In this document: piece after piece, positions 1-64,000 of the stretch
How positions within the stretch are numbered: position 1 is the stretch's first letter
Layout: each line of letters opens with the position of its first letter
Assembly: GCA_964187785.1 (NCBI GenBank)
Contig: OZ076409.1
Location: 73,410,001-73,474,000 of the forward strand
DNA: 64,000 nucleotides
Origin: Amphiscolops sp. MND2022
Taxonomy: Eukaryota
Direction of reading: 5' to 3'
Notes under the pieces: model-generated
Seen by the model: the letters and a program-made list of their open reading frames with translations, nothing else
Told to the model about the DNA's origin: nothing
Database searches by the model: none
Program-made: the position numbers and the translations under genes

Positions 1-433
1 TTTTTGAAGGCATCGAGTTGTTCAAGGGGTGGTATGAGACATTTTTTTCTTATATACTACTGTATTTTCCAAAACTTTTTGCCCATTATCTGGGAAAACT
101 AACTTGACAAAAAACTTTCAATTATTTTATTCAAAGGTTACATTATAGAAGAACCCTCTGGTTGATCAGAAACTTTCATCTTTTTCGTTTTCCGAAATAA
201 TTCCCTTCGCATGTGTTATATTTGTAACAGGAAAAAATCCAAAACTAAAAAATACGCAATTTTGCTGAGATAGAATTGCAATGGTTGCGCCTAAAATCTC
301 TCTAAATACTTCTAACGCGACCTTACGGACCCAAAATGATTGAAAATGCCATTCACAATGCTGACATGTGCTTTTTCTACGATCCTGGCTGAACAAGTTT
401 TGCATATTGTTCAAGTACCTGTTAACTGAATTT

Positions 434-483
434 TGTGATAGCCTTTCAAGTTGGCCTTGTGTCAACTTGGGAAGGCTGTCACA
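434..483 (+). other. Long hairpin type A (GATAGCC...GGCTRTC), ~20-22-bp stem
   Basis: TGTGATAGCCTTTCAAGTTGGC-CTTGT-GTCAACTTGGGAAGGCTGTCACA. Copies lie near 2417, 4401, 11145, 17891, 19884, 21867, 23851, 45042 and 59466. Confidence 0.85.
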
Positions 484-805
484 TCAAAAAACTGTCAACA
501 AAAATACCATTGGTTTATAGGATATTGCTGTCGATGCCTAATTTCGTGATTCGATCATGTTGTATGTTCCTTCCATCAAGTCAGCTAACAATTTGATTCA
601 GTGTTTGATAAGAACCTATGATTTTCATGACAATTTTCGTTTTTTTTTGCTAACAAAAAGTACAAATAAAGGATATAAAACATATTTGTAACCTTTAGGA
701 AGTTTAACTTTACCTTTTTTAACCGTTACCATCACCACCCACCCCCTACGACCTCGCAGTGTCATCATTACAACGCCACATAGTGTTGCGACGTGCACAG
801 TCTGT

Positions 806-825
806 GGGCATGCCGAGGCATGCCC
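806..825. promoter_or_regulatory. Conserved palindrome GGGCATGCCGAGGCATGCCC; p53-family response-element-like and/or hairpin (representative copy)
   Basis: It matches RRRCWWGYYY x2 with zero spacer at 19 of 20 positions and is also a perfect 9-bp inverted repeat with a GA loop. It precedes 34 of 38 junctions, e.g. 2790, 4776, 9530, 25532, 26821, 45297, 49102, 55108, 57286, 59747, 63419. Confidence 0.6.
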
Positions 826-847
826 TTCGACGACGTATGCCGAATAC

Positions 848-877
848 CGCGGGCCTACGCCCGCGCTCCCCGGCTAG
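848..877 (+). mobile_element. Helitron-like 3' terminus: GC-rich hairpin followed by CTAG (representative copy)
   Basis: CGCGGGC-CTAC-GCCCGCG (848-865) lies 8 nt upstream of CTAG (874-877). Different hairpins occupy the same place at 9579-9596, 18316-18333, 39708-39721 and 52980-52993. Confidence 0.5.
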
Positions 878-3800
878 GTGGGCGGGGGTAATTCCCCAAC
901 AAAAATTACGGCCGGCGGGTTGGGTCCTGCCGGACGTCAAATAGCAAAGAATATCTAGTAGGAAACGGCGACACAGAATCGCGATTTTTAAATCTAACCA
1001 CAATTTTTTGGACTTGGAGTGCATGCGGCCCTGAAATGCCCATACGAATCGAAGTTCCTGCTGACGTTAAGCGATTGAAATAATATATAAAAAGTTATGG
1101 CCCATTTTTGGGTCACCGAGAAGGGCAAAATGAGGAAAATTTTAACTAAGTCGCTGATAACTCAAAATGTGTTAATTTTTGGACATTGACTGTGAAACAA
1201 GCTTGGAACCTTCATTTCGTGGCTGTGGCATTGCACTGAACACAAAAGATGTAAAGTTTTTACATTTTTTGAAAATTCGACATTTTTGAATTTTTTTTCA
1301 CTAGTATCAGCACCCCATATGTCAAAAACGCCTCAGAAAAAAATTTTTATTTGCTTTAAATTGGAAACCTTGGTATCCATGGTTTCTGTCGGAACCTACT
1401 CGCAGCCAAACACCCAACAGTTTGCATCCAATGTGAAAAGAAAAATTTTTTCTGGGTCATAAGCGTTTCACAAGGATTTCTCAACTTAGTATTAATTTAC
1501 AAAATGGTCATTTTGAACACAAAATTTTCATCGAGGCTTGTCGGCTATAGGCTTAATGTTCTAGAACGGTCCCACTGGCAACGTAGGAACCATTTATAGT
1601 AATTCAAAGTTATAAAAAAATTTTTTCACCCGTTCTTCAGTCATTTTTCAGACATTCGGAACTTATCTTAGAAAAATTTCGTCTCAAACACCCGTTTTTT
1701 GACAGGTCGAAAAATCAAATTAGGATTTTTAAGCAAAATTATTATTTCTGACGTAACCCATGGGGCCCATGATACTCAAAACAACGATTGACACTGGTAT
1801 CAATGGCTCCAATAACATATGAGTCGCGATAAGACGTTATTTTGAGCAATACGTCTCAATTGAGGTAAACATCTCGCAAGCCTGGGATCACAGTGAAATG
1901 TAAATTCATCAAAAATTTACTCATTTTTGTCAATCACTATGTGCACAGAGTGCGTAGGGTGAGTTCCAGCACTATAATGAGGTTTTTGAAGGCATCGGGT
2001 TGCTCAAGGGGTGGTATGAGACATTTTTGTCCCATATACTACTGTATTTTCCAAATTTTTTAGCCCAATATCTGGGAATAGAAATTTGACAAAATACTTT
2101 CAACTACTTTATTCAGAGGTTACAATATAGATGAACACTGTGGTTGATCAGAAACTTTCATCTCTTTCGTTTTCCGAAATTTTTCTCTTCGCATGTGTTA
2201 CATTTGTAGCAGAAAAAAAGTCGATACTGAAAAATACGCTATTTTGCTAATATAGAATCGCAATGATTGTGCCTAAAAACTCTTTAAACACTTCTAACGC
2301 AACCTTACGCACCCAAAATGATCGAAAATGCTATTCACAATGGTGACATGTGCTCTTTCAACGATCCTGACTGAACAATTTTCGCAAATTATTCAAGTAC
2401 CTGTTAACTGAATCTCGTGATAGCCTTTTAAGTTGGCCTTGTGTCAACTTGGGAAGGCTATCACATCAAAAAATTTGCAACAAAAATACATTTTGTTTAT
2501 TGGAAATGACAGTCGATGTATAATTTTGTGATTCTATACTACCGTTAGTACCTTCCATTAAGTCACCTGACGATTGCATCCAGTCTTTGATAAATACCTA
2601 TGAACTCGAAGTCATATTTATAAATTTTGTGCTAAAAATAAACATAAAAATTATCCAAATTATTTAAAATTGAGTCTTTACCGTTTTTGTTTTTCTTTTT
2701 CTACTGTTATTAGGCCCATCAACTTCCTACAGCCACGCTCTCTGTCATACCGTACAACGCCACATAGTGTTGCGACGTGCACAGTCTGTGGGCATGCCGA
2801 GGCATGCCCTTCGACGACGTATGCCGAATACCGCGGGCCTACGCCCGCGCTCCCCGGCTAGGTGGGCGGGGGTAATTCCCCTTCAAAAAATTCGGCCGGC
2901 GGGTTGGGTCCTGCCGGACGTCAAATAGTGTGAAACATCCAGTAGGAAACGGCGACATAAATCAGCGATTTTAAAATTTAACCGTTAGAATTCGGACTTG
3001 GAGTGCATGCGGCCCCAAAATGCCCATACGAATCGAAGTTCCTGCTGACGTTAAGCGATAAAAACACTTTATAAAAAGTTATGGCCCATTTTACGTTCAC
3101 TTAGAGAGGTAAAATGAGGAAAATTTTAACAAAGTCGCTGATAACTCAAAATGTGTTAATTTTTGGCTTTTGACTGTGAAACAAGCTTAGAACCTTCATT
3201 TCGTGGCTGTGGCATTGCACTGAACACAAAAGATGTAAATTTTTTTAAATTTTTTGAAAATTCGACATTTTTGAATTTTTTTTCACTACTATCAGTACCC
3301 GATATGTCAAAAACACATCAGAAAATTTTTTTTATTTGCTTTAAATTGGAAACCTTGGTATCCATGGTTTCTGTCGGAACCTACTCGCTGCCAAACACCC
3401 AACAGTTTGCATCCAATGTGAATTTAAAATGTTTTTCGAGGTCATAAGGGTCTCACAAGGTTTTCATAACTTAGTATTAAACTACAAACTGGTCATTTTC
3501 AACATAATATCTTTGTCGAGGCAAGTCGGATATAGTCCTATTGCTCACGAACGGTCCTACTGGCAACGTAATAACCATTTATAGAAATGTAAAGTTATAA
3601 AAAAATTTTTCACCCGGTCTTCAGTCATTTTTCAGTCATTCGGAACTTAACTTAGAAAAATTTCGACCAAAATATCCATTTTTTGTCAGGTCGAAAAATC
3701 AAATTCAGGTTTTTAAGCAAAATTATTAACTCTGACGTAACCCATGGGGCCCATGATACTCAAAACAACGATTGACACTGGTATCAATGGCTCCAATAAC

Positions 3801-6800
3801 ATATGAGTCGCGATAAGACGTTATTTTGAGCATTACGTCTCAATTGAGGTAAAGATCTCGCAAGACAGTGATCACTGTGAAATGTGATTTCATCAAAAAT
3901 TTACTCTTTTTTGTCAATCACTATGTGTACAGAATGCGTAGGGTGCGTTTCAGCACTATAATGAGGTTTTTGAAGGCATCGAGTTGCTCAAGGGGTGGTA
4001 TGAGACATTTTTGTCCCATATACTACTGTATTTTCCAAAAATTTTAGCCCAATATCTGGAAATACAAACTTGACAAAATACTTTCAACTACTTTATTCAA
4101 AGGTTACAATATAGATGAACACTGTGGTTGATCAGAAACTTTCATCTCTTTCGTTTTCCGAATTATTTCCCTTCGCATGTGTTACATTCGTAGCAGAAAA
4201 AAAATCGAAACTGAAAAATACGCTATTTTGCTAATATAGAATCGCAATGATTGTGCCTAAAAACTCTTTAAACACTTCTAACGCAACCTTACGCACCCAA
4301 AATGATCGAAAATGCTATTCACAATGGTGACATGTGCTCTTTCTACGATCCTGGCTGGACAAGGTTTGCATATTTTTCAAGTACCTGTTAACTGAATCTC
4401 GTGATAGCCTTTTCAGTTGGCCTTGTGTCAACTTGGGAAGGCTATCACATCAAAAAACCATCAACAAAAATAGTTTTTGTTTATTGGATCTTACAGTCGA
4501 TACTTTTTTTCGTGATTCTATACTACCGTTAGTATATTTCATCAGGTCACCTTACGATTGCATTCAGTCTTTGATAAAAACCTATGAACTCAAAGTCACA
4601 TTTATATATTTTTTTGCCAGAAAATAACATAAAAAATATCTAAAATATATAAAATAGAGTCTTTAACATTTTTACGTTTCAAGTTTTTGCCGTTATTAGG
4701 CCAATCAACGTCCTAGAGCCACATCCTGCCACATACTGTACAACGCCACATAGTGTTGCGACGTGCACAGTCTGTGGGCATGCCGAGGCATGCCCTTCGA
4801 CGACGTATGCCGAATACCGCGGGCCTACGCCCGCGCTCCCCGGCTAGGTGGGCGGGGGTAATTCCCCAACTAAAAAATCGGCCGGCGGGTAGGGTCCTGC
4901 CGGCCGTCCAAAATCAAAAATATACTAGTAGAAAACGGCCGGTCAAACGAGCTATTTTTTTATTTAACCGTTAGAATTTGGGTTTAGATTGCATGCGGCC
5001 ATGAAATGGCCATACGAATCGAAGTTCCTGCTGACGTTTTGCGATTGAAACACTTTATAAAAAGTTATGGCCAATTTGTCAGTCACCTAGAAGGGCAAAA
5101 TGAGGAAAATTTTAACAAAGTCGCTAATAACTCAAAATGTGTTATTTTTTGGACTTTGACTGTGAAACAAGCTTGGAACCTTCATTTCGTGGCTGTGGCA
5201 TTGCACTGAACCCAAAAGATGTAAAGTTTTTACATTTTTTGAAAATTTGACATTTTTGAAATTTTTTTCACTACTATCAGTACCATATATGTCAAAAACA
5301 CCTCAGAAAAAAAATTTTATTTGCTTTAACTTGGAAACCTTGGTATCCATGGTTTCTGTCGGAACCTACTCGCAACCAAACAACCAACAGTTTGCATCCA
5401 ATGTGAAAATAAAAAATTTTTCTGGGTCATAAGCGTTTCACAAGGATTTCTCAACTTAGTATTAATTTACAAAATGGTCATTTTGAACACAATATTTTCA
5501 TCGAGGCTTGTCGGCTATAGCCTTAATGTTCTAGAACGGTCCCACTGGCAACGTAGGAACCATTTATAGTAATAGAAAGTTTAAAAAAATATTTTCACCC
5601 TGTCTTCAGTCATTTTTCAGTCATTCGGAACTTAACTTAGAAAAATTTCGACCAAAATACCCATTTTTTGACAGATCGAAAATTCAAATTCAACTTTTTA
5701 AGCAAAATTAGTAACTCTGACGTAACCAGTGGGGCTCATGATACTCAAAAACACGATTGGGACTGGTACCAATGGCTCCAATATCATATGAGCCGCGATA
5801 AGACGTTATTTTGAGCAATACGTCTCAATTGAGGGAAACATCTCGCAAGCCTGGGATCACAGTTAAAAGTGATTTCGTCAAAAATTTACTCTTTTTCGTC
5901 AATCACTATGTACACAGAGTGCGTAGGGTGAGTTTCAGCACTATAATGCGGTTTTTGAAGGAATCGGTCTGCTCAAGGGGTGGTATGAGACATTTTTTTT
6001 GCATGTAGTACTATATTTCTCAAAACTTTTAGCCCAATATCTCGAAAAGCTCACTTCGCAAATTACTTTCAGTTACTCTATTCGAAGCTTAGAATTTATA
6101 TGAACACTGTGGTTGATCAGAAACTCTTGACTATTTTGTTTTTGGAAAAAAACTGCCTTGCATGTGTTACATTAGTGGCAGGAAAAATACCAGTAGCTCC
6201 AAAAATCACAATTTTGGACGGACAGACCTGCAATGATGCAAAGCAAAAACGTTTCAACAACTTCTGGCGCCACTTTTTTTACCCAAGAGGTTCGAAATTA
6301 CTATTAACAATGCTGACATTCGCTATAAATAAGATCGAGGTCAATTTACTAACACTTAGGTTATACATTTATATCTGAGAAACCATTCTTTGTCAGGTCG
6401 CAATTTTAAATTTAGTTTGGGAAGCAATACTTTTCACTCTGAAGCAAACCGTTGGGCCCAAATTACTCAAAAACTACAAAAAGACTGTCACCATATGCCC
6501 TAATAGCATATGAGATTCGACCGTATGTTTTTAACACAAAAACTCTCATCCGAAGTAAACATGTTGAAAGCCTTGAATCACCGTGAGAAATGATTTCATC
6601 AAAAAATATTCCTTTTTCGTCAATCTTTATCTACACAGAACACGTTGTGTCATTTTCAGCCGTGAAATGAGCTTCTACCGTAATATGGGTTGCTCAAGGT
6701 GTTGTATAAGACAAAAACTTCCTCTTTTCTACTATCTTCTTCAAATATTTCAACCCTTTGTCACAAGAAGTTAATATTCAAAATCTCTTTGAAATGTTTC

Positions 6801-7081
6801 TTTAGGTTGGGGTGAAGTGTTAGAACAATAATTATGATCGAAGAATGATAGTATTGGTGTTTGGACCATGTCCGGATGAACAAATTGCAAAATCATGAAA
6901 AATTTCTTACCATTTTTGGTCATTTTGTCAGTACTAAAAATGTTAGCTGAAAAAGAATTTTTTGATGGCACCATTGGATTCCTCTCAAAAAGTTAGCTAT
7001 ATGAACTGTGTAATAACCCCGTATCTTTTCAATTTAAATAATTTTAAAAAGCAAACTTTTTTGACTAAAATCCTAAAAATG

Positions 7082-8425
7082 ATACCATTTCCTAAAAAAT
7101 TTCAAATGCCCCCCATTTGACGTATAAGAATAGCACAGAAAACTATCACATACCGATCGACTCTACTTCCATTGTAGATTACCAGAATTTTGTTTAGAAC
7201 AATTTTTGACGGATGCAAAAAAAATTTAAACCCTCCAAAAAAGGGCCAAAATTACACGAAAAAATTGACCTTAAAATTTTAAAATGTCGAAAAATCATCA
7301 AAACCACAGCTTCTTGGGGTTCTATCAACTACACGTGGTCCACAGAGTATGTTAAAACAAGTTTTACCCGTATTTGAGCAATATGTGAAAAAGCCGACTT
7401 TTTTGGGAATGAAAAACATACTATTTCCTAAAAAATTTCAAACGCACCCCATTTGACGTATAAGAATAGCACAGAAAACTATCACATACCGATCGACTCT
7501 ACTTCCATTGTAGGTTACCAGAATCTTGTTTAGAACAATTGTTGACGGATGCAAAAAAAAATTAAACCCTCCAAAAATGGGCCAAAATTACACGAAAAAA
7601 TTGACTTAAAATTTTAAAATGTCAAAAAATCATCAAAACCACAGCTTCTTGGGGTTCTATCAACTCCACGTGGTCCACAGAGTATGCTAAAACAGGTTTT
7701 ACATGTTTCTGAGCTATATGTGAAAAAACCGACATTTTGGGGAAGAAAAACATACCATTTCTTAAAAAATTTCAAATGCACGCCATTTGCCGTATGAGAA
7801 TAGCACAGAAAACTATCACATACCGATCAACTCTACTTCTATTGTAGATTATCAGATTTTTGTTTAGAACAAATTTTTATGGATATAAAAAATTTTTAAA
7901 CCCTCCAAAAATGAGCCAAAATAACACGAAAAAATGGACCCTAAATTTTTAAAATGTCAAAAAATTATCCAAACCACAGCTTCTTGGGGTTCTATCAGCT
8001 CCACGTGGTCCACAGAGTATGCTAAAACAGGTTTTGCCCGTTTTTGAGCAGTATATGAAAAAGCCGACATTTTTGGGGAAGAAAAACATACCATTTCCTA
8101 AATAATTTCAAATGCAGGCAATTTGCCATATGAGAGTAGCACAGAAAACTATCACACACCGATCAACTCTACTTCTTTTGTAGATTATCAGAATTATGTT
8201 TAGAGTAAAGTTTTATGGATATGAAAAATTTTTATACCCTCCAAAAATGGGCCAAAATGACACGAAAAAATTGACCTCAAATTTTTAAAATGTCAAAAAA
8301 TTATCCAAACCACAGCGTCTTGGCGTTCTATCAACTCCAAATGACCTTCAGAGTATACCAAACCAGGTATTGCCAATCTTTTGAGCAATATTTAAAAACA
8401 CCGACTATTTGGCAAGAACACCATA
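7082..8425 (+). repeat. Internal tandem repeat, 4 x ~335 bp
   Basis: ATAC(C/T)ATTTC(C/T)TAAA starts at 7082, 7418, 7752 and 8088. Copies share GAATAGCACAGAAAACTATCACA and CACGTGGTCCACAG; the fourth copy is more diverged. Confidence 0.92.
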
Positions 8426-11400
8426 ATATGTTCCATATAAGAAGTGAATCATTCCACATATATACCCGGTCTAATATTTCCAAATTAGCGATAACATTTA
8501 TACATGATGGTTTTTGAAAGTGAGCTTCATAAGAGGTTGAGATGTAATAATACGTAAATGGACCCTAAGTTTCATTGAAATCTCAATGGAATACGTCCAA
8601 TCAACTTCAATCCTAACTATTATATAACAAAAAACACTTGAGTACATTCCATCTCCCCATCGGGGGAGATGAGAATGTACTTTTCAAAAGCCAAAAACTT
8701 CGAATTTTAAATCTTTTGTAACATTGTATGTAACTGTTGAAACGATGAACGAATGAAAATGCTTCTAGTACCTTCATCAATTTTTGCTTCAGCTCCTATT
8801 TCTGCAGAACAAAACCAAAAGACACACTTACAGCAGTTAAGTTCGATTGTATAACTCAGTGAGTAAAGGTATGACTGAGGAAGTTCACAAGTTGTTTCAA
8901 AAGTTTCCGGCCTTCCAAAATCATGAAACGTCCACACAACCAAGATAGCAAGTGAAAGAATGCTGAATGCACCTTATTAGATGAGATAAATAATGTGTGG
9001 AACTTGCCATTATCTCAAGATGACGTTGATTTATGATCTTTTAAGGATAGTTCGATATGTGACCACAATAGTGGAAAACTTATTACTATTTGAAGAACAC
9101 CGTGGAAAGCGTTCAGAAAGGACAGTATATTTGTTTCGAGCATGCATGCGTGTGTTCCTTTGGTGACGTTAGCTTAGTGTACATGACGGAGGTATTCGAG
9201 AGATTATGATAGAGTTTACTCACAAGTCTTTGTTTTTTTAAACTTTCTATGCCGTTGAGTACATTCGTAAGGTACATCCATCCCCTTCTCTGGGAATGTA
9301 CGTTTGCCAAATGACTGTCATCCAAAATTCGTAATCCGGACGAGTTTAACTACATAAACATGTGATGAGCGTTTTCAATTCACAACCGAATAACATTTTT
9401 TTCTCGAAAATGATGATGGTTTTGATTTTGATGTCTTCTACTTTTATCATCATGCAAACGACCTTACCATGTCTCTCTTCTGTCGTCATTTGTACAACGC
9501 CACATAGCGTTCCGACGCCCACCGTCTGTGGGCATGCCGAGGCATGCCCTTCGACGACGTATGCCAAATGAGCCATACCCGCACTCTGGAGTGCGGTAGC
9601 GGCTAGGTGGGCGGGGGTAATTCCCCTTCAAAAAATTCGGCCGGCGGGTTGGGTCCTGCCGGACGTCAAATAGTGTGAAACATCCAGTAGGAAACGGCGA
9701 CATAAATCAGCGATTTTGAAATTTAACCGTTAGAATTCGGACTTGGAGTGCATGCGGCCCCAAAATGCCCATACGAATCGAAGTTCCTGCTGACGTTAAG
9801 CGATAAAAACACTTTATAAAAAGTTATGGCCCAATTTACGTTCACTTAGAGAGGTAAAATGAGGAAAATTTTAACAAAGTTGCTGATAACTCAAAATACA
9901 ATAATTTTTGGCTTTTGACTGTGAAACAAGCTTGGAACCTTCATTTCGTGGCTGTGGCATTGCACTGAACACAAAAGATGTAAAGTTTTCACATTTTTTG
10001 AAAATTCGACATTTTTGAATTTTTTTTCACTACTATCAGTACACTATATATCAAAAACACCTCTGAAAAATTTTTTTTTTGCTTAAATTTAGAAACCTCG
10101 GTATCCATGGTTTCCGTCAGTACCTACTCGCTGCCAAACACTCAACAGTTTGCATCCAATGTGAAAATAAAATTTTTTTCGAGGTCTTAGGTGTTTCACA
10201 AGGATTTCTCAACTTAGTATCAATTTACAAATTGGTCATTTTGAACACATTATTTTCATCGAAGCGTGTCATATACCGCCCTAATGCTCACGAACGGGCC
10301 TACTGGCAACGTTGGAACCATTTATAGTAATAAAAAGTTTTAAAAAAATTTTTTCACCCCGTCTTCAGTCATTTTACACACTTTCGGAACTTAACTTAGA
10401 AAAATTTCAACCAAAAACCCATTTTTTGTCAAGTCGAAAATTCAAATTCAGCTTTTTAATCAAAATAAATAAATCTGACATAACCAGTGGGGCCCATGAA
10501 ACTCAAAACCACGATTGAGACTGGTATCAATGGCTCCAATAACATTTGAGTCGCGATAAGACGCTATTTTGAGCAAAACATCTCAATTGAGGTAAAGATC
10601 TCGCAAGCCAGCGATCACTGTGAAATGTGATTTCATCAAAAATTTACTCTTTTTTGTCAATCACTATGTGCACAGAATGCGTAGGGTGCGTTTCAGCACT
10701 ATAATGAGGTTTTTGAAGGCATCGAGTTGCTCAAGGGGTGGTATGAGACATTTTTGTCCCATATACTACTGTAGTTTCCAAAATTTTTACCCCAATATCT
10801 GGAAATACAAACTTGACAAAATACTTTCAACTACTTTATTCAAAGGTTACAATATAGATGAACACTGTGGTTGATAAGAAACTTTCATCTCTTTCGTTTT
10901 CGGAAATATTTCCGTTCGCATGTGTTACATTCATAGCAGAAAAAAAAATCGAAACTGAAAAATACGCTATTTTGCTGATATAGAATCGCAATGATTGTGC
11001 CTAAAAACTCTTTAAACACTTCTAACGCAACCTTACGCACACAAAATGATCGAAAATGCTATTCACAATGGTGACATGTGCTCTTTCTACGATCCTGGCT
11101 GGACAAGGTTTGCATATTTTTCAAGTACCTGTCAGCTAAATCTTGTGATAGCCTTTTCAGTTGGCCTTGTGTCAACTTGGGAAGGCTATCACATCAAAAA
11201 ACTATCAACAAAAATAATTTTTGTTTATTGGATCTTACAGTCGATACTTTTTTTCGTGATTCTATACTACCGTTAGTATATTTCATCAGGTCACCTTACG
11301 ATTGCATTCAGTTTTGATAAAAACCTATGAACTCAAAGTCACATTTATATATTTTTTTGCCAGAAAATAACATCAAAAATATCTAAAATATATAAAATAG

Positions 11401-13826
11401 AGTCTTTAACATTTTTACGTTTCAAGTTTTTGCCGTTATTAGGCCAATCAACGTCCTAGAGCCACATCCTGCCACATACTGTACAACGCCACATAGTGTT
11501 GCGACGTGCACAGTCTGTGGGCATGCCGAGGCATGCCCTTCGACGACGTATGCCGAATACCGCGGGCCTACGCCCGCGCTCCCCGGCTAGGTGGGCGGGG
11601 GTAATTCCCCAACAAAAAAATCGGCCGGCGGGTCGGGTCCTGCCGGCCGTCCAAAATCAAAATCCTCCTAGTAGAAAACGGCATGTCAAACGAGCTATTT
11701 TTTTATTTAACCATACGAATTTCACCATTTTTTGCATGCGGCCCTGAAATGGCCATACGAGACGAAGTTCCTGCTGACGTTTTGCGATGTAAATGTTTTA
11801 TAAAAAGTTATGGCCGATTTGTCATTCACCTAGAAGGGTAAAGTGAGGAAAATTTTAACAAAGTCGCTGATAACTCAAAATGTGGTAATTTTTGGACTTT
11901 GACTGTGAAACAAGCTTGGAACCTTCATTTCGTGGCTGGGGCATTGGATTGAACACAAAAGATGTAAAGTTTTTACATTTTTTGAAAATTTGACATTTTT
12001 GAAATTTTTTTCACTACTATCAGTACCATATATGTCAAAAACACCTCAGAAAAAAAATTTTATTTGCTTTAACTTGGAAACCTTGGTATCCATGGTTTCT
12101 GTCGGAACCTACTCGCAACCAAACAACCAACAGTTTGCATCCAATGTGAAAATAAAAAATTTTTCTGGGTCATAAGCGTTTCACAAGGATTTCTCAACTT
12201 AGTATTAATTTACAAAATGGTCATTTTGAACACAATATTTTCATCGAGGCTTGTCGGCTATAGCCTTAATGTTCTAGAACGGTCCCACTGGCAACGTAGG
12301 AACCATTTATAGTAATAGAAAGTTTAAAAAATATATTTTCACCCTGTTTTCAGTCATTTTTCAGTCATTCGGAACTTAACTTAGAAAAATTTCGACCAAA
12401 ATACCCATTTTTTGACAGATCGAAAATTCAAATTCAACTTTTTAAGCAAAATTAGTAACTCTGACGTAACCAGTGGGGCTCATGATACTCAAAAACACGA
12501 TTGGGACTGGTACCAATGGCTCCAATATCATATGAGCCGCGATAAGACGTTATTTTGAGCAATACGTCTCAATTGAGGGAAACATCTCGCAAGCCTGGGA
12601 TCACAGTTAAAAGTGATTTCGTCAAAAATTTACTCTTTTTCGTCAATCACTATGTACACAGAGTGCGTAGGGTGAGTTTCAGCACTATAATGCGGTTTTT
12701 GAAGGAATCGGTCTGCTCAAGGGGTGGTATGAGACATTTTTTTTGCATGTAGTACTATATTTCTCAAAACTTTTAGCCCAATATCTCGAAAAGCTCACTT
12801 CGCAAATTACTTTCAGTTACTCTATTCGAAGCTTAGAATATATATGAACACTGTGGTTGATCAGAAACTCTTGACTATTTTGTTTTTGGAAAAAAACTGC
12901 CTTGCATGTGTTACATTAGTGGCAGGAAAAATACCAGTAGCTCCAAAAATCACAATTTTGGACGGACAGACCTGCAATGATGCAAAGCAAAAACGTTTCA
13001 ACAACTTCTGGCGCCACTTTTTTTACCCAAGAGGTTCGAAATTACTATTAACAATGCTGACATTCGCTATAAATAAGATCGAGGTCAATTTACCAACACT
13101 TAGGTTATACATTTATATCTGAGAAACCATTCTTTGTCAGGTCGCAATTTTAAATTCAGTTTGGGAAGCAATACTTTTCACTCTGAAGCAAACCGTTGGG
13201 CCCAAATTACTCAAAAACTACAAAAAGACTGTCACCATATGCCCTAATAGCATATGAGATTCGACCGTATGTTTTTAACACAAAAACTCTCATCCGAAGT
13301 AAACATGTTGAAAGCCTTGAATCACCGTGAGAAATGATTTCATCAAAAAATATTCCTTTTTCGTCAATCTTTATCTACACAGAACACGTTGTGTCATTTT
13401 CAGCCGTGAAATGAGCTTCTACCGTAATATGGGTTGCTCAAGGTGTTGTATAAGACAAAAACTTCCTCTTTTCTACTATCTTCTTCAAATATTTCAACCC
13501 TTTGTCACAAGAAGTTAATATTCAAAATCTCTTTGAAAGGTTTCTTTAGGTTGGGGTGAAGTGTTAGAACAATAGTTATGATCGAAGAATGATAGTATTG
13601 GTGTTTGGACCATGTCCGGATGAACAAATTGCAAAATCATGAAAAATTTCTTACCATTTTTGGTCATTTTGTCAGTACTAAAAATGTTAGCTGAAAAAGA
13701 ATTTTTTTGATGGCACCATTGGATTCCTCTCAAAAAGTTAGCTATATGAACTGTGTAATAACCCCGTATCTTTTCAATTTAAATAATTTTAAAAAGCAAA
13801 CTTTTTTGACTAAAATCCTAAAAATC

Positions 13827-15170
13827 ATACCATTTCCTAAAAAATTTCAAATGCCCCCCATTTGACGTATAAGAATAGCACAGAAAACTATCACATACCG
13901 ATCGACTCTACTTCCATTGTAGATTACCAGAATTTTGTTTAGAACAATTTTTGACGGATGCAAAAAAAATTTAAACCCTCCAAAAAAGGGCCAAAATTAC
14001 ACGAAAAAATTGACCTTAAAATTTTAAAATGTCGAAAAATCATCAAAACCACAGCTTCTTGGGGTTCTATCAACTCCACGTGGTCCACAGAGTATGTTAA
14101 AACAAGTTTTACCCGTATTTGAGCAAGATGTGAAAAAGCCGACTTTTTTGGGAATGAAAAACATACCATTTCCTAAAAAATTTCAAACGCACCCCATTTG
14201 ACGTACAAGAATAGCACAGAAAACTATCACATACCGATCGACTCTACTTCCATTGTAGGTTACCAGAATCTTGTTTAGAACAATTGTTGACGGATGCAAA
14301 AAAAATTAAACCCTCCAAAAATGGGCCAAAATTACACGAAAAAATTGACCTTAAATTTTTAAAATGTCAAAAAATCATCAAAACCACAGCTTCTTGGGGT
14401 TCTATCAACTCCACGTGGTCCACAGAGTATGCTAAAACAGGTTTTACATGTTTCTGAGCTATATGTGAAAAAACCGACATTTTGGGGAAGAAAAACATAC
14501 CATTTCTTAAAAAATTTCAAATGCACGCCATTTGTCGTATGAGAATAGCACAGAAAACTATCACATACCGATCAAATCTACTTCTATTGTAGATTATCAG
14601 ATTTTTGTTTAGAACAAATTTTTATGGATATAAAAAATTTTTAAACCCTCCAAAAATGAGCCAAAATAACACGAAAAAATGGACCCTAAATTTTTAAAAT
14701 GTCAAAAAATTATCCAAACCACAGCTTCTTGGGGTTCTATCAGCTCCACGTGGTCCACAGAGTATGCTAAAACAGGTTTTGCCCGTTTTTGAGCAGTATA
14801 TGAAAAAGCCGACATTTTTGGGGAAGAAAAACATACCATTTCCTAAATAATTTCAAATGCAGGCAATTTGCCGTATGAGAGTAGCACAGAAAACTATCAC
14901 ACACCGATCAACTCTACTTCTTTTGTAGATTATCAGAATTATGTTTAGAGTAAAGTTTTATGGATATGAAAAATTTTTATACCCTCCAAAAATGGGCCAA
15001 AATGACACGAAAAAATTGACCTCAAATTTTTAAAATGTCAAAAAATTATCCAAACCACAGCGTCTTGGCGTTCTATCAACTCCAAATGACCTTCAGAGTA
15101 TACCAAACCAGGTATTGCCAATCTTTTGAGCAATATTTAAAAACACCGACTATTTGGCAAGAACACCATA
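13827..15170 (+). repeat. Internal tandem repeat, 4 x ~335 bp (second copy)
   Basis: Duplicate of 7082-8425, offset by 6745 bp. Confidence 0.92.
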
Positions 15171-18100
15171 ATATGTTCCATATAAGAAGTGAATCATTCC
15201 ACATATATACCCGGTCTAATATTTCCAAATTAGCGATAACATTAATACATGATGGTTTTTGAAAGTGAGCTTCATAAGAGGTTGAGATGTAATAATACGT
15301 AAATGGACCCTAAGTTTCATTGAAATCTCAATGGAATACGTCCAATCAACTTCAATCCTAACTATTATATAACAAAAAACACTTGAGTACATTCCATCTC
15401 CCCATCGGGGGAGATGAGAATGTACTTTTCAAAAGCCAAAAACTTCGAATTTTAAATCTTTTGTAACATTGTATGTAACTGTTGAAACGATGAACGAATG
15501 AAAATGCTTCTAGTACCTTCATCAATTTTTGCTTCAGCTCCTATTTCTGCAGAACAAAACCAAAAGACACACTTACAGCAGTTAAGTTCGATTGTATAAC
15601 TCAGTGAATAAAGGTATGACTGAGGAAGTTCACAAGTTGTTTCAAAAGTTTCCGGCCTTCCAAAATCATGAAACGTCCACACAACCAAGATAGCAAGTGA
15701 AAGAATGCTGAATGCACCTTATTAGATGAGATAAATAATGTGTGGAACTTGCCATTATCTCAAGATGACGTTGATTTATGATCTTTTAAGGATAGTTCGA
15801 TATGTGACCACAATAGTGGAAAACTTATTACTATTTGAAGAACACCGTGGAAAGCGTTCAGAAAGGACAGTATATTTGTTTCGAGCATGCATGCGTGTGT
15901 TCCTTTGGTGACGTTAGCTTAGTGTACATGACGGAGGTATTCGAGAGATTATGATAGAGTTTACTCACAAGTCTTTGTTTTTTTAAACTTTCTATGCCGT
16001 TGAGTACATTCGTAAGGTACATCCATCCCCTTCTCTGGGAATGTACGTTTGCCAAATGACTGTCATCCAAAATTCGTAATCCGGACGAGTTTAACTACAT
16101 AAACATGTGATGAGCGTTTTCAATTCACAACCGAATAACATTTTTTTCTCGAAAATGATGATGGTTTTGATTTTGATGTCTTCTACTTTTATCATCATGC
16201 AAACGACCTTACCATGTCTCTCTTGTGTCGTCATTTGTACAACGCCACATAGCGTTCCGACGCCCACCGTCTGTGGGCATGCCGAGGCATGCCCTTCGAC
16301 GACGTATGCCAAATGAGCCATACCCGCACTCTGGAGTGCGGTAGCGGCTAGGTGGGCGGGGGTAATTCCCCAACAAAAAAATCGGCCGGCGGGTCGGGTC
16401 CTGCCGGCCGTCCAAAATCAAAATCCTCCTAGTAGAAAACGGCATGTCAAACGAGCTATTTTTTTATTTAACCATACGAATTTCACCATTTTTTGCATGC
16501 GGCCCTGAAATGGCCATACGAGACGAAGTTCCTGCTGACGTTTTGCGATGTAAATGTTTTATAAAAAGTTGTGGCCGATTTGTCACTTACCAAGAAGGGC
16601 AAAATGAGGAAAATTTTTACAAAGTCGCTGATAACTCAAAATGTGTTAATTTTTGGACATTGACTGTGAAACAAGCTTGGAACCTTCATTTCGTGGCTGT
16701 GGCATTGCACTGAACACAAAAGATGTAAAGTTTTTACATTTTTTGAAAATTCGACATTTTTGATTTTTTTTTCACTAGTATCAGTACACTATATGTCAAA
16801 AACACCTCTGAAAAAAATTTTTATTTGCTCAAATTTAGAAACCTCGGTATCCATGGTTTCCGTCAGTACCTACTCGCTGCAAAACGCTCTACAGTTTGCA
16901 TCCAATGTGAATTTAAAAATTTTTTGGAAGACTTAGGTGTTTCACAAGGATTTCTCAACTTAGTATCAATTTACAAATTGGTCATTTTGAACACATTATT
17001 TCCATCGAAGCTTGTCGGCTATAGCCTTAATGTTCTAGAACGGTCTCACTGGCAACGTAGGAACCATTTATAGTAATAGAAAGTTTTAAAAAAATATTTT
17101 CACCCGGTCTTCAGTCATTTTTCAGTCATTCGGAACTTAACTTAGAAAAATTTCGACCAAAATACCCATTTTTTGTCAGGTCGAAAAATCAAAATCAGAT
17201 TTTTAAGCAAAATTATTAACTCTGACGTAACCCATGGGGCCCATGATACTCAAAACAACGATTGACACTGGTATCAATGGCTCCAATAACATATGAGTCG
17301 CGATAAGACGTTATTTTGAGCAATATGTCTCAATTAAGTTAAAGATCTCACCAACCAGTGATCACTGTGAAATGTAAATTCATTAAAAATTTACTCATTT
17401 TCGTCAATCACCATGTGCACAGAGTGCGTAGGGTGAGTTCCAGCACTATAATGAGGTTTTTGAAGGCATCGGGTTGCTCAAGGGGTGGTATGAGACATTT
17501 TTTTCCTATATACTACTGTATTTTCCAAAAGTTTTAGCCCATTATCTGGAAAAACTAACTTGACAAAATACTTTCAATAACTTTATTCAAAGGTTACAAT
17601 GTAGATGAACCCAGTGGTTGATCAAAAATTTTCATCTCTTTCGGTTTCCGAAATAATTCCCTTCGAATGTGTTACATTTGTAGCAGGAAAAAAACCGAAA
17701 CTAAAAAATACGCGATTTTGCTGAGATAGAATCGCAATGGTTGCCTCTAAAATCTCTTTAAATACTTCTAACGCGACCTTATGGACCCAAAATGATTGAA
17801 AATGCCATTCACAATGCTGACATGTGCTCTTTCGACGATCCTGGCTAGACAAGTTTTGCATATTTTTCAAGTACCTGTTAACTGAATTTTGTGATAGCCT
17901 TTTAAGTTGGCCTTGTGTCAACTTGGGAAGGCTATCACATCAAAAAACTTTCATCAAAAATACTTTATGTTTATACAATAATGTAGTCGATAGTTATTTT
18001 CGTGATTTTACACTACCGTTAGTACCTTCCGCCAGGTCAGCTGACGATTGCATGCTGTCTTTGATAAAAACGTATGAACACCAAGAAAATTTTGTTGTAT

Positions 18101-21100
18101 TTTTGTTGAAGAAAAGTATTAATAAATAATAAAAATATAATTCTAACCTTAAACAACTATAAATTTGCTTAACCGTTATTAGTCCTACCACCTATCATCA
18201 GCCTATGCCATGGCCCGGTGATTAGTAGTACAACGCCACATAAAGTAGCGACGCCCACAGTCTGTGGGCATGCCGAGGCATGCCCTTCGACGACGTATGG
18301 CAATTTTAGCGTAGCCCGCGGTCACTACCGCGGTAGCAGCTAGGTGGGCGGGGGTAATTCCCCAACAAAAATTACGGCCGGCGGGTTGGGTCCTGCCGGA
18401 CGTCAAATAGTGTGAAACATCCAGTAGGAAACGGCGACATAAATCAGCGATTTTAAAATTTAACCGTTAGAATTCGGACTTGGAGTGCATGCGGCCCCAA
18501 AATGCCCATACGAATCGAAGTTCCTGCTGACGTTAAGCGATAAAAACATTTTATAAAAAGTTATGGCCCATTTTACGTTCACCTATAAGGGTAAAATGAG
18601 GAAAATTTTTACAAAGTCGCTGATAACTCAAAATACATTAATTTTTGGACTTTGACTGTGAAACAAGCTTAGAACCTTCATTTCGTGGCTGTAGCATTGC
18701 ACTGAACACAAAAGATGTAAAGTTTTTACATTTTTTGAAAATTCGACATTTTTGATTTTTTTTTCACTACTATCAGTACACTATATGTCAAAAACGCCTC
18801 TGAAAAAAATTTTTATTTGCTTAAAATTAGAAACCTTGGTATCCATGGTTTCTGTCGGAACCTACTCGCTGCCAAACACCCAACAGTTTGCATCCAATGT
18901 GAATTCAAAATTTTTTTCGAGGTCATAAGGGTTTCACAAGGTTTTCATAACTTAGTATTAAACTACAAACTGGTCATTTTCAACATAATATCTTTGTCGA
19001 GGCATGTCGGATATAGTCCTATTGCTCTCGAACGGTCCTACTGGCAACGTAATAACCATTTATAGAAATGTAAAGTTTTAAAAAAATTTTTTCACCCGGT
19101 CTTCAGTCATTTTTCAGTCATTCGGAACTTAACTTAGAAAAATTTCGACCAAAAATTCCATTTTTTGTCAGGTCGAAAAATCAAATTCAGATTTTTAAGC
19201 AAAATTATTAACTCTGACGTAACCCATGGGGCCCATGATACTCAAAACAACGATTGACACTGGTATCAATGGCTCCAATAACATATGAGTCGCGATAAGA
19301 CGTTATTTTGAGCATTACGTCTCAATTGAGGTAAAGATCTCGCAAGCCAGCGATCACTGTGAAATGTGATTTCATCAAAAATTTACTCTTTTTTGTCAAT
19401 CACTATGTGCACAGAATGCGTAGGGTGCGTTTCAGCACTATAATGAGGTTTTTGAAGGCATCGAGTTGCTCAAGGGGTGGTATGAGACATTTTTGTCCCA
19501 TATACTACTGTATTTTCCAGAATTTTTAGCCCAATATCTGGAGATACAAACTTGACAAAATACTTTCAACTACTTTATTCAAAGGTTACAATATAGATGA
19601 ACACTGTGGTTGATCAGAAACTTTCATCTCTTTCGTTTTCCGAAATAATTCCCTTCGCATGTGTTACATTCGTAGCAGAAAAAAAAATCGAAACTGAAAA
19701 ATACGCAATTTTGCTAATATAGAATCGCAATGATTGTGCCTAAAAACTCTTTAAACACTTCTAACGCAACCTTACGCACCCAAAATGATCGAAAATGCTA
19801 TTCACAATGGTGACATGTGCTCTTTCTACGATCCTGGCTGGACAAGGTTTGCATATTTTTCAAGTACCTGTCAGCTAAATCTTGTGATAGCCTTTTCAGT
19901 TGGCCTTGTGTCAACTTGGGAAGGCTATCACATCAAAAAACCATCAACAAAAATAATTTTTGTTTATTGGATCTTACAGTCGATACTTTTTTTCGTGTTT
20001 CTATACTACCGTTAGTATATTTCCTCAGGTCACCTTACGATTGCATTCAGTCTTTGATGAAAACCTATGAACTCAAAGTCACATTTATAGATTTTTTTGC
20101 CAAAAAAAACATCAAAAATATCTAAAATATATAAAATAGAGTCTTTAACATTTTTAAATTTCAAGTTTTTGCCGTTATTAGGCCAATCAACGTCCTAGAG
20201 CCACATCCTGTCATACTGTACAACGCCACATAGTGTTGCGACGTGCACAGTCTGTGGGCATGCCGAGGCATGCCCTTCGACGACGTATGCCGAATACCGC
20301 GGGCCTACGCCCGCGCTCCCCGGCTAGGTGGGCGGGGGTAATTCCCCAACAAAAATTACGGCCGGCGGGTTGGGTCCTGCCGGACGTCAAATAGTGTGAA
20401 ACATCCAGTAGAAAACGGGGGTCATTATCAGCGATTTTAAAATTTAACCGTTAGAATTCGGACTTGGATTGCATGCGGCCCCAAAATGCCCATACGAATC
20501 GAAGTTCCTGCTGACGTTAAGCGATAAAAACACTTTATAAAAAGTTATGGCCCATTTTACGTTCACTTAGAGAGGTAAAATGAGGAAAATTTTAACAAAG
20601 TTGCTGATAACTCAAAATACATTAATTTTTGGACTTTGACTGTGAAACAAGCTTGGAACCTTCATTTCGTGGCTGTGGCATTGCACTGAACACAAAAGAT
20701 GTAAAGTTTTCACATTTTTTGAAAATTCGACATTTTTGATTTTTTTTTCACTACTATCAGTACACTATATGTCAAAAACACCTCTGAAAAAATTTTTTAT
20801 TTGCCTAAATTTAGAAACCTCGGTATCCATGGTTTCCGTCAGTACCTACTCGCTGTCAAACGCTCAACAGTTTGCATCCAATGTGAAAATAAATTTTTTT
20901 TGGAGGTCTTAGGTGTTTCACAAGGATTTCTCAACTTAGTATCAATTTACAAATTGGTCATTTTGAACACATTATTTTCATCGAAGCGTGTCATATACCG
21001 CCCTAATGCTCACGAACGGGCCTACTGGCAACGTTGGAACCATTTGTAGTAATAGAAAGTTTTAAAAAAAATTTTTCACCCGGTCTTCAGTCATTTTTCA

Positions 21101-24100
21101 CACATTCGGAACTTAACTTAGAAAAATTTCAACCAAAAAACCCATTTTTTGTCAAGTCGAAAATTCAAATTCAGCTTTTTAGGCAAAATTATTAAATCAG
21201 ACATAACCAGTGGGGCCCACGAAACTCAAAACCACGATTGACACTGGTATCAATGGCTCCAATAACATATGAGTCGCGATAAGACGTTATTTTGAGCAAT
21301 ACGTCTCAATTGAGATAAACATATCGCAAGCCAGGGATCACTGTGAAATGTGATTTCATCAAAATTTTACTCATTTTCGTCAATCACTATGTGCACAGAG
21401 TGCGTTGGGTGAATTCCAGCACTATAATGAGGTTTTTGAAGGCATCGAGTTGTTCAAGGGGTGGTATGAGACATTTTTTTCTTATATACTACTGTATTTT
21501 CCAAAACTTTTTGCCCATTATCTGGAAAAACTAACTTGACAAAAAACTTTCAATTATTTTATTCAATGGTTACATTATAGAAGAACCCTCTGGTTGATCA
21601 GAAACTTTCATCTCTTTCGTTTTCCGAAATAATTCCCTTCGCATGTGTTATATTTGTAACAGGAAAAAATCCAAAACTAAAAAATACGCAATTTTGCTGA
21701 GATAGAATTGCAATGGTTGCGCCTAAAATCTCTCTAAATACTTCTAACGCGACCTTACGGACCCAAAATGATTGAAAATGCCATTCACAATGCTGACATG
21801 TGCTTTTTCTACGATCCTGGTTGAACAAGTTTTGCATATTGTTCAAGTACCTGTTAACTGAATTTTGTGATAGCCTTTCAAGTTGGCCTTGTGTCAACTT
21901 GGGAAGGCTGTCACATCAAAAAACTGTCAACAAAAATACCATTGGTTTATAGGATATTGCTGTCGATGCCTAATTTCGTGATTCGATCATGTTGTATGTT
22001 CCTTCCATCAAGTCAGCTAACAATTTGATTCAGTGTTTGAAAAGAACCTATGATTTTCATGACAATTTTCGTTTTTTTTGCTAACAAAAAGTACAAATAA
22101 AGGATATAAAACATATTTGTAACCTTTAGGAAGTTTAACTTTACCTTTTTTAACCGTTACCATCACCACCCACCCCCTACGACCTCGCAGTGTCATCATT
22201 ACAACGCCACATAGTGTTGCGACGTGCACAGTCTGTGGGCATGCCGAGGCATGCCCTTCGACGACGTATGCCGAATACCGCGGGCCTACGCCCGCGCTCC
22301 CCGGCTAGGTGGGCGGGGATTTCACCCCAAAAAAAACTAGAGCGGCGGGTAGGGTCCTGCCGCGAACTCCCAAAACAGCTATCGCTTATAAGAAAAAGCA
22401 CCCCCTCAACAGCCGATTTTAAAATCTAACCGTACGATTCTTCTCATTTTTTGCATGCGGCCCTAATTTGCCCATACGAGACGAAGTTCCTGCTGACGTT
22501 AAGCCCTAAAAACATTATAAAAAAAGTTATGGCCAATTTTTGGTCCCCATTAGATGTAAAAATGATGAAATTTTTCATAAAAGGGCAAATATCTCAAAAT
22601 GCAATAATTTTTGGACATTGACTGTGAAACAAGCTTGGAACCTTCATTTCGTGGCTGTGGCATTGCACTGAACACAAAAGATGTAAAGTTTTTACATTTT
22701 TTGAAAATTTGACATTTTTGAAATTTTTTTCACTACTATCAGTACCATATATGTCAAAAACACCTCAGAAAAAAAATTTTTATTTGCTTTAACTTGGAAA
22801 CCTTGGTATCCATGGTTTCTGTCGGAACCTACTCGCAGCCAAACACCCAACAGTTTGCATCCAATGTTAAAATAAAAATTTTTTCTGGGTCATAAGCGTT
22901 TCACAATGATTTCTCAACTTAGTATTAATTTACAAAATGGTCATTTTGAACACAAGATTTTCATCGAGGCTTGTCGGCTATAGCCTTAATGTTCTAGAAC
23001 GGTCCCACTGGCAACGTAGGAACCATTTATAGTAATAGAAAGTTTTAAAAAAATATTTTCACCCGGTCTTCAGTCATTTTTCAGTCATTCGGAACTTAAC
23101 TTAGAAAAATTTCGTCTCAAAAACCCATTTTTCGTCAGGTCGAAATTTGAAATTCAGCTTTTGAAGCACAAATATGCACTCTGACGTAACCAGTGGGGCC
23201 AATGATACTCAACAACACCATTGAGACTGGTATCAGTGGCTCCAATAACATATGAGCCGCGATAAGACGTTATTTTTAACAAAACTGTTCATATGAAGTA
23301 AACATCTCGGAACCCTTGAATCACAGTGAATGTTGATTTGAACAAAAATTTATTCTTTTTTGTCAATCACTATGTACACAGAATGCGTACGGTGAGTTTC
23401 AGCACTACTATGAGGATTTTGAAGGAATCGGGTTGCTCAAGGCGTGGTATGAGACACTTTTGTCTCATATACTACTGCTTTTTTGAATAACTTTTCGCCC
23501 AATATCTCACAAAGCAAACCTAAAAAATACTTTCCGATACTTAATTCACTTCTTAGAAAATAATTTAACATTGTGGTTGATCAGAAACTCTCAACTCTTA
23601 TGTTTTTCAATAAATATTCCTTCGCATGTGTCCCATTTGTAGCATTAAAAAAAGCTGAAGCTAAAAAATACGCTATTTTGCTAAGATAGAATTACAAGTA
23701 TTGTAACCAATATATCTTTAAATACTTCTAACGCCACCTTACGGACCCAAGATGATTGAAAATACTGTTCACAAGGATCACATGTGCTCTTTCTGCGATC
23801 TAGGCTGCTCATTTTTTGCTTAGTTCACATGTAGCTGTTAACTGTATCTTGTGATAGCCTTTTAAGTTGGCCTTGTGTCAACTTGTGAAGGCTATCACAT
23901 CAAAAAACTATAAACAAAAGTACGTTTTGTTTACAGGGTATAGCTTTCGATAGTTATTTTTGTGATTCTGTCTAACGTTGGTACCTTCCATGATGTCAGC
24001 TAATGATAGCATTCAGTCTTTGATAAAAACCTATGAACTCCAAGCACATTTAGACATTTTTTGCTATAAAAAGTCATCAAAAACATCGAAATTATTTCAA

Positions 24101-24287
24101 ATTGAGTCTTTAACGTTTGTATTTTTTGTTTTTCTACTGTTGTTAGGCCCATGAACATCTTACAGCCACGCTGTCTGTCATTAGTACAACGCCACATAGT
24201 GTTGCGACGTCCACCGTCCGTGGGCATGCCGAGGCATGCCCTTCGACGACGTATGCCAAATATACGCGTTAGCGCGGTAGCAGCTAG

Positions 24288-27200
24288 GTGCCGGGATTTC
24301 TATTCGATAAGGAATTTTGCGCGGTTGGGTAGGGCCCCGTGAGCGCGCCAGGGGATTGTGTTAGAACAACCGGAAATTCGGCATACGATTTTGGCGATTT
24401 TCTAAACTATCCATACGATTTGGCTCAAATTTGGCATACGGGTTCCTGAGACAGATATAAGAACTAATTCCTACTGGCGTTTTGCCCGGAAAATTTTTTT
24501 TGTTGCCCAAAATTGAAATTTTCGGCAAAAAAATGCGATTTTTTTTGAAAAATTTTTTTTGAGAGGCCATATCTTTTTTCAGGGTGCCCGGAGCGGGACG
24601 CGTTAAACTGATTATAAACTCTACGGTTCATGGGCTTTACGGAGAACCTAAGCTCGTTTCGCTCGGACAAATAGTCTTGGAGATATAACGGGATTTTTCG
24701 GGAATTTTTTGAAAATTTTTCTAACGGTCCAGCTTATCTTTGCCATTTTTTCAAAAATGCACTCGCCTAAAGGCCTCCCCTGGCCGGTTTTATTCCCAGC
24801 AAAACCATTTGGCCCTAAATACGGAGTTTCAGCGTTCCAGCATTCCCGGGCGAAAAGTTGTGGGACTTAGAAAAATTTCAAAATTTTTCAAAAATTTTTT
24901 TTCCGTTTTCCGCCCTCCCCCCCGAGGGGAAAAGACCCCCCAACCAGTAATTTGAGTGAATTCATGTGGAAAGGCCATGTTTAGAGGAGAAAAATGCCGT
25001 TTAGATCGTCTTTTTATTTTAACCTGTCGTTGACTTATGTTGTTTTGAAGGTGATGTTTGGATGTGTGAAGCATGTGAAAAGGTAATTTATTGTGTCTTT
25101 AGCTCTTCTAAAAGCCATTGAGATACAAGGTGTAGCACTCAGAACGTGTTTAATTCTAAATTAGCAATGCATCAACACTTTTTGTGTCTTTGGACTCTGT
25201 TAAAAAATTTTTTCCGACTAAAATCAAAAATTATTTATAATTATTCACATTTTTTTCTGATCTCATGACTCGAAACAGTTGAGTACATTCCATCTCCCTT
25301 CCCGGGGGAGATGAGAATGTACTCTCTAAAGACCAAGTACTACAGTACTTACCTTCCCCGAGCAACGCCCCATAAAAATTGCGTTTTGATCATTCTATTT
25401 TGACATAATTCTATATTTGTAATTTGACTGGAAATGAAGAAAATCCGCACGTGCTCTTTTATATCAAGTATCTTAACAACGCCATCTCTAACCTCAACGC
25501 CCCATAGTTCACATCAACGCCCACCGTCCGTGGGCATGCCGAGGCATGCCCTTCGACGACGTATGCCAAAGATATTCCCGAGCGCGTTAGCCTAGGTGCC
25601 GGGATTTCTATTCGATAAAGTATGTGGCGCGCCTTGGGTAGGGTCCCTTGCGCGCTCTTGGGTATGGTGTTCACCAGCTAGGAAACAGGGGTCGATTTTT
25701 CGGGATCTCCTAAACTAGCCACACGATTTGGCTGAAATTTGGCACACGTACTCCCCTCGGCACGGTGAAGATGATTTCCTACTGACGTTTTTCCCGCAAA
25801 ATTTTTTTTGTTGTCCAAAATAACGGTTTTTGGGGTAAAATTTTGAACTTTTTTTAAATTTCATCTTATATCTCGCCACGGGTTTACGCTAGCGCTTCAA
25901 AACCCTGCTAAAGAAAGCTTGCAAACTGTCTCAGGAATGCGGTGTGAAATTTTCAGCTCAATTGGACTTAAACTCGGGGAGATATAGCGTTTTTCCGGAG
26001 CGGGGGGGTTTCATTTTTCTAACGGTCCAGCTTATCTTAGCCATTTTTTCGAAAATGTACTCGCCTAAAGACCTCCCCTGGCCGGTTTTATTCCCAGCAA
26101 AACCATTTGGCCCTAAATACGGAGTTTCAGCGTTCCAGCATTCCCGGGCGAAAAGTTGTGGGACTTAGAAAAGTTCAAAAATTTTCAAAAAATTTTTTTT
26201 CCGTTTTCCGCCCTCCCCCCCTAGGGGAAAAGACCCCCCAACCAGTAATTTGAGTGAATTCATGTGGAAAGGCCATGTTTAGAGGAGAAAAATGCCGTTT
26301 AGAACGTCTTTTTATCTTGGCTCAACGTTGACTTATGACGTTTTGAAGGTGATGTTTGGAGGTGTAAAGCACGTGAATAGTAAACGTTATGAGTATTTAT
26401 CTGATCTGAAAGCCATTGAGATGCAACCTGTTTTGCTCAAAACGTAATTCATGGCAGTTTGGTAGTCAATCAACACCCTTTGTTGTCATTTGACATCTTT
26501 TTTTGTTGTTATAAGAAAAAATTTCGTGTATTTATTCATTTTTTTCTCATCAAATAACTTGAAACAGTTGAGTACATTCCATCCCCCCTTCACGGGGGAG
26601 ATGAGAATGTACTCGCAAAAAGCCCCGAACTACGGCCCTTACCTTCCTGAGCTACGCAGTATAAAGATTGCATATTGGTTCCGACATTTTGATAGAGTTA
26701 TATCTTGGTAATCTGTCTGGGTATGCAGAAAAACCAGCACGTGCTTTTTTATACCAAGTTGCTCACAACGACATTTCTTTTATATCAACGCCCCCATATT
26801 TATCAACGCCCCCCGTCCGTGGGCATGCCGAGGCATGCCCTTCGACGACGTATACCAAGATATGTTCGAGCGCGTTAGCCTAGGTGGCCGTGTCTTTTCG
26901 ACGTGCTTTTGCATTGAGGAGTGGGTAGGGCCCCGCGACGACCTAGAAGAATTGGATGCTCACCGAAACGTGCAGAATTCTACGAGATCTCATAGTTTGA
27001 GCCATACGATTTTTCTGAAATTTGGCATGTGGCCTGGAATTGGTGAGTAGGTAAAACGTGTAGAAGGTAATTTTTCCCAAATTCCACTGTGAGAGGAGAT
27101 ATGGGCAAATAACGGACCCAAAAATGGCAAAAATGCACATTTTTCAACTTTGTCAGCCAATATCTCATTTCCAGGTGCCCGTAGCGTTCCGCACGTGGAC

Positions 27201-30200
27201 ATCAATATTGCTCAGCGCTGTTGGAGGAGTGCGTGGACAAATTTTGGTTTAAATCGGACTTGAACTTGACGAGAAATTAACGGTTTTTTGGGCGTTTCCG
27301 GGGTAAATTTTTTAACGGTCCAGCTTATCTTTGCCATTTTTTCGAAAATGTACATGCCTAAAGGCCTCCCCCTGGCCGAATTTACTCCCAGCAAACCCAT
27401 TTGGCCCTAAATACGGAGTTTCAGCGTTCCAGCATTCCGGGGCGGAAAGTTGTGGGACTTGGAAAAATTTCAAAATTTTTTCAAAAATTTTTTTTCCCGT
27501 TTTCCGGGCCCCCAATGAAGGGGAACGACCCCCCAACCAGTATTTTGAGTGAATTCATGTGGAACGCCCATGTTTGGAGGAGAAAAATGCCGTTTAGCAC
27601 ATCTTTTTATCTTAACTTGACATTGACTTATGACGTTTTGAATGTGATGTTAGGATATATGAAGCATGTTAAAAGTTGAAGTTTTGAGTCTTTATCTCAT
27701 CCGAAAACCATTGAGATACAAGCAGTTTTGCTAAAAACGATTTTCATTGTAGGTTAGCAGAGTATTAGTACACTTTGATGTCATTTGACTATTTTTTTCT
27801 TCTATATAATAACTGTTTTTATGTATTTATTCCAATTTATCTCATCTTTTAACATCAAGCAGTTGAGTACATTTCATCTCCCTTTCGGGGGAGATGAGAA
27901 TGTACTCGCTAAAAACCTAATGCTATGGCGCCAATGTTTGGATGGGAAGTTTTCTATGCTTTGAAAAAAGTTATTTTTAATTACTTGATTTTTTAAAACA
28001 ATAATTAACATGAAGTACATTACTTGCTCCTACTACTACCACCATACATCTCTAACGTCAACGCCCCCTGCTTGCATGAACGCCCCATCGTCCGTGGGCA
28101 TGCCGAGGCATGCCCTTCGACGACGTATGCCAAATGCCCAGTGCCACGCAGTCTTTCCCCGGCTAGGTGCCGGGATTTCTATTCGATAAAGTATGTGGCG
28201 CGCCTTGGGTAGGGTCCCTTGCGCGCTCTTGGGTATGGTGTTCACCAGCTAGGAAATAGGGGTCGATTTTTCGGGATCTCCTAAACTAGCCACACGATTT
28301 GGCTGAAATTTGGCACACGTACTCCCCTCGGCATGGTGAAGATGATTCCCTACTAGCGTTTTGCTGGCAAAATTTTTTTTGTTGTCCAAAATAACGGTTT
28401 TTGGTGGAAAATTTTGAATTTTTTTTAAATTTCATCTTATATCTCGCCACGGGTTTACGCTAGCGCTTCAATACCCTGCTAAAGAAAGCTTGCAAACTGT
28501 CTCAGGAATGCGGTGTGAAGTTTTCAGCTCAATCGAACTCAAACTCAGGGAGATATAGCGTTTTTCCGGAGCGGGGGGGTTTCATTTTTCTAACGGTCCA
28601 GCTTATCTTTGCCATTTTTTCAAAAATGCACTCGCCTAAAGGCCTCCCCTGGCCGGTTTTATTCCCAGCAAAATCATTTGGCCCTAAATACGGAGTTTCA
28701 GCGTTCCAGCATTCCCGGGCGAAAAGTTGTGGGACTTAGAAAAATTTCAAAAATTTTCGAAATTTTTTTTCCGTTTTCCGGCCCCTCCCCCGAGGGGAAA
28801 AGACCCCCCAACCAGTAATATGAGTGAATTTATGTGGAAAGGCCATGTTTAGACGAAAAAATTGCCGTTTAGAACGTCTTTCTATCTCAACCTGACATTG
28901 ACTTATGAAGCTTTAAAGGTGATGTTTGGACGTGTGAAGCATGTAAAAAAAGGAATTTTTTTGATTTTATTTCATCAGAAAGTCATTGAATCACACGCTG
29001 TGAAGCCCAGAGCGTGATTTCTAATAGTTTGGTATCGTTTAAACGCATTTTGGTGTCTTTTTACTCTGTTTAAAAAACTTTTCTCCTGAAAATTAATAAA
29101 TTTTGATTACTTTTCTTACTTTCCATTAATTTTTTTTTCTTATATTTTTACTTGAAACAGTTGAGTACATTCCATCTCCCTTCCCGGGGGAGATGAGAAT
29201 GTACTCGCAAAAAGCCGCGAACTACGGCCCATACCTTCCCGAGATACGCAGTATAAAGATAACATAATGGTCCAGACATTTTAATGGAGTTGTATCTTGG
29301 TAATATGTCTGGATTTGCAGAAAAATCAGCACGTGCCATTTTATACCAAGTTGCTCGCAACGACAATTAATTTAAATCAACGCCCCCCACAAAAATCAAC
29401 GCCCCCCGTCCGTGGGCATGCCGAGGCATGCCCTTCGACGACGTGCACCAAAATATGCCCCGAGCGCGTTAGCAGCTAGGTGCCGGGATTTTCTATTCGA
29501 CAAGTTTGCGCGCCTTGGGGAGGGTCCCTTTGCGCGCTTTAAGATCCAGGTGTTTCCAACTCCTAAACGGGCATGTGATTTCGACGATCTCCTAAACTAG
29601 CCATACGATTTGGCTGAAATTTGGCACACGTACCCCCCTCGGCACGGTGAAGATGATTCCCTACTGACGTTTTTCCCGCTAAACATTTTTTGTTGACCAA
29701 AATAACGGTTTTTGGGGTAAAATTTTCAACTTTTTTAAAATTTCATCTTATATCTCGCCACGGGTACACGCTAGCGCTTCCAAACCTTGCTGACGAAACC
29801 TTGCAAACTGTCTCAGGAATGCTGTGTGAAATTTTCAGCTCAATCGGAATTAAACTCGAGGAGATATAGCGTTTTTCCGGAGCGGGGGGGTTTCATTTTT
29901 CTAACGGTCCAGCTTATCTTTGCCATTTTTTCGAAAATACACTCGCCTAAAGGCCTCCCCTGGCCAAATTTACTCCCAGCAAAACCATTTGGCCCTAAAT
30001 ACGGAGTTTCAGCGTTCCAGCATTCCCGGGCGAAAAGTTGTGGGACTTAGAAAAGTTCAAAAATTTTCAAAAAAAATTTTTTCCGTTATTTGGGCCCTCA
30101 AAGTGGGGGAAAAGACCCCCCAACCAGTAAAGCAAGTGAATGCATGTGGAAAGCCCTTGTTTAGACGAGAAAAATGCCGTTTAGAACGTCTTTTTATCTT

Positions 30201-33200
30201 AACTTGACATTGACTTTTGTCGTTTTGAAGGTGACCGTTAGATACGGAAAATTGATGTTTTGAGTATTTATCCCATCTGAAAGCCATTGAGATACAACAT
30301 GTTTTGCTCAAAACGTGTTTCATTGCAGGTTCGCTGTCCATTATCACCCTTTGGTGTCTTTTCACGTAATTTTCGTTTCTATAATAACAATTTTTTGTGT
30401 ATTTGTTCATTTTTTTCTCATCAAATAACTTGAAACAGTTGAGTACATTCCATCTCCCTTCCCGGGGGAGATGAGAATGTACTCGCTAAAGGTCAGGAAC
30501 TACGGTCTATATCTTCCACAACACAAAAGGGATTGCAAATGGTTTCAGTTTGTCGCAGAAAACTTCTTTTTGCCCTCTGTGACTCGACAAAATGAACGTT
30601 TCTTACTTACTTTGAAACTCAGCATACCACAACTCATCTCTAACGTCAGCGCCCCCCTACTTGCATCAACGCCCACCGTCCGTGGGCATGCCGAGGCATG
30701 CCCTTCGACGACGTATACCAAGATATACCTGGAGCGCGGTAGCCGCTAGGTGCCGGGATTTCTATTCGATAAAGTATGTGGCGCGTGTGGGTAGGGCCCC
30801 TGGCGCGCTCTTGGGTATGGTGTTCACCAGCTAGGAAATAGGGGTCGATTTTTCGGGATCTCCTAAACTAGCCACACGATTTGGCTGAAATTTGGCACAC
30901 GTACCCCCCTCGGCACGGTGAAGATGATTTCCTACTGACGTTTTGCTCGCAAAATTTTTTTTGTTGTCCAAAATAACGGTTTTTGGTGGAAAATTTTGAA
31001 CTTTTTTTAAATTTCATCTTATATCTCGCCACGGGTTTACGCTAGCGCTTCAAAACCCTGCTAAAGAAAGCTTGCAAACTGTCTCAGGAATGCGGTCTGA
31101 AATTTTCAGCACAATCGGACTTAAACTCAAGGAGATATAGCGTTTTTCCGGAGCGGGGGGGTTTCATTTTTCTAACGGTCCAGCTTATCTTAGCCATTTT
31201 TTCGAAAATGTACTCGCCTAAAGACCTCCCCTGGCCGGTTTTATTCCCAGCAAAACCATTTGGCCCTAAATACGGAGTTTCAGCGTTCCAGCATTCCCGG
31301 GCGAAAAGTTGTGGGACTTAGAAAAATTCAAAAATTTTCAAAATTTTTTTTTTCGGTTTTCCGCCCTCCCCCCGAGGGGAAAAGACCCCCCAACCAGTAA
31401 TTTGAGTGAATTCATGTGGAAAGGCCATGTTTAGAGGAGAAAAATCCCGTTTAAATCGTCTTTTTATCTTTATTCAACGTTGACTTATGACGTTTTGAAG
31501 GTGATGTTTGGAAGGTGTGAAGCACGTGAAAAGTAAACGTTATGAGTATTTATCTGATCTGAAAGCCATTGAGATGCAATCTGTTTTGCTCAAAACGTAA
31601 TTCATATCCGTTTGGTAGTCATACAACACCCTTTGTTGTCATTTTACATCTTTTTTGTTGATATAAGAAAAAATTTTGAGTATTTATTCATTTTTTTCTC
31701 ATCAAATAACTTGAAACAGTTGAGTACATTCCATCCCCCCTTCACGGGGGAGATGAGAATGTACTCGCAAAAAGCCCCAAACTACGGCCCTTACCTTCCT
31801 GAGCTACGCAGTATAAAGATTGCATATTGGTTCCGATATTTTGATAGAGTTATATCTTGGTAATCTGTCTGGGTATGCAGAAAAACCAGCACGTGCTTTT
31901 TTATACCAAGTTGCTCACAACGACATTTATTTTATATCAACGCCCCCATATTTATCAACGCCCCCCGTCCGTGGGCATGCCGAGGCATGCCCTTCGACGA
32001 CGTATACCAAGATATGTTCGAGCGCGTTAGCCTAGGTGCCGGTGTCTTTTTACACAATGGGGGAAGTTGCGCGGTTGGGGAGGGTCCCTGACGCGCTTCC
32101 GTGAGATCAGGTTTTTCAACTAGTGAAATCGACAAAGAAAATTGAGATCTCGTAAACTAGCCATACGATTTGGCTGAAATTTGGCACACGTACCCCCCTC
32201 GGCACGGTGAAGATGATTTCCTACTGACGTTTTTCCCGCTAAACATTTTTTGTTGACCAAAATAACGGTTTTTGGGGTAAAATTTTCAACTTTTTTTAAA
32301 TTTCATCTTATATCTCGCCACGGGTACACGCTAGCGCTTCCAAACCTTGCTGACGAAAGTTTGCAAACTGTCTCAGGAATGCTGTATGAAATTTTCAGCT
32401 CAATCGGACTTAAACTCGAGGAGATATAGCGTTTTTCCGGAGCGGGGGGGTTTCATTTTTCTAACGGTCCAGCTTATCTTTGCCATTTTTTCGAAAATGC
32501 ACTCGCCTAAAGGCCTCCCCTGGCCGGTTTTATTCCCAGCAAAACCATTTGGCCCTAAATACGGAGTTTCAGCGTTCCAGCATTCTCGGGCGAAAAGTTG
32601 TGGGACTTAGAAAATTTCAAAAATTTTCAAAAATTTTTTTTTTCGTTATTTGGGCCCCCAAAGTGGGGGAAAAGACCCCCCAACCAGTAAATCAAGTGAA
32701 TGCATGTGGAAAGGCCATGTTTAGAGGAGAAAAATGCCGTTTAGAACGTCTTTTTATCTTGGCTCAACGTTGACTTATGACGTTTTGAAGGTGATGTTTG
32801 AAGGTGTAAAGCACGTGAATAGTAAACGTTATGAGTATTTATCTGAACTGAAAGCCATTGAGATGCAATATGGTTTGCTCAAAACGTAATTCATGGCAGT
32901 TTGGCAATCAATCAACACCCTTTGTTGTCGTTTGACATACTTTTTTGTTGTTATAATAAAAAATTTTGTGTATTTATTCATTTTTTTCTCATCAAATAAC
33001 TTGAAACAGTTGAGTACATTCCATCCCCCCCTTCCGGGGGAGATGAGAATGTACTCGCAAAAAGCACCGAACTACGGCCCTAACCTTCCCGAGCTACGCA
33101 GTATAAGGATTACATATTGGTTCCGACATTTTCATAGAGTTAAATCTTGGTAATCTGTCTGGATATGCCGAAAAATCAGCACGTGCCTTTTAATACCAAG

Positions 33201-36200
33201 TTGCTCACAACGACAATTATTTTATATCAACGCCCCCATATTTATCAACGCCCCCCGTCCGTGGGCATGCCAAGGCATGCCCTTCGACGACCCGCACCAA
33301 AATATGCGTTAGCGCGGTAGCCGCTAGGTGGCCGTGTCTTTTCGACGTGCTTTTGCATCGAGGAGTGGGTAGGGCCCCGCGACGACCTAGAAGAATTGGA
33401 TGCTCACCGAAACGTGCAGAATTCTACGAGATCTCATAGTTTGAGCCATACGATTTTGCTGAAATTTGGCATGTGGCCTGGAATTGGTGAGTAGGTAAAA
33501 CGTGTAGGAGGTGATTTTTCCCAAATTCCACTGTGAGACGAGATATGGGCAAATAACGGTCCCAAAAATGGCAAAAATGCACTTTTTTCAAGTTTGTCAG
33601 CCCATATCTCGTTCCCAGGTGCCCGGAGCGGGACGCGTTAAGCTGATTATAAACTCTAGGGTGTTGAGGCTGTACGGGGAAGTCAGGCCCGTTCCGATCG
33701 GACTTGTAGTCTTGGAGAAATAACGGTATTTTTGGGGAACCTTTTCTAACGGTCCAGCTTATCTTTGCCATTTTTTCGAAAATGTACTCGCCTAAAGGCC
33801 TCCCCCTGGCCGAATTTACTCCCAGCAAAACCATTTGGCCCTAAATACGGAGTTTCAGCGTTCCAGCATTCCCGGGCGAAAAGTTGTGGGACTTGGAAAA
33901 TTTTCAAAAATTTTCAAAAAATTTTTTTTCGTTTTCCGGGCCCCCAATGAAGGGGAAACGACCCCCCAACCAGTAATTTGAGTGAATGCATGTCAAAAGC
34001 CCTTGTTTTGACGAGAAAAATACCGTTTAGAACATCTTTTTATCTTGACTCAACGTTGACTTATGACGTTTTGAATGTGATGTAAGGATGTAGGAGGCAT
34101 GTGAAAAGTTGATGTTTTGAGTCTTTATCTCATATGAAAGCGGTTGAGATGAAAGCTGTCCTGCTCAAAACGTCTTTCGTTGCAATTTTCCAGTGCACCA
34201 ATACCCTTTGGTGTCATATAAACATACTTTTCGTCGATATATTAACAATTTTAATGTATTTATTCCAATTTTTATTATCTTATAACTCAAAACAGTTGAG
34301 TACATTTCATCTCCCTTTCGGGGGAGATGAGAATGTACTCGCTAAAGACCTAGCGCCATGACCAAAAGTTTGAAACCCGCGTTTTTTATCTTCTTACAGA
34401 CTTGTTTTTGTATTTTTTCGGAATTTTTTAAAAATTAATATACTTGGAATACATTACTTGACTTTACTACTACAATCCACCTCCAACGTCAACGCCCCCC
34501 TGCTTGCATCAACGCCCACCGTCCGTGGGCATGCCGAGGCATGCCCTTCGACGACGTATGCCAAATGCCCAGTGCCACGCAGTCATTTTCGCTAGGTGGC
34601 CGTGTCTTTTCGACGTGCTTTTGCATCGAGGAGTGGGTAGGGCCCCGCGACGACCTAGAAGAATTGGATGCTCACCGAAACGTGCAGAATTCTACGAGAT
34701 CTCATAGTTTGAGCCATACGATTTTTCTGAAATTTGGCATGTGGCCTGGAATTGGTGAGTAGGTAAAACGTGTAGGAGGTAATTTTTCCCAAATTCCATT
34801 GTGAGAGGAGATATGGGCAAATAACGGTCCCAAAAATGGCAAAATTGCACTTTTTTCAACTTTGTCAGCCAATATCTCTTTTCCAGGTGCCCGTAGCGTT
34901 CCGCACGTGGACATCAATATTGCTCAGCGCTGTTGGAGGAGTGCGTGGACAAATTTTGGTTTAAATCGGACTTAAACTTGACGAGAAATTAACGGTTTTT
35001 TGGGCGTTTCCGGGGTAAATTTTTTAACGGTCCAGCTTATCTTTGCCATTTTTTCGAAAATGTACATGCCTAAAGGCCTCCCCCTGGCCGAATTTACTCC
35101 CAGCAAACCCATTTGGCCCTAAATACGGAGTTTCAGCGTTCCAGCATTCCGGGGCGGAAAGTTGTGGGACTTGGAAAAATTTCAAAATTTTTTCAAAAAA
35201 ATTTTTTCCCGTTTTCCGGGACCCCAATGAAGAGGAACGACCCCCCCGACCAGTATTTTGAGTGAATTCATGTGGAACGCCCATGTTTGGAGGAGAAAAA
35301 TGCCCTTTAGCACATCTTTTTATCTTAACTTGACATTGACTTATGACGTTTTGAATGTGATGTTAGGATATATGAAGCATGTTAAAAGTTGAAGTTTTGA
35401 GTCTTTATCTCATCGGAAAACCATTGAGATACAAGCAGTTTTGCTAAAAACGATTTTCATTGTAGGTTAGCAGAGTATTAGTACACTTTGATGTCATTTG
35501 AGTATTTTTTTCTTCTATATAATAACTGTTTTTATGTATTTATTCCAATTTATCTCATCTTTTAACATCAAGCAGTTGAGTACATTTCATCTCCCTTTCG
35601 GGGGAGATGAGAATGTACTCGCTAAAAACCTAATGCTATGGCGCCAATGTTTGGATGGGAAGTTTTCTATGCTTTGAAAAAAGTTATTTTTAATTACTTG
35701 ATTTTTTAAAACAATAATTAACATGAAGTACATTACTTGCTCCTACTACTACCACCATACATCTCTAACGTCAACGCCCCCTGCTTGCATCAACGCCCCA
35801 TCGTCCGTGGGCATGCCGAGGCATGCCCTTCGACGACGTATGCCAAATGCCCAGTGCCACGCAGTCTTTCCCCGCTAGGTGCCGGGATTTTCTATTCGAC
35901 AAGTTTGCGCGCCTTGGGGAGGGTCCCTTTGCGCGCTTTAAGATCCAGGTGTTTCCAACTCCTAAACGGGCATGTGATTTCGACGATCTCCTAAACTAGC
36001 CATACGATTTGGCTGAAATTTGGCACACGTACCCCCCTCGGCACGGTGAAGATGATTCCCTACTGACGTTTTTTCCGCTAAACATTTTTTGTTGACCAAA
36101 ATAACGGTTTTTGGGGTAAAATTTTCAACTTTTTTTAAATTTCATCTTATATCTCGCCACGGGTTTACGCTAGCGCTTCCAAATCTTGCTGACGAAACCT

Positions 36201-39200
36201 TGCAAACTGTCTCAGGAATGCGGTGTGAAATTTTCAGCTCAATCGGACTCAAACTCGGGGAGATATAGCGTTTTTCCGGAGCGGGGGGGTTTCATTTTTC
36301 TAACGGTCCAGCTTATCTTTGCCATTTTTTCGAAAATGCACTCGCCTAAAGGCCTCCCCTTGCCGGTTTTATTCCCAGCAAAACCATTTGGCCCTAAATA
36401 CGGAGTTTCAGCGTTCCAGCATTCCCGGGCGAAAAGTTGTGGGACTTAGAATTTTTCAAAAATTTTCAAAAAAATTTTTTTCCGTTATTTGGGCCCCCAA
36501 AGTGGGGGAAAAGACCCCCCAACCAGTAAAGCAAGGGAATGCATGTGCAAAGCCCTTGTTTAGAGGAGAAAAATGCCGTTTAGAACGTCTTTTTATCTTG
36601 GCTCAACGTTGACTTATGACGTTTTGAAGGTGGTGTTTGGAGGTGTAAAGCACGTGAATAGTAAACATTATGGGTATTTATCTGATCTAAAAGCCATTGA
36701 GATGCAATATGGTTTGCTCAAAACGTAATTCATTGCAGTTTGGCAATCAATCAACACCCTTTGTTGTCGTTTGACATACTTTTTTGTTGTTATAATAAAA
36801 AAATTTGTGTATTTGTTCATTTTTTTCTCATCAAATAGCTTGAAACAGTTGAGTACATTCCATCCCCCCCCCTTCCGGGGGAGATGAGAATGTACTCGCA
36901 AAAAGCACCGGACTACGGCCCTTACCTTCCCGAGCTACGCAGTATAAGGATTACATATTGGTCCCGACATTTTCATAGAGTTAAATCTTGGTAATCTGTC
37001 TGGATATGCAGAAAAATCAGCACGTGCCTTTCAATACCAAGTTGCTTACAACGACAATTATTTTATATCAACGCCCCCATATTTATCAACGCCCCCCGTC
37101 TGTGGGCATGCCGAGGCATGCCCTTCGACGACGTATACCAAGATATACATAAGCGCGGTAGCCGCTAGGTGCCGGTGTTTTTTTACACAAAGGGGGATGT
37201 TGCGCGTGTGGGGAGGGTCCCTGACGCGCTCCCGGGATTTCGGATTTTTTAACCTTTACGTACCCATCAAAAATTTTGGGATCTCGAAAACTAGCCGTAC
37301 GATTTGGCTGAAATTTGGCACACGTACCCCCCTCGGCACGGTGAAGATGATTTCCTACTGACGTTTTTCCCGCTAAACATTTTTTGTTGACCAAAATAAC
37401 GGTTTTTGGGGTAAAATTTTCAACTTTTTTTAAATTTCATCTCATATCTTGCCACGGGTACACGCTAGCGCTTTCAAACCTTGCTGACGAAACCTTGCAA
37501 ACTGTCTCAGGAATGCTGTGTGAAATTTTCAGCTCAATCGGACTTAAACTCGAGGAGATATAGCGTTTTTCCGGAGCAGGGGGGTTTCATTTTTCTAACG
37601 GTCCAGCTTATCTTTGCCATTTTTTCGAAAATGCACTCGCCTAAAGGCCTCCCCTGGCCGGTTTTACTCCCAGCAAAACCATTTGGCCCTAAATACGGAG
37701 TTTCAGCGTTCCAGCATTCCCGGGCGAAAAGTTGTGGGACTTAGAAAATTTCAAAAATTTTCAAAAAATTTTTTTTCCGTTATTTGGGCCCCCAAAGTGG
37801 GGGAAAAGACCCCCCAACCAGTAAAGCAAGTGAATGCATGTGCAAAGCCCTTGTTTGGACGAGAAAAATGCCGTTTAGAACGTCTTTTTATCTTAGGTCA
37901 ACGTTGACTTATCACGTTTTGAAGGTGATGTTTGGAGGTGTAAAGCACGTGAATAGTAAACGTTATGAGTATTTATCTGATCTGAAAGCCATTGAGATGC
38001 AATATGGTTTGCTCAAAACGTAATTCATTGCAGTTTGGCAGTCAATCAACACCCTTTGTTGTCGTTTGACATACTTTTTTGTTGTTATAATAAAAAATTT
38101 TGTGTATTTATTCATTTTTTTCTCATCAAATAACTTGAAACAGTTGAGTACATTCCATCCCCCCTTCCAGGGGAGATGAGAATGTACTCGCAAAAAGCAC
38201 CGAACTACGGCCCTTACCTTCCCGAGCTACGCAGTATAAGGATTACATATTGGTTCCGACATTTTCATAGAGTTAAATCTTGGTAATCTGTCTGGATATG
38301 CAGAAAAATCAGCACGTGCCTTTTAATACCAAGTTGCTTACAACGACAATTATTTTATATCAACGCCCCCATATTTATCAACGCCCCCCGTCCGTGGGCA
38401 TGCCGAGGCATGCCCTTCGACGACGTATACCAAGATATGCGTTAACGCGTTAGCCTAGGTGGCCGGAAATTTTTTTTTTCATCAAAATCTTTGCCATTGG
38501 GGGAGGGGCCCCGGATGGCCAGTAGTTCGGCTTGGCTACCTGCAAAATCAGGTACAAAAAAACACGATCTCAAAATTGGCCCGTCAGAAATCGCTCATTT
38601 TTTGCATGCGGCCCTAAAATCAATATATAAGAACAAAGTCCTGCTGACGTTTTGCCGAAAAAACATTTTTTGTTGACCAAAAATAACATTTTTCATGCCA
38701 AAATGACTGTTTTTTCACATTTTTCAACTTTGAGAGCTCATATCTCGTTCCCAGGTACCCGGAGCGGTTCGCACGTGAACTGCAATATTGCTCAGCGTTG
38801 TTAACGGAGTGCGTGGACAAATTTTGGTCCAAATCGGACTTAAACTCGGGGAGATGTAAACGGATTTTTGGGGGTTTCCGGGGTAAATTTTTTAACGGTC
38901 CAGCTTATCTTTGCCATTTTTTGGAAAATGTACTCGCCTAAAGGCCTCCCCCTGGCCGAATTTACTCCCAGCAAAACCATTTGGCCCTAAATACGGCGTT
39001 TCAGCGTTCTAGCATTTGCGGGCGAAAAGTTGTGGGACTTAGAAAAAATTCAAAATTTTTCAAAAATTTTTTTTTCGTTTTCCGGCCCCCCAATGAAGGG
39101 GAACGACCCCCCAACTAGGATTTTTGGTGAATCCATGCGAAAACGTCTTGTTTAGTGGAGAAAAATGCCGTTTAGAGCGACTTTTTATCTTAACTTGACG

Positions 39201-42200
39201 TTGACTTATGTCGTTTTGAATTTGATATTAGTATGTGTTGAGCATGTGAAAAGTTGAACATTTCAGTTGTTCTTTCGTGTTAGCCATTGAGATACAAGCT
39301 GTAGTGATCAAATTGTGATTTTTTGCAGTTTCGTGGTGCTTTTGGTGTATTTTGATTCTTTTGATAAAAATTTGTTCTTTATATATTGACAATTTTGGTG
39401 TATTGATTCAAATGAACATGAAACAGTTGAGTACATTTCATCTCCCTCTTGGGGGAGATGAGAATGTACTCGCTAAAGTCCTAGTACTATGACCCATTTT
39501 TGTTTTTATCAGACGCAGATACTGCCAACGGATACTTTTTGTTGGTGCCACTTTCCTGTGCACAATGTCTTTAGAAGCTAGAAAACTCTATGTCTCTAGC
39601 TTACTTCTCCTACAAATTCGTCACCAACGTCAACGCCACACACTTTCACTAACGCCCACCGTCTGTGGGCATGCCGAGGCATGCCCTTCGACGACGTATG
39701 CCAAATAGCGCCACAGGGCGCCCAATTTTGTCTAGGTGGCCGTGTCTTTTCGACGTGCTTTTGCATCGAGGAGTGGGTAGGGCCCCGCGACGACCTAGAA
39801 GAATTGGATGCTCACCGAAACGTGCAGAATTCTACGAGATCTCATAGTTTGAGCCATACGATTTTGCTGAAATTTGGCATGTGGCCTGGAATTGGTGAGT
39901 AGGTAAAACGTGTAGGAGGTAATTTTTCCCAAATTCCATTGTGAGAGGAGATATGGGCAAATAACGGACCCAAAAATGGGGAAAATGCACTTTTTTCAAG
40001 TTTGTCAGCCAATATCTCATTTCCAGGTGCCCGTAGCGTTCCGCACGTGGACATCAATATTGCTCAGCGCTGTCAGAAGAGTGCGTGGACAAATTTTGGT
40101 TCAAATCGGACTGAAACTTGGCGAGAAATTAACGGTTTTTTGGGCGTTTCCGGGGTAAATTTTTTAACGGTCCAGCTTATCTTTGCCATTTTTTCGAAAA
40201 TGTACTTGCCTAAAGGCCTCCCCCTGGCCGAATTTCCTCCCAGCAAACCCATTTGGCCCTAAATACGGAGTTTCAGCGTTCCAGCATTTCCGGGCGAAAA
40301 GTTGTGGGACTTAGAAAAATTTCAAAATTTTTCAAAAAATTTTTTTTCCGTTTTCCGCCCCCCCCCCAGAGGGGAAAAGACCCCCCAACCAGAATTTTGA
40401 GGGATTGCATGTCGAAAGCCCTTGTTTTGACGAGAAAAATACCGTTTAGAACATCTTTTTATTTTAACTTGACGTTGACTAATGACGTTTTGAATGTGAT
40501 GTTTGGACGTGTGAGGCATGTGAAAAGTTGATGTTTTGAGTCTTTATCTCATGTGAAAGCGATTGAGATGCAAGCTGTACTGCTCAAAACGTCTTTCGTT
40601 GTAGTTTTCCAGTGCCGCAATAACCTTTGATGTCATTTGAATATACTTTTCTTCGATATATTAACAATTTTATTGTATTTATTCCAATTTTTGTTATCTT
40701 ATAACTCAAAACAGTTGAGTACATTTCATCTCCCTTTCGGGGGAGATGAGAATGTACTCGCTAAAAACCTAGTGCTATTGCGCCGCAATGATTGCAAAAG
40801 TTGTTTTTACTGCTGTTCCACAAGCATTTTTAAACTGACTTTTTTAAAACTATTAATTAACTTAAAGTACATTACTTGAACTTACTACTAATACCACCTA
40901 TCTCTAACGTCAACGCCCCCCTGCTTGCATCAACGCCCACCGTCCGTGGGCATGCCGAGGCATGCCCTTCGACGACGTATGCCAAATGCCCAGTGCCACG
41001 CAGTCTTTTCCCGCTAGGTGCCGGGATTTCTATTCGATAAAGTAAGTTGCGCGGTTGGGTAGGGCCCCGTGAGCGCGCCCGTGTCTGTGTTTTTTGAACC
41101 TGAATTTGCGGGTGCCAAAATAGACGATCTCCTAAACTATCCATACGATTTGGCTCAAATTTGGCATACGGGTTCCTGAGACAGATATAAGAACTAATTC
41201 CTACTGGCGTTTTGCCCGGAAAATTTTTTTTGTTGCCCAAAATTGAAATTTTCGGCAAAAAAATGCGATTTTTTTTGAAAAATTTTTTTTGAGAGGCCAT
41301 AACTTTTTTCAGGGAGCCCGGAGCGGGACGCGTTAAACTGATTATAAACTCTACGGTTCATGGGCTGTACGGGGAACCTATTTTTGTTGGAATCCGACTT
41401 GTAGATTTTGAGATATATTATCAAATTTGGGTGTTTTTTTTCCAATTTTTCGAAAAACCTGTTTTATCTCTGCCGTTTTTTGCCCAGATTTTTTTCTAGA
41501 CCCTCTCCTAAAGGCCTCCCCTGGCCGGATTACGTCCCAGCAAAACCATTTGGCCCTAAATACGAAGTTTCAGCGTTCTAGCATTCTCGGGCGAAAAGTT
41601 GTGGGACTTAGAAAATTTTTTTTTAAAACGCAAAATGTGTAAAGTCAACTTCAAGCCTCCCAAAGTCAAGGAACTTCCACACAACTAGGATTGCAAGTGG
41701 ATGCATGTGGAAAGTGCTTAAATAGACGAGAAAAATGAGCTATTATAAATCTCTGTAGCTTAACCTGACGTTGACTTATGACAATTTTAGTGTGAGCTTG
41801 CTATGTGAGAAAAAATTTCAAAAATTGAAAATCGAAGCTAAGTCTCATCCAAAACTCATCGGAATACGTTCAATCCATTCCAAAGCGGTTTACTTCCAGC
41901 TATAGACTGCAGCAACACTATTCAAGACCATTGTACCCCTTTATATTAGTTTTGACATTGTATTATTCATCCGAGAGCACAAAGCAGTTGAGTACATTCC
42001 ATCTCCCTTTCGGGGGAGATGAGAATGTACTCGCTAAAGAACAGGTACTACAGCCAACTTTTGTATTTATGCGAAGCCATTCTATGCTATTGCACATAAC
42101 AACTATGCTATTGACTTAATTTTGCCTACACTTTGCTATGACATATGCTAAACGTTTGGTCCTTACAACAACATACACATGACTAACGTCAACACCACAT

Positions 42201-43975
42201 ACTGTTACCAACGCCCACCGTCCGTGGGCATGCCGAGGCATGCCCTTCGACGACGTATGCCAAATACCTTCCAGCAACGCTCGCGCTCCCCTGCTAGGTG
42301 CCGGGATTTTCTATTCGACAAGTTTGCGCGCCTTGGGGAGGGTCCCTTTGCGCGCTTTAAGATCCAGGTGTTTCCAACTCCTAAACGGGCATGTGATTTC
42401 GACGATCTCCTAAACTAGCCATACGATTTGGCTGAAATTTGGCACACGTACCCCCCTTGGCACGGTGAAGATGATTTCCTACTGACGTTTTTCCCGCTAA
42501 ACATTTTTTGTTGACCAAAATAACGGTTTTTGGGGTAAAATTTTCAACTTTTTTTAAATTTCATCTTATATCTCGCCACGGGTACACGCTAGCGCTTCAA
42601 AACCTTGCTGACGAAAGTTTGCAAACTGTCTCAGGAATGCGGTGTGAAATTTTCAGCTCAATCGGACTTAAACTCGAGGAGATATAGCGTTTTTCCGGAG
42701 CGGGGGGGTTTCATTTTTCTAACGGTCCAGCTTATCTTTGCCATTTTTTCGAAAATGCACTCGCCTAAAGGCCTCCCCTGGCCGGTTTTATTCCCAGCAA
42801 AACCATTTGGCCCTAAATACGGAGTTTCAGCGTTCCAGCATTCCCGGGCGAAAAGTTGTGGGACTTAGAAAAGTTCAAAAATTTTCAAAAAAAATTTTTT
42901 CCGTTATTTGGGCCCTCAAAGTGGGGGAAAAGACCCCCCAACCAGTAAAGCAAGTGAATGCATGTGGAAAGCCCTTGTTTAGACGAGAAAAATGCCGTTT
43001 AGAACGTCTTTTTATCTTAACTTGACATTGACTTTTGTTGTTTTGAAGGTGACCGTTAGATACGGAAAATTGATGTTTTGAGTATTTATCCCATCTGAAA
43101 GCCATTGAGATACAACATGTTTTGCCCAAAACGTTTTTCATTGCAGGTTCGCTGTCCATTATCACCCTTTGGTGTCTTTTCACGTAATTTTCGTTTCTAT
43201 AATAACAATTTTTTGTGTATTTATTCATTTTTTTCTCATCAAATAACTTGAAACAGTTGAGTACATTCCATCTCCCTTCCCGGGGGAGATGAGAATGTAC
43301 TCGCTAAAGGTCAAGAACTACGGTCTATATCTTCCACAACACAAAAGGGATTGCAAATGGTTTCAGTTTGTCGCAGAAAACTTCTTTTTGCCCTCTGTGA
43401 CTCGACAAAATGAACGTTTCTTACTTACTTTGAAACTCAGCATACCACAACTCATCTCTAACGTCAGCGCCCCCCTACTTGCATCAACGCCCACTAAAAA
43501 ATCAAAAAACGTAAGTCTCTTTGAAAACAAATCGGAATACGTCCAGTCAACCCCAGAGCTGGTAAATTGCCGTTGTCTAGTGCAGCAACGCCATTTAGAG
43601 TCTTTTTACCCACTTTGATACCGTTTTGATACCGTCTTATTCATCCGATAGCACAAAACTGTTGCGTACATTCCATCTCCCCCTTTGTGGGGGAGATGAG
43701 AATGTACCCGCTAAATGACACGCACAATGGCGCAATTTTATTTTTATACAATGTTTTCTAGGCTGTCGCGCAAGCCCACTAATATTTAGACTGGTTTCTT
43801 TCTCTTTCACTCCAAACTTTCCCTACTAACCACCTTACACACCATCAGCTCAACGTTACTTCTGTAACGTCAACGCCACATACTCGCATCAACGCCCACC
43901 GTCCGTGGGCATGCCGAGGCATGCCCTTCGACGACGTATGCCCATTAGCGCCACAGGGCGCCCAATTTTTTCTAG
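24288..43975 (+). mobile_element. Block of 15 units of the ~1.28-kb family (several interleaved subfamilies; last unit is a 1678-bp chimera)
   Basis: Junction spacings are 1268-1313 bp for 14 units and 1678 bp for one. The shared core is CCTAAAGGCCTCCCCTGGCC...CCATTTGGCCCTAAATACGGAGTTTCAGCGTTCCAGCATT. Mobility is inferred. Confidence 0.6.
25281..25324 (+). other. Long hairpin type B (GAGTACATT...AATGTACTC) with a single-base bulge (representative copy)
   Basis: GAGTACATTCCATCTCCC-loop-GGGAGATGAGAATGTACTC. There is one per ~1.28-kb unit, ~300-310 bp upstream of CTAG; it also occurs near 8640, 15385, 54666 and 61695. Confidence 0.88.
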
Positions 43976-45366
43976 GTGGTCGGGTATTTTTTTTGCTCGT
44001 ATATGACGTTTGCGAGGCTTTGGGGAGGGCCCCGTGCCGAGCCTGTACCGAAATTTACCACATACCAGAAGTGTCCGATTTAATCGAGATCTCAAAAACT
44101 AACCGTTAGAATTCTCTGAAATTTTGCATGTGGCCCCTAATCAATGAGTAATGAAAAAGTGTAGGAGTGACGGTTGCTGAAAAACTTGTCTTTGTTGCAC
44201 TTTTTGCGCAATTTTTGTCGCATTGTTGCGTTTTTTATGTCATTTTCGACTTTTCAAGCAAAAAACTCATAGATACTTTGTTCCTAGCGTATCAAGTGTG
44301 GAGCACGAAAAGTTGCAGCATCTTCCATTACGTATGCTGAGAAAATTTGGTTGCCCTCGGATTACCCCCCACAGAGATAGAGGGGTGCATCCGGGTATTT
44401 TTGACCCCTAAATTTGGGAAATTGCTAATTTTCGTAAAAAAGCCGTAGATTTAGCGCGTGCCTACCCTGCTGACGATTTGTTAGGCATTTTGAGATAGAT
44501 CCGATGACATGCGTTGAGTTCACCCCCATCACCCCCTTGACCGGAAATGAACATTTTTGTGCACTTTCAGACCGGAAGTCTCCATTTTCACTGGTAAGGA
44601 GGCATTTTACGAGCAACTAGCAGGAACTCAAAAGTGAAGTATAACCTGGGGTCAATTTAATGACCACGTGTTGTCCAGTCATGGGTTTCGCTATGACCGG
44701 AAATGGGCTTAAAACCCCCTTTTAGTAGTATTTTTATCAATTTTCCTTGTGCTTGGTCCACATTCAAGTTGCGTAAGTCAGTTGAACCAGTGAGAGCATA
44801 AAATATATATTCACTGCGTAGTCGTAACTGACACTGCCAGATACCGGAAGTAACCCCCTGTGACCGGAAGAGGTCAATTTTGACCGGAAATGGTCCAAAA
44901 AGTAGCGTAAATGCAGTTTTCAATGCTTTTTAAGGTCAAGTTATTAGTATTTTTCAATTTGAATGCTTTTTTCCACGCAAAAAGCTAACATCGTTGCATG
45001 TTTTGCTGAAGATCGGAAAAGTGATCACCATTATCACCCCCGATAGCCTTTCAAGTTGACCTTTGGTCAATCTTGAAGGCTATCTGTTCTGAAAACGAAA
45101 AATAGTGGAATTTTGTTTCCTCCTTTCTCTTGATATTTTTCCTTCAAGTCAATTTGTCAAAAGAAAGACATTTGTTCAACTGAGTGATCTGAATCCTGTC
45201 CAGAGGTGTCACCCGGACGAATACCATTTCAAGCTGAAGTACACAAATCAGGGTAGTATTAGACATCACACACTCCTACCAACTCCCACCGTCTGTGGGC
45301 ATGCCGAGGCATGCCCTTCGACGACGTATGCCAAATAGCGCCACAGGGCGCCCACACTTTTGCTAG
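43976..45366 (+). mobile_element. 1391-bp unit with ACCGGAAR motif cluster and type A hairpin
   Basis: Bounded by CTAGGTG at 43972 and 45363. The interior is homologous to the units starting at 53004, 55182 and 58431. Confidence 0.6.
44540..44891 (+). promoter_or_regulatory. Cluster of six ETS-type motifs (ACCGGAAR, mostly ACCGGAART)
   Basis: Motifs at 44540, 44571, 44696, 44843, 44863 and 44883. Homologous clusters lie at ~53588-53940, ~55766-56117 and ~58986-59335. ACCGGAAGT is the established class I ETS consensus; binding here is unproven. Confidence 0.45.
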
Positions 45367-48300
45367 GTGCCGGGATTTCCATTCGATAAGGAATTCTGCG
45401 CGTGTGGGTAGGGCCCCTGGCGCGCTCCTGTGTTTTTGGTTTTCCTACTCCTAAATAGGCCCCCTGAATTCCGGGATCTCCTAAACTATCCATACGATTT
45501 GGCTGAAATTTGGCACACAGCCCCCTTGGAACATTGTAAGAACAAATCCCTACTGACGTTTTGCCCGCTAAACATTTTTTGTTGGTCAAAATTGCGATTT
45601 TCCGACAAAATTTTTGACTTTTTTTCACGTTATAGTCTATATCTCGTCCCAGGATTACGCTAGCGGCCCAAAACCTCAGTCGGAAAAGTTTGCAAACTGT
45701 CTCAGGAATGAGGTGTGAAATTTTCAGCCCAATCGGACTTAAACTCAGCGACTTAGAGTGTTTTTTAGGTGCATTTTTTGACTTTTTTTGCGTTTGCTGA
45801 TTTATCTCTGCCGTTTTTTGCCCAGTTTTTTTTTGAGACACTCTCCTAAAGACCTCCCCTGGCCGGTTTTCTTCCCAGCAAAACCATTTGGCCCTAAATA
45901 CGAAGTTTCAGCGTTCTAGCATTCCCGGGCGAAAAGTTGTGGGACTTAGAAAATTTTTTTGAAAACGCAAAATGTGTAAAGTCAACTTCAGGCCTCCCAA
46001 AGTCAAGGAACTTCCACACAACTAGGATTGCAAGTGGATGCATGTGGAAAGTACTGGGATAGACGAGAAAAATGAGCTATAGAACGACTCTGTACCTTAA
46101 CCTGACGTTGACTTATGATGTTTTGAATGTGTGCTTGCTAAGGGGTCTGAAAAGCAATTATTAAAAATGGAAACTACGTCTTATTGAAAACTCACCGGAT
46201 TCAGTGCAATCGACCCCAGAGCGTGCTCAATTGAAGTTTCCTGTTCTTTCAACACCATTCAAGGTCTTTTGACTAATGTTGAAAAAATTGATACCGTATT
46301 ATTCATCCGAGAGCACGAAACAGTTGAGTACATTCCATCTCCCTTTCGGGGGAGATGAGAATGTACTCGCTAAAGTCCAGGTACTACAGCCCATATTTGT
46401 TTTTATGCGGCGCTCTTTGTACTAGTGTGTACACGTATTAATCTTTTAACTGAATTTTCTTTTGTCTGCACTTTGAGTTTGACTTGACATATACTGAAAG
46501 TTTTTGTCCTCACAACATACACATGACCAACGTCAACGCCCCATTCTTGCATCAACGCCCACCGTCCGTGGGCATGCCGAGGCATGCCCTTCGACGACGT
46601 ATGCCAAAGATATACCCCAAGCGCGTTAGCCTAGGTGCCGGTGTTTTTCACGACAGAGAAAGTTGCGCGCTTTGGGTAGGGTCCCGGCGCGCTTCAGGGG
46701 CTCATTTTTACAACCTGATAGGACACATGCTGAAATGACCGATCTCCTAAACTACCCTACCAATTTTGCTGAAATTTGGCACGAAGCTTCCTTGGAACAT
46801 TCTAAGAACAAATCCCTACTGGCGTTTTGCTGGGAAAAATCAAAAAGTTGGTCAAAAATGCGATTTTCCGACAAAATTTTGGGGTAAAATTTTTTTGAAA
46901 CGTTATATCTCGCCACAGGGTCACGCTAGCGCCTCGCAACCTATGATCATGTTTTGTAGGGCGTTGTCTGTAGAACACGTATGCCAAATTTGGTGGCAAT
47001 CGGACTTAAACTCAGGGAGATATAGCGATTTTTTAGGTGCTTTTTTTGACATTTTTTGCATTTGCTGATTTATCTCTGCCATTTTTGCCCAAAATTTTTT
47101 TGAGACCCTCTCCTAAAGACCTCCCCTGGCCGGTTTACCTCCCAAAAAAACCATTTGGCCCTAAATACGAAGTTTCAGCGTTCTAGCATTCCCGGGCAAA
47201 AAGTTGTGGGACTTAGAAAAATTTTTTCGAAAACGCAAAATGTGTAAAGTCAACTTCAGGCCTCTCAAAGTCAAAGAACATCCACACAACTAGTATTGCA
47301 AGTGAATGCATGTGGAAAGTACTCAAATAGACGAGGAAAATGAGCTATAGAACGACTTTCTATCTTAACTTGACGTTGACTTATGACAATTTTAGTGTGA
47401 GCTTGCTATATGGTGAAAAATTCAAAAGATGAAGATCGAAACTAAGTCTCATCCAAAACTCATCGGAATGCGTTCAATGCATCCCAAAGCGGATTAATTC
47501 CAGGTGTCTAGTGCAGCAACACCATTCAAGACCATTTGACCCATTTTTATAAGTTTTGACAACGTATTATTCATCCGAGAGCACGAAACAGTTGAGTACA
47601 TTCCATCTCCCTTTTGGGGGAGATGAGAATGTACTCGCTAAAGTCCAGGTACTACAGCCCATATTTGTTTTTATGCGACGCTCTCATGCTAGTGCGCATA
47701 CTTTTTATTCGTTTAACTGAATTTTCTTCTGTCTGCACTTTGACTTTGACTTGACGTATACTGAACGTTTTGTCCTTACAACATGCACATTACTAACGTC
47801 AACGCCCCATCCTTGCATCAACGCCCACCGTCCGTGGGCATGCCGAGGCATGCCCTTCGACGACGTATACCAAGATATACATAAGCGCGGTAGCCGCTAG
47901 GTGCCGGGATTTCTATTCGTTCAGGGAAGATGCGCGCTGTTGGGGAGGGTCCCGGGCGCGCTCAGGTGTTTTGTGTCTTTCAACTTTCCAGAACGGGTCT
48001 GCTGGGAACGATCTCGAAAACTATCCATACGATTTGGCTGAAATTTTGCATGTGGCTCCCAATGGACATTGTAAGAACAAATCCCTACTGGCGTTTTGCT
48101 GGGAAAAATCAAAATGTTGGTCAAAAATGCGATTTTCCGACAAAATTTTTGACTTTTTTTCTTTGACAGTCAAAATCTCGCCACAGGGTCACGCTAGCTA
48201 CCCTAAACCTTGCTAATTATAATTTGCAATCTGTCTCAGGAATGCGGTGTGAAATTTTCAGGTCAATCGGACTTAAACTCAGCGACTTAGAGCGATTTTT

Positions 48301-51300
48301 TAGGTGCATTTTTTGACATTTTTTGCATTTGCTGATTTATCTTTGCCGTTTTTTGCCCAGATTTTTTTCTAGACCCTCTCCTAAAGGCCTCCCCTCGCCG
48401 GTTTACCTCCCAGAAAAACCATTTGGCCCTAAATACGGAGTTTCAGCGTTCTAGCATTCCCGGGCGAAAAGTTGTGGGACTTAGAATAATTTTTTTGGAA
48501 ACGCAAAATGTGTAAAGTCAACTTCAGGCCTCCCAAAGTCAAAGAACTTCCACACAACTAGTATTGCAAGTGGATGCATGTGGAAAGTACTGGGATAGAC
48601 GAGAAAAATGAGCTATAGAACGACTCTGTAGCTTAACTTGACGTTGACTTATGACCTTTTGAGTGTGAGCTTGCTATGCGAGAAAAAATGCAAAACATGA
48701 AAATGGAAGCAAAGTATCGTCGAAAACCCATCATAAGATGTTCAACTCATCCTAGAGCGGTTTATTTACAGTTGTTTAGTAGAGCAACACCATTCATGAT
48801 CATGTGACCCATTTTTATGGGGAATGAGATTGTCTTATTCATCCGATAGCCCAAAGCAGTTGAGTACATTCCATCTCACCTCCGTGTGAGATGAGAATGT
48901 ACTCGCTAAAGTCCAGGTACTACAGCCCATATTGGTTTTATGCGCCGCTCTGTATGCAAATGAGCATACTTGACATTTTTTTAGCTGATATTTTTTTAAA
49001 CTGCACTTTGACTCTGACCTGACATACTGAATATTTAGTCCTTATAACATACACATAATTAACGTCAACGCCCCATCCTTGCATCAACGCCCACCGTCCG
49101 TGGGCATGCCGAGGCATGCCCTTCGACGACGCGCACCAAAATATTCCCCGAGCGCGTTAGCCTAGGTGCCAAAACCCAATGGTTTGCCAAACACTTCGAG
49201 GGCGGGGTAGGGCCCCCAGCCCGAGTCAAAAGTCGAAGACTAACAACGTAAGGCCAATACTAAAACCTCCTATCGATCTTGGAAACGGCCCGTCAGATTT
49301 GGCTCAAATTTTGCATGCGGCTTCCCCTAGCGATTCTAAGAACTTTTCCCTACTGCCATTTTGCCCGGAAAATTTTTTTTGTTGACTTATACACTATTTT
49401 AGGTGCCAAAAATGGCGTTTTTTTGAAAAAAAATTTTTTAAGAGCCAATATCTCGTTCCACAGGCCCCGGATCAAAAAGTGTACAATTGTTCGCATGCTA
49501 GGCACTTCATGAACTGTCCGTAGACAAATTTTCGTCCAGATCGGATAAAAATTGACTGAGTAATAGAAAACTTTGAAAGTGATTTTGACGACTTTTTTCG
49601 AAAACCTAGTCTATCTCTGCCGTTTTTTGCCCAGATTTTTTTCCAGGACCTCTCCTAAAGGCCTCCCCTGGCCGGTTTACCTCCCAAAAAAACCATTTGG
49701 CCCTTTTGCCGCACTTTCAGCGTTCCAGGATTCCCCGGGTAAAAGATAAATGACTTAGAATTTTTTCAAAAATTTTTCAAATTTTTTTTTTCAACTTCAG
49801 GCCTCCCAAAGTCAAGAAACGTCCACACAACTAGTATTGCAAGTGAATGCATGTGGAAAGTGCTCGAATAGACGAGAAAAATGAGCTATTATAAACCTCT
49901 GTAGCTCAACCTGACGTTGACTTATGACAATTTTAGTGTGAGCTTGCTATATGGTAAAAAATTCAAAAATTGAAAATCGAAGTTAAGTCTCATCCAAAAC
50001 TCATCGGAATACGTTCAATCCACCCTAAAGCGGTTTAATTCCTGTTACTAAGTGCAGCAACACCATTCAAGGTCATTTAATCCATATTTATAATTTTTGA
50101 CACCGTCTTATCCATTTGAAAGTTCGAAACAGTTGAGTACATTCCATCTCCCCTACGTGGGAGATGGTAATGTACTCGCAAAAAGCCAAGGTCCTACCGC
50201 CCTATTCTATCCGGCGTTGCATCAGAAATGCAGTAGCATGAGCTCCAGGTGGTTTGCAGTGGCCTTTACGTATGTTGTGACTATGTATTACAATTCTAAC
50301 TCTGTTACTAAACATGAAAAAATTGTTTCAATCCCAAAAATTTTCATTTCAACTTTAGTATGTCACCAATAAACATATATGCATCTTTCCTACTACAACC
50401 ACCCTACCACCCGGCCCCTTGTCCACTGTTCAACCGTGCACGTCTAGGTGCCAAAACCCAATGGTTTGCCAAAGTTTCGAGGGCGGGGTAGGGCCCCCAG
50501 CCCGAGTCAAAAGTCGAAGACTAACAACGTAAGGCCAATACTAAAACCTCCTATCGATCTTGGAAACGGCCCGTCAGATTTGGCTCAAATTTTGCATGCG
50601 GCTTCCCCTAGCAATTCTAAGAACTTTTCCCTACTGCCATTTTGCCCGGAAAATTTTTTTTGTTGACTTATACACTATTTTAGGTGCCGAAAATGGCGTT
50701 TTTTTGGAAAAAATTTTTTTAAGAGCCAATATCTCGTTCCACAGGCCCCGGATCAAAAAGTGTACAATTGTTCGCACGTTAGGCACTTCATGAACTGTCC
50801 GTAGACAAATTTTCGTCCAGATCGGATTAAAATTGACTGAGTAATAGAAAACTTTGAAAGTGATTTTGACGACATTTTTCGAAAACCTAGTCTATCTCTG
50901 CCGTTTTTTGCCCAGATTTTTTTCCAGGACCTCTCCTAAAGACCTCCCCTGGCCGGTTTACCTCCCAGAAAAACCATTTGGCCCTTTTGCCGCAGTTTCA
51001 GCGTTCCAGGATTCCTCGGGTAAAAGATAAATGACTTAGAATTTTTCAAAAAAAATTCAAAAAAAAAATTTTTTTTCTTCAAACCTTCCAAAGTCAAGAA
51101 ACGTCCACACAACTAGTATTGCAAGTGAATGCATGTGGAAAGTGCTCGAATAGACGAGAAAAATGAGCTATTATAAACCTCTGTAGCTCAACCTGACGTT
51201 GACTTATGACAATTTTAGTGTGAGCTTCCTATGTGAGAAAAAATTTCAAAAATTGAAAATCGAGCTAAGTCTCATCCAAAACTCATCGGAATACGTTCAA

Positions 51301-53003
51301 TCCACCCTAAAGCGGTTTAATTCCAGTTACTAAGTGCAGCAACACCATTCAAGGTCATTTAACCCATATTTATAATTTTTGACACCGTCTTATCCATTTG
51401 AAAGTTCGAAACAGTTGAGTACATTCCATCTCCCCTACGTGGGAGATGGTAATGTACTCGCAAAAAGCCAAGGTCCTACCGCCCTATTCTATCCGGCGTT
51501 GCATCAGAAATGCAGTAGCATGAGCTCCAGGTTGTTTGCAGTAGCCTTTACGTATGTTGTGACTATGTATTACAATTCTAACTCTGTTACTAAACATTAA
51601 AAAATTGTTTCAATCTCAATTTTTTTTTCAACTTTAGTATGTCACCAATAAACATATATGCATCTTTCCTACTACAACCACCCTACCACCCGGCCCCTTG
51701 TCCACTGTTCAACCGTGCACGTCTAGGTGGTCGTTAGCATGGGATTTTCTTTATGAGCGTAGTCCACTTTTTTTAGGCCGGGGTAGGGTCCCGGGCCGTT
51801 ACCAATTTCTTACGGAGGAAAAATGTGAAAATCTGCGAGTTTAAAAAATTGGCCCGTACGATTTGGCTGAAAATTGGCATACAGCATCGTCTTGGTAAAC
51901 AAATGACTTTGTCCTAGTGACATTTTGCCCAGAAAATTCAAAAAGTTGGTCAAATTGAAAATTTTTTGATCGTCTAAGGCTAAAATTTGACTTTTTCGCT
52001 TTTTTTGGTCAATTTCCTCAGAACTGGTTAATTTTGGTGAAGTAAGTCATAAGAGGTTATAAGGTCTGCAAATAGCCATCAATTGGCTTGCATAATCAGA
52101 TTTTGTCAAAAGTGTTTAGTTTTTTCAAAATTTCACACTTTTTTTCATTTCAGTGTTTTTTGATACAATTTATTGAATTTTTACTAAGTTCCACTAAATA
52201 TTTTTAAAATGTTTTTAAAAAACCTTTTTTTGCACGTTTTTGATGTTTTTTGCTCTCCCATATAGGTTTTCGCATACGGGGAACCTGAATCTGACAACGA
52301 AATAATTTTATTCCGCAGTTCAACTTACGCCATTTTTAATATTGAAAAATCACTCATTTTCAATCTAACGAGTAAAAATATCAGAATTTAAAAACCTAAA
52401 GTTGAGTTTAAGGCGACTTACAGGTAGAAACAAATGCTCAGAAACAAACTGATTTCTTGTATTAGCTAAAGAAAGCCTTTAAAATTCTTTTTACTTTCTT
52501 TAAATCAAAATTCGACACTTTTCATGAAATTTGTCAGTGGAAAAAATTTATCATTTTTTAAATTAAAAACTTGCTTTGTTGGTCATTTCCGTTAGTCATT
52601 AGTAGCTGTGTAATGCTCCAAAGCCTTTCAAGTTCTTTTGACCCTATTTGAAAATTTTTGATACTGCATAATCAATCCGAGAGAACGAAACAGTTGTGTA
52701 CATTCCATCTCCCTCTTGGGGGAGATGAGAATGTACTTCCTAAAGTCCAGGTACTACAGATCATATTTGGTTTTATGCGACGCCCTCTATGCTAGTGCAT
52801 ATAAATACAAGTTGTTTGGCTGGATTTTGCTTCTGACTTGACGTATACTGTACGTTTGGTACTGACAATACCCATCATTTACATAACAAACGTCAACGCC
52901 ACATACCCTTACCAACGCCCATAGTCCGTAGGCATGCCGAGGCATGCCTTTCGACGACGCGCGCCAAACACAAGCGCGCCCGCACTTTTGCGGTAGCAGC
53001 TAG
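45367..53003 (+). mobile_element. Six divergent ~1.27-kb units
   Basis: Spacings are 1268, 1266, 1265, 1282, 1279 and 1277. Units 49166-50447 and 50448-51726 are a near-identical pair lacking the palindrome. Unit 51727-53003 has a largely unrelated interior. Confidence 0.6.
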
Positions 53004-56000
53004 GTGGAGGTTATTATATATCAATTAAAGTGTTTTTTTCCGGAGTTTGTGGCTTTGGAAAAAACAAAAGGCGAGAAATTGGGCACTCCAGGCTGAACCT
53101 AAAAACACCCTAAAATTGGCCCGATTTTTTTACGATCTCGAAACCCAGCCGTACGATTTGGCTGAAATTTTGCATGTGGCTCCTAATCAATGAGTAATGA
53201 AAAAGTGTAGGAGTGACTTTTCCTGGGAAAATTGTTTTTGTTGCATTTTTTGCGCAATTTTTGACCGATTGTTGCGTTTTTTATGTCACTTTTGACTTTT
53301 CAGGCAAAAAACTCATGGATGCTTTGATCCTAGCGCATCAAGTGTTTCGACCAAAAAGTTGCAGCATGTTCTTTTACGTATGTTGAGAAAATTTGGTTGC
53401 CATCGTATTACCCCCCACTGAGATAGAGGGGAACTTCCGGTGGAATTTAGGACCCTAAAAACGAGGACCTCCTAAATTTCAGCATGAAGCGGTAGTTTTA
53501 GCGTGCTCATACCCTGCTGAAACTTTGTTGGCCATAATGAGATAGTCATGATATCATGTGTTCAGTTCAACCCCCATCACCCCCTGGACCGGAAATGAAC
53601 TTTTTTGTGCACTATCATACCGGAAGTCTCCAATTTCACCGTTAAGCAGTCCTTGTACGAGCAACTACCAGGACATCAAAATTGAAAAACCACCTGAGGT
53701 CAACATAGTGACTACGTGTTGTCCAGTCATAGGTTCCGCTATGACCGGAAATGGGGTCAAAAGCCCCTATTTTGGTTGTTTTTTAACAATTTTACTAGTG
53801 TTTGGTCCACATTCAAGTCGCGTAAGTCAATTGAATCAGTGTGAGCAAAAACTGTATGTTCACTGCGTAGACGTAACTGACACTGGCAGATACCGGAAGT
53901 AACCCCCCGTGACCGGAAGTTGCCAGTTTCGACCGGAAATGGTCCAAAATGTAGCGTAAAACTAGTTTTTTACTGCTTTTTAAAGTCAACTTATTACTTT
54001 TTCAATCTCCGCGAGCTTGTAATCAGGTTCGTTTTTGTTACCCGTGCACTTTGCAACAAATATACATCTGTAAAAGTTTCTCTATAATATCGTCGGATAG
54101 AGAAATAACGTGTTTTTGGGACTTTTTTTCAAAAATATTAGACTATATCTGTCATTTTTACTCAAAGTTTTTCAACTGTACAACCACAGTATTTAGTCTC
54201 TGCCCAAATTTTTGCCTAACAAAACTATTTGGCCCATTGGCTTTAGTTTGAGCGTTCCAGCTTTGCGTGATCATAAGCTAAAGGACTTGAAAAATTTTCA
54301 AACTTTTTTCAAAAAAAACTTCTCACATTCATATCTCCCAAAGTGAAGAAACTTCCACACAATTAGGATTGCAAGTGGATGCACGTGGCAAGCCCTATAA
54401 TTGAAGAGAAAAATGCCGCATAGAACGTCTCTTTATCGTAACTTGACGTTAACGTATGGTGCTTTGAATGAGAGCTTGATAAGAGGTCGAGAAGTCAAAG
54501 TGTGTAAATGGAACGTATTTCTCGTCGAAAACTCACCGGAATTCATGCAATGAACCCCAATTGTTCTAAATTGCAGTTGCCTACTGCAACAACGTCTTTC
54601 TGGTTCATTTACCCATTTTCATAAGTGTCAAAATTATTTTTGAATTCAGTTAGCAAGAAACACTTGAGTACATTTTCATCTCTCCCAAGCGGGTGAGATG
54701 AGAATGTTCTTGCTAAAAGCCAGGTACTACGTCCCACTTTTGTTTTAATGCGACACATCCTCTGCTTTAGCACATAGATAGTTTATTTTGCCTGATTTTT
54801 TGGATACTCTCTGACTTGTTATTATAAACTTCTCGTCATTACTTTACATGAATTTACAACCATAAAGCGTTATCGTCAACTCCACATACATTTAGACGCC
54901 CACCATTCCGTAGGTATGTCGAGGCATACCTTTCGATTTCGTATGTCAAAACGCAAACGCGATAAAAAGTGCTGAAATTCTGAAACAGTGATAAACAATT
55001 CTGACAATTTGACATATGGTAGGTTTTTATATGGAACTTAGACATCACTGACATTTCACAACATTCCAGCTGACGCCCACATACCAACATCAACGCCCAC
55101 CGTCCGTGGGCATGCCGAGGCATGCCCTTCGACGACTTATGCCAGTTATTTATATCTACACCCAATTGCGGTAGCCGCTAGGTGGATGGTATTTTATAAC
55201 AATTAAAGTGTTTTTTTCCGGAGTTTGTGGCTTTGGAAAAAACAAAAGGCGAGAAATTGGGCACTCCAGGCTGAACCTAAAAACACCCTAAAATTCGCCC
55301 GATTTTTTTACGATCTCGAAACCCAACCGTACGATTTGGCTGAAAATTTGCATGTGGCTCCTAATCAATGAGTAATGAAAAAGTGTAGAAGTGACTTTTC
55401 CTGGGAAAATTGTTTTTGTTGCACTTTTTGCGCAATTTTTGACCCATTGTTGCGTTTTTTATGTCACTTTCGACTTTTCAGGCAAAAAACTCATAGATGC
55501 TTTGATCCTAGCGCATCCAGTGTTTCGACCAAAAAGTTGCAACATGGTCTTTTACGTACGTTGTGAAAATTTGGTAGCCATCGTATCACCCCCCACTGAG
55601 TTAGAGGGGAACTTCCGGTGGATTTTAGCACCCTAAAAACAAGGACCTCCTAAACTTCAGCATGAAGCCGTAGTTTTAGCGTGCTCATAACCTGCTGAAG
55701 TTTTGTTGGGCATGTTGAGATAGTCATGATAGCATGTGTTTAGTTCACCCCCCATCACCCCCTGGACCGGAAATGAACTTTTTGTGCACTATCATTCCGG
55801 AAGTCTCCAGTTTCACCGTTAAGCAGTCCTTGTACGAGCAACTACCAGGTCATCAAAATTGAAGTACCACCTGAGGTCAACGTAGTGACTACGTGTTGTC
55901 CAGTCATAGGTTCCTCTATGACCGGAAATGGGGTCAAAACCCCCTTTTTTGGTTGTTTTTTAACAATTTGACTAGTGTTTGGTCCACAATCAAGTCGCGT

Positions 56001-57360
56001 AAGTCCATTGAATCAGTGAGAGCAGAAATTGTATGTTCACTGCGTAGACATAACTGACTCTGACAGATACCGGAAGTAACCCCCCGTGACCGGAAGTTGT
56101 CATTTTTGACCGGAAATGGTCCAAAATAAAGCGTAAAATCAGTTTTTCACTGCTTTTTAAAGTCAACTTATTACTTTTTCAATCTTCGCGAGCTTGTATT
56201 CAGATTCGTTTGTGTTACCCGTGCACTTTGCAACGAATATACATCTGTAAAGTTTTCTCTATATTATAGTCTGATAGAGAAATAACGTGTTTTTGGGACT
56301 TTTTTCAAAATTATTAGACTATATCTGTCATTTTGACCCAACGTTATTCAACAGTACAACCACAGTGGTTAGTCTCTGCCCAAATATATGCCTAACAAAA
56401 CTATTTGGCCCATTGGCCTCAGTTTGAGCGTTCCAGCTTTGCGTGTTCATTAGCTAAGGGACTTGAAAAATTTTCAAACTTTTTCAAAAAAAATTTTTTC
56501 TCATATTTTTGTCTCCCAGAGTGAAGAAACTTTCACACAACTAGGATTGCTACTGGATGCATGTGGCAAGCCCTATAATTGAAGGGAAAAATTCCGCTTA
56601 GAACGTCTCTTTATCGTAACTTGACGTTAACGTATGGTGCTTTGAATGAGAGCTTGATAAGAGGTCGAGAAGTCAAAGTGTGTGAATGGAACGTATGTCT
56701 CGTCGCAAACTCATCGGAATACATGCAATGAACCCCAATTGTCCTGAATTGCAGTTGCCTACTGCAACAACGTTTTTCTGGTACATTTTACTCTTTTTCA
56801 TAAGTGTCAAAATTAGTTTTAAATTCAGTTAGCAAGAAACAATTGAGTACATTTTCATCTCTCCCCAGCGGGTGAGATGAGAATGTTCTTGCTAAATGCC
56901 AGGTACTACGGCCTCCTTTTGTTTTATTGCGATGCATTCTCTGCTTCAGCACATAGATATTTTATTTCGCTTGATTGTTTGTATACTCTCTGACTTGTTA
57001 TTATAAATTTCTCGTCATTACTTTACATAAATTTGCAACCATGAAACGGTATCGTCAACGCCACATACATTTAGACGCCACCATTCCGTAGGTATGTCGA
57101 GGCATACCTTTCGATTACGTATGTCAAAACGCAAACGCGATAAAAAATGCTGAAAGTCTGAAACAGTGACAAACAATTTTGACTATTTGACATATGGTAT
57201 GTTTTTATATGGAAGTTACGCATCACAGACATTTCACAACTTTCCAGCTGACGCCCACATACCAACATCAACGCCCACCGTCCGTGGGCATGCCGAGGCA
57301 TGCCCTTCGACGACGTATGCCAATTTCTATATATCTACACCCAATTGCGGTAGCAGCTAG
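53004..57360 (+). mobile_element. Two tandem ~2.18-kb units with a duplicated 3' module
   Basis: Spacings are 2178 and 2179. Each has the ETS-motif module, a diverged 1.28-kb-family module, a type B hairpin and two palindrome copies 196 bp apart. Confidence 0.6.
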
Positions 57361-58430
57361 GTGGTCAAGGGGGATGCCCATCAGAAAATATTGCGAGGCC
57401 GGGGAGGGTCCCGAGAGCCGAGCACATTCTATCAATTCCTACCTTCAGGATTGCGAAGTATTTTAACCGATCTCGAAATTCACCCGTAGGATTTGTCTGA
57501 AACTTTGCATGTGGCTTTATCTCAAAAATTTAAGAACTTTTTTCTGCTGACGTTTTTCCAGGAAAATTCATTTTGTAGGGTTTTTTTGCGTTTTTTTGGT
57601 TTTTTTCATCTTTTTTCATCTTTGATTAATCAATGACCGAATCAAAGGCCATTTTCACCATGAAGGAAAGCCCGTAGCGGCAAAGTGCACTTTTATGAAA
57701 ATCATCAACGGTCAACGGTCTTTCGAACGGTCCGAAAAAATTTCCCCCCGGGGGAAACCAAAGTGCCAAAAAGTGCCAAATATATTTTTTTGACTGAATC
57801 ACTTTGATCAAATTGATGATTTGAGCAGCCGGAACGGTCCGCACGGTCTCGGACAATAAGGTCAAAAATTGTCAGCATCCAATGGGGGTTCCAAAAATGT
57901 AATTCGTTCATTTGTAGGAGACATCAGAAAAAAGTTGATTTTTTGGGGTATATGTCATTATGAGTGATTGGATGAGAAATAATTGTATCACTTTCAGTTG
58001 GATATGATGCAGCACAGGAAGCAGCTGCAGCAAACTTGAAACTGATTATGGGGCTGGGGTTTACCCTCTGTATTGAGCAAAATAGCCCTAGGGCATAAGT
58101 TGTGCCAAAAAATGCCTCGAAGTGATGATTTGGTTATTGCAAATCGATCAGCAAAATTTATTGTCACCGGTGTTCCGAGAGTTGCGCAGCATCTCGCAGG
58201 AACAACGGTGCTTGCTTAGAAAGCAAAAAACCACAAAATCCCTTGAGTTAAGTTGACGGCAGTCACCATAGACATTCACTCGTCAGGGTGATGATATTTA
58301 TCGTTCAATCCCAGAATAACTTACAAAAAATTGCTAGCGTCAATATTTCTTTTTCATACTCCATTAGCAAAGGTTGCGCTGTTAAGTTTAGGCCTTTTAC
58401 TAGCAGTGCTCTAAATCGCTCCATCGCTAG
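57361..58430 (+). mobile_element. 1070-bp unit with conserved 5' end and unique interior
   Basis: Bounded by CTAGGTG at 57357 and 58427. It has GGGGAGGGTCC at 57401 and a GGATTTGTCTGAAACTTTGCATG box near 57490, but no palindrome and no type A/B hairpin. Confidence 0.55.
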
Positions 58431-59818
58431 GTGGTTGGGGCGGTCCCCAGAACGCACAAGGAGGCGCGGGGAGGGTCCTGCGCCGACGTAGAATAATTTC
58501 ATATAATACTAGTATCCTACATGGGTGTTTTAGAGGCGATTTTGGAATCTAACCGTAGGATTTGGATAATTTTTTGCATGCGGCCATAACTCGAAATTCT
58601 AAGAACTTTTTCCTACTGTCATTTTCCCCGCAAATTGTTTTTTGTTGACTCATGGCCGAAAAACCGGAAATAACGTCCTTTTTAGACGTTATATCCGAAG
58701 TGTCGTCATAACTTTTTTCCAGGGCATGCTAGCGTTCTCGTTCACTTTTACACTTAGTTGCAGCATCTCAAAATACAACTGGTGGAAAATTTTGGTTGCA
58801 TTCGGATCACCCCCCACCAAGTTAGAAGGGTTCCCCCCTCCAGTTTTACCCCCCAAATTTGCAAAATAGCCAAATTTGAGCATGAAGCCGAGGATTTAGC
58901 GTACCCGCACTCTCCTGATGTTTTGTTGTACGTATTGGGGTCAATCTGACGACATGTGTGGTTTTCACCCCCAACCCCCCCTTGGACCGGAAATGACACT
59001 TTTTTGTGTTTTTTGGCAGAATTTAGCCTTTTTCATTATTAGGCAGTCGTTTTAGGGACTCCTAGCAGGATATCGAAATTGAAATACAACCTGATCACAA
59101 CCCAGTGACAACATGTTGGCCACTTGGAGGTATCATCATGACCGGAAGTGGGGTCAACCCCCCTTTTTGTGACCGCTTTTTGACCTTGTGCACCAAAATG
59201 CCAACATCTTGAGGCCTAATGAGGCATTCAAATCTGTACAAAGATAAAATGTTAGACAACCGAAGCCCGGAAGATCTTTAGCATATACCGGAAGTTACCC
59301 CCTATGACCGGAAGTTACCCAATGTGACCGGAAATGGTCCAAAAATTATTGTAAAGTTGAATTTTTCACTATTTCAAAACCACTTAATTGAAACTTTTCA
59401 ATCTCAAAACTAGCGTACTGGCTTGTTTTGCTGAATTTATGGAAATTGATGAGCTCTATCGCCCCCGATAGCCTTCGAAGTTGACCTTGCGTCAACTTTG
59501 GAGGCTATCGATAAAGAAAAATGAACAACAAAGTACATTGTTGCTCTCGTTTTTCTCCCGTTGTTTTTCCTCAAACATTCTTGAGACATATACATGGCCG
59601 TTAGTTGAAATCAATATTCAGCCCATGTTATAGCTGGAGCAGCGAAGCGTTACACAGACTAGTGTGGTTTTGAAATCACACTATTTATATTAACAACTGA
59701 CCGTCTTAGTCAACTCCACACACTCATACCAACGCCCACCGTCTGTGGGCATGCCGAGGCATGCCCTTCGACGACGTATGACGAATCCATTCCAACGACA
59801 CCCGCAGTCCTCAGCTAG
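58431..59818 (+). mobile_element. 1388-bp unit with ACCGGAAR cluster and type A hairpin
   Basis: Diverged homologue of 43976-45366, with the hairpin at 59466-59510 and the palindrome at 59747. Confidence 0.6.
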
Positions 59819-62196
59819 GTGGTCGGGGCGCTCTCCCAACCTCTTCCGCCGCCTCGGGGAGGGTCCTGATTGGCGGCACCCCTTATGGAAAACTTACTGT
59901 TAGAAACGCACCAGTGTAATGCTGATTTCGAAAACCACCCGTACGATTTTGCTCAAATTTTGCATGTAGCTCCCAAATTCCAATACAAGAACTAATTCCT
60001 ACTGCCATTTTTCCGGGAAAACTCAAAAAGTTGGTCAAAAATGACATTTTCTGAGTGAAAAATGGCCATTTTTTGACTTTTTTATTTTTGATCGGCTATA
60101 ACTTTTTCCAGGGTGCTCGGATCGAAAAAAGTTTGTATAGGTAAAGTTGTTTGGCACTTCGAGTAGAACTCGTAGACAAATTTTGGTTGAGATCGGATGA
60201 AAATTGACTGAGAAATAACCGAAAAACCATCGATTTTTTGAAAAAAATTTTGACACACTAGTATGACTCTGCCGTTTTTCGGCCAAAGTTCTTTCTAGAA
60301 CCTCGTCTAAAGTCCTCCCCTGGCTGAATTACCTCCCAGCAAAACCATTTGGCCCATTTGCCGAAGTTTCAGCGTTCCAGCATTCCCCGGGTAAAAGATA
60401 AATGACTTAGAATTTTTACAAAAAAATTTCAAAAAAAAATTTTTTTTCTTCAAGCTTCCCAAAGTCAAGGAACTTCCACACAACTAGTATTGCAAGTGAA
60501 TGCATGTGGAAAGTGCTTGAATAGACGAGAAAAATGAGCTATAGAACGACTCTGTAGCTTAACCTGACGTTGACTTATGACAATTTGAGTGCGTGCTTGC
60601 TATGTGGCGAAATTGAGGAACAACCTAAAATGAAAGCTAAGTCTGATCTAAAACTTACCGAATTGCTTTTATTCAGCCCCAAAGCTGTTCAATTGCCGCT
60701 ATGTAGTGCAGCAACACTATCCAAGGCTTTTTAGGACGTTTTTAAGATGTCATTATGTTCTTTTTGGACAGTTTTTTTTGTACAAATAGGACTTTATTTT
60801 TCGGGACCTAACACTTTTTGCCAAAAAAGTCAAACTTCGTCCACACAACTTAGATTGCAAGTGAATGCATGCGGAGAGTGCATGAAGTGATGAGGAAAAT
60901 GAGCTATAGAACGCCCGTTTCCGACAACTTGACATGGACTTATAAGAGTTTGAAAAATCACAAAAAAAATGAACAACAATTCACTAACAGTGAGTTTGTA
61001 GTAAATGGCCCATATTTCCATACACAAGATTCTCAGCACAATTCTATACCTTTTCGTTTTTGTTGTCCGTGATTGTGCAAAAAATAAGTATTGGTAAAAG
61101 TTTCTGTAAAACATCGCCGGAAAGAGAAAAATGCGGAGTTTATGAGTAATTTTGTTTGAAAAATGACAAAATAGTCTATCTCTGCCGTTTCAGCACAAAT
61201 TTTTTAAAAAAAGACGCCCAGTAGGTAACCCATGGGCTAATTTCGTCTCAACAAAACGGTTGGGGTCATTTGCCGCAGTTTTAGCTTTATAGCATTCTCC
61301 GGGTAAAAGTTGTTGAACTTAGAAAATTTTTGAAATTTTTTCAAAATTTTTTTTAACTTCAGGCGGCCCAAAGTCAAGAAACTTCCACACAACTAGGATT
61401 GCAAGTAGATGCATGTGGAAAGCCCAGTAATTGGGGAGAAAAATGCCGTTTAGAACGTCTCTTTATCGTAACTTGATGTTGACTTATGATTCTTTAAATG
61501 GGAGCTTGATTTGAGGTTAAGAAGTCAAAGTGTGTAAATGGAACGTAAGTCTGGTCAAAAACTCATTGGAATACATGCAATGAACCTCAACTTATCCTCA
61601 ATTACAGTTGTCTAGTGCAAAGGTCTTTCAAAGTTGTTTCACTTCTTTTGATAAGTGTTGATGGTATAAACCATCAGTTATAGAGAAACACGTAAGTACA
61701 TTCTCATCTCTCCCCATCGGGGGAGATGAGAATGTACTCACCAAAGGTCAAAACTACTAAATGCCTTTTTTCTGTACCATTTTATGTCACTGTCGAAACA
61801 AACATAAACAAATTAGTTTCCGACTCCTCCTTGGGGTTTTGGTTTGACTTCTGTAAAAAAAAGGGTACGAGGACTTGGAGATCTTTTAAGTGTTCCAAAA
61901 GAGACCTCCTATTTCACACCGTGGAAAACTTGAAGACATTTGTCATGAAATCACCTACTAGGCTTCTCTCTGAGTACGCAAGTTCAATAAGTAACACATT
62001 TTATCTTCCATATTTGCTCCGATGACCAGGATTGGAAACTAAATTAACCCAAGGTACTTAGCCAAAACGAGCAATACCAACTTTTGATTGAAAACCTCAT
62101 CACAGTTTTTCTTTGAAAATTACCTTCATTGACTTCTCAATTTATCAACTCAATCTCCTTAAGCGGCCCTATTTTGACACAAGCCTGCAGCGCTAG
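59819..62196 (+). mobile_element. 2378-bp unit with a triplicated internal module and unique 3' end
   Basis: The CCACACAACT...TTGCAAGT..ATGCATG module occurs near 60476, 60841 and 61385. A type B hairpin lies near 61695-61739, and there is no palindrome before CTAG at 62193. Confidence 0.55.
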
Positions 62197-64000
62197 GTGC
62201 CCGGATTTCTATTCATTAAAGTATGTTGCGCGTGTGGGTAGGGCCCCGTGGCGCGCTCTTGTGTCCCTGTTCTCATAACTGCAATTTCCGGCAGCATTCT
62301 GAGCGATTTTCTAAACTATCCATACGATTCGGCTGAAATTTGGCACACGTACCCCCCTCGGCACGGTGAAGATGATTTCCTACTGACGTTTTTCCCGCAA
62401 AATTTTTTTGTTGTCCAAAATAACGGTTTTTGGGGTAAAATTTTGAACTTTTTTTAAATTTCATCTTATATCTCGCCACGGGTTTACGCTAGCGCTTCAA
62501 AACCCTGCTAAAGAAAGCTTGCAAACTGTCTCAGGAATGCGGTGTGAAATTTTCAGCACAATCGGACTTAAACTCGGGGAGATATAGCGTTTTTCCGGAG
62601 CGGGGGGGTTTCATTTTTCTAACGGTCCAGCTTATCTTAGCCATTTTTTCGAAAATGTACTCGCCTAAAGACCTCCCCTGGCCGGTTTTATTCCCAGCAA
62701 AACCATTTGGCCCTAAATACGGAGTTTCAGCGTTCCAGCATTCCCGGGCGAAAAGTTGTGGGACTTAGAAAATTTCAAAAATTTTCAAAAAAATTTTTTC
62801 CGTTTTCCGCCCTCCCCCCCGAGGGGAAAAGACCCCCCAACCAGTAATTTGAGTGAATTCATGTGGAAAGGCCATGTTTAGAGGAGAAAAATCCCGTTTA
62901 AATCGTCTTTTTATCTTTATTCAACGTTGACTTATGACGTTTTGAAGGTGATGTTTGGAGGTGTGAAGCCCGTGAAAAGTAAACGTTATGAGTATTTATC
63001 TGATCTGAAAGCCATTGAGATGAAACCTGTTTTGCTCAAAACGTAATTCATATCAGTTTGGTAGTCAATCAACACCCTTTGTTGTCATTTGACATCTTTT
63101 TTTGTTGATATAAGAAAAAATTTCGTGTATTTATTCATTTTTTTCTCATCAAATAACTTGAAACAGTTGAGTACATTCCATCCCCCCTTCACGGGGGAGA
63201 TGAGAATGTACTCGCAAAAAGCCCCAAACTACGGCCCTTACCTTCCCGAGCTACGCAGTATAAAGATTGCATATTGGTTCCGACATTTTGATAGAGTTAT
63301 ATCTTGGTAATCTGTCTGGATACGCAGAAAAACCAGCACGTGCTTTTTTTACCAAGTTGCTTACAACGACATTTATTTTATATCAACGCCCCCATCTTTA
63401 TCAACGCCCCCCGTCCGTGGGCATGCCGAGGCATGCCCTTCGACGACGCGCACCAAAATTTTCCCCGAGCGCGTTAGCCTAGGTGCCCGGATTTCTATTC
63501 ATTAAAGTATGTTGCGCGTGTGGGTAGGGCCCCTGGCGCGCTCTTGTGTCCCTGTTCTCATAACTGCAATTTCCGGCAGCATTCTGAGCGATTTTCTAAA
63601 CTATCCATACGATTCGGCTGAAATTTGGCACACGTACCCCCCTCGGCACGGTGAAGATGATTTCCTACTGACGTTTTTCCCGCAAAATTTTTTTTGTTGT
63701 CCAAAATAACGGTTTTTGGGGTAAAATTTTGAATTTTTTTTAAATTTTATCTTATATCTCGCCACGGGTTTACGCTAGCGCTTCAAAACCCTGCTAAAGA
63801 AAGCTTGCAAACTGTCTCAGGAATGCGGTGTGAAATTTTCAGCTCAATCGGACTCAAACTCGGGGAGATATAGCGTTTTTCCGGAGCGGGGGGGTTTCAT
63901 TTTTCTAACGGTCCAGCTTATCTTTGCCATTTTTTCGACAATGCACTCGCCTAAAGGCCTCCCCTGGCCGGTTTTATTCCCAGCAAAACCATTTGGCCCT
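62197..64000 (+). mobile_element. ~1.28-kb family units resume (one full, one partial)
   Basis: The body is nearly identical to the units at 25596 and 30750; spacing is 1286. Confidence 0.6.

Follow-up and report, generated by a model that had tools for sequence, protein, structure and literature searches.

To our knowledge, how Helitron-type transposons choose their targets and recognize their own ends is poorly known. Helitrons are described as ending in a 3' CTAG with a hairpin upstream and as prone to read-through capture (PMC4778049), and the maize study attributes head-to-tail pairs of different Helitrons to consecutive insertion (PMC2267711). In Helraiser, the hairpin is placed ~11 nt from the end, and ~90% of the activity was left after the stem sequence was swapped (PMC4778049). 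Cryptons are reported to carry terminal direct repeats of 4 to 6 bp (PMC3212892), and primate ERV LTRs are cited as containing p53 sites (via PMC3485254 and PMC8896005).

The window analyzed here, meaning the whole stretch of 64,000 nt, is filled by a single array that extends past both of its ends, with all units in the same orientation (a self-comparison gave 1 minus-strand match among 1872). Neighboring units meet at the 7-mer CTAGGTG, written below as CTAG/GTG, and these junctions use 38 of the 145 CTAG sites. None of the 38 showed a truncated 5' end, an inversion or an inter-unit spacer, and neither an A nor an extra T stands between units. Among the array copies, which are those compared, the shared 7-mer could be a crossover core or joined termini. 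The 2-kb family A units resemble family B at their ends only. Simple satellite amplification was rejected, as half of the 11-mers were common in merely 2 of 36 adjacent pairs, and non-LTR retrotransposition was rejected on the absence of 5' truncation and of a tail at the 38 junctions. Scanning 41 of the 71 stop-to-stop frames gave no Pfam match at cut-off and two weak DUF matches below it.

Heads and tails are linked within units, whereas no linkage was found across the junction. The head of a unit and its own tail, 1.1 to 2.4 kb apart, were correlated (r = 0.56, p = 0.0002, n = 28), and the tail and the next unit's head were not (r = 0.10, p = 0.08, n = 29), these permutation p-values ignoring kinship among units. 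Across six internal conserved blocks r was 0.32 to 0.80, compared with -0.08 across the junction, and none of 7 pairs of units with the same tail had a common next head. Linkage inside units and none across the 7-mer speaks for units that insert precisely next to ends already in place, in the manner of Helitron-like rolling-circle elements.

Table 1. Coordinates of array features in the window
Feature	Position	Strand	Remark
Head-to-tail array	1..64000	+	37 complete units (1070-4761 nt) and 2 partial; no spacer DNA
First CTAG/GTG junction	874..880	+	One of 38; boundary located only to within the 7-mer
Junction starts, first half	2858, 4844, 9603, 11587, 16348, 18340, 20324, 22305, 24284, 25592, 26880, 28163, 29476, 30746, 32032, 33324, 34592, 35875	+	CTAGGTG 7-mer
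Junction starts, second half	37165, 38455, 39732, 41014, 42294, 43972, 45363, 46631, 47897, 49162, 50444, 51723, 53000, 55178, 57357, 58427, 59815, 62193, 63479	+	CTAGGTG 7-mer
Family A zone	878..24287	+	u01-u09, ~2 kb, two lengthened to 4.76 kb
Family B zone	24288..49165	+	u10-u28, ~1.3 kb; subfamilies are mosaic and intermixed
Internal tandem repeat, unit u03	7082..8410	+	4 x 336 nt; second copy 13821-15155 in u05
3' subterminal block, first copy	800..834	+	35 nt; stem-loop core is the 20-mer 806-825; 34 copies
Last 20-mer of the block series	63419-63438	+	From the motif count
Variant 20-mer	33263..33282	+	Change at position 10, in the hairpin loop; p53-tolerated position
Variant 20-mer	52930..52949	+	Positions 1 and 20 changed as a pair, G-C to A-T; same variant in L001
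Decayed upstream 20-mer, unit u32	54912..54931	+	Paired change at 4 and 17 breaks both CATG cores
Decayed upstream 20-mer, unit u33	57090..57109	+	20-mer identical to the 54912 copy
Unit end without block, u29	50380..50447	+	CTAG/GTG retained
Unit ends without block, u30, u34, u36	Closing at 51726, 58430, 62196	+	CTAG/GTG retained
u14-like 3' end inside unit u24	43460..43494	+	Broken off 7 nt before the expected 20-mer start
5' hairpin, example	909..935	+	~40 nt past the junction; G-rich top conserved, stem freely covarying
Internal long hairpin, example	25281..25324	+	~20-bp stem; arms nearly invariant, not p53-like

A p53-family response element consists of two RRRCWWGYYY half-sites separated by 0 to 13 nt, with C4 and G7 invariant. 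An earlier note on this DNA had placed a near-perfect element of this kind at 34 of 38 unit ends and called it the most conserved long motif. We recovered the same count, with 34 copies of the 20-mer against the 38 junctions, all on the plus strand from 806 to 63438 (32 exact and 2 variants, at 33263 and 52930 as the note had them). Chance would give 0.02 matches, and 34 were reached in 0 of 100 shuffles; the copies are not independent, however, because they descend from related units. The ranking also held, the 20-mer being common to 32 to 33 of 39 segments at k = 12 to 28, against at most 25 for the next motif, and it was the first-ranked 20-column window in a tree-based count of changes. 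"Near-perfect" is apt for 19 of 20 consensus positions and a spacer of 0, but no copy matches in full (strict matches, 0): the consensus has a pyrimidine at position 10, and the copies have G or A. C4 and G7 of both half-sites are intact, with spacer 0, in 34 of 34 terminal copies, and both CATG cores are present in all 34 intact copies, a density of strong p53-like sites of ~1 per 1.9 kb. What the earlier note saw as the conserved motif is indeed invariant, but it is merely the stem-loop core of an invariant block of ~35 nt, which reaches 6 nt before and 9 nt after the 20-mer.

The 20-mer ends 43 to 58 nt before the junction. Against a reference rate of 2.25 changes per column (the mean outside the block), the 15 flanking bases of the block, which are not p53-like, had 2 changes where ~34 were expected in the tree-based count, and positions 2, 9, 11, 12 and 19, which p53 tolerates, had none where ~11 were expected. 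This pattern departs from a p53 profile, in which the cores are fixed and the outer positions and flanks are free, as the flanks here are equally invariant. Because the tolerated positions and flanks are nearly changeless, the block is constrained over more positions, and more strictly, than p53 would require, and p53 binding alone would not explain the conservation of the block. Changes in intact copies are confined to positions 1, 10 and 20; positions 1 and 20 vary jointly, never singly, and every observed stem change keeps the base pairing. Compensatory events are scarce, with one or two at 1:20 and one at 4:17, and template switching is another way for a palindrome to correct itself. Each stem arm contains an 8-bp palindrome of its own, with a period of 10 bp.

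Two decayed 20-mers, at 54912 and 57090, had been overlooked in the earlier note. Both CATG cores are broken in each, and all 9 stem pairs can form, one as G-T. The note had named kept pairing with broken CWWG cores as the pattern that would speak against p53 binding; the pattern occurs in these two related copies only and carries little weight (P ~0.02 to 0.04 for one event). We count them as a single event because units u32 and u33 are 93% identical. No junction lies behind the 54912 copy, and an intact block follows 196 nt further on; broken CATG cores are restricted to copies that are no longer at a unit end. In u24, another 3' module, which has a block and a junction of its own, continues from the internal 3' end, and added 3' modules thus stand after decayed or cut blocks in u32, u33 and u24. 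The four unit ends without a block represent three lineages, all still within the array.

Each unit has three conserved hairpins, and the two besides the 20-mer are both not p53-like. The top of the 5' hairpin is present after 36 of the 38 junctions, and its stem covaries: in 19 representatives, own flanks gave -8.9 kcal/mol and swapped flanks -6.6 kcal/mol (permutation p, 1e-5). The 5' hairpin covaries, and the units therefore appear to act through folded single strands. The internal long hairpin occurs at 28 places in 27 units, as well as in L001 (below), with 8 changes in 33 columns where ~74 were expected. A 3' hairpin closer to the end is predicted in part of the tails only. HDV-like, hammerhead and pistol ribozymes did not fit in a by-eye comparison with their cores.

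Metagenomes were scanned with a pattern in which the 20-mer was unspecified, and one match was obtained, a short contig from a separate data set (L001). L001 keeps the block and the junction, the latter as CGAG/GTG, a variant of the 7-mer core, and its 20-mer is the variant seen at 52930, with A-T in place of the G-C pair; identity elsewhere is ~70%. A 16-nt inverted match spans the L001 junction and has no equivalent in the window. Four scans of viral contigs and two of prokaryotic contigs gave no related element and no autonomous RepHel partner. Contigs from a low-depth run fell on 25990-27290 as 12 pieces, most of them at least 90% alike and none across a junction; three low-depth run contigs depart from the block with different tails. 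In the main texts of openly accessible papers, neither a match to the 18-nt core string nor a publication on this element was found.

We put at roughly even the chance that the units are non-autonomous rolling-circle transposons and that the 20-mer is part of a subterminal signal read by the mobilizing enzyme. A HUH enzyme, encoded elsewhere, would copy one strand of a unit from 5' GTG or TG to 3' CTAG, and the copied strand would be inserted where the end of a resident unit meets the next start. Every insertion would restore the target, so that a mixed array of a single orientation builds up. The enzyme, or a partner, would recognize the 35-nt right-end signal by its sequence and also by its shape, either a folded single strand or a cruciform, and the signal would mark the stop and a cut point 43 to 58 nt downstream. 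Where the signal has decayed or been cut off, the enzyme may read through, and the unit would acquire a new 3' module. The identity of the enzyme, the strand-transfer step and the terminator role of the signal are what we infer here. A p53-family protein may bind the chromosomal site, yet this would not be the reason for its retention. Of the two roles proposed in the earlier note, a p53-family platform or an enzyme recognition site, the enzyme site fits better, and p53 alone fails on the invariant flanks. Several findings run counter to the rolling-circle reading: neither a transposase nor an autonomous partner appeared in the frames and contigs scanned; the 5' end differs from that of HLE1; the hairpin lies farther from the end than in Helraiser and has an invariant stem; the block is absent at four unit ends that still sit in the array; the compensatory events are scarce; and arm palindromes with a 10-bp period suit a dimer-of-dimers protein and are superfluous for a plain hairpin.

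Placement among the described classes is mixed. If the cut follows CTAG, all 38 junctions agree with the CTRR 3' end of HLE1, and GTG stands where HLE1 has its 5' TC at all 38; with no A/T target seen between units either, the array appears to lack two defining HLE1 traits. Subterminal inverted repeats of 11 to 17 bp, as in HINEs, are absent: the longest inverted match within a unit was 6 to 10 nt, like cross-unit controls, and wider windows gave 14.97 for own units and 15.03 for others (p = 0.58). CTAG/GTG at 38 of 38 junctions likewise differs from the T-rich ends and T/T target of HLE2.

An alternative that we hold to be possible but doubtful is that the element depends on binding of the site by a tetramer of the host p53/p63/p73 family and that the site is retained for this reason. 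The following 5' end is 43 to 58 nt downstream of the site in the array or in a circular intermediate; p53 bound at the site could make chromatin accessible or initiate transcription over the nicking site, coupling movement to germline or DNA-damage states, and the flanks would be an adjacent site bound by the transposase or by another host factor. Every intact copy and L001 have 19 matching positions, both CATG cores and a spacer of 0. With positions 4 and 7 intact in both half-sites, the 20-mer would be bound strongly in a host that encodes a p53-family protein. A random 9-bp hairpin reaches an equal fit with a probability of 2 to 4 in 10,000 (below 1 in 10,000 if CATG cores are required), and we keep a p53-family role under consideration because of this rarity. 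Intact copies change only at tolerated positions, and positions 1, 2, 9 and 10 are reported to barely affect binding by human, fish, frog and fly p53-family proteins (PMC2807882). Cores are broken just in copies displaced from the unit end, functional p53 sites are described in the non-autonomous DNA transposon EnSpm-N6_DR (PMC3485254), and p73 and p53 are reported to prefer cruciform-capable sites (PMC5905954), so pairing and p53 binding are not necessarily alternatives. Set against this are the changeless tolerated positions and flanks, the variation of positions 1 and 20 solely as a pair, an internal hairpin that is not p53-like and almost equally strict, and the fact that striking coincidences get selected when many windows are scanned. 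A combined version appears unlikely to us: a rolling-circle lineage with a noncanonical 5' end that homes to its own junction, builds mixed zoned arrays and has its propagation licensed by p53/p63, in the germline or upon DNA damage, through a near-optimal p53 site that can form a cruciform and lies 43 to 58 nt ahead of the nick.

The invariant 7-nt core, found once per junction with free assortment on either side, would also suit tyrosine-recombinase cassettes, Crypton-like or integron-like, in which CTAGGTG is the crossover core where circles integrate and the block is an accessory protein site. Tyrosine-recombinase sites have arms of 11 to 13 bp around a spacer of 6 to 8 bp, and the block can be divided into 13+8+13 nt, its arms matching at 9 to 10 of 13 positions. 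Yet no inverted 11- to 13-bp arms surround the 7-mer, exchange is seen at the 7-mer (r = -0.08) and is weaker in the 13+8+13 block (r = 0.32), the core differs in L001, and the 41 of 71 frames scanned hold no recombinase gene. Rolling-circle elements account better for the CTAG ends, the satellites inside units and the added 3' modules, and we regard the cassettes as quite improbable. Integron-like pairing of the junction with bases just upstream of the block was dropped, because it does not hold in several families and has no scope for covariation. We consider it highly improbable that the block is kept as part of a structured RNA or homogenized by gene conversion as the longest identical stretch. 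The three hairpins per unit would fit such a role, and mosaic units with partly swapped tails are signs of conversion; but Rfam gave no match at gathering score in the 64 kb (9 sub-threshold matches came from 5.9 kb, 22309-28166, none on the block), and an RNA intermediate is opposed by the lack of a poly(A) tail, 5' truncation and target duplication. Local conversion would not suffice, because L001, from a separate data set, keeps the block despite ~70% identity elsewhere.

Among known systems, zebrafish EnSpm-N6_DR is likewise a non-autonomous transposon with p53-type sites in many copies (PMC3485254). As described, its sites and those of ERVs are single-family, dispersed, ~93% conserved and functionally tested, whereas the candidate site here, known from sequence alone, is arrayed, near-invariant across unalignable families and set at a fixed place before the 3' end. 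If p53 binding were selected, this would reverse the usual view of p53 as a transposon repressor or passenger, and such a site density could affect free p53 levels; licensing by p53/p63 would mean a transposon that depends in cis on the guardian of its host's genome, a dependence kept in different families and species. If binding is not selected, the array is a warning that transposon hairpins may mimic p53 sites.

The 4- to 6-bp direct end repeats of Cryptons and Replitrons could match the 7-mer, and Replitrons have a right-end hairpin (PMC3212892, PMC10288648); here, no enzyme is seen and the right ends are not fuzzy, and mixed tandem arrays do not feature in the cited accounts. In Paramecium aurelia, telomere-targeted Helitrons likewise have a specific target and an absolute strand bias, stack on one another and contain satellites (PMC13085455), but they are described in telomeric repeats and with autonomous copies, whereas our units have no inter-unit repeat and their target seems to be their own junction. 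The 5' core of the units may resemble HINE/Lep1-type cores. HLE2 elements (Helentron/HINE, Helitron2; DINE-1, oyster Cg_HINE) are similarly non-coding, with hairpins near both ends, central tandem repeats and ends common to families <70% identical (PMC4067079, PMC7492417, PMC11417382); the units here have a CTAG end instead of subterminal inverted repeats, T-rich flanks and a T/T target.

With HLE1 Helitrons, Helraiser and the maize r1 pair, the units share the 3' CTAG and subterminal hairpin (PMC4778049, PMC11417382, PMC2267711) and, for HLE1 as described there, the absence of target duplication and terminal inverted repeats, the internal tandem repeats and the signs of 3' read-through. They begin with GTG (or TG) and not TC, show no A/T target within the array and have an extra covarying 5' hairpin; unlike that of Helraiser, their subterminal hairpin lies 43 to 58 nt from the end and has an invariant stem. 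The 35-nt block offers a compact, testable cis-element. Exact end-to-start joins between different elements are described for maize r1 (PMC2267711), but in contrast to the maize pairs and to clonal repeats, this array has at least 38 consecutive mixed-family joins, which, with free assortment at a 7-nt junction, form a clean natural record of self-targeted insertion.

The whole window consists of same-strand units of 1070 to 4761 nt (numbered u01, u02, and so on from left to right) that abut without spacers. Its GC content is 40%, with no depletion of CpG, and the anatomy of the array suggests a eukaryotic host. Units are 65 to 99% identical within family A or family B; the 2-kb family A units align to family B at their ends only, and to the right of family B the units are more divergent and composite. 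Similarity between units drops with distance along the array (Spearman coefficients of -0.48 for all 37 units and -0.25 within u10 to u28), and adjacent units are rarely of one subfamily, with half of the 11-mers held in common in 2 of 36 neighboring pairs. The zoning could reflect successive waves of insertion, as in polarized arrays. The window has 71 stop-to-stop frames of at least 90 aa; a Pfam scan of 41 of these returned no match at the cut-off, and coding capacity was not found. Rfam returned nothing for the window at the gathering score. Apart from its 5' hairpin and core, u34 matched nothing anywhere in the window and is a candidate for captured host DNA.

Features of the array and of the related contig L001, with coordinates in nucleotides (window positions unless L001 is named)
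Feature	Units	Coordinates	Description
Zoned array		878-63482	Family A left, family B middle, divergent and composite units right
Family A	u01-u09		About 2 kb
Family B	u10-u28		About 1.3 kb
Unit ends without the 20-mer (n = 4)		50447, 51726, 58430, 62196	Closing positions
Decayed 20-mer copies		54912, 57090	
CAACG-type short motif		770-800 and before most blocks	Recurs at distances of about 16-17 and 34-36 nt, in some cases also 41-42 nt, on the 5' side of the 20-mer; resembles spaced protein-binding repeats of an origin
Internal hairpin		25281-25324 and 27 other places; L001 565-607	Stem length about 20 bp; apart from a few paired changes, arms almost the same in all families and in L001
Junction 7-mer, minus strand		5084, 11827	Within family A units; not junctions
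Composite units	u03, u05		Family A 5' part, 336-nt satellite, rearranged family B pieces
Composite units	u32, u33	53004-57360	u25-like 5' half joined to family B-like 3' half
Starts without the G-rich 5' hairpin top	u32, u33	53004-53060, 55182-55240	Top present after the other 36 junctions; GTG start and 5' core nevertheless retained
Largely unmatched unit	u34	57361-58430	5' hairpin and core alone common with other units; no 35-nt block
Composite unit	u36	59819-62196	Two to three diverged copies of a family B module inside
16-nt inverted repeat (88%)		L001 782-797, 913-928	Spans the junction; region upstream of the block pairs with the next unit's 5' hairpin

The 7-mer CTAG/GTG, where the 3' end of one unit meets the 5' start of the next, is a true unit boundary. 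At the 29 junctions located beyond 24 kb, we compared the 30 nt before CTAG with the 60 nt after GTG and found no significant correlation between a tail and the next head (r = 0.10, p = 0.08), whereas a head and its own tail, 1.1 to 2.4 kb apart, were correlated (r = 0.56, p = 0.0002, n = 28); these p values are rough and ignore relatedness between units. None of seven pairs with the same tail shared the next head. Among 18 family B units, flank linkage (r) was 0.32 to 0.80 across six internal conserved blocks and -0.08 across the junction. Where neighboring units are unlike, the sequence they have in common may be as short as CTAG to the left and GTG to the right, and in 16 of the 17 unit pairs with at least 90% identity, the preceding tails were at most 70% alike. 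The pair u03/u05, which has both neighbors in common, may represent a block duplication. Given that homologous recombination within 7 nt could not yield this pattern, we infer that the junction is a place of precise insertion or site-specific exchange. Internally, the units are mosaics too, and conversion therefore acts as well.

An earlier note had placed a near-perfect p53-family response element without spacer, a 20-mer, at 34 of 38 unit ends. This count is correct, since 38 junctions have the form CTAGGTG, and the 34 copies, all on the plus strand, run from 806 to 63438 (chance expectation in shuffled sequence, 0.02 matches on average). Both variants that it named are present, the other 32 copies are exact, and no other long word recurs in as many of the 39 segments compared. 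A profile search added two copies only, both decayed. Of the 20 positions of the motif, 19 fit two RRRCWWGYYY half-sites; the exception is position 10, a purine, and strict matches number zero.

Changes were counted on a tree of 19 family B 3' regions and L001 (3.7 substitutions per site; mean, 2.25 changes per column), which is approximate because the units recombine. On this tree, the 20-mer had 5 changes (about 45 expected), its flanks of 6 nt on the 5' side and 9 nt on the 3' side together had 2 (about 34 expected), and the arms of the internal hairpin had 8 in 33 columns (about 74 expected). Selection on the motif is clearly strong and extends over a 35-nt block, and the internal hairpin, which is not p53-like, is nearly as fixed. 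L001 (OBOP01004400.1; 1172 nt) was the one contig matched in a metagenome scan in which the flanks were fixed and the 20-mer was left free, too few for a census of variants. It is about 70% identical to the window units inside and more than 90% identical at the 35-nt block, and its 20-mer is of the A...T form; L001 also has the internal hairpin, a CGAG/GTG junction, and the next unit's head. The block and head-to-tail joining therefore exist beyond this assembly. Its 16-nt inverted repeat has no counterpart in the window's units.

The proposal that the 20-mer is a p53-family site finds partial support in the sequence. The probability that a random hairpin (9-bp stem, 2-nt loop) fits the consensus at no fewer than 19 positions is 2 to 4 in 10,000, and it falls below 1 in 10,000 when CATG cores are required as well. 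Each arm is itself palindromic, and the 10-bp period gives a dimer-of-dimers layout. Cruciform-capable sites are reported to be preferred by p53 and p73 (PMC5905954), functional p53 sites carried by a transposon are described for zebrafish EnSpm-N6_DR (PMC3485254), and Caenorhabditis elegans Helitrons are reported to bear host factor sites (PMC8896005). A p53-family protein, if present in the host, would likely bind accessible copies. That such binding is the function under selection we consider possible but less likely than not; the constraint extends beyond the p53 site to the whole block. Positions 1 and 20 changed only jointly: G-C became A-T in both u31 and L001, through one or two events. 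The other changing site is position 10, in the loop. According to PMC2807882, p53-family proteins are most sensitive to positions 4 and 7, and positions 1, 2, 9, and 10 have hardly any effect, so that the observed changes would be tolerated; yet positions 2, 9, 11, 12, and 19, also p53-tolerant, never changed.

The earlier note held that genome-wide variants preserving pairing while freely breaking the CWWG cores would refute its p53 reading. In the two decayed copies, both cores are lost through a paired change at positions 4 and 17, and one further change still allows a G-T pair; the probability that three random changes preserve every pair, with a double change among them, is 0.02 to 0.04. 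This pattern argues weakly against p53 binding, because decayed copies may escape selection and palindromes can self-correct; the two copies count as one event (the units that carry them are 93% identical). A third hairpin, located about 40 nt past 36 of 38 junctions, combines an invariant G-rich top with a freely covarying stem, which shows that single-strand folding matters to the units; 19 representatives folded at -8.9 kcal/mol with their own flanks versus -6.6 kcal/mol with swapped flanks. A purely structural stem would thus vary, and the p53-like stem does not.

We propose that a HUH (RepHel-type) enzyme supplied by an unseen partner would nick the junction, displace one strand, pause at the 35-nt block, and cut after CTAG, 43 to 58 nt past the end of the 20-mer; the copy or its circle would then be joined at a resident junction bearing the same signals. 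Integration by Rep proteins at origin-like sites offers a possible analogy. In Helraiser, the 3' hairpin is described as a terminator whose loss leads to read-through, and circular forms are joined exactly head to tail (PMC4778049). Both u32 and u33 have a decayed block with no junction behind it and a new block 196 nt on, and the 3' end of u24 is cut 7 nt before the 20-mer and followed by a new module; these units fit read-through or repair, after which a new end was captured. Several points speak against carrying the model over unchanged: Helraiser is reported to accept a swapped stem and to have its hairpin 11 nt short of the terminus, and four unit ends here are without the 35-nt block.

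The locus is of interest for its long array of mixed units, whose junction renews itself, and for a small cis-element that puts the choice between p53 and transposase within direct test. Searches of the openly accessible literature turned up no account of this element, nor of any p53 site kept across families of rolling-circle elements; Repbase, subscription journals, and supplements may hold one. Cryptons and Replitrons are described as having short terminal direct repeats (PMC3212892, PMC10288648), and units resembling either are a lesser option. The units appear to work like non-autonomous Helitrons but, as the groups are defined in PMC11417382 and PMC4067079, fall outside both: the 5' TC of canonical Helitrons (HLE1) is absent at 38 of 38 junctions, and the subterminal inverted repeats and T/T ends of Helentron/Helitron2 elements (HLE2) are lacking. 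Different Helitrons joined as head-to-tail pairs are reported in maize (PMC2267711), whole Helitron-type elements in tandem are mentioned in PMC7492417, and targeted Helitrons are described at Paramecium telomeres (PMC13085455).

Follow-up and report, generated by a model that had tools for sequence, protein, structure and literature searches.

The window analysed here, a stretch of 64,000 nucleotides (1..64000), was a slice of an array in which Helitron-like elements are arranged head-to-tail. It continues beyond both window ends and belongs to one array, about 6 Mb long and with a single orientation (G000:C1, about 70.5–76.5 Mb). Except for one unstranded tandem repeat, all window features given below are on the plus strand. 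On this strand CTAGGTG occurred 38 times (874..63485), the number given in the preliminary description, compared with 2.51 ± 1.59 and at most 6 matches in shuffled sequences; the two minus-strand matches were both within units. The 38 junctions bounded 37 whole units of 1,070 to 4,761 bp, all of which started with GTG and ended with CTAG. Each CTAG^GTG junction consists of the CTAG 3′ end of one element and the GTG 5′ end of the next, as defined by the termini of solitary copies. In total, the window contained 145 CTAG, of which 38 were at junctions. The longest stop-to-stop frame in the window units was 213 amino acid residues, so that the units are non-coding, as had been described previously. 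Searches of the window against Rfam (E ≤ 0.1) and for tRNA genes were blank, which ruled out an array of RNA genes.

The first part of the window (878..24287) was a local domain of non-autonomous units of about 1.98 kb, seven of them whole, and two units of about 4.76 kb. In one of the latter, a 336-bp internal repeat was present four times in tandem (7082..8410); the second copy of this unit carried it at 13821–15155. The unit at 22309..24287 had end-to-end copies with identities of 98.2–98.8% on C2, C3, C4, and C6, of which three were solitary and two were in targets with empty paralogues. The next region (24288..51726) was occupied by mixed non-autonomous units of about 1.27–1.31 kb, one unit of 1.68 kb and one of 1.39 kb. 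In many of them, large parts of the first 800 bp or so were shared with autonomous elements; for instance, the units at 24288–25595 and 38459–39735 were 89% identical over 879 bp and 93% identical over 760 bp, respectively. The two units at 49166..51726 resembled a 13.5-kb autonomous element of the P0001 lineage, with 85% identity between their first 772 bp and its 5′ end. The unit type at 26880, 33324, 34592, and 39732 was preceded by four different upstream ends, which confirmed the earlier observation. Finally, more divergent unit families of 1.07, 1.28, 1.39, 2.18, and 2.38 kb used the same junction at 51727..63482. Interiors in this region had been called unrelated, which was too strong: the unit at 51727–53003 aligned weakly to the 1.28-kb family (coverage of at most 35% at 73–77% identity) and had blocks in common with it, and most units had the subterminal motifs described next.

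Three motifs recurred in the 37 window units. A hairpin around a GG-N-AGGG-N-YC motif, about 40 bp from the 5′ end (e.g., 24318..24347), was found in 33 units, and its stem arms covaried across families. A palindrome 60–70 bp before the terminal CTAG (e.g., 25533..25550) was also found in 33 units. An internal inverted repeat, usually about 300 bp before the 3′ end (e.g., 25283..25325), was found in 24 units and was missing from all seven fully delimited autonomous units. When 3′ ends were folded, four of seven, including one autonomous element, were no better than shuffles; thus, a 3′ hairpin is not universal.

The element ends, 5′-GTG...CTAG-3′, were defined from solitary copies and empty paralogous sites. 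In two comparisons of filled and empty sites, insertion was at CTNG^NT without duplication or loss of target bases, and the empty sites rejoined exactly; a third search for an empty site recovered only the filled one. Within one 3′-end family, the next bases were GTG in 2,003 cases, GT followed by A, C or T in 32 and a base other than G in 49, with G followed by a base other than T left uncounted. At 30 of these 49 loci, the next two bases were AT in 21, TT in 7, and others in 2. Of 147 matches in which the 5′ end followed CG, GG or TG, 30 loci were examined, and 28 of them had CTGG or CTTG upstream. Six 5′ ends (L093 and L110–L114) had no CTNG upstream. Solitary copies did not have the 7-bp core at both ends and their flanks differed. 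Thus, the junction is the join of the element's own 3′ and 5′ ends and not a separate att site.

There were at least 3,731 junctions of the CTAG^GTG type genome-wide, unevenly spread over the 6-Mb array and many small ones, and about 96% of the members of one end family adjoined another unit. The junction proposed to be invariant was so for all 38 in the window but not across the genome, where nearly all units ended with CTAG, some with CTGG and a minority with CTTG, some unit families having one of the latter two ends. In a search covering 223 kb, end-to-end copies with identities of at least 97% were found for 10 of the 37 window units, located in other arrays, distant parts of the same array and solitary sites. 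Near-identical units also occurred in arrays on different chromosomes with differing neighbours, and few units were observed to be interrupted internally.

Autonomous partners, as had been supposed previously, exist, and their termini matched those of the window units. These units, 12–17 kb long and with the same ends, were in the array itself, the first of them 6 kb past the window; seven were delimited at both ends. They encode a transposase of about 2,350 amino acid residues, in which an HUH Rep and a Pif1 helicase (RepHel) are fused to a C-terminal GIY-YIG nuclease, and an RPA-like OB-fold protein. The enzyme is therefore neither a tyrosine recombinase nor encoded elsewhere, contrary to the earlier supposition. 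PF14214 (Helitron_like_N) and PF05970 (PIF1) scored above cut-off in addition to GIY-YIG, the HUH and YxxxY motifs were conserved, and the nearest clusters in the ESM Atlas were Helitron_like_N; the fold of the Rep domain is predicted from these profiles and motifs. At least six transposase lineages with mutual identities of 24–41% were found and, together with dozens of unit types, they were intermixed at the level of single units, all using one join. GIY-YIG was present in 16 of 19 distant relatives, and in several lineages this part was unmatched or in a separate frame. Among checked copies, all four with intact frames were within arrays and five of six broken ones were outside. No loci related to P0025 were found in viral or metagenome contigs and none related to P0070 in viral contigs; a phage collection yielded no match.

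Comparisons of near-identical units revealed how they multiply. For 160 of 179 pairs, similarity broke at the junction, compared with 0–11% at positions inside units, and in the reverse reading the values were 117 of 264 and 0–6%. Breakpoints were thus not spread uniformly along units. The previous claim that family identity switches exactly at the junction holds for most pairs, with the internal switches highest, at 11%, some 600 bp before the 3′ end. Such switches make units sometimes mosaic; therefore, homologous recombination acts too. Among 54 pairs with identities of at least 98%, the upstream neighbour was common to four and the downstream neighbour to one. When units were clustered at 97%, two same-type neighbours and one repeated dimer were found, as in shuffles. 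Units are copied singly. The switch and neighbour tests and the autonomous partners together bear out the earlier suggestion of non-autonomous mobile units that are added one by one at a fixed site, and a simple satellite or higher-order repeat was rejected as repeated dimers were not in excess.

Given these results, the elements of the array are probably rolling-circle transposons that resemble Helitrons, belong to a deeply divergent lineage and most likely home into their own junctions. Insertion appears to proceed one element at a time, exactly where two existing copies meet. The autonomous members, with their RepHel-GIY-YIG and RPA-like single-strand-binding protein, would mobilise the non-autonomous units of 1–5 kb. 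By analogy with Helraiser and IS91, RepHel would nick CTAG^GTG and peel off one strand, the peeled strand would close into a circle whose join is again CTAG^GTG, and the circle would be transferred to a CTNG^NT target that had itself been nicked. In the key step, a chromosomal junction would be a complete origin, with the 5′ hairpin and a block at +105–150, as well as a target core that fits perfectly. RepHel may already be bound there; for this reason the junction could out-compete the many bare CTNG^NT sites. As each insertion would leave two usable junctions, a polar array is proposed to grow internally and in near-random order. More speculatively, the SLX1/UPF0213-like GIY-YIG might cut a flap or the second strand of a branched intermediate.

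Several observations weigh against this model: the six 5′ ends lacking CTNG, the 3′ hairpin that is not universal, the mosaic units and the lineages whose GIY-YIG part was unmatched or in a separate frame. The bias toward arrays could instead reflect local re-insertion beside the donor or loss of dispersed copies. The same elements and enzyme would then follow only the relaxed CTNG^NT rule without recognizing junctions, re-inserting at the nick just made in the donor region while dispersed copies are purged or decay. Such an origin is conceivable because families cluster locally: at 90% clustering there were 22 same-type neighbours, compared with 13.4 in shuffles of 10-unit blocks (p = 0.0075). 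This mild excess of related neighbours, the local family domains, the mostly broken state of dispersed autonomous copies and the more than 80 non-junction 3′ ends within one family all fit it. However, the units hold internal CTAG and CTNG sites, yet all 37 have intact ends and interruptions are rare, and near-identical units are present among different neighbours in arrays of different chromosomes. We consider this explanation unlikely, although it is the strongest of the alternatives.

Considerably less probable is a Helitron-derived satellite whose copies multiplied and were rearranged through unequal crossover or gene conversion; cuts made by GIY-YIG at junctions might stimulate these processes, as has been proposed for the nuclease of KolobokP multimers (PMC13565253). 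Mosaic units, a few repeated two-unit blocks and the KolobokP model are consistent with it. However, neighbours were almost never co-duplicated, breakpoints fell at the 7-bp join and not within the shared blocks of several hundred bp, and the same units were also found as precise solitary insertions. Read-through of several units during rolling-circle replication, followed by insertion of the multimer, is very improbable. Head-to-tail Helitron arrays are reported for plants and bats (PMC5876387), and end bypass is a known behaviour of Helitrons (PMC5148889), but insertion of a concatemer should place identical units side by side or produce blocks of several units that recur, and the shuffle-like frequency of both at 97% largely refuted this model. 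The tyrosine recombinase suggested earlier, crossing over inside CTAGGTG as in integrons or Cryptons, would explain why the core is fixed and the order precise to the unit, and the genome does contain tyrosine-recombinase matches, but it can practically be dismissed: the long units encode RepHel, their scanned proteins contained no Pfam tyrosine recombinase, solitary copies do not have the core at both ends, and the four PF00589 matches in the genome, at 2.08 Mb of C3 and on C1368, had no established link to arrays.

A broader proposal is made tentatively, at somewhat less than even confidence. These elements may represent a third major eukaryotic RepHel lineage that is widespread in metagenomes and characterized by a fused GIY-YIG and an RPA-like gene, with its own origin junction as integration site. 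Its six or more lineages would share a self-renewing landing pad, from which megabase-sized mixed arrays are built unit by unit. The targets described for Helitrons are dinucleotides, and their specificity is low. If our reading is true, an IS91-like tetranucleotide rule combined with landing on the element's own junction could turn a transposon directly into tandem DNA of megabase size, with no need for unequal crossover, and the junction would be a self-made safe haven common to very different transposases. The lineage would also be a natural, site-preferring and scarless integrator with cargo of up to 17 kb; duplication-free, precise insertion of 12–17 kb at a defined site would be useful for genome engineering. 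Given that many autonomous copies are intact and near-identical, the choice of target, the second-strand step, for which the fused nuclease is a candidate, and what the RPA-like protein contributes are open to assay.

Integrons, too, are arrays that look ordered, with separate units linked through a short conserved core. Different from integrons, the array had no tyrosine integrase or gene cassettes, and neither a single insertion point nor excision was shown. With the site being the element's own end join, the eukaryotic integron-like array proposed at first was not borne out, and "integron-like" is an analogy only, given the lack of gene cassettes and of evidence for excision.

Similar to Replitrons, the elements are HUH transposons bounded at both ends by a short similar motif (PMC10288648), but Replitrons have a Y1 Rep without helicase, compared with YxxxY and Pif1 here. 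Similar to IS91, they have a Y2 HUH enzyme, cause no duplication and use a target tetranucleotide like the terminal cleavage site, and joined-end circles are known for IS91 (PMC13181058). The target of IS91 is CTTG and its terminus CTCG (PMC13181058); the CTNG^NT rule resembles it, as CTNG resembles the CTAG, CTGG, and CTTG ends. Different from IS91, the elements are eukaryotic, fused to a Pif1 helicase, 12–17 kb long and in megabase mixed arrays, a separation drawn on these features.

With a fusion of a two-tyrosine HUH Rep to Pif1 and no target-site duplication, the elements are Helitron-like in the broad sense. In a FastTree tree, from which 5 of 48 rows with a mis-located start motif were dropped, the transposases branched apart from the HLE1- and HLE2-type Helitrons of the same genome, a placement subject to a long-branch warning. 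With the same warning, they were on a long branch outside the HLE1-type proteins, represented by only two in-genome references assigned by Pfam profile. As described in PMC11417382, HLE1/Helraiser elements share with ours a RepHel, a 3′ CTAG, no target duplication, an RPA-like gene downstream of RepHel and non-autonomous derivatives with common termini. The ends also agree with the CTRR 3′ end of HLE1 (CTAG and some CTGG), apart from the CTTG minority. Different from HLE1, the 5′ end is GTG and not TC, the target is CTNG^NT and not A^T, the conserved hairpin is near the 5′ end with the 3′ hairpin not universal, and a C-terminal GIY-YIG is fused. Only a helicase stretch matched Helraiser (E = 1e-5).

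Similar to HLE2 (Helentron, Helitron2, and proto-Helentron), the RepHel exceeds 2,000 amino acid residues and has a C-terminal nuclease. According to the same source, proto-Helentron ends with CTAG on its 3′ side and carries a stem-loop on its 5′ side, and one Sphagnum HLE2 family has captured a GIY-YIG (PMC11417382). However, no terminal inverted repeats were seen by inspection (GTG.../...CTAG), and the target is CTNG^NT and not T^T. DUF6570/AP-endonuclease was in none of two array RepHels and 19 relatives, whereas DUF6570 was in all four in-genome HLE2-type proteins. The tree branch is also separate from that of these in-genome proteins. In the accessible full-text literature, no RepHel-GIY-YIG clade or junction-targeted mixed array was described; Repbase, subscription papers and the HELIANO supplements, with unclassified clusters and the Sphagnum family, were outside this scope and could hold members. 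Finally, the tandem or centromeric Helitron arrays of plants, bats, Meloidogyne, and Hydractinia are also head-to-tail or clustered Helitron DNA with autonomous and non-autonomous elements together. In the descriptions consulted, they are rolling-circle multimers or satellites, or elements flanked by satellite blocks, whereas the units of the array described here are interleaved singly at one join.

Splitting the window at CTAG^GTG, where the 3' end (CTAG) of one element joins the 5' end (GTG) of the next, yielded 37 whole units of 1,070–4,761 bp from several families. CTAGGTG occurred 38 times on the plus strand and twice on the minus strand, with 2.5 sites expected from shuffles, which bears out the preliminary description that a fixed site delimits the units. 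Its view of some units as unrelated was overstated: a GG-N-AGGG-N-YC motif, mostly near +40, and a palindrome close to the 3' end were each found in 33 of the 37 units, and a second conserved block was seen at about +105–150. For 27 dereplicated 5' ends, the arms of the 5' hairpin paired at a mean of −8.1 kcal/mol with their own partners vs. −5.3 ± 0.35 kcal/mol with swapped partners (best of 300 swaps, −6.8). Thus, the hairpin is conserved though its sequence varies. The longest open frame within the window was 213 aa, and RNA-family and tRNA searches of the window gave no match. The 4.76-kb units also contained 336-bp internal tandem repeats (window 7082–8410 and 13821–15155), from which ordinary satellites might arise.

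The array ran on through the whole of the 304 kb of contiguous sequence that was inspected, with 161 CTAG and 2 CTGG junctions. On contig C1 of the 1.07-Gb Amphiscolops genome (G000), which includes the window (G000:C1:73,410,001–73,474,000), junction and transposase matches extended from ~70.46 to at least 76.46 Mb, nearly all on one strand, and none of the listed matches of a 1,170-copy dispersed repeat fell in the interval 70.0–76.6 Mb. Genome-wide, the junction plus hairpin motif matched 3,731 times (reverse-pattern control, 3), and smaller arrays were found elsewhere on C1 and on several further chromosomes. A dispersed family on many chromosomes (L115, L117–L119, L122–L124, and L131) had the 5' hairpin motif of the array elements and formed short tandems joined at CTGG^GTG or CTTG^GTG; it may represent a sublineage that is older or has a different target. 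An interval of 12.3 kb flanked by CTAGGTG (G000:C1:38,061,064–38,073,373; L035, L020) contained one or more CTTG junctions and lacked any frame of 200 aa.

The ends and target of the elements were seen at solitary copies, of which four were full-length among 18 stretches fetched for that purpose. Two had empty paralogous sites, one in a tRNA-like sequence and the other in the 1,170-copy repeat, whose flanks rejoined exactly, without gain or loss of a base; a paralogue of the target of a third was looked for and not found. In one 3'-end family, CTAG was followed by GTG 2,003 times, GT[ACT] 32 times and a non-G base 49 times, in counts that leave out G followed by non-T; the bases after CTAG at 30 of the 49 non-G loci were AT (21), TT (7), AC (1), and TA (1). 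Moreover, 5' ends preceded by [CGT]G gave 147 matches (control, 4). Of 30 fetched, 28 had CTGG or CTTG upstream, although the search pattern did not demand the C and T, and the other two were ordinary CTAG junctions. Twelve of the 28 followed units of a single family whose own 3' end is CTGG; members of this family were joined to seven or more different 5' ends. Because of the solitary copies, their exactly rejoining empty sites and the flank counts, the element is GTG...CTAG, inserted at CTNG^NT; six 5' ends lacked CTNG upstream. In both L090 and L103 an element had inserted at CTAG^AT into tRNA-like sequence, the two targets being related to each other; with ARAGORN at a relaxed threshold, the empty site of L090 gave a tRNA-like cloverleaf. 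L136, L113, and L110 showed 5' ends duplicated over short stretches (93 and 50 bp) and, in one case, two 5' ends inverted back to back, which recalls Fusarium Helitrons with their multiple 5' termini.

Of the two enzymes that the preliminary description proposed to look for, an HUH Rep/helicase and a tyrosine recombinase, the first was encoded by long units with the same termini, within the arrays themselves. The first, a 12,383-bp unit 6 kb beyond the window and bounded by the same two junctions, held a 2,371-aa frame, and two more (12,045 and 13,462 bp) lay within 190 kb of the window. Both array proteins scanned with Pfam contained Helitron_like_N, PIF1 and a C-terminal GIY-YIG domain, whose nearest solved relatives, UPF0213 and SLX1, were weak matches (E 0.02). 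A YxxxY motif was present in the array proteins, and 25 aligned relatives showed at least 90% conservation of the HUH pair and of the second tyrosine in the catalytic motif. A second frame of 290–440 aa (9 aligned) lay 3' of the transposase and had no Pfam match. Its structural model (pLDDT 69) resembled single-strand binders with OB folds, RPA among them (Foldseek E down to 4e-6; best VIA match, Z 9.8 and rmsd 3.3 over 117 residues), and the protein is thus predicted to be RPA-like. Some autonomous units had extra frames of ~215 aa (L033:237–887; L153:3785–4426).

When the genome was searched with the Rep region, 116 matches were obtained; many lay within frames above 2,100 aa, and they were concentrated in the arrays. 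Among 10 copies checked elsewhere, all four with intact frames lay between junctions, whereas five of the six broken ones did not. Of eight further divergent-lineage loci, four were delimited at both ends (12.2–17.0 kb) and three at one end; for the remaining one no junction was found in 20 kb. The array transposases formed about six lineages, 24–41% identical. Window units matched autonomous elements at their 5' ends (e.g., 93% identity in the first 760 bp of one unit, 89% in the first 879 bp of another) and near the 3' end (90–100% over 50–90 bp). Such near-identical DNA ends on very divergent transposases suggest that ends are exchanged within arrays. Tyrosine recombinases were also noticed in the genome. 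An open frame of ~1,055 aa at G000:C3:2,081,591–2,086,792 (L002–L004) consisted of three near-identical ~331-aa tyrosine-recombinase repeats, presumably Crypton-like by their motifs, and reflects either triplication in tandem or an error of assembly. A GC-rich contig unlike the main chromosomes (C1368, L001), possibly from a co-assembled organism, contained another such frame.

Helraiser transposes by way of a circle whose ends are joined head to tail, and its insertion at A^T causes no duplication (PMC5876387). By analogy, RepHel would nick at CTAG^GTG, and one strand would be copied out, circularised and transferred to a target reading CTNG^NT. Junctions already present satisfy this rule and carry the 5' hairpin and conserved block, which probably load the enzyme, so they would be preferred, and each insertion would regenerate the junction twice. 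We infer this preference from the ~96% occupancy and random order. GIY-YIG may resolve a branched intermediate or, as proposed for KolobokP (PMC13565253), may cut arrays and so promote exchange. The main rival is local re-insertion with loss of dispersed copies. The independence of neighbours across junctions held at 97% clustering, where same-type neighbours (2) and repeated dimers (1) were as in shuffles, but not at 90%, where a local excess of related neighbours (22 vs. 13.4, p = 0.0075) leaves room for local bias.

Unequal crossover as the main builder fared worse. Where place pairs were ~98% identical over 300 bp and identity loss was scored in the next 100 bp, identity was lost at the junction in 160 of 179 pairs vs. 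0–11% at internal positions, and in the reverse reading in 117 of 264 vs. 0–6%. The earlier claim that family identity switches exactly at the junction therefore holds for most switches but not for all, and breakpoints are not spread uniformly along units. Among 200 units, the 54 pairs at least 98% identical had a common upstream neighbour four times and a common downstream neighbour once, and 10 of the 37 window units had end-to-end copies (at least 97%) in other arrays, distant array parts or solitary sites (223 kb searched). Insertion of concatemers as the main builder is disfavoured by the shuffle-level neighbours and dimers at 97%. Together, these results argue that units move singly, and still allow for local bias and a degree of internal recombination.

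HLE1, the canonical Helitron group, is described with 5' TC, 3' CTRR and A^T targets, and HLE2 with inverted termini, T^T targets and DUF6570; a captured GIY-YIG occurs in one Sphagnum HLE2, and some elements remain unclassified (PMC11417382). The array elements depart from both descriptions in their 5' GTG, in the lack of visible inverted termini and in their CTNG^NT target, and share the 3' CTRR end with HLE1. Ordinary dispersed Helitrons of both types were also present in the genome (L161–L169). Its two HLE1-type and four DUF6570-bearing HLE2-type proteins were similar to array proteins almost only in the helicase (about 20–38%). A FastTree of 43 rows grouped the array proteins with 28 database relatives, set off from the rest by a long branch with full support; with relatives picked by similarity to the query, few references, five rows dropped and a long-branch warning, the tree separates the array proteins from these references only. 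The Rep region had 435 relatives among 50%-identity representatives. C-terminal GIY-YIG was found in 16 of 19 long distant relatives hand-picked from 150 listed, and DUF6570 or AP-endonuclease in none of the 19. One distant relative, P0074, combined an OTU protease domain at its N terminus with RepHel and a weak match to GIY-YIG. Relatives of the RPA-like protein were encoded in 7 of 20 sister-branch loci above 6 kb (33 metagenome loci in all). Two distinct metagenome elements had the 5' hairpin motif 2.2–2.5 kb upstream of the transposase match, with CTNG^TT about 55 bp before it, which is suggestive only, with about 1.7 motif matches expected in 248 kb by a rough estimate. No arrays were seen in the short metagenome contigs, and we infer junction homing for G000 alone.

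Tandem Helitrons are already described (PMC5148889, PMC5876387), and full-text searches of openly available papers turned up no description of this clade or of mixed arrays that grow by targeting junctions. The integron-like array of the preliminary description was rejected, as the long units encode a Helitron_like_N plus PIF1 RepHel. Similar to IS91, with target CTTG and terminus CTCG (PMC13181058), the array elements have a target tetranucleotide like their terminal site (CTNG/CTAG). Judged from its sequence, the feature is real and unusual, and appears to behave as a Helitron whose target rule resembles that of IS91.

What the first reader, a model, noticed from the sequence alone, without database searches (positions are those of the whole stretch)
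848..53003. Sequence-unrelated GC hairpins just before CTAG: a Helitron-like 3' end with a non-canonical GTG 5' end
Seen: CGCGGGC-CTAC-GCCCGCG (848), CCGCACTC-TG-GAGTGCGG (9579), CCGCGGT-CACT-ACCGCGG (18316), GCGCC-ACAG-GGCGC (39708) and CCGCA-CTTT-TGCGG (52980) each end 6-10 nt before CTAG. Established: Helitron 3' ends are a GC-rich hairpin ~10 nt before CTRR, but they begin with TC and insert at A^T. Here the next unit always starts GTG, and some ends (e.g. before 25592) lack a strong hairpin. Inference: this may be a variant rolling-circle family with a different nick or target rule.
Basis: partly seen in the sequence, partly recalled or inferred. Interest (0 to 1): 0.7.

Follow-up and report, generated by a model that had tools for sequence, protein, structure and literature searches.

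The report
Self-stacking Helitron-like element array
The whole window is a chain of related, gene-free DNA units joined head to tail at the same seven letters (CTAGGTG) in shuffled order, likely rolling-circle (Helitron-like) jumping elements that would insert again and again at their own joint instead of at ordinary host sites, and the end hairpin first noticed is real but present at only about a quarter of the end types.

Summary
The five hairpins are there, perfect, 6-10 nt before CTAG, but they are the best cases. Only 8 of 29 distinct junction ends fold below -4 kcal/mol (1 of 85 internal CTAGs), and the proposed 40-nt shuffle test fails (3 of 29 vs 3 of 90). Three of the five share an outer stem. 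The real signal is larger: 38 same-strand junctions at an invariant CTAGGTG tile all 64 kb. A fixed palindrome lies 58-73 nt upstream (34 of 38) and a hairpin with co-varying arms 42-59 nt downstream (36 of 38). Homology between copies stops at this heptamer (21 of 21 pairs with identical starts share only 0-3 nt upstream), so the junction is the unit boundary. The cut lies somewhere inside the heptamer; a 'GTG start' is not established. No transposase, solo copy, TIR or A^T target was found, and no whole genome was available. Best reading (0.55): non-autonomous HUH rolling-circle elements that insert at their own end-start junction. Main rival (0.2): a Crypton-type recombinase.

The parts
1..64000 (+). 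Head-to-tail array filling the window: 37 complete units (1070-4761 nt) and two partial ones, all in one orientation, non-coding
874..880 (+). First of 38 invariant CTAGGTG junction heptamers. The others start at 2858, 4844, 9603, 11587, 16348, 18340, 20324, 22305, 24284, 25592, 26880, 28163, 29476, 30746, 32032, 33324, 34592, 35875, 37165, 38455, 39732, 41014, 42294, 43972, 45363, 46631, 47897, 49162, 50444, 51723, 53000, 55178, 57357, 58427, 59815, 62193, 63479
   Evidence: boundary mapped to the heptamer
848..865 (+). Terminal hairpin, 7-bp stem, 8 nt before CTAG; the same end recurs before 2858, 4844, 11587, 20324, 22305
9579..9596 (+). Terminal hairpin, 8-bp stem, 6 nt before CTAG (also before 16348)
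18316..18333 (+). Terminal hairpin, 7-bp stem, same outer stem and similar tail as at 9579
39708..39721 (+). Terminal hairpin, 5-bp stem; the same hairpin ends the units before 43972 and 45363, the latter with an unrelated body
52980..52993 (+). Terminal hairpin, 5-bp stem, same outer stem and tail as at 18316
806..834 (+). Example of the near-invariant 3' block (palindrome GGGCATGC-CGAG-GCATGCCC followed by TTCGACGAC), starting 58-73 nt before the heptamer at 34 of 38 junctions; absent before 50444, 51723, 58427, 62193
908..937 (+). Example of the 5' hairpin: loop motif GG(T/G)NGGG(T/C/G)CC 42-46 nt after the C of CTAG at 34 of 38 junctions (51 and 59 nt at two more; absent after 53000 and 55178); the arms differ between subfamilies but stay paired
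25719..25740 (+). Example of a conserved body motif 122-149 nt after the junction (27 of 38 starts, up to 4 mismatches)
26569..26613 (+). Example of a long internal palindrome (about 45 nt); 25 copies matched, 22 of them 292-312 nt before the next junction
878..24287 (+). Block of the 2-kb family, with two 4.76-kb chimeric units (4848-9606, 11591-16351; 98% alike) that hold a 336-nt tandem repeat
24288..49165 (+). Block of the 1.27-1.31-kb family in shuffled subfamily order; includes one 1678-nt chimera (42298-43975) and one unrelated 1391-nt unit (43976-45366)
49166..63482 (+). Block of the most divergent units, including four that lack the 3' block and two 2.18-kb chimeras (53004-57360) that lack the 5' loop motif

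Best explanation
The window is an array of non-coding units whose boundaries fall exactly at one invariant heptamer, CTAGGTG, and whose order is shuffled, and they are likely non-autonomous rolling-circle (HUH, Helitron-like) elements that would insert one at a time into the end-start junction of a resident copy. Shown: 38 same-strand junctions; homology between copies stops at the heptamer; near-identical units sit between unrelated neighbours; a paired hairpin with a conserved loop lies at a fixed distance after the heptamer; a fixed palindrome and a variable, sometimes hairpinned 30-45-nt tail lie before it; there are no TIRs and no gene. Inferred: (1) a transposase encoded elsewhere binds the 5' hairpin and nicks the + strand inside CTAGGTG; (2) the displaced strand is cut at the next heptamer and closed into a circle carrying one junction; (3) the circle's junction exchanges strands with a chromosomal junction, as the HUH relaxase TrwC integrates DNA into a resident oriT; (4) because every unit in an array is followed by a complete nick site, the classic terminator hairpin is dispensable and decays; (5) read-through of a junction followed by deletion gives the chimeric 1.7-4.8-kb units. 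If the enzyme keeps the Helitron habit of cutting 5' of a T, the true ends would be TG...CTAGG or TAGGTG...C, not GTG...CTAG. Local duplication has also acted, mainly in the first 24 kb.
For: Boundary: in the 1.3-kb family (20 junctions), similarity is correlated between every pair of adjacent segments (rho 0.36-0.82) except across the heptamer (rho 0.00, p = 0.46). A unit's start predicts its own end 1.2 kb away (rho 0.44, p = 0.0005) but an end does not predict the start 7 nt further on (rho -0.03; n = 18). Of 406 junction pairs after 24 kb, 21 share 20 nt or more downstream and all 21 share only 0-3 nt upstream; 3 share 20 nt or more upstream and share 0, 0 and 4 nt downstream. Order within units 10-24 is random (p = 0.57). 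Single-strand-type signals: own arms of the 5' hairpin fold better than swapped arms (-8.6 vs -6.0 kcal/mol, 13 types, permutation p = 5e-5), and terminal hairpins change their apical pairs while staying paired. The 5' motif is tightly spaced (42-46 nt in 34 of 38) while 3' tails vary and 4 of 38 ends lack even the 3' block. This matches Helraiser, where the left end is required, the right end is loose, and the hairpin is not needed to form or transpose circles (PMC4778049, passages). CTAG with a hairpin 6-10 nt upstream is the HLE1 right end (PMC11417382, passages). [quoted passage not shown]
Against: No transposase is in the window (0 Pfam hits among 106 of 154 ORFs of 75 aa or more), so the enzyme class rests on anatomy. 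21 of 29 distinct ends have no strong terminal hairpin, and the 40-nt test is not significant. No TC start and no A^T target can be read at any of 38 junctions. Two units lack the 5' motif yet are bounded by exact heptamers. One start subfamily folds poorly there (-2 to -3 kcal/mol). Over the whole window neighbours are more alike than chance (p = 0.0002) and ends do predict next starts (rho 0.28; rho 0.30 for units 10-36), so local duplication also contributed. A 7-bp invariant core equally fits a tyrosine recombinase (6-8-bp spacer; PMC3212892, passages).
Confidence: 0.55

Rival explanations
1. Non-autonomous Crypton-type (tyrosine recombinase) elements. Units excise as circles by recombination between two heptamers and re-integrate at another heptamer. 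CTA or TAG inside it would be the crossover core shared with a (CTA)n microsatellite target, and 'CTAG' would only look like a Helitron end.
For: The invariant core is 7 bp, and tyrosine-recombinase sites have a 6-8-bp spacer; Cryptons lack TIRs, carry 4-6-bp terminal direct repeats and are proposed to move as circles (PMC3212892, passages). Some CryptonV families target microsatellites (PMC8869645, one sentence). Unchecked scan notes report a recombinase element inside (CTA)n repeats in this genome (e1-8792193, e1-9528649). Precise re-use of one site is natural for this chemistry.
Against: There are no conserved arms beside the core: positions -6 to -1 and +8 to +13 vary and show no fixed dyad. 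No (CTA)n or (TAG)n tract lies at any junction; the window has only two 9-nt runs, both internal. Paired-but-changing hairpins 6-10 nt before CTAG are the Helitron pattern. The conserved 3' block matched no other window of the scan, including windows that hold the recombinase element, though that look-up is weak.
Confidence: 0.2
2. Canonical-type Helitron concatemers made by rolling-circle over-replication, later scrambled by recombination or gene conversion at the shared blocks; no targeting of the junction is needed.
For: Tandem Helitron arrays are reported in plants, bats, Drosophila and Xenopus (PMC5876387, PMC5148889, PMC12001565, PMC11934779; passages). Adjacent near-twins exist (units 29/30 at 96.5%, 32/33 at 92.8%) and families cluster along the window.
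Against: Concatemers give runs of the same unit, but the best partner is adjacent for only 8 of 37 units. Homologous exchange should break linkage in the long shared blocks and not in a 7-nt core, yet linkage survives across the 28-nt 3' block (rho 0.36) and the 5' motif (rho 0.82) and vanishes only at the heptamer. The start is not TC.
Confidence: 0.12
3. A complex satellite evolving only by unequal crossing-over, with the motifs kept as protein-binding or chromatin signals.
For: The array fills 64 kb without genes or other insertions. The first 24 kb hold a two-unit duplication (units 2-3 and 4-5). Unit lengths are strongly conserved within families.
Against: After 24 kb, none of 406 junction pairs is identical on both sides. 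Units with largely unalignable bodies (31, 34, 35) keep exact junctions. Unequal crossing-over gives no reason for breakpoints to sit in one heptamer.
Confidence: 0.09
4. Assembly artefact: separate circles or dispersed repeats chained together by the assembler.
For: The whole genome and long reads could not be examined.
Against: A 7-nt shared core is too short to drive overlaps. A 151-nt record of run X1 spans a 3' block, a tail, the heptamer and a start, though a circle junction would look the same.
Confidence: 0.04

Closest known systems
HLE1 / canonical Helitrons (Helraiser; PMC4778049, PMC5876387, PMC11417382, passages read)
   Same: CTAG at the right end with a hairpin 6-10 nt upstream in some copies; no TIRs; conserved left end and loose, interchangeable right ends; precise end-to-start junctions; chimeric units.
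   Different: The junction reads CTAGGTG, not CTAG-TC; no A^T host flank in 64 kb; the terminal hairpin is missing from 21 of 29 end types; there is an extra fixed palindrome upstream and a fixed-distance hairpin downstream; no RepHel partner identified.
Tandem Helitron arrays and self-insertions (plant centromeres and bats as cited in PMC5876387 and PMC11934779; Fusarium PMC5148889; Xenopus PMC12001565; passages read; the plant paper itself was not held)
   Same: Head-to-tail, same-strand copies in long runs.
   Different: The passages read describe concatemers of one element, minisatellites or occasional nested insertions. Here different subfamilies and unrelated bodies alternate in shuffled order with every joint exact.
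HLE2 / Helentron / Helitron2, including Fusarium FoHeli3-5 (PMC11417382, PMC5148889, passages)
   Same: Hairpins near both ends; starts other than TC exist (FoHeli3-5 start TGCCT, and 22 of 38 junctions here read TGCC or TGGC after CTAGG).
   Different: No short terminal inverted repeats (longest 9 nt against 11 in controls); no T^T target.
Replitrons (PMC10288648, passages)
   Same: HUH elements with a short motif directly repeated at both ends, orientation-specific insertion and a subterminal hairpin; a shared heptamer at each joint would read as such a direct repeat.
   Different: Reported from plants, algae and protists, not animals; no Rep found here; fuzzy ends and variable duplications are not seen.
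Crypton / CryptonV (PMC3212892 passages; PMC8869645 one sentence; the Repbase report was not seen)
   Same: No TIRs, short shared core at both ends, proposed circular intermediate, site-specific families.
   Different: No recombinase in the window, no microsatellite at the joints, hairpin-plus-CTAG ends.
TrwC relaxase site-specific integration into oriT (PMC3264647, abstract only)
   Same: Mechanistic precedent: an HUH-helicase protein integrates DNA into a resident copy of its own nick-plus-binding site.
   Different: Bacterial conjugation; no sequence relationship is claimed.

Membership tests
HLE1 (canonical Helitron) | 3' end CTRR | tested here: met
   CTAG at 38 of 38 junctions, provided the cut follows CTAG
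HLE1 (canonical Helitron) | Hairpin about 10 nt before CTRR | tested here: inconclusive
   8 of 29 distinct ends; significant at 30 nt, not at 40 nt
HLE1 (canonical Helitron) | 5' TC | tested here: not met
   No cut position within CTAGGTG gives a TC start
HLE1 (canonical Helitron) | Insertion between A and T without duplication | tested here: inconclusive
   No junction in the array has A^T; no solo copy was available
HLE1 (canonical Helitron) | RepHel transposase in an autonomous partner with the same ends | not testable with these tools
   No genome held; no domain in window ORFs
HLE2 (Helentron/Helitron2) | Short asymmetric terminal inverted repeats of about 12-16 nt | tested here: not met
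   Longest own-unit inverted match 9 nt, mean 6.5, against control mean 6.6 and maximum 11 (37 units)
HLE2 (Helentron/Helitron2) | Insertion at T^T | tested here: not met
   No TT in the junction heptamer; solo copies not seen
Replitron | Short direct repeat at both termini | tested here: inconclusive
   The heptamer bounds each unit on both sides but occurs once per joint; no longer direct repeat beyond it (4-8 nt)
Replitron | Replitron HUH Rep | not testable with these tools
   No coding sequence
Crypton / CryptonV | 4-6-bp terminal direct repeats, no TIRs | tested here: inconclusive
   Compatible: a 7-nt shared core and no TIRs; needs solo copies
Crypton / CryptonV | Microsatellite target at the ends | tested here: not met
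   No (CTA)n or (TAG)n run at any of 38 junctions; the outer ends of the array lie outside the window
Crypton / CryptonV | Tyrosine recombinase in an autonomous partner with the same ends | not testable with these tools
   No genome held
TIR (DDE) transposon with CTAG target duplication | Terminal inverted repeats | tested here: not met
Telomeric non-LTR array or small-RNA gene array | Poly(A) joints, telomeric repeats or an RNA gene in each unit | tested here: not met
   No A12 run or TTAGGG repeats; 0 Rfam matches at gathering score; 0 tRNAs

The most novel reading that the evidence does not exclude
An animal genome holds an integron-like cassette chain. A family of mobile units, driven by an HUH enzyme outside HLE1/HLE2 or by a Crypton-type recombinase, uses its own 7-nt junction as its only target. 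It thereby builds and reshuffles a long gene-free chromosomal domain one cassette at a time, with the junction serving as origin, terminator and landing pad.
Probability: 0.35. Interest if true: 0.75.

Novelty: new variant of a known kind. Interest (0 to 1): 0.5.

Why it matters
Known eukaryotic Helitrons insert at a dinucleotide, and their tandem arrays are explained as over-replicated concatemers. An element that lands only on its own junction would be harmless to genes by construction, would explain how long mixed arrays of mobile elements arise in heterochromatin, and would point to a eukaryotic enzyme that integrates DNA at a short defined site. TC/CTRR-based and TIR-based Helitron finders would miss it. 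The claim stays moderate until the enzyme and a solo copy or array edge are found.

Tried and rejected
Whole-genome search for solo copies and the autonomous partner: no genome is held. Sequencing runs: one holder listed, X1, with 0.10 of the words; no RNA holder listed. On window 25450-26990, 11 records were laid; on 55050-63640, 36 records. The visible junction-spanning records are of array type: one joins an end like that before 35875 to a start like that after 25592/28163, and one carries a tail variant not in the window up to the heptamer at 57357. No host flank was seen at a junction, but depth was 2-5 and the tables were cut (3 and 27 loose ends not shown), so this says nothing on solo copies. 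DNA scans for the 3' block: 0 in metagenome contigs, 0 in viral contigs. A looser pattern gave 2 metagenome loci and 1 prokaryote locus; all three are 63-64% GC, match only the 18-20-nt palindrome and lack the junction, so they were rejected as chance. Coding remnants: 2 ORFs of 150 aa or more; 0 Pfam hits among 106 of 154 ORFs of 75 aa or more, 48 near-duplicates dropped. RNA genes: 0 at gathering score over the whole window; three sub-threshold snoRNA matches in 42-64 kb; 0 tRNAs. The two minus-strand CTAGGTG matches lie inside the two 4.76-kb units without flanking motifs and were not counted as junctions. A minus-strand reading (units ending CACCTAG) was considered, since CTAG is palindromic. 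It is not excluded, but the hairpin-to-CTAG spacing fits the + strand. LTR/TRIM, telomeric non-LTR and TIR-element readings were rejected. Literature: ten searches found no description of this array; the search for four window motifs returned three papers on unrelated subjects (listing only). Repbase and Dfam consensi are not available here and no supplements were read, so an existing Repbase or Dfam family with these ends cannot be excluded. Scan look-ups near the window, by sequence and among relatives were empty.
Full report
Observation. The five hairpins are at the stated coordinates, with perfect arms, 6-10 nt before CTAG. They belong to a larger pattern: CTAGGTG occurs 38 times on the + strand among 145 CTAGs, about 1.8 expected. 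These sites cut the whole window into 37 complete units of 1070-4761 nt and two partial ones. The window is 39.8% GC and has only two ORFs of 150 aa or more. It has no Pfam match in 106 of 154 ORFs of 75 aa or more (48 near-duplicates dropped), no Rfam match at gathering score and no tRNA. Unchecked scan notes place the genome in an acoel worm; I did not test this.

The terminal hairpin is a minority trait. Among 29 distinct junction ends, 8 fold below -4 kcal/mol in the last 30 nt against 1 of 85 internal CTAGs. With dinucleotide shuffles, z < -2 holds for 5 of 29 vs 3 of 85 (Mann-Whitney on z p = 0.13) and 6 of 29 vs 2 of 85 in a second run (Fisher p = 0.003). A perfect stem of 5 bp or more is present in 8 of 29 end types, 15 of 38 copies. 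The hairpins are not all unrelated: those at 9579, 18316 and 52980 share the outer stem and tail and differ in the apical pairs. Many hairpin-less ends keep the right arm and tail only (sequence), which I read as decay of an ancestral hairpin (inference).

What is conserved. Upstream, the palindrome GGGCATGC-CGAG-GCATGCCC followed by TTCGACGAC starts 58-73 nt before the heptamer at 34 of 38 junctions; that zone has z < -2 in 23 of 26 distinct sequences vs 6 of 89 controls. Downstream, a loop motif GG(T/G)NGGG(T/C/G)CC lies 42-46 nt after the C of CTAG at 34 junctions and at 51 and 59 nt at two more, and is absent at two. Its arms differ between subfamilies and co-vary: own arms fold at -8.6 vs -6.0 kcal/mol for swapped arms over 13 types (p = 5e-5), with one type folding poorly. 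A body motif follows at 122-149 nt in 27 of 38 starts. A palindrome of about 45 nt lies 292-312 nt before the junction in 22 of its 25 matched copies. From recall only, the body motif resembles one near the 5' end of animal non-autonomous Helitrons; I could not test this.

Where the boundary is. In the 1.3-kb family (20 junctions), pairwise similarity is correlated between all adjacent segments (rho 0.36-0.82), including across both conserved blocks, but not across the heptamer (rho 0.00, p = 0.46). A unit's start predicts its own end (rho 0.44, p = 0.0005) but an end does not predict the next start (rho -0.03; n = 18). Of 406 junction pairs after 24 kb, 21 have identical starts over 20 nt or more, and these share only 0-3 nt upstream of CTAG; 3 have identical ends and share 0, 0 and 4 nt after GTG. 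Units 12 and 18 are 98.6% identical but their flanks are 69% and 81% alike. So the heptamer is the unit boundary, and no junction after 24 kb is a copy of another. Against a pure one-by-one model, families cluster over the whole window (adjacent similarity p = 0.0002), ends predict next starts when the 2-kb block is included (rho 0.28), and units 2-3 and 4-5 look like a block duplication. Within units 10-24 the order is random (p = 0.57). An array cannot show where in the heptamer the cut lies, so 'GTG 5' end' is one of eight possible registers.

Outside evidence. No genome is held. One low-depth run, X1, holds reads nearly identical to the window. Its visible junction records are of array type, and the tables were cut, so solo copies are untested. 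Collection scans found nothing related. The scan's index has no look-alike of this DNA.

Mechanism. Helraiser needs its left end, tolerates loss of the right end, forms circles with an exact CTAG-TC junction without the hairpin, and transposes from such circles without it (PMC4778049, passages; PMC5876387, passages). The anatomy here fits that logic: a rigid start with a fixed-distance hairpin, loose and swappable ends, and chimeric units. I infer that a transposase encoded elsewhere nicks inside CTAGGTG, releases a unit circle at the next heptamer, and joins it into another junction, as TrwC integrates DNA into a resident oriT (PMC3264647, abstract only). In an array every end is followed by a full nick site, which would free the terminator hairpin to decay. 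In the Helraiser passages the left-end and target cuts both fall 5' of a T; if that holds here, the ends are TG...CTAGG or TAGGTG...C. Starts other than TC are known in Fusarium HLE2 elements (PMC5148889, passages). All enzymatic steps are inferred. Confidence 0.55.

Rivals. A Crypton-type recombinase (0.2) fits a 7-bp core, the absence of TIRs and circle movement (PMC3212892, passages). Some CryptonV target microsatellites (PMC8869645, one sentence), and unchecked notes report a (CTA)n-targeting recombinase element in this genome. Against it, there are no conserved arms beside the core and no microsatellite at any joint. Scrambled concatemers (0.12) and a plain satellite (0.09) do not explain why linkage breaks only in a 7-nt core. 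An assembly artefact (0.04) is unlikely.

Membership. It works like a Helitron, but it cannot be filed as HLE1 (no TC start) or HLE2 (no TIRs: longest 9 nt against 11 in controls; definitions from PMC11417382, passages). Replitron (PMC10288648, passages) and Crypton membership need the enzyme. Passages of PMC13085455 (Paramecium Helitrons that appear to target telomeric repeats) show that target-specific, strand-biased Helitrons exist. Passages of PMC13404089, PMC11934779 (part 1 of 6 and passages) and PMC12001565 describe Helitron-derived DNA in centromeric, subtelomeric or tandem settings, without exact shuffled junctions in what I read. PMC5753468 (passages) only lists the Crypton groups. 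The plant centromeric Helitron paper was not held. No supplements were read, and Repbase and Dfam were not available, so a catalogued family with these ends cannot be excluded.

Verdict. Observation partly confirmed, interpretation partly supported. The hairpin-CTAG motif as such is ordinary and inconstant. The notable fact is an exact, shuffled, single-strand-oriented cassette chain with one invariant joint. Ten literature searches found no description of it. New variant of a known kind; interest 0.5.

Noticed in passing
window 1-64000: No gene, no other recognisable transposon insertion and no inverted unit in 64 kb, which suggests a young or protected domain such as heterochromatin or a centromere region.
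   Followed up: partly
window, all units: The eight unit length classes (1070, 1283, 1390, 1678, 1984, 2178, 2378, 4760 nt) lie near multiples of about 99 nt (post hoc p about 0.012; not significant for periods of 150-250). Units 29-31 keep about 1280 nt despite unalignable parts.
   Followed up: partly
window 26569-26613 and 24 other places, e.g. 61692-61741: A long internal palindrome of about 45 nt, usually 292-312 nt before the junction, kept even in units that lack the 3' block.
   Followed up: partly
window 7082-8410 and 13821-15155: Four copies of a 336-nt repeat (89% matches) inside each 4.76-kb unit.
   Followed up: no
window 42298-43975, 53004-57360, 59819-62196, 4848-9606: Chimeric units: the 5' part of one family is joined to the 3' part of another without an internal junction, as expected from a dimer that lost its joint.
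   Followed up: partly
window, base before each junction CTAG: The base before CTAG is G, C or T in all 29 distinct ends and never A; the base after GTG is always G or C in 28 distinct starts.
   Followed up: no
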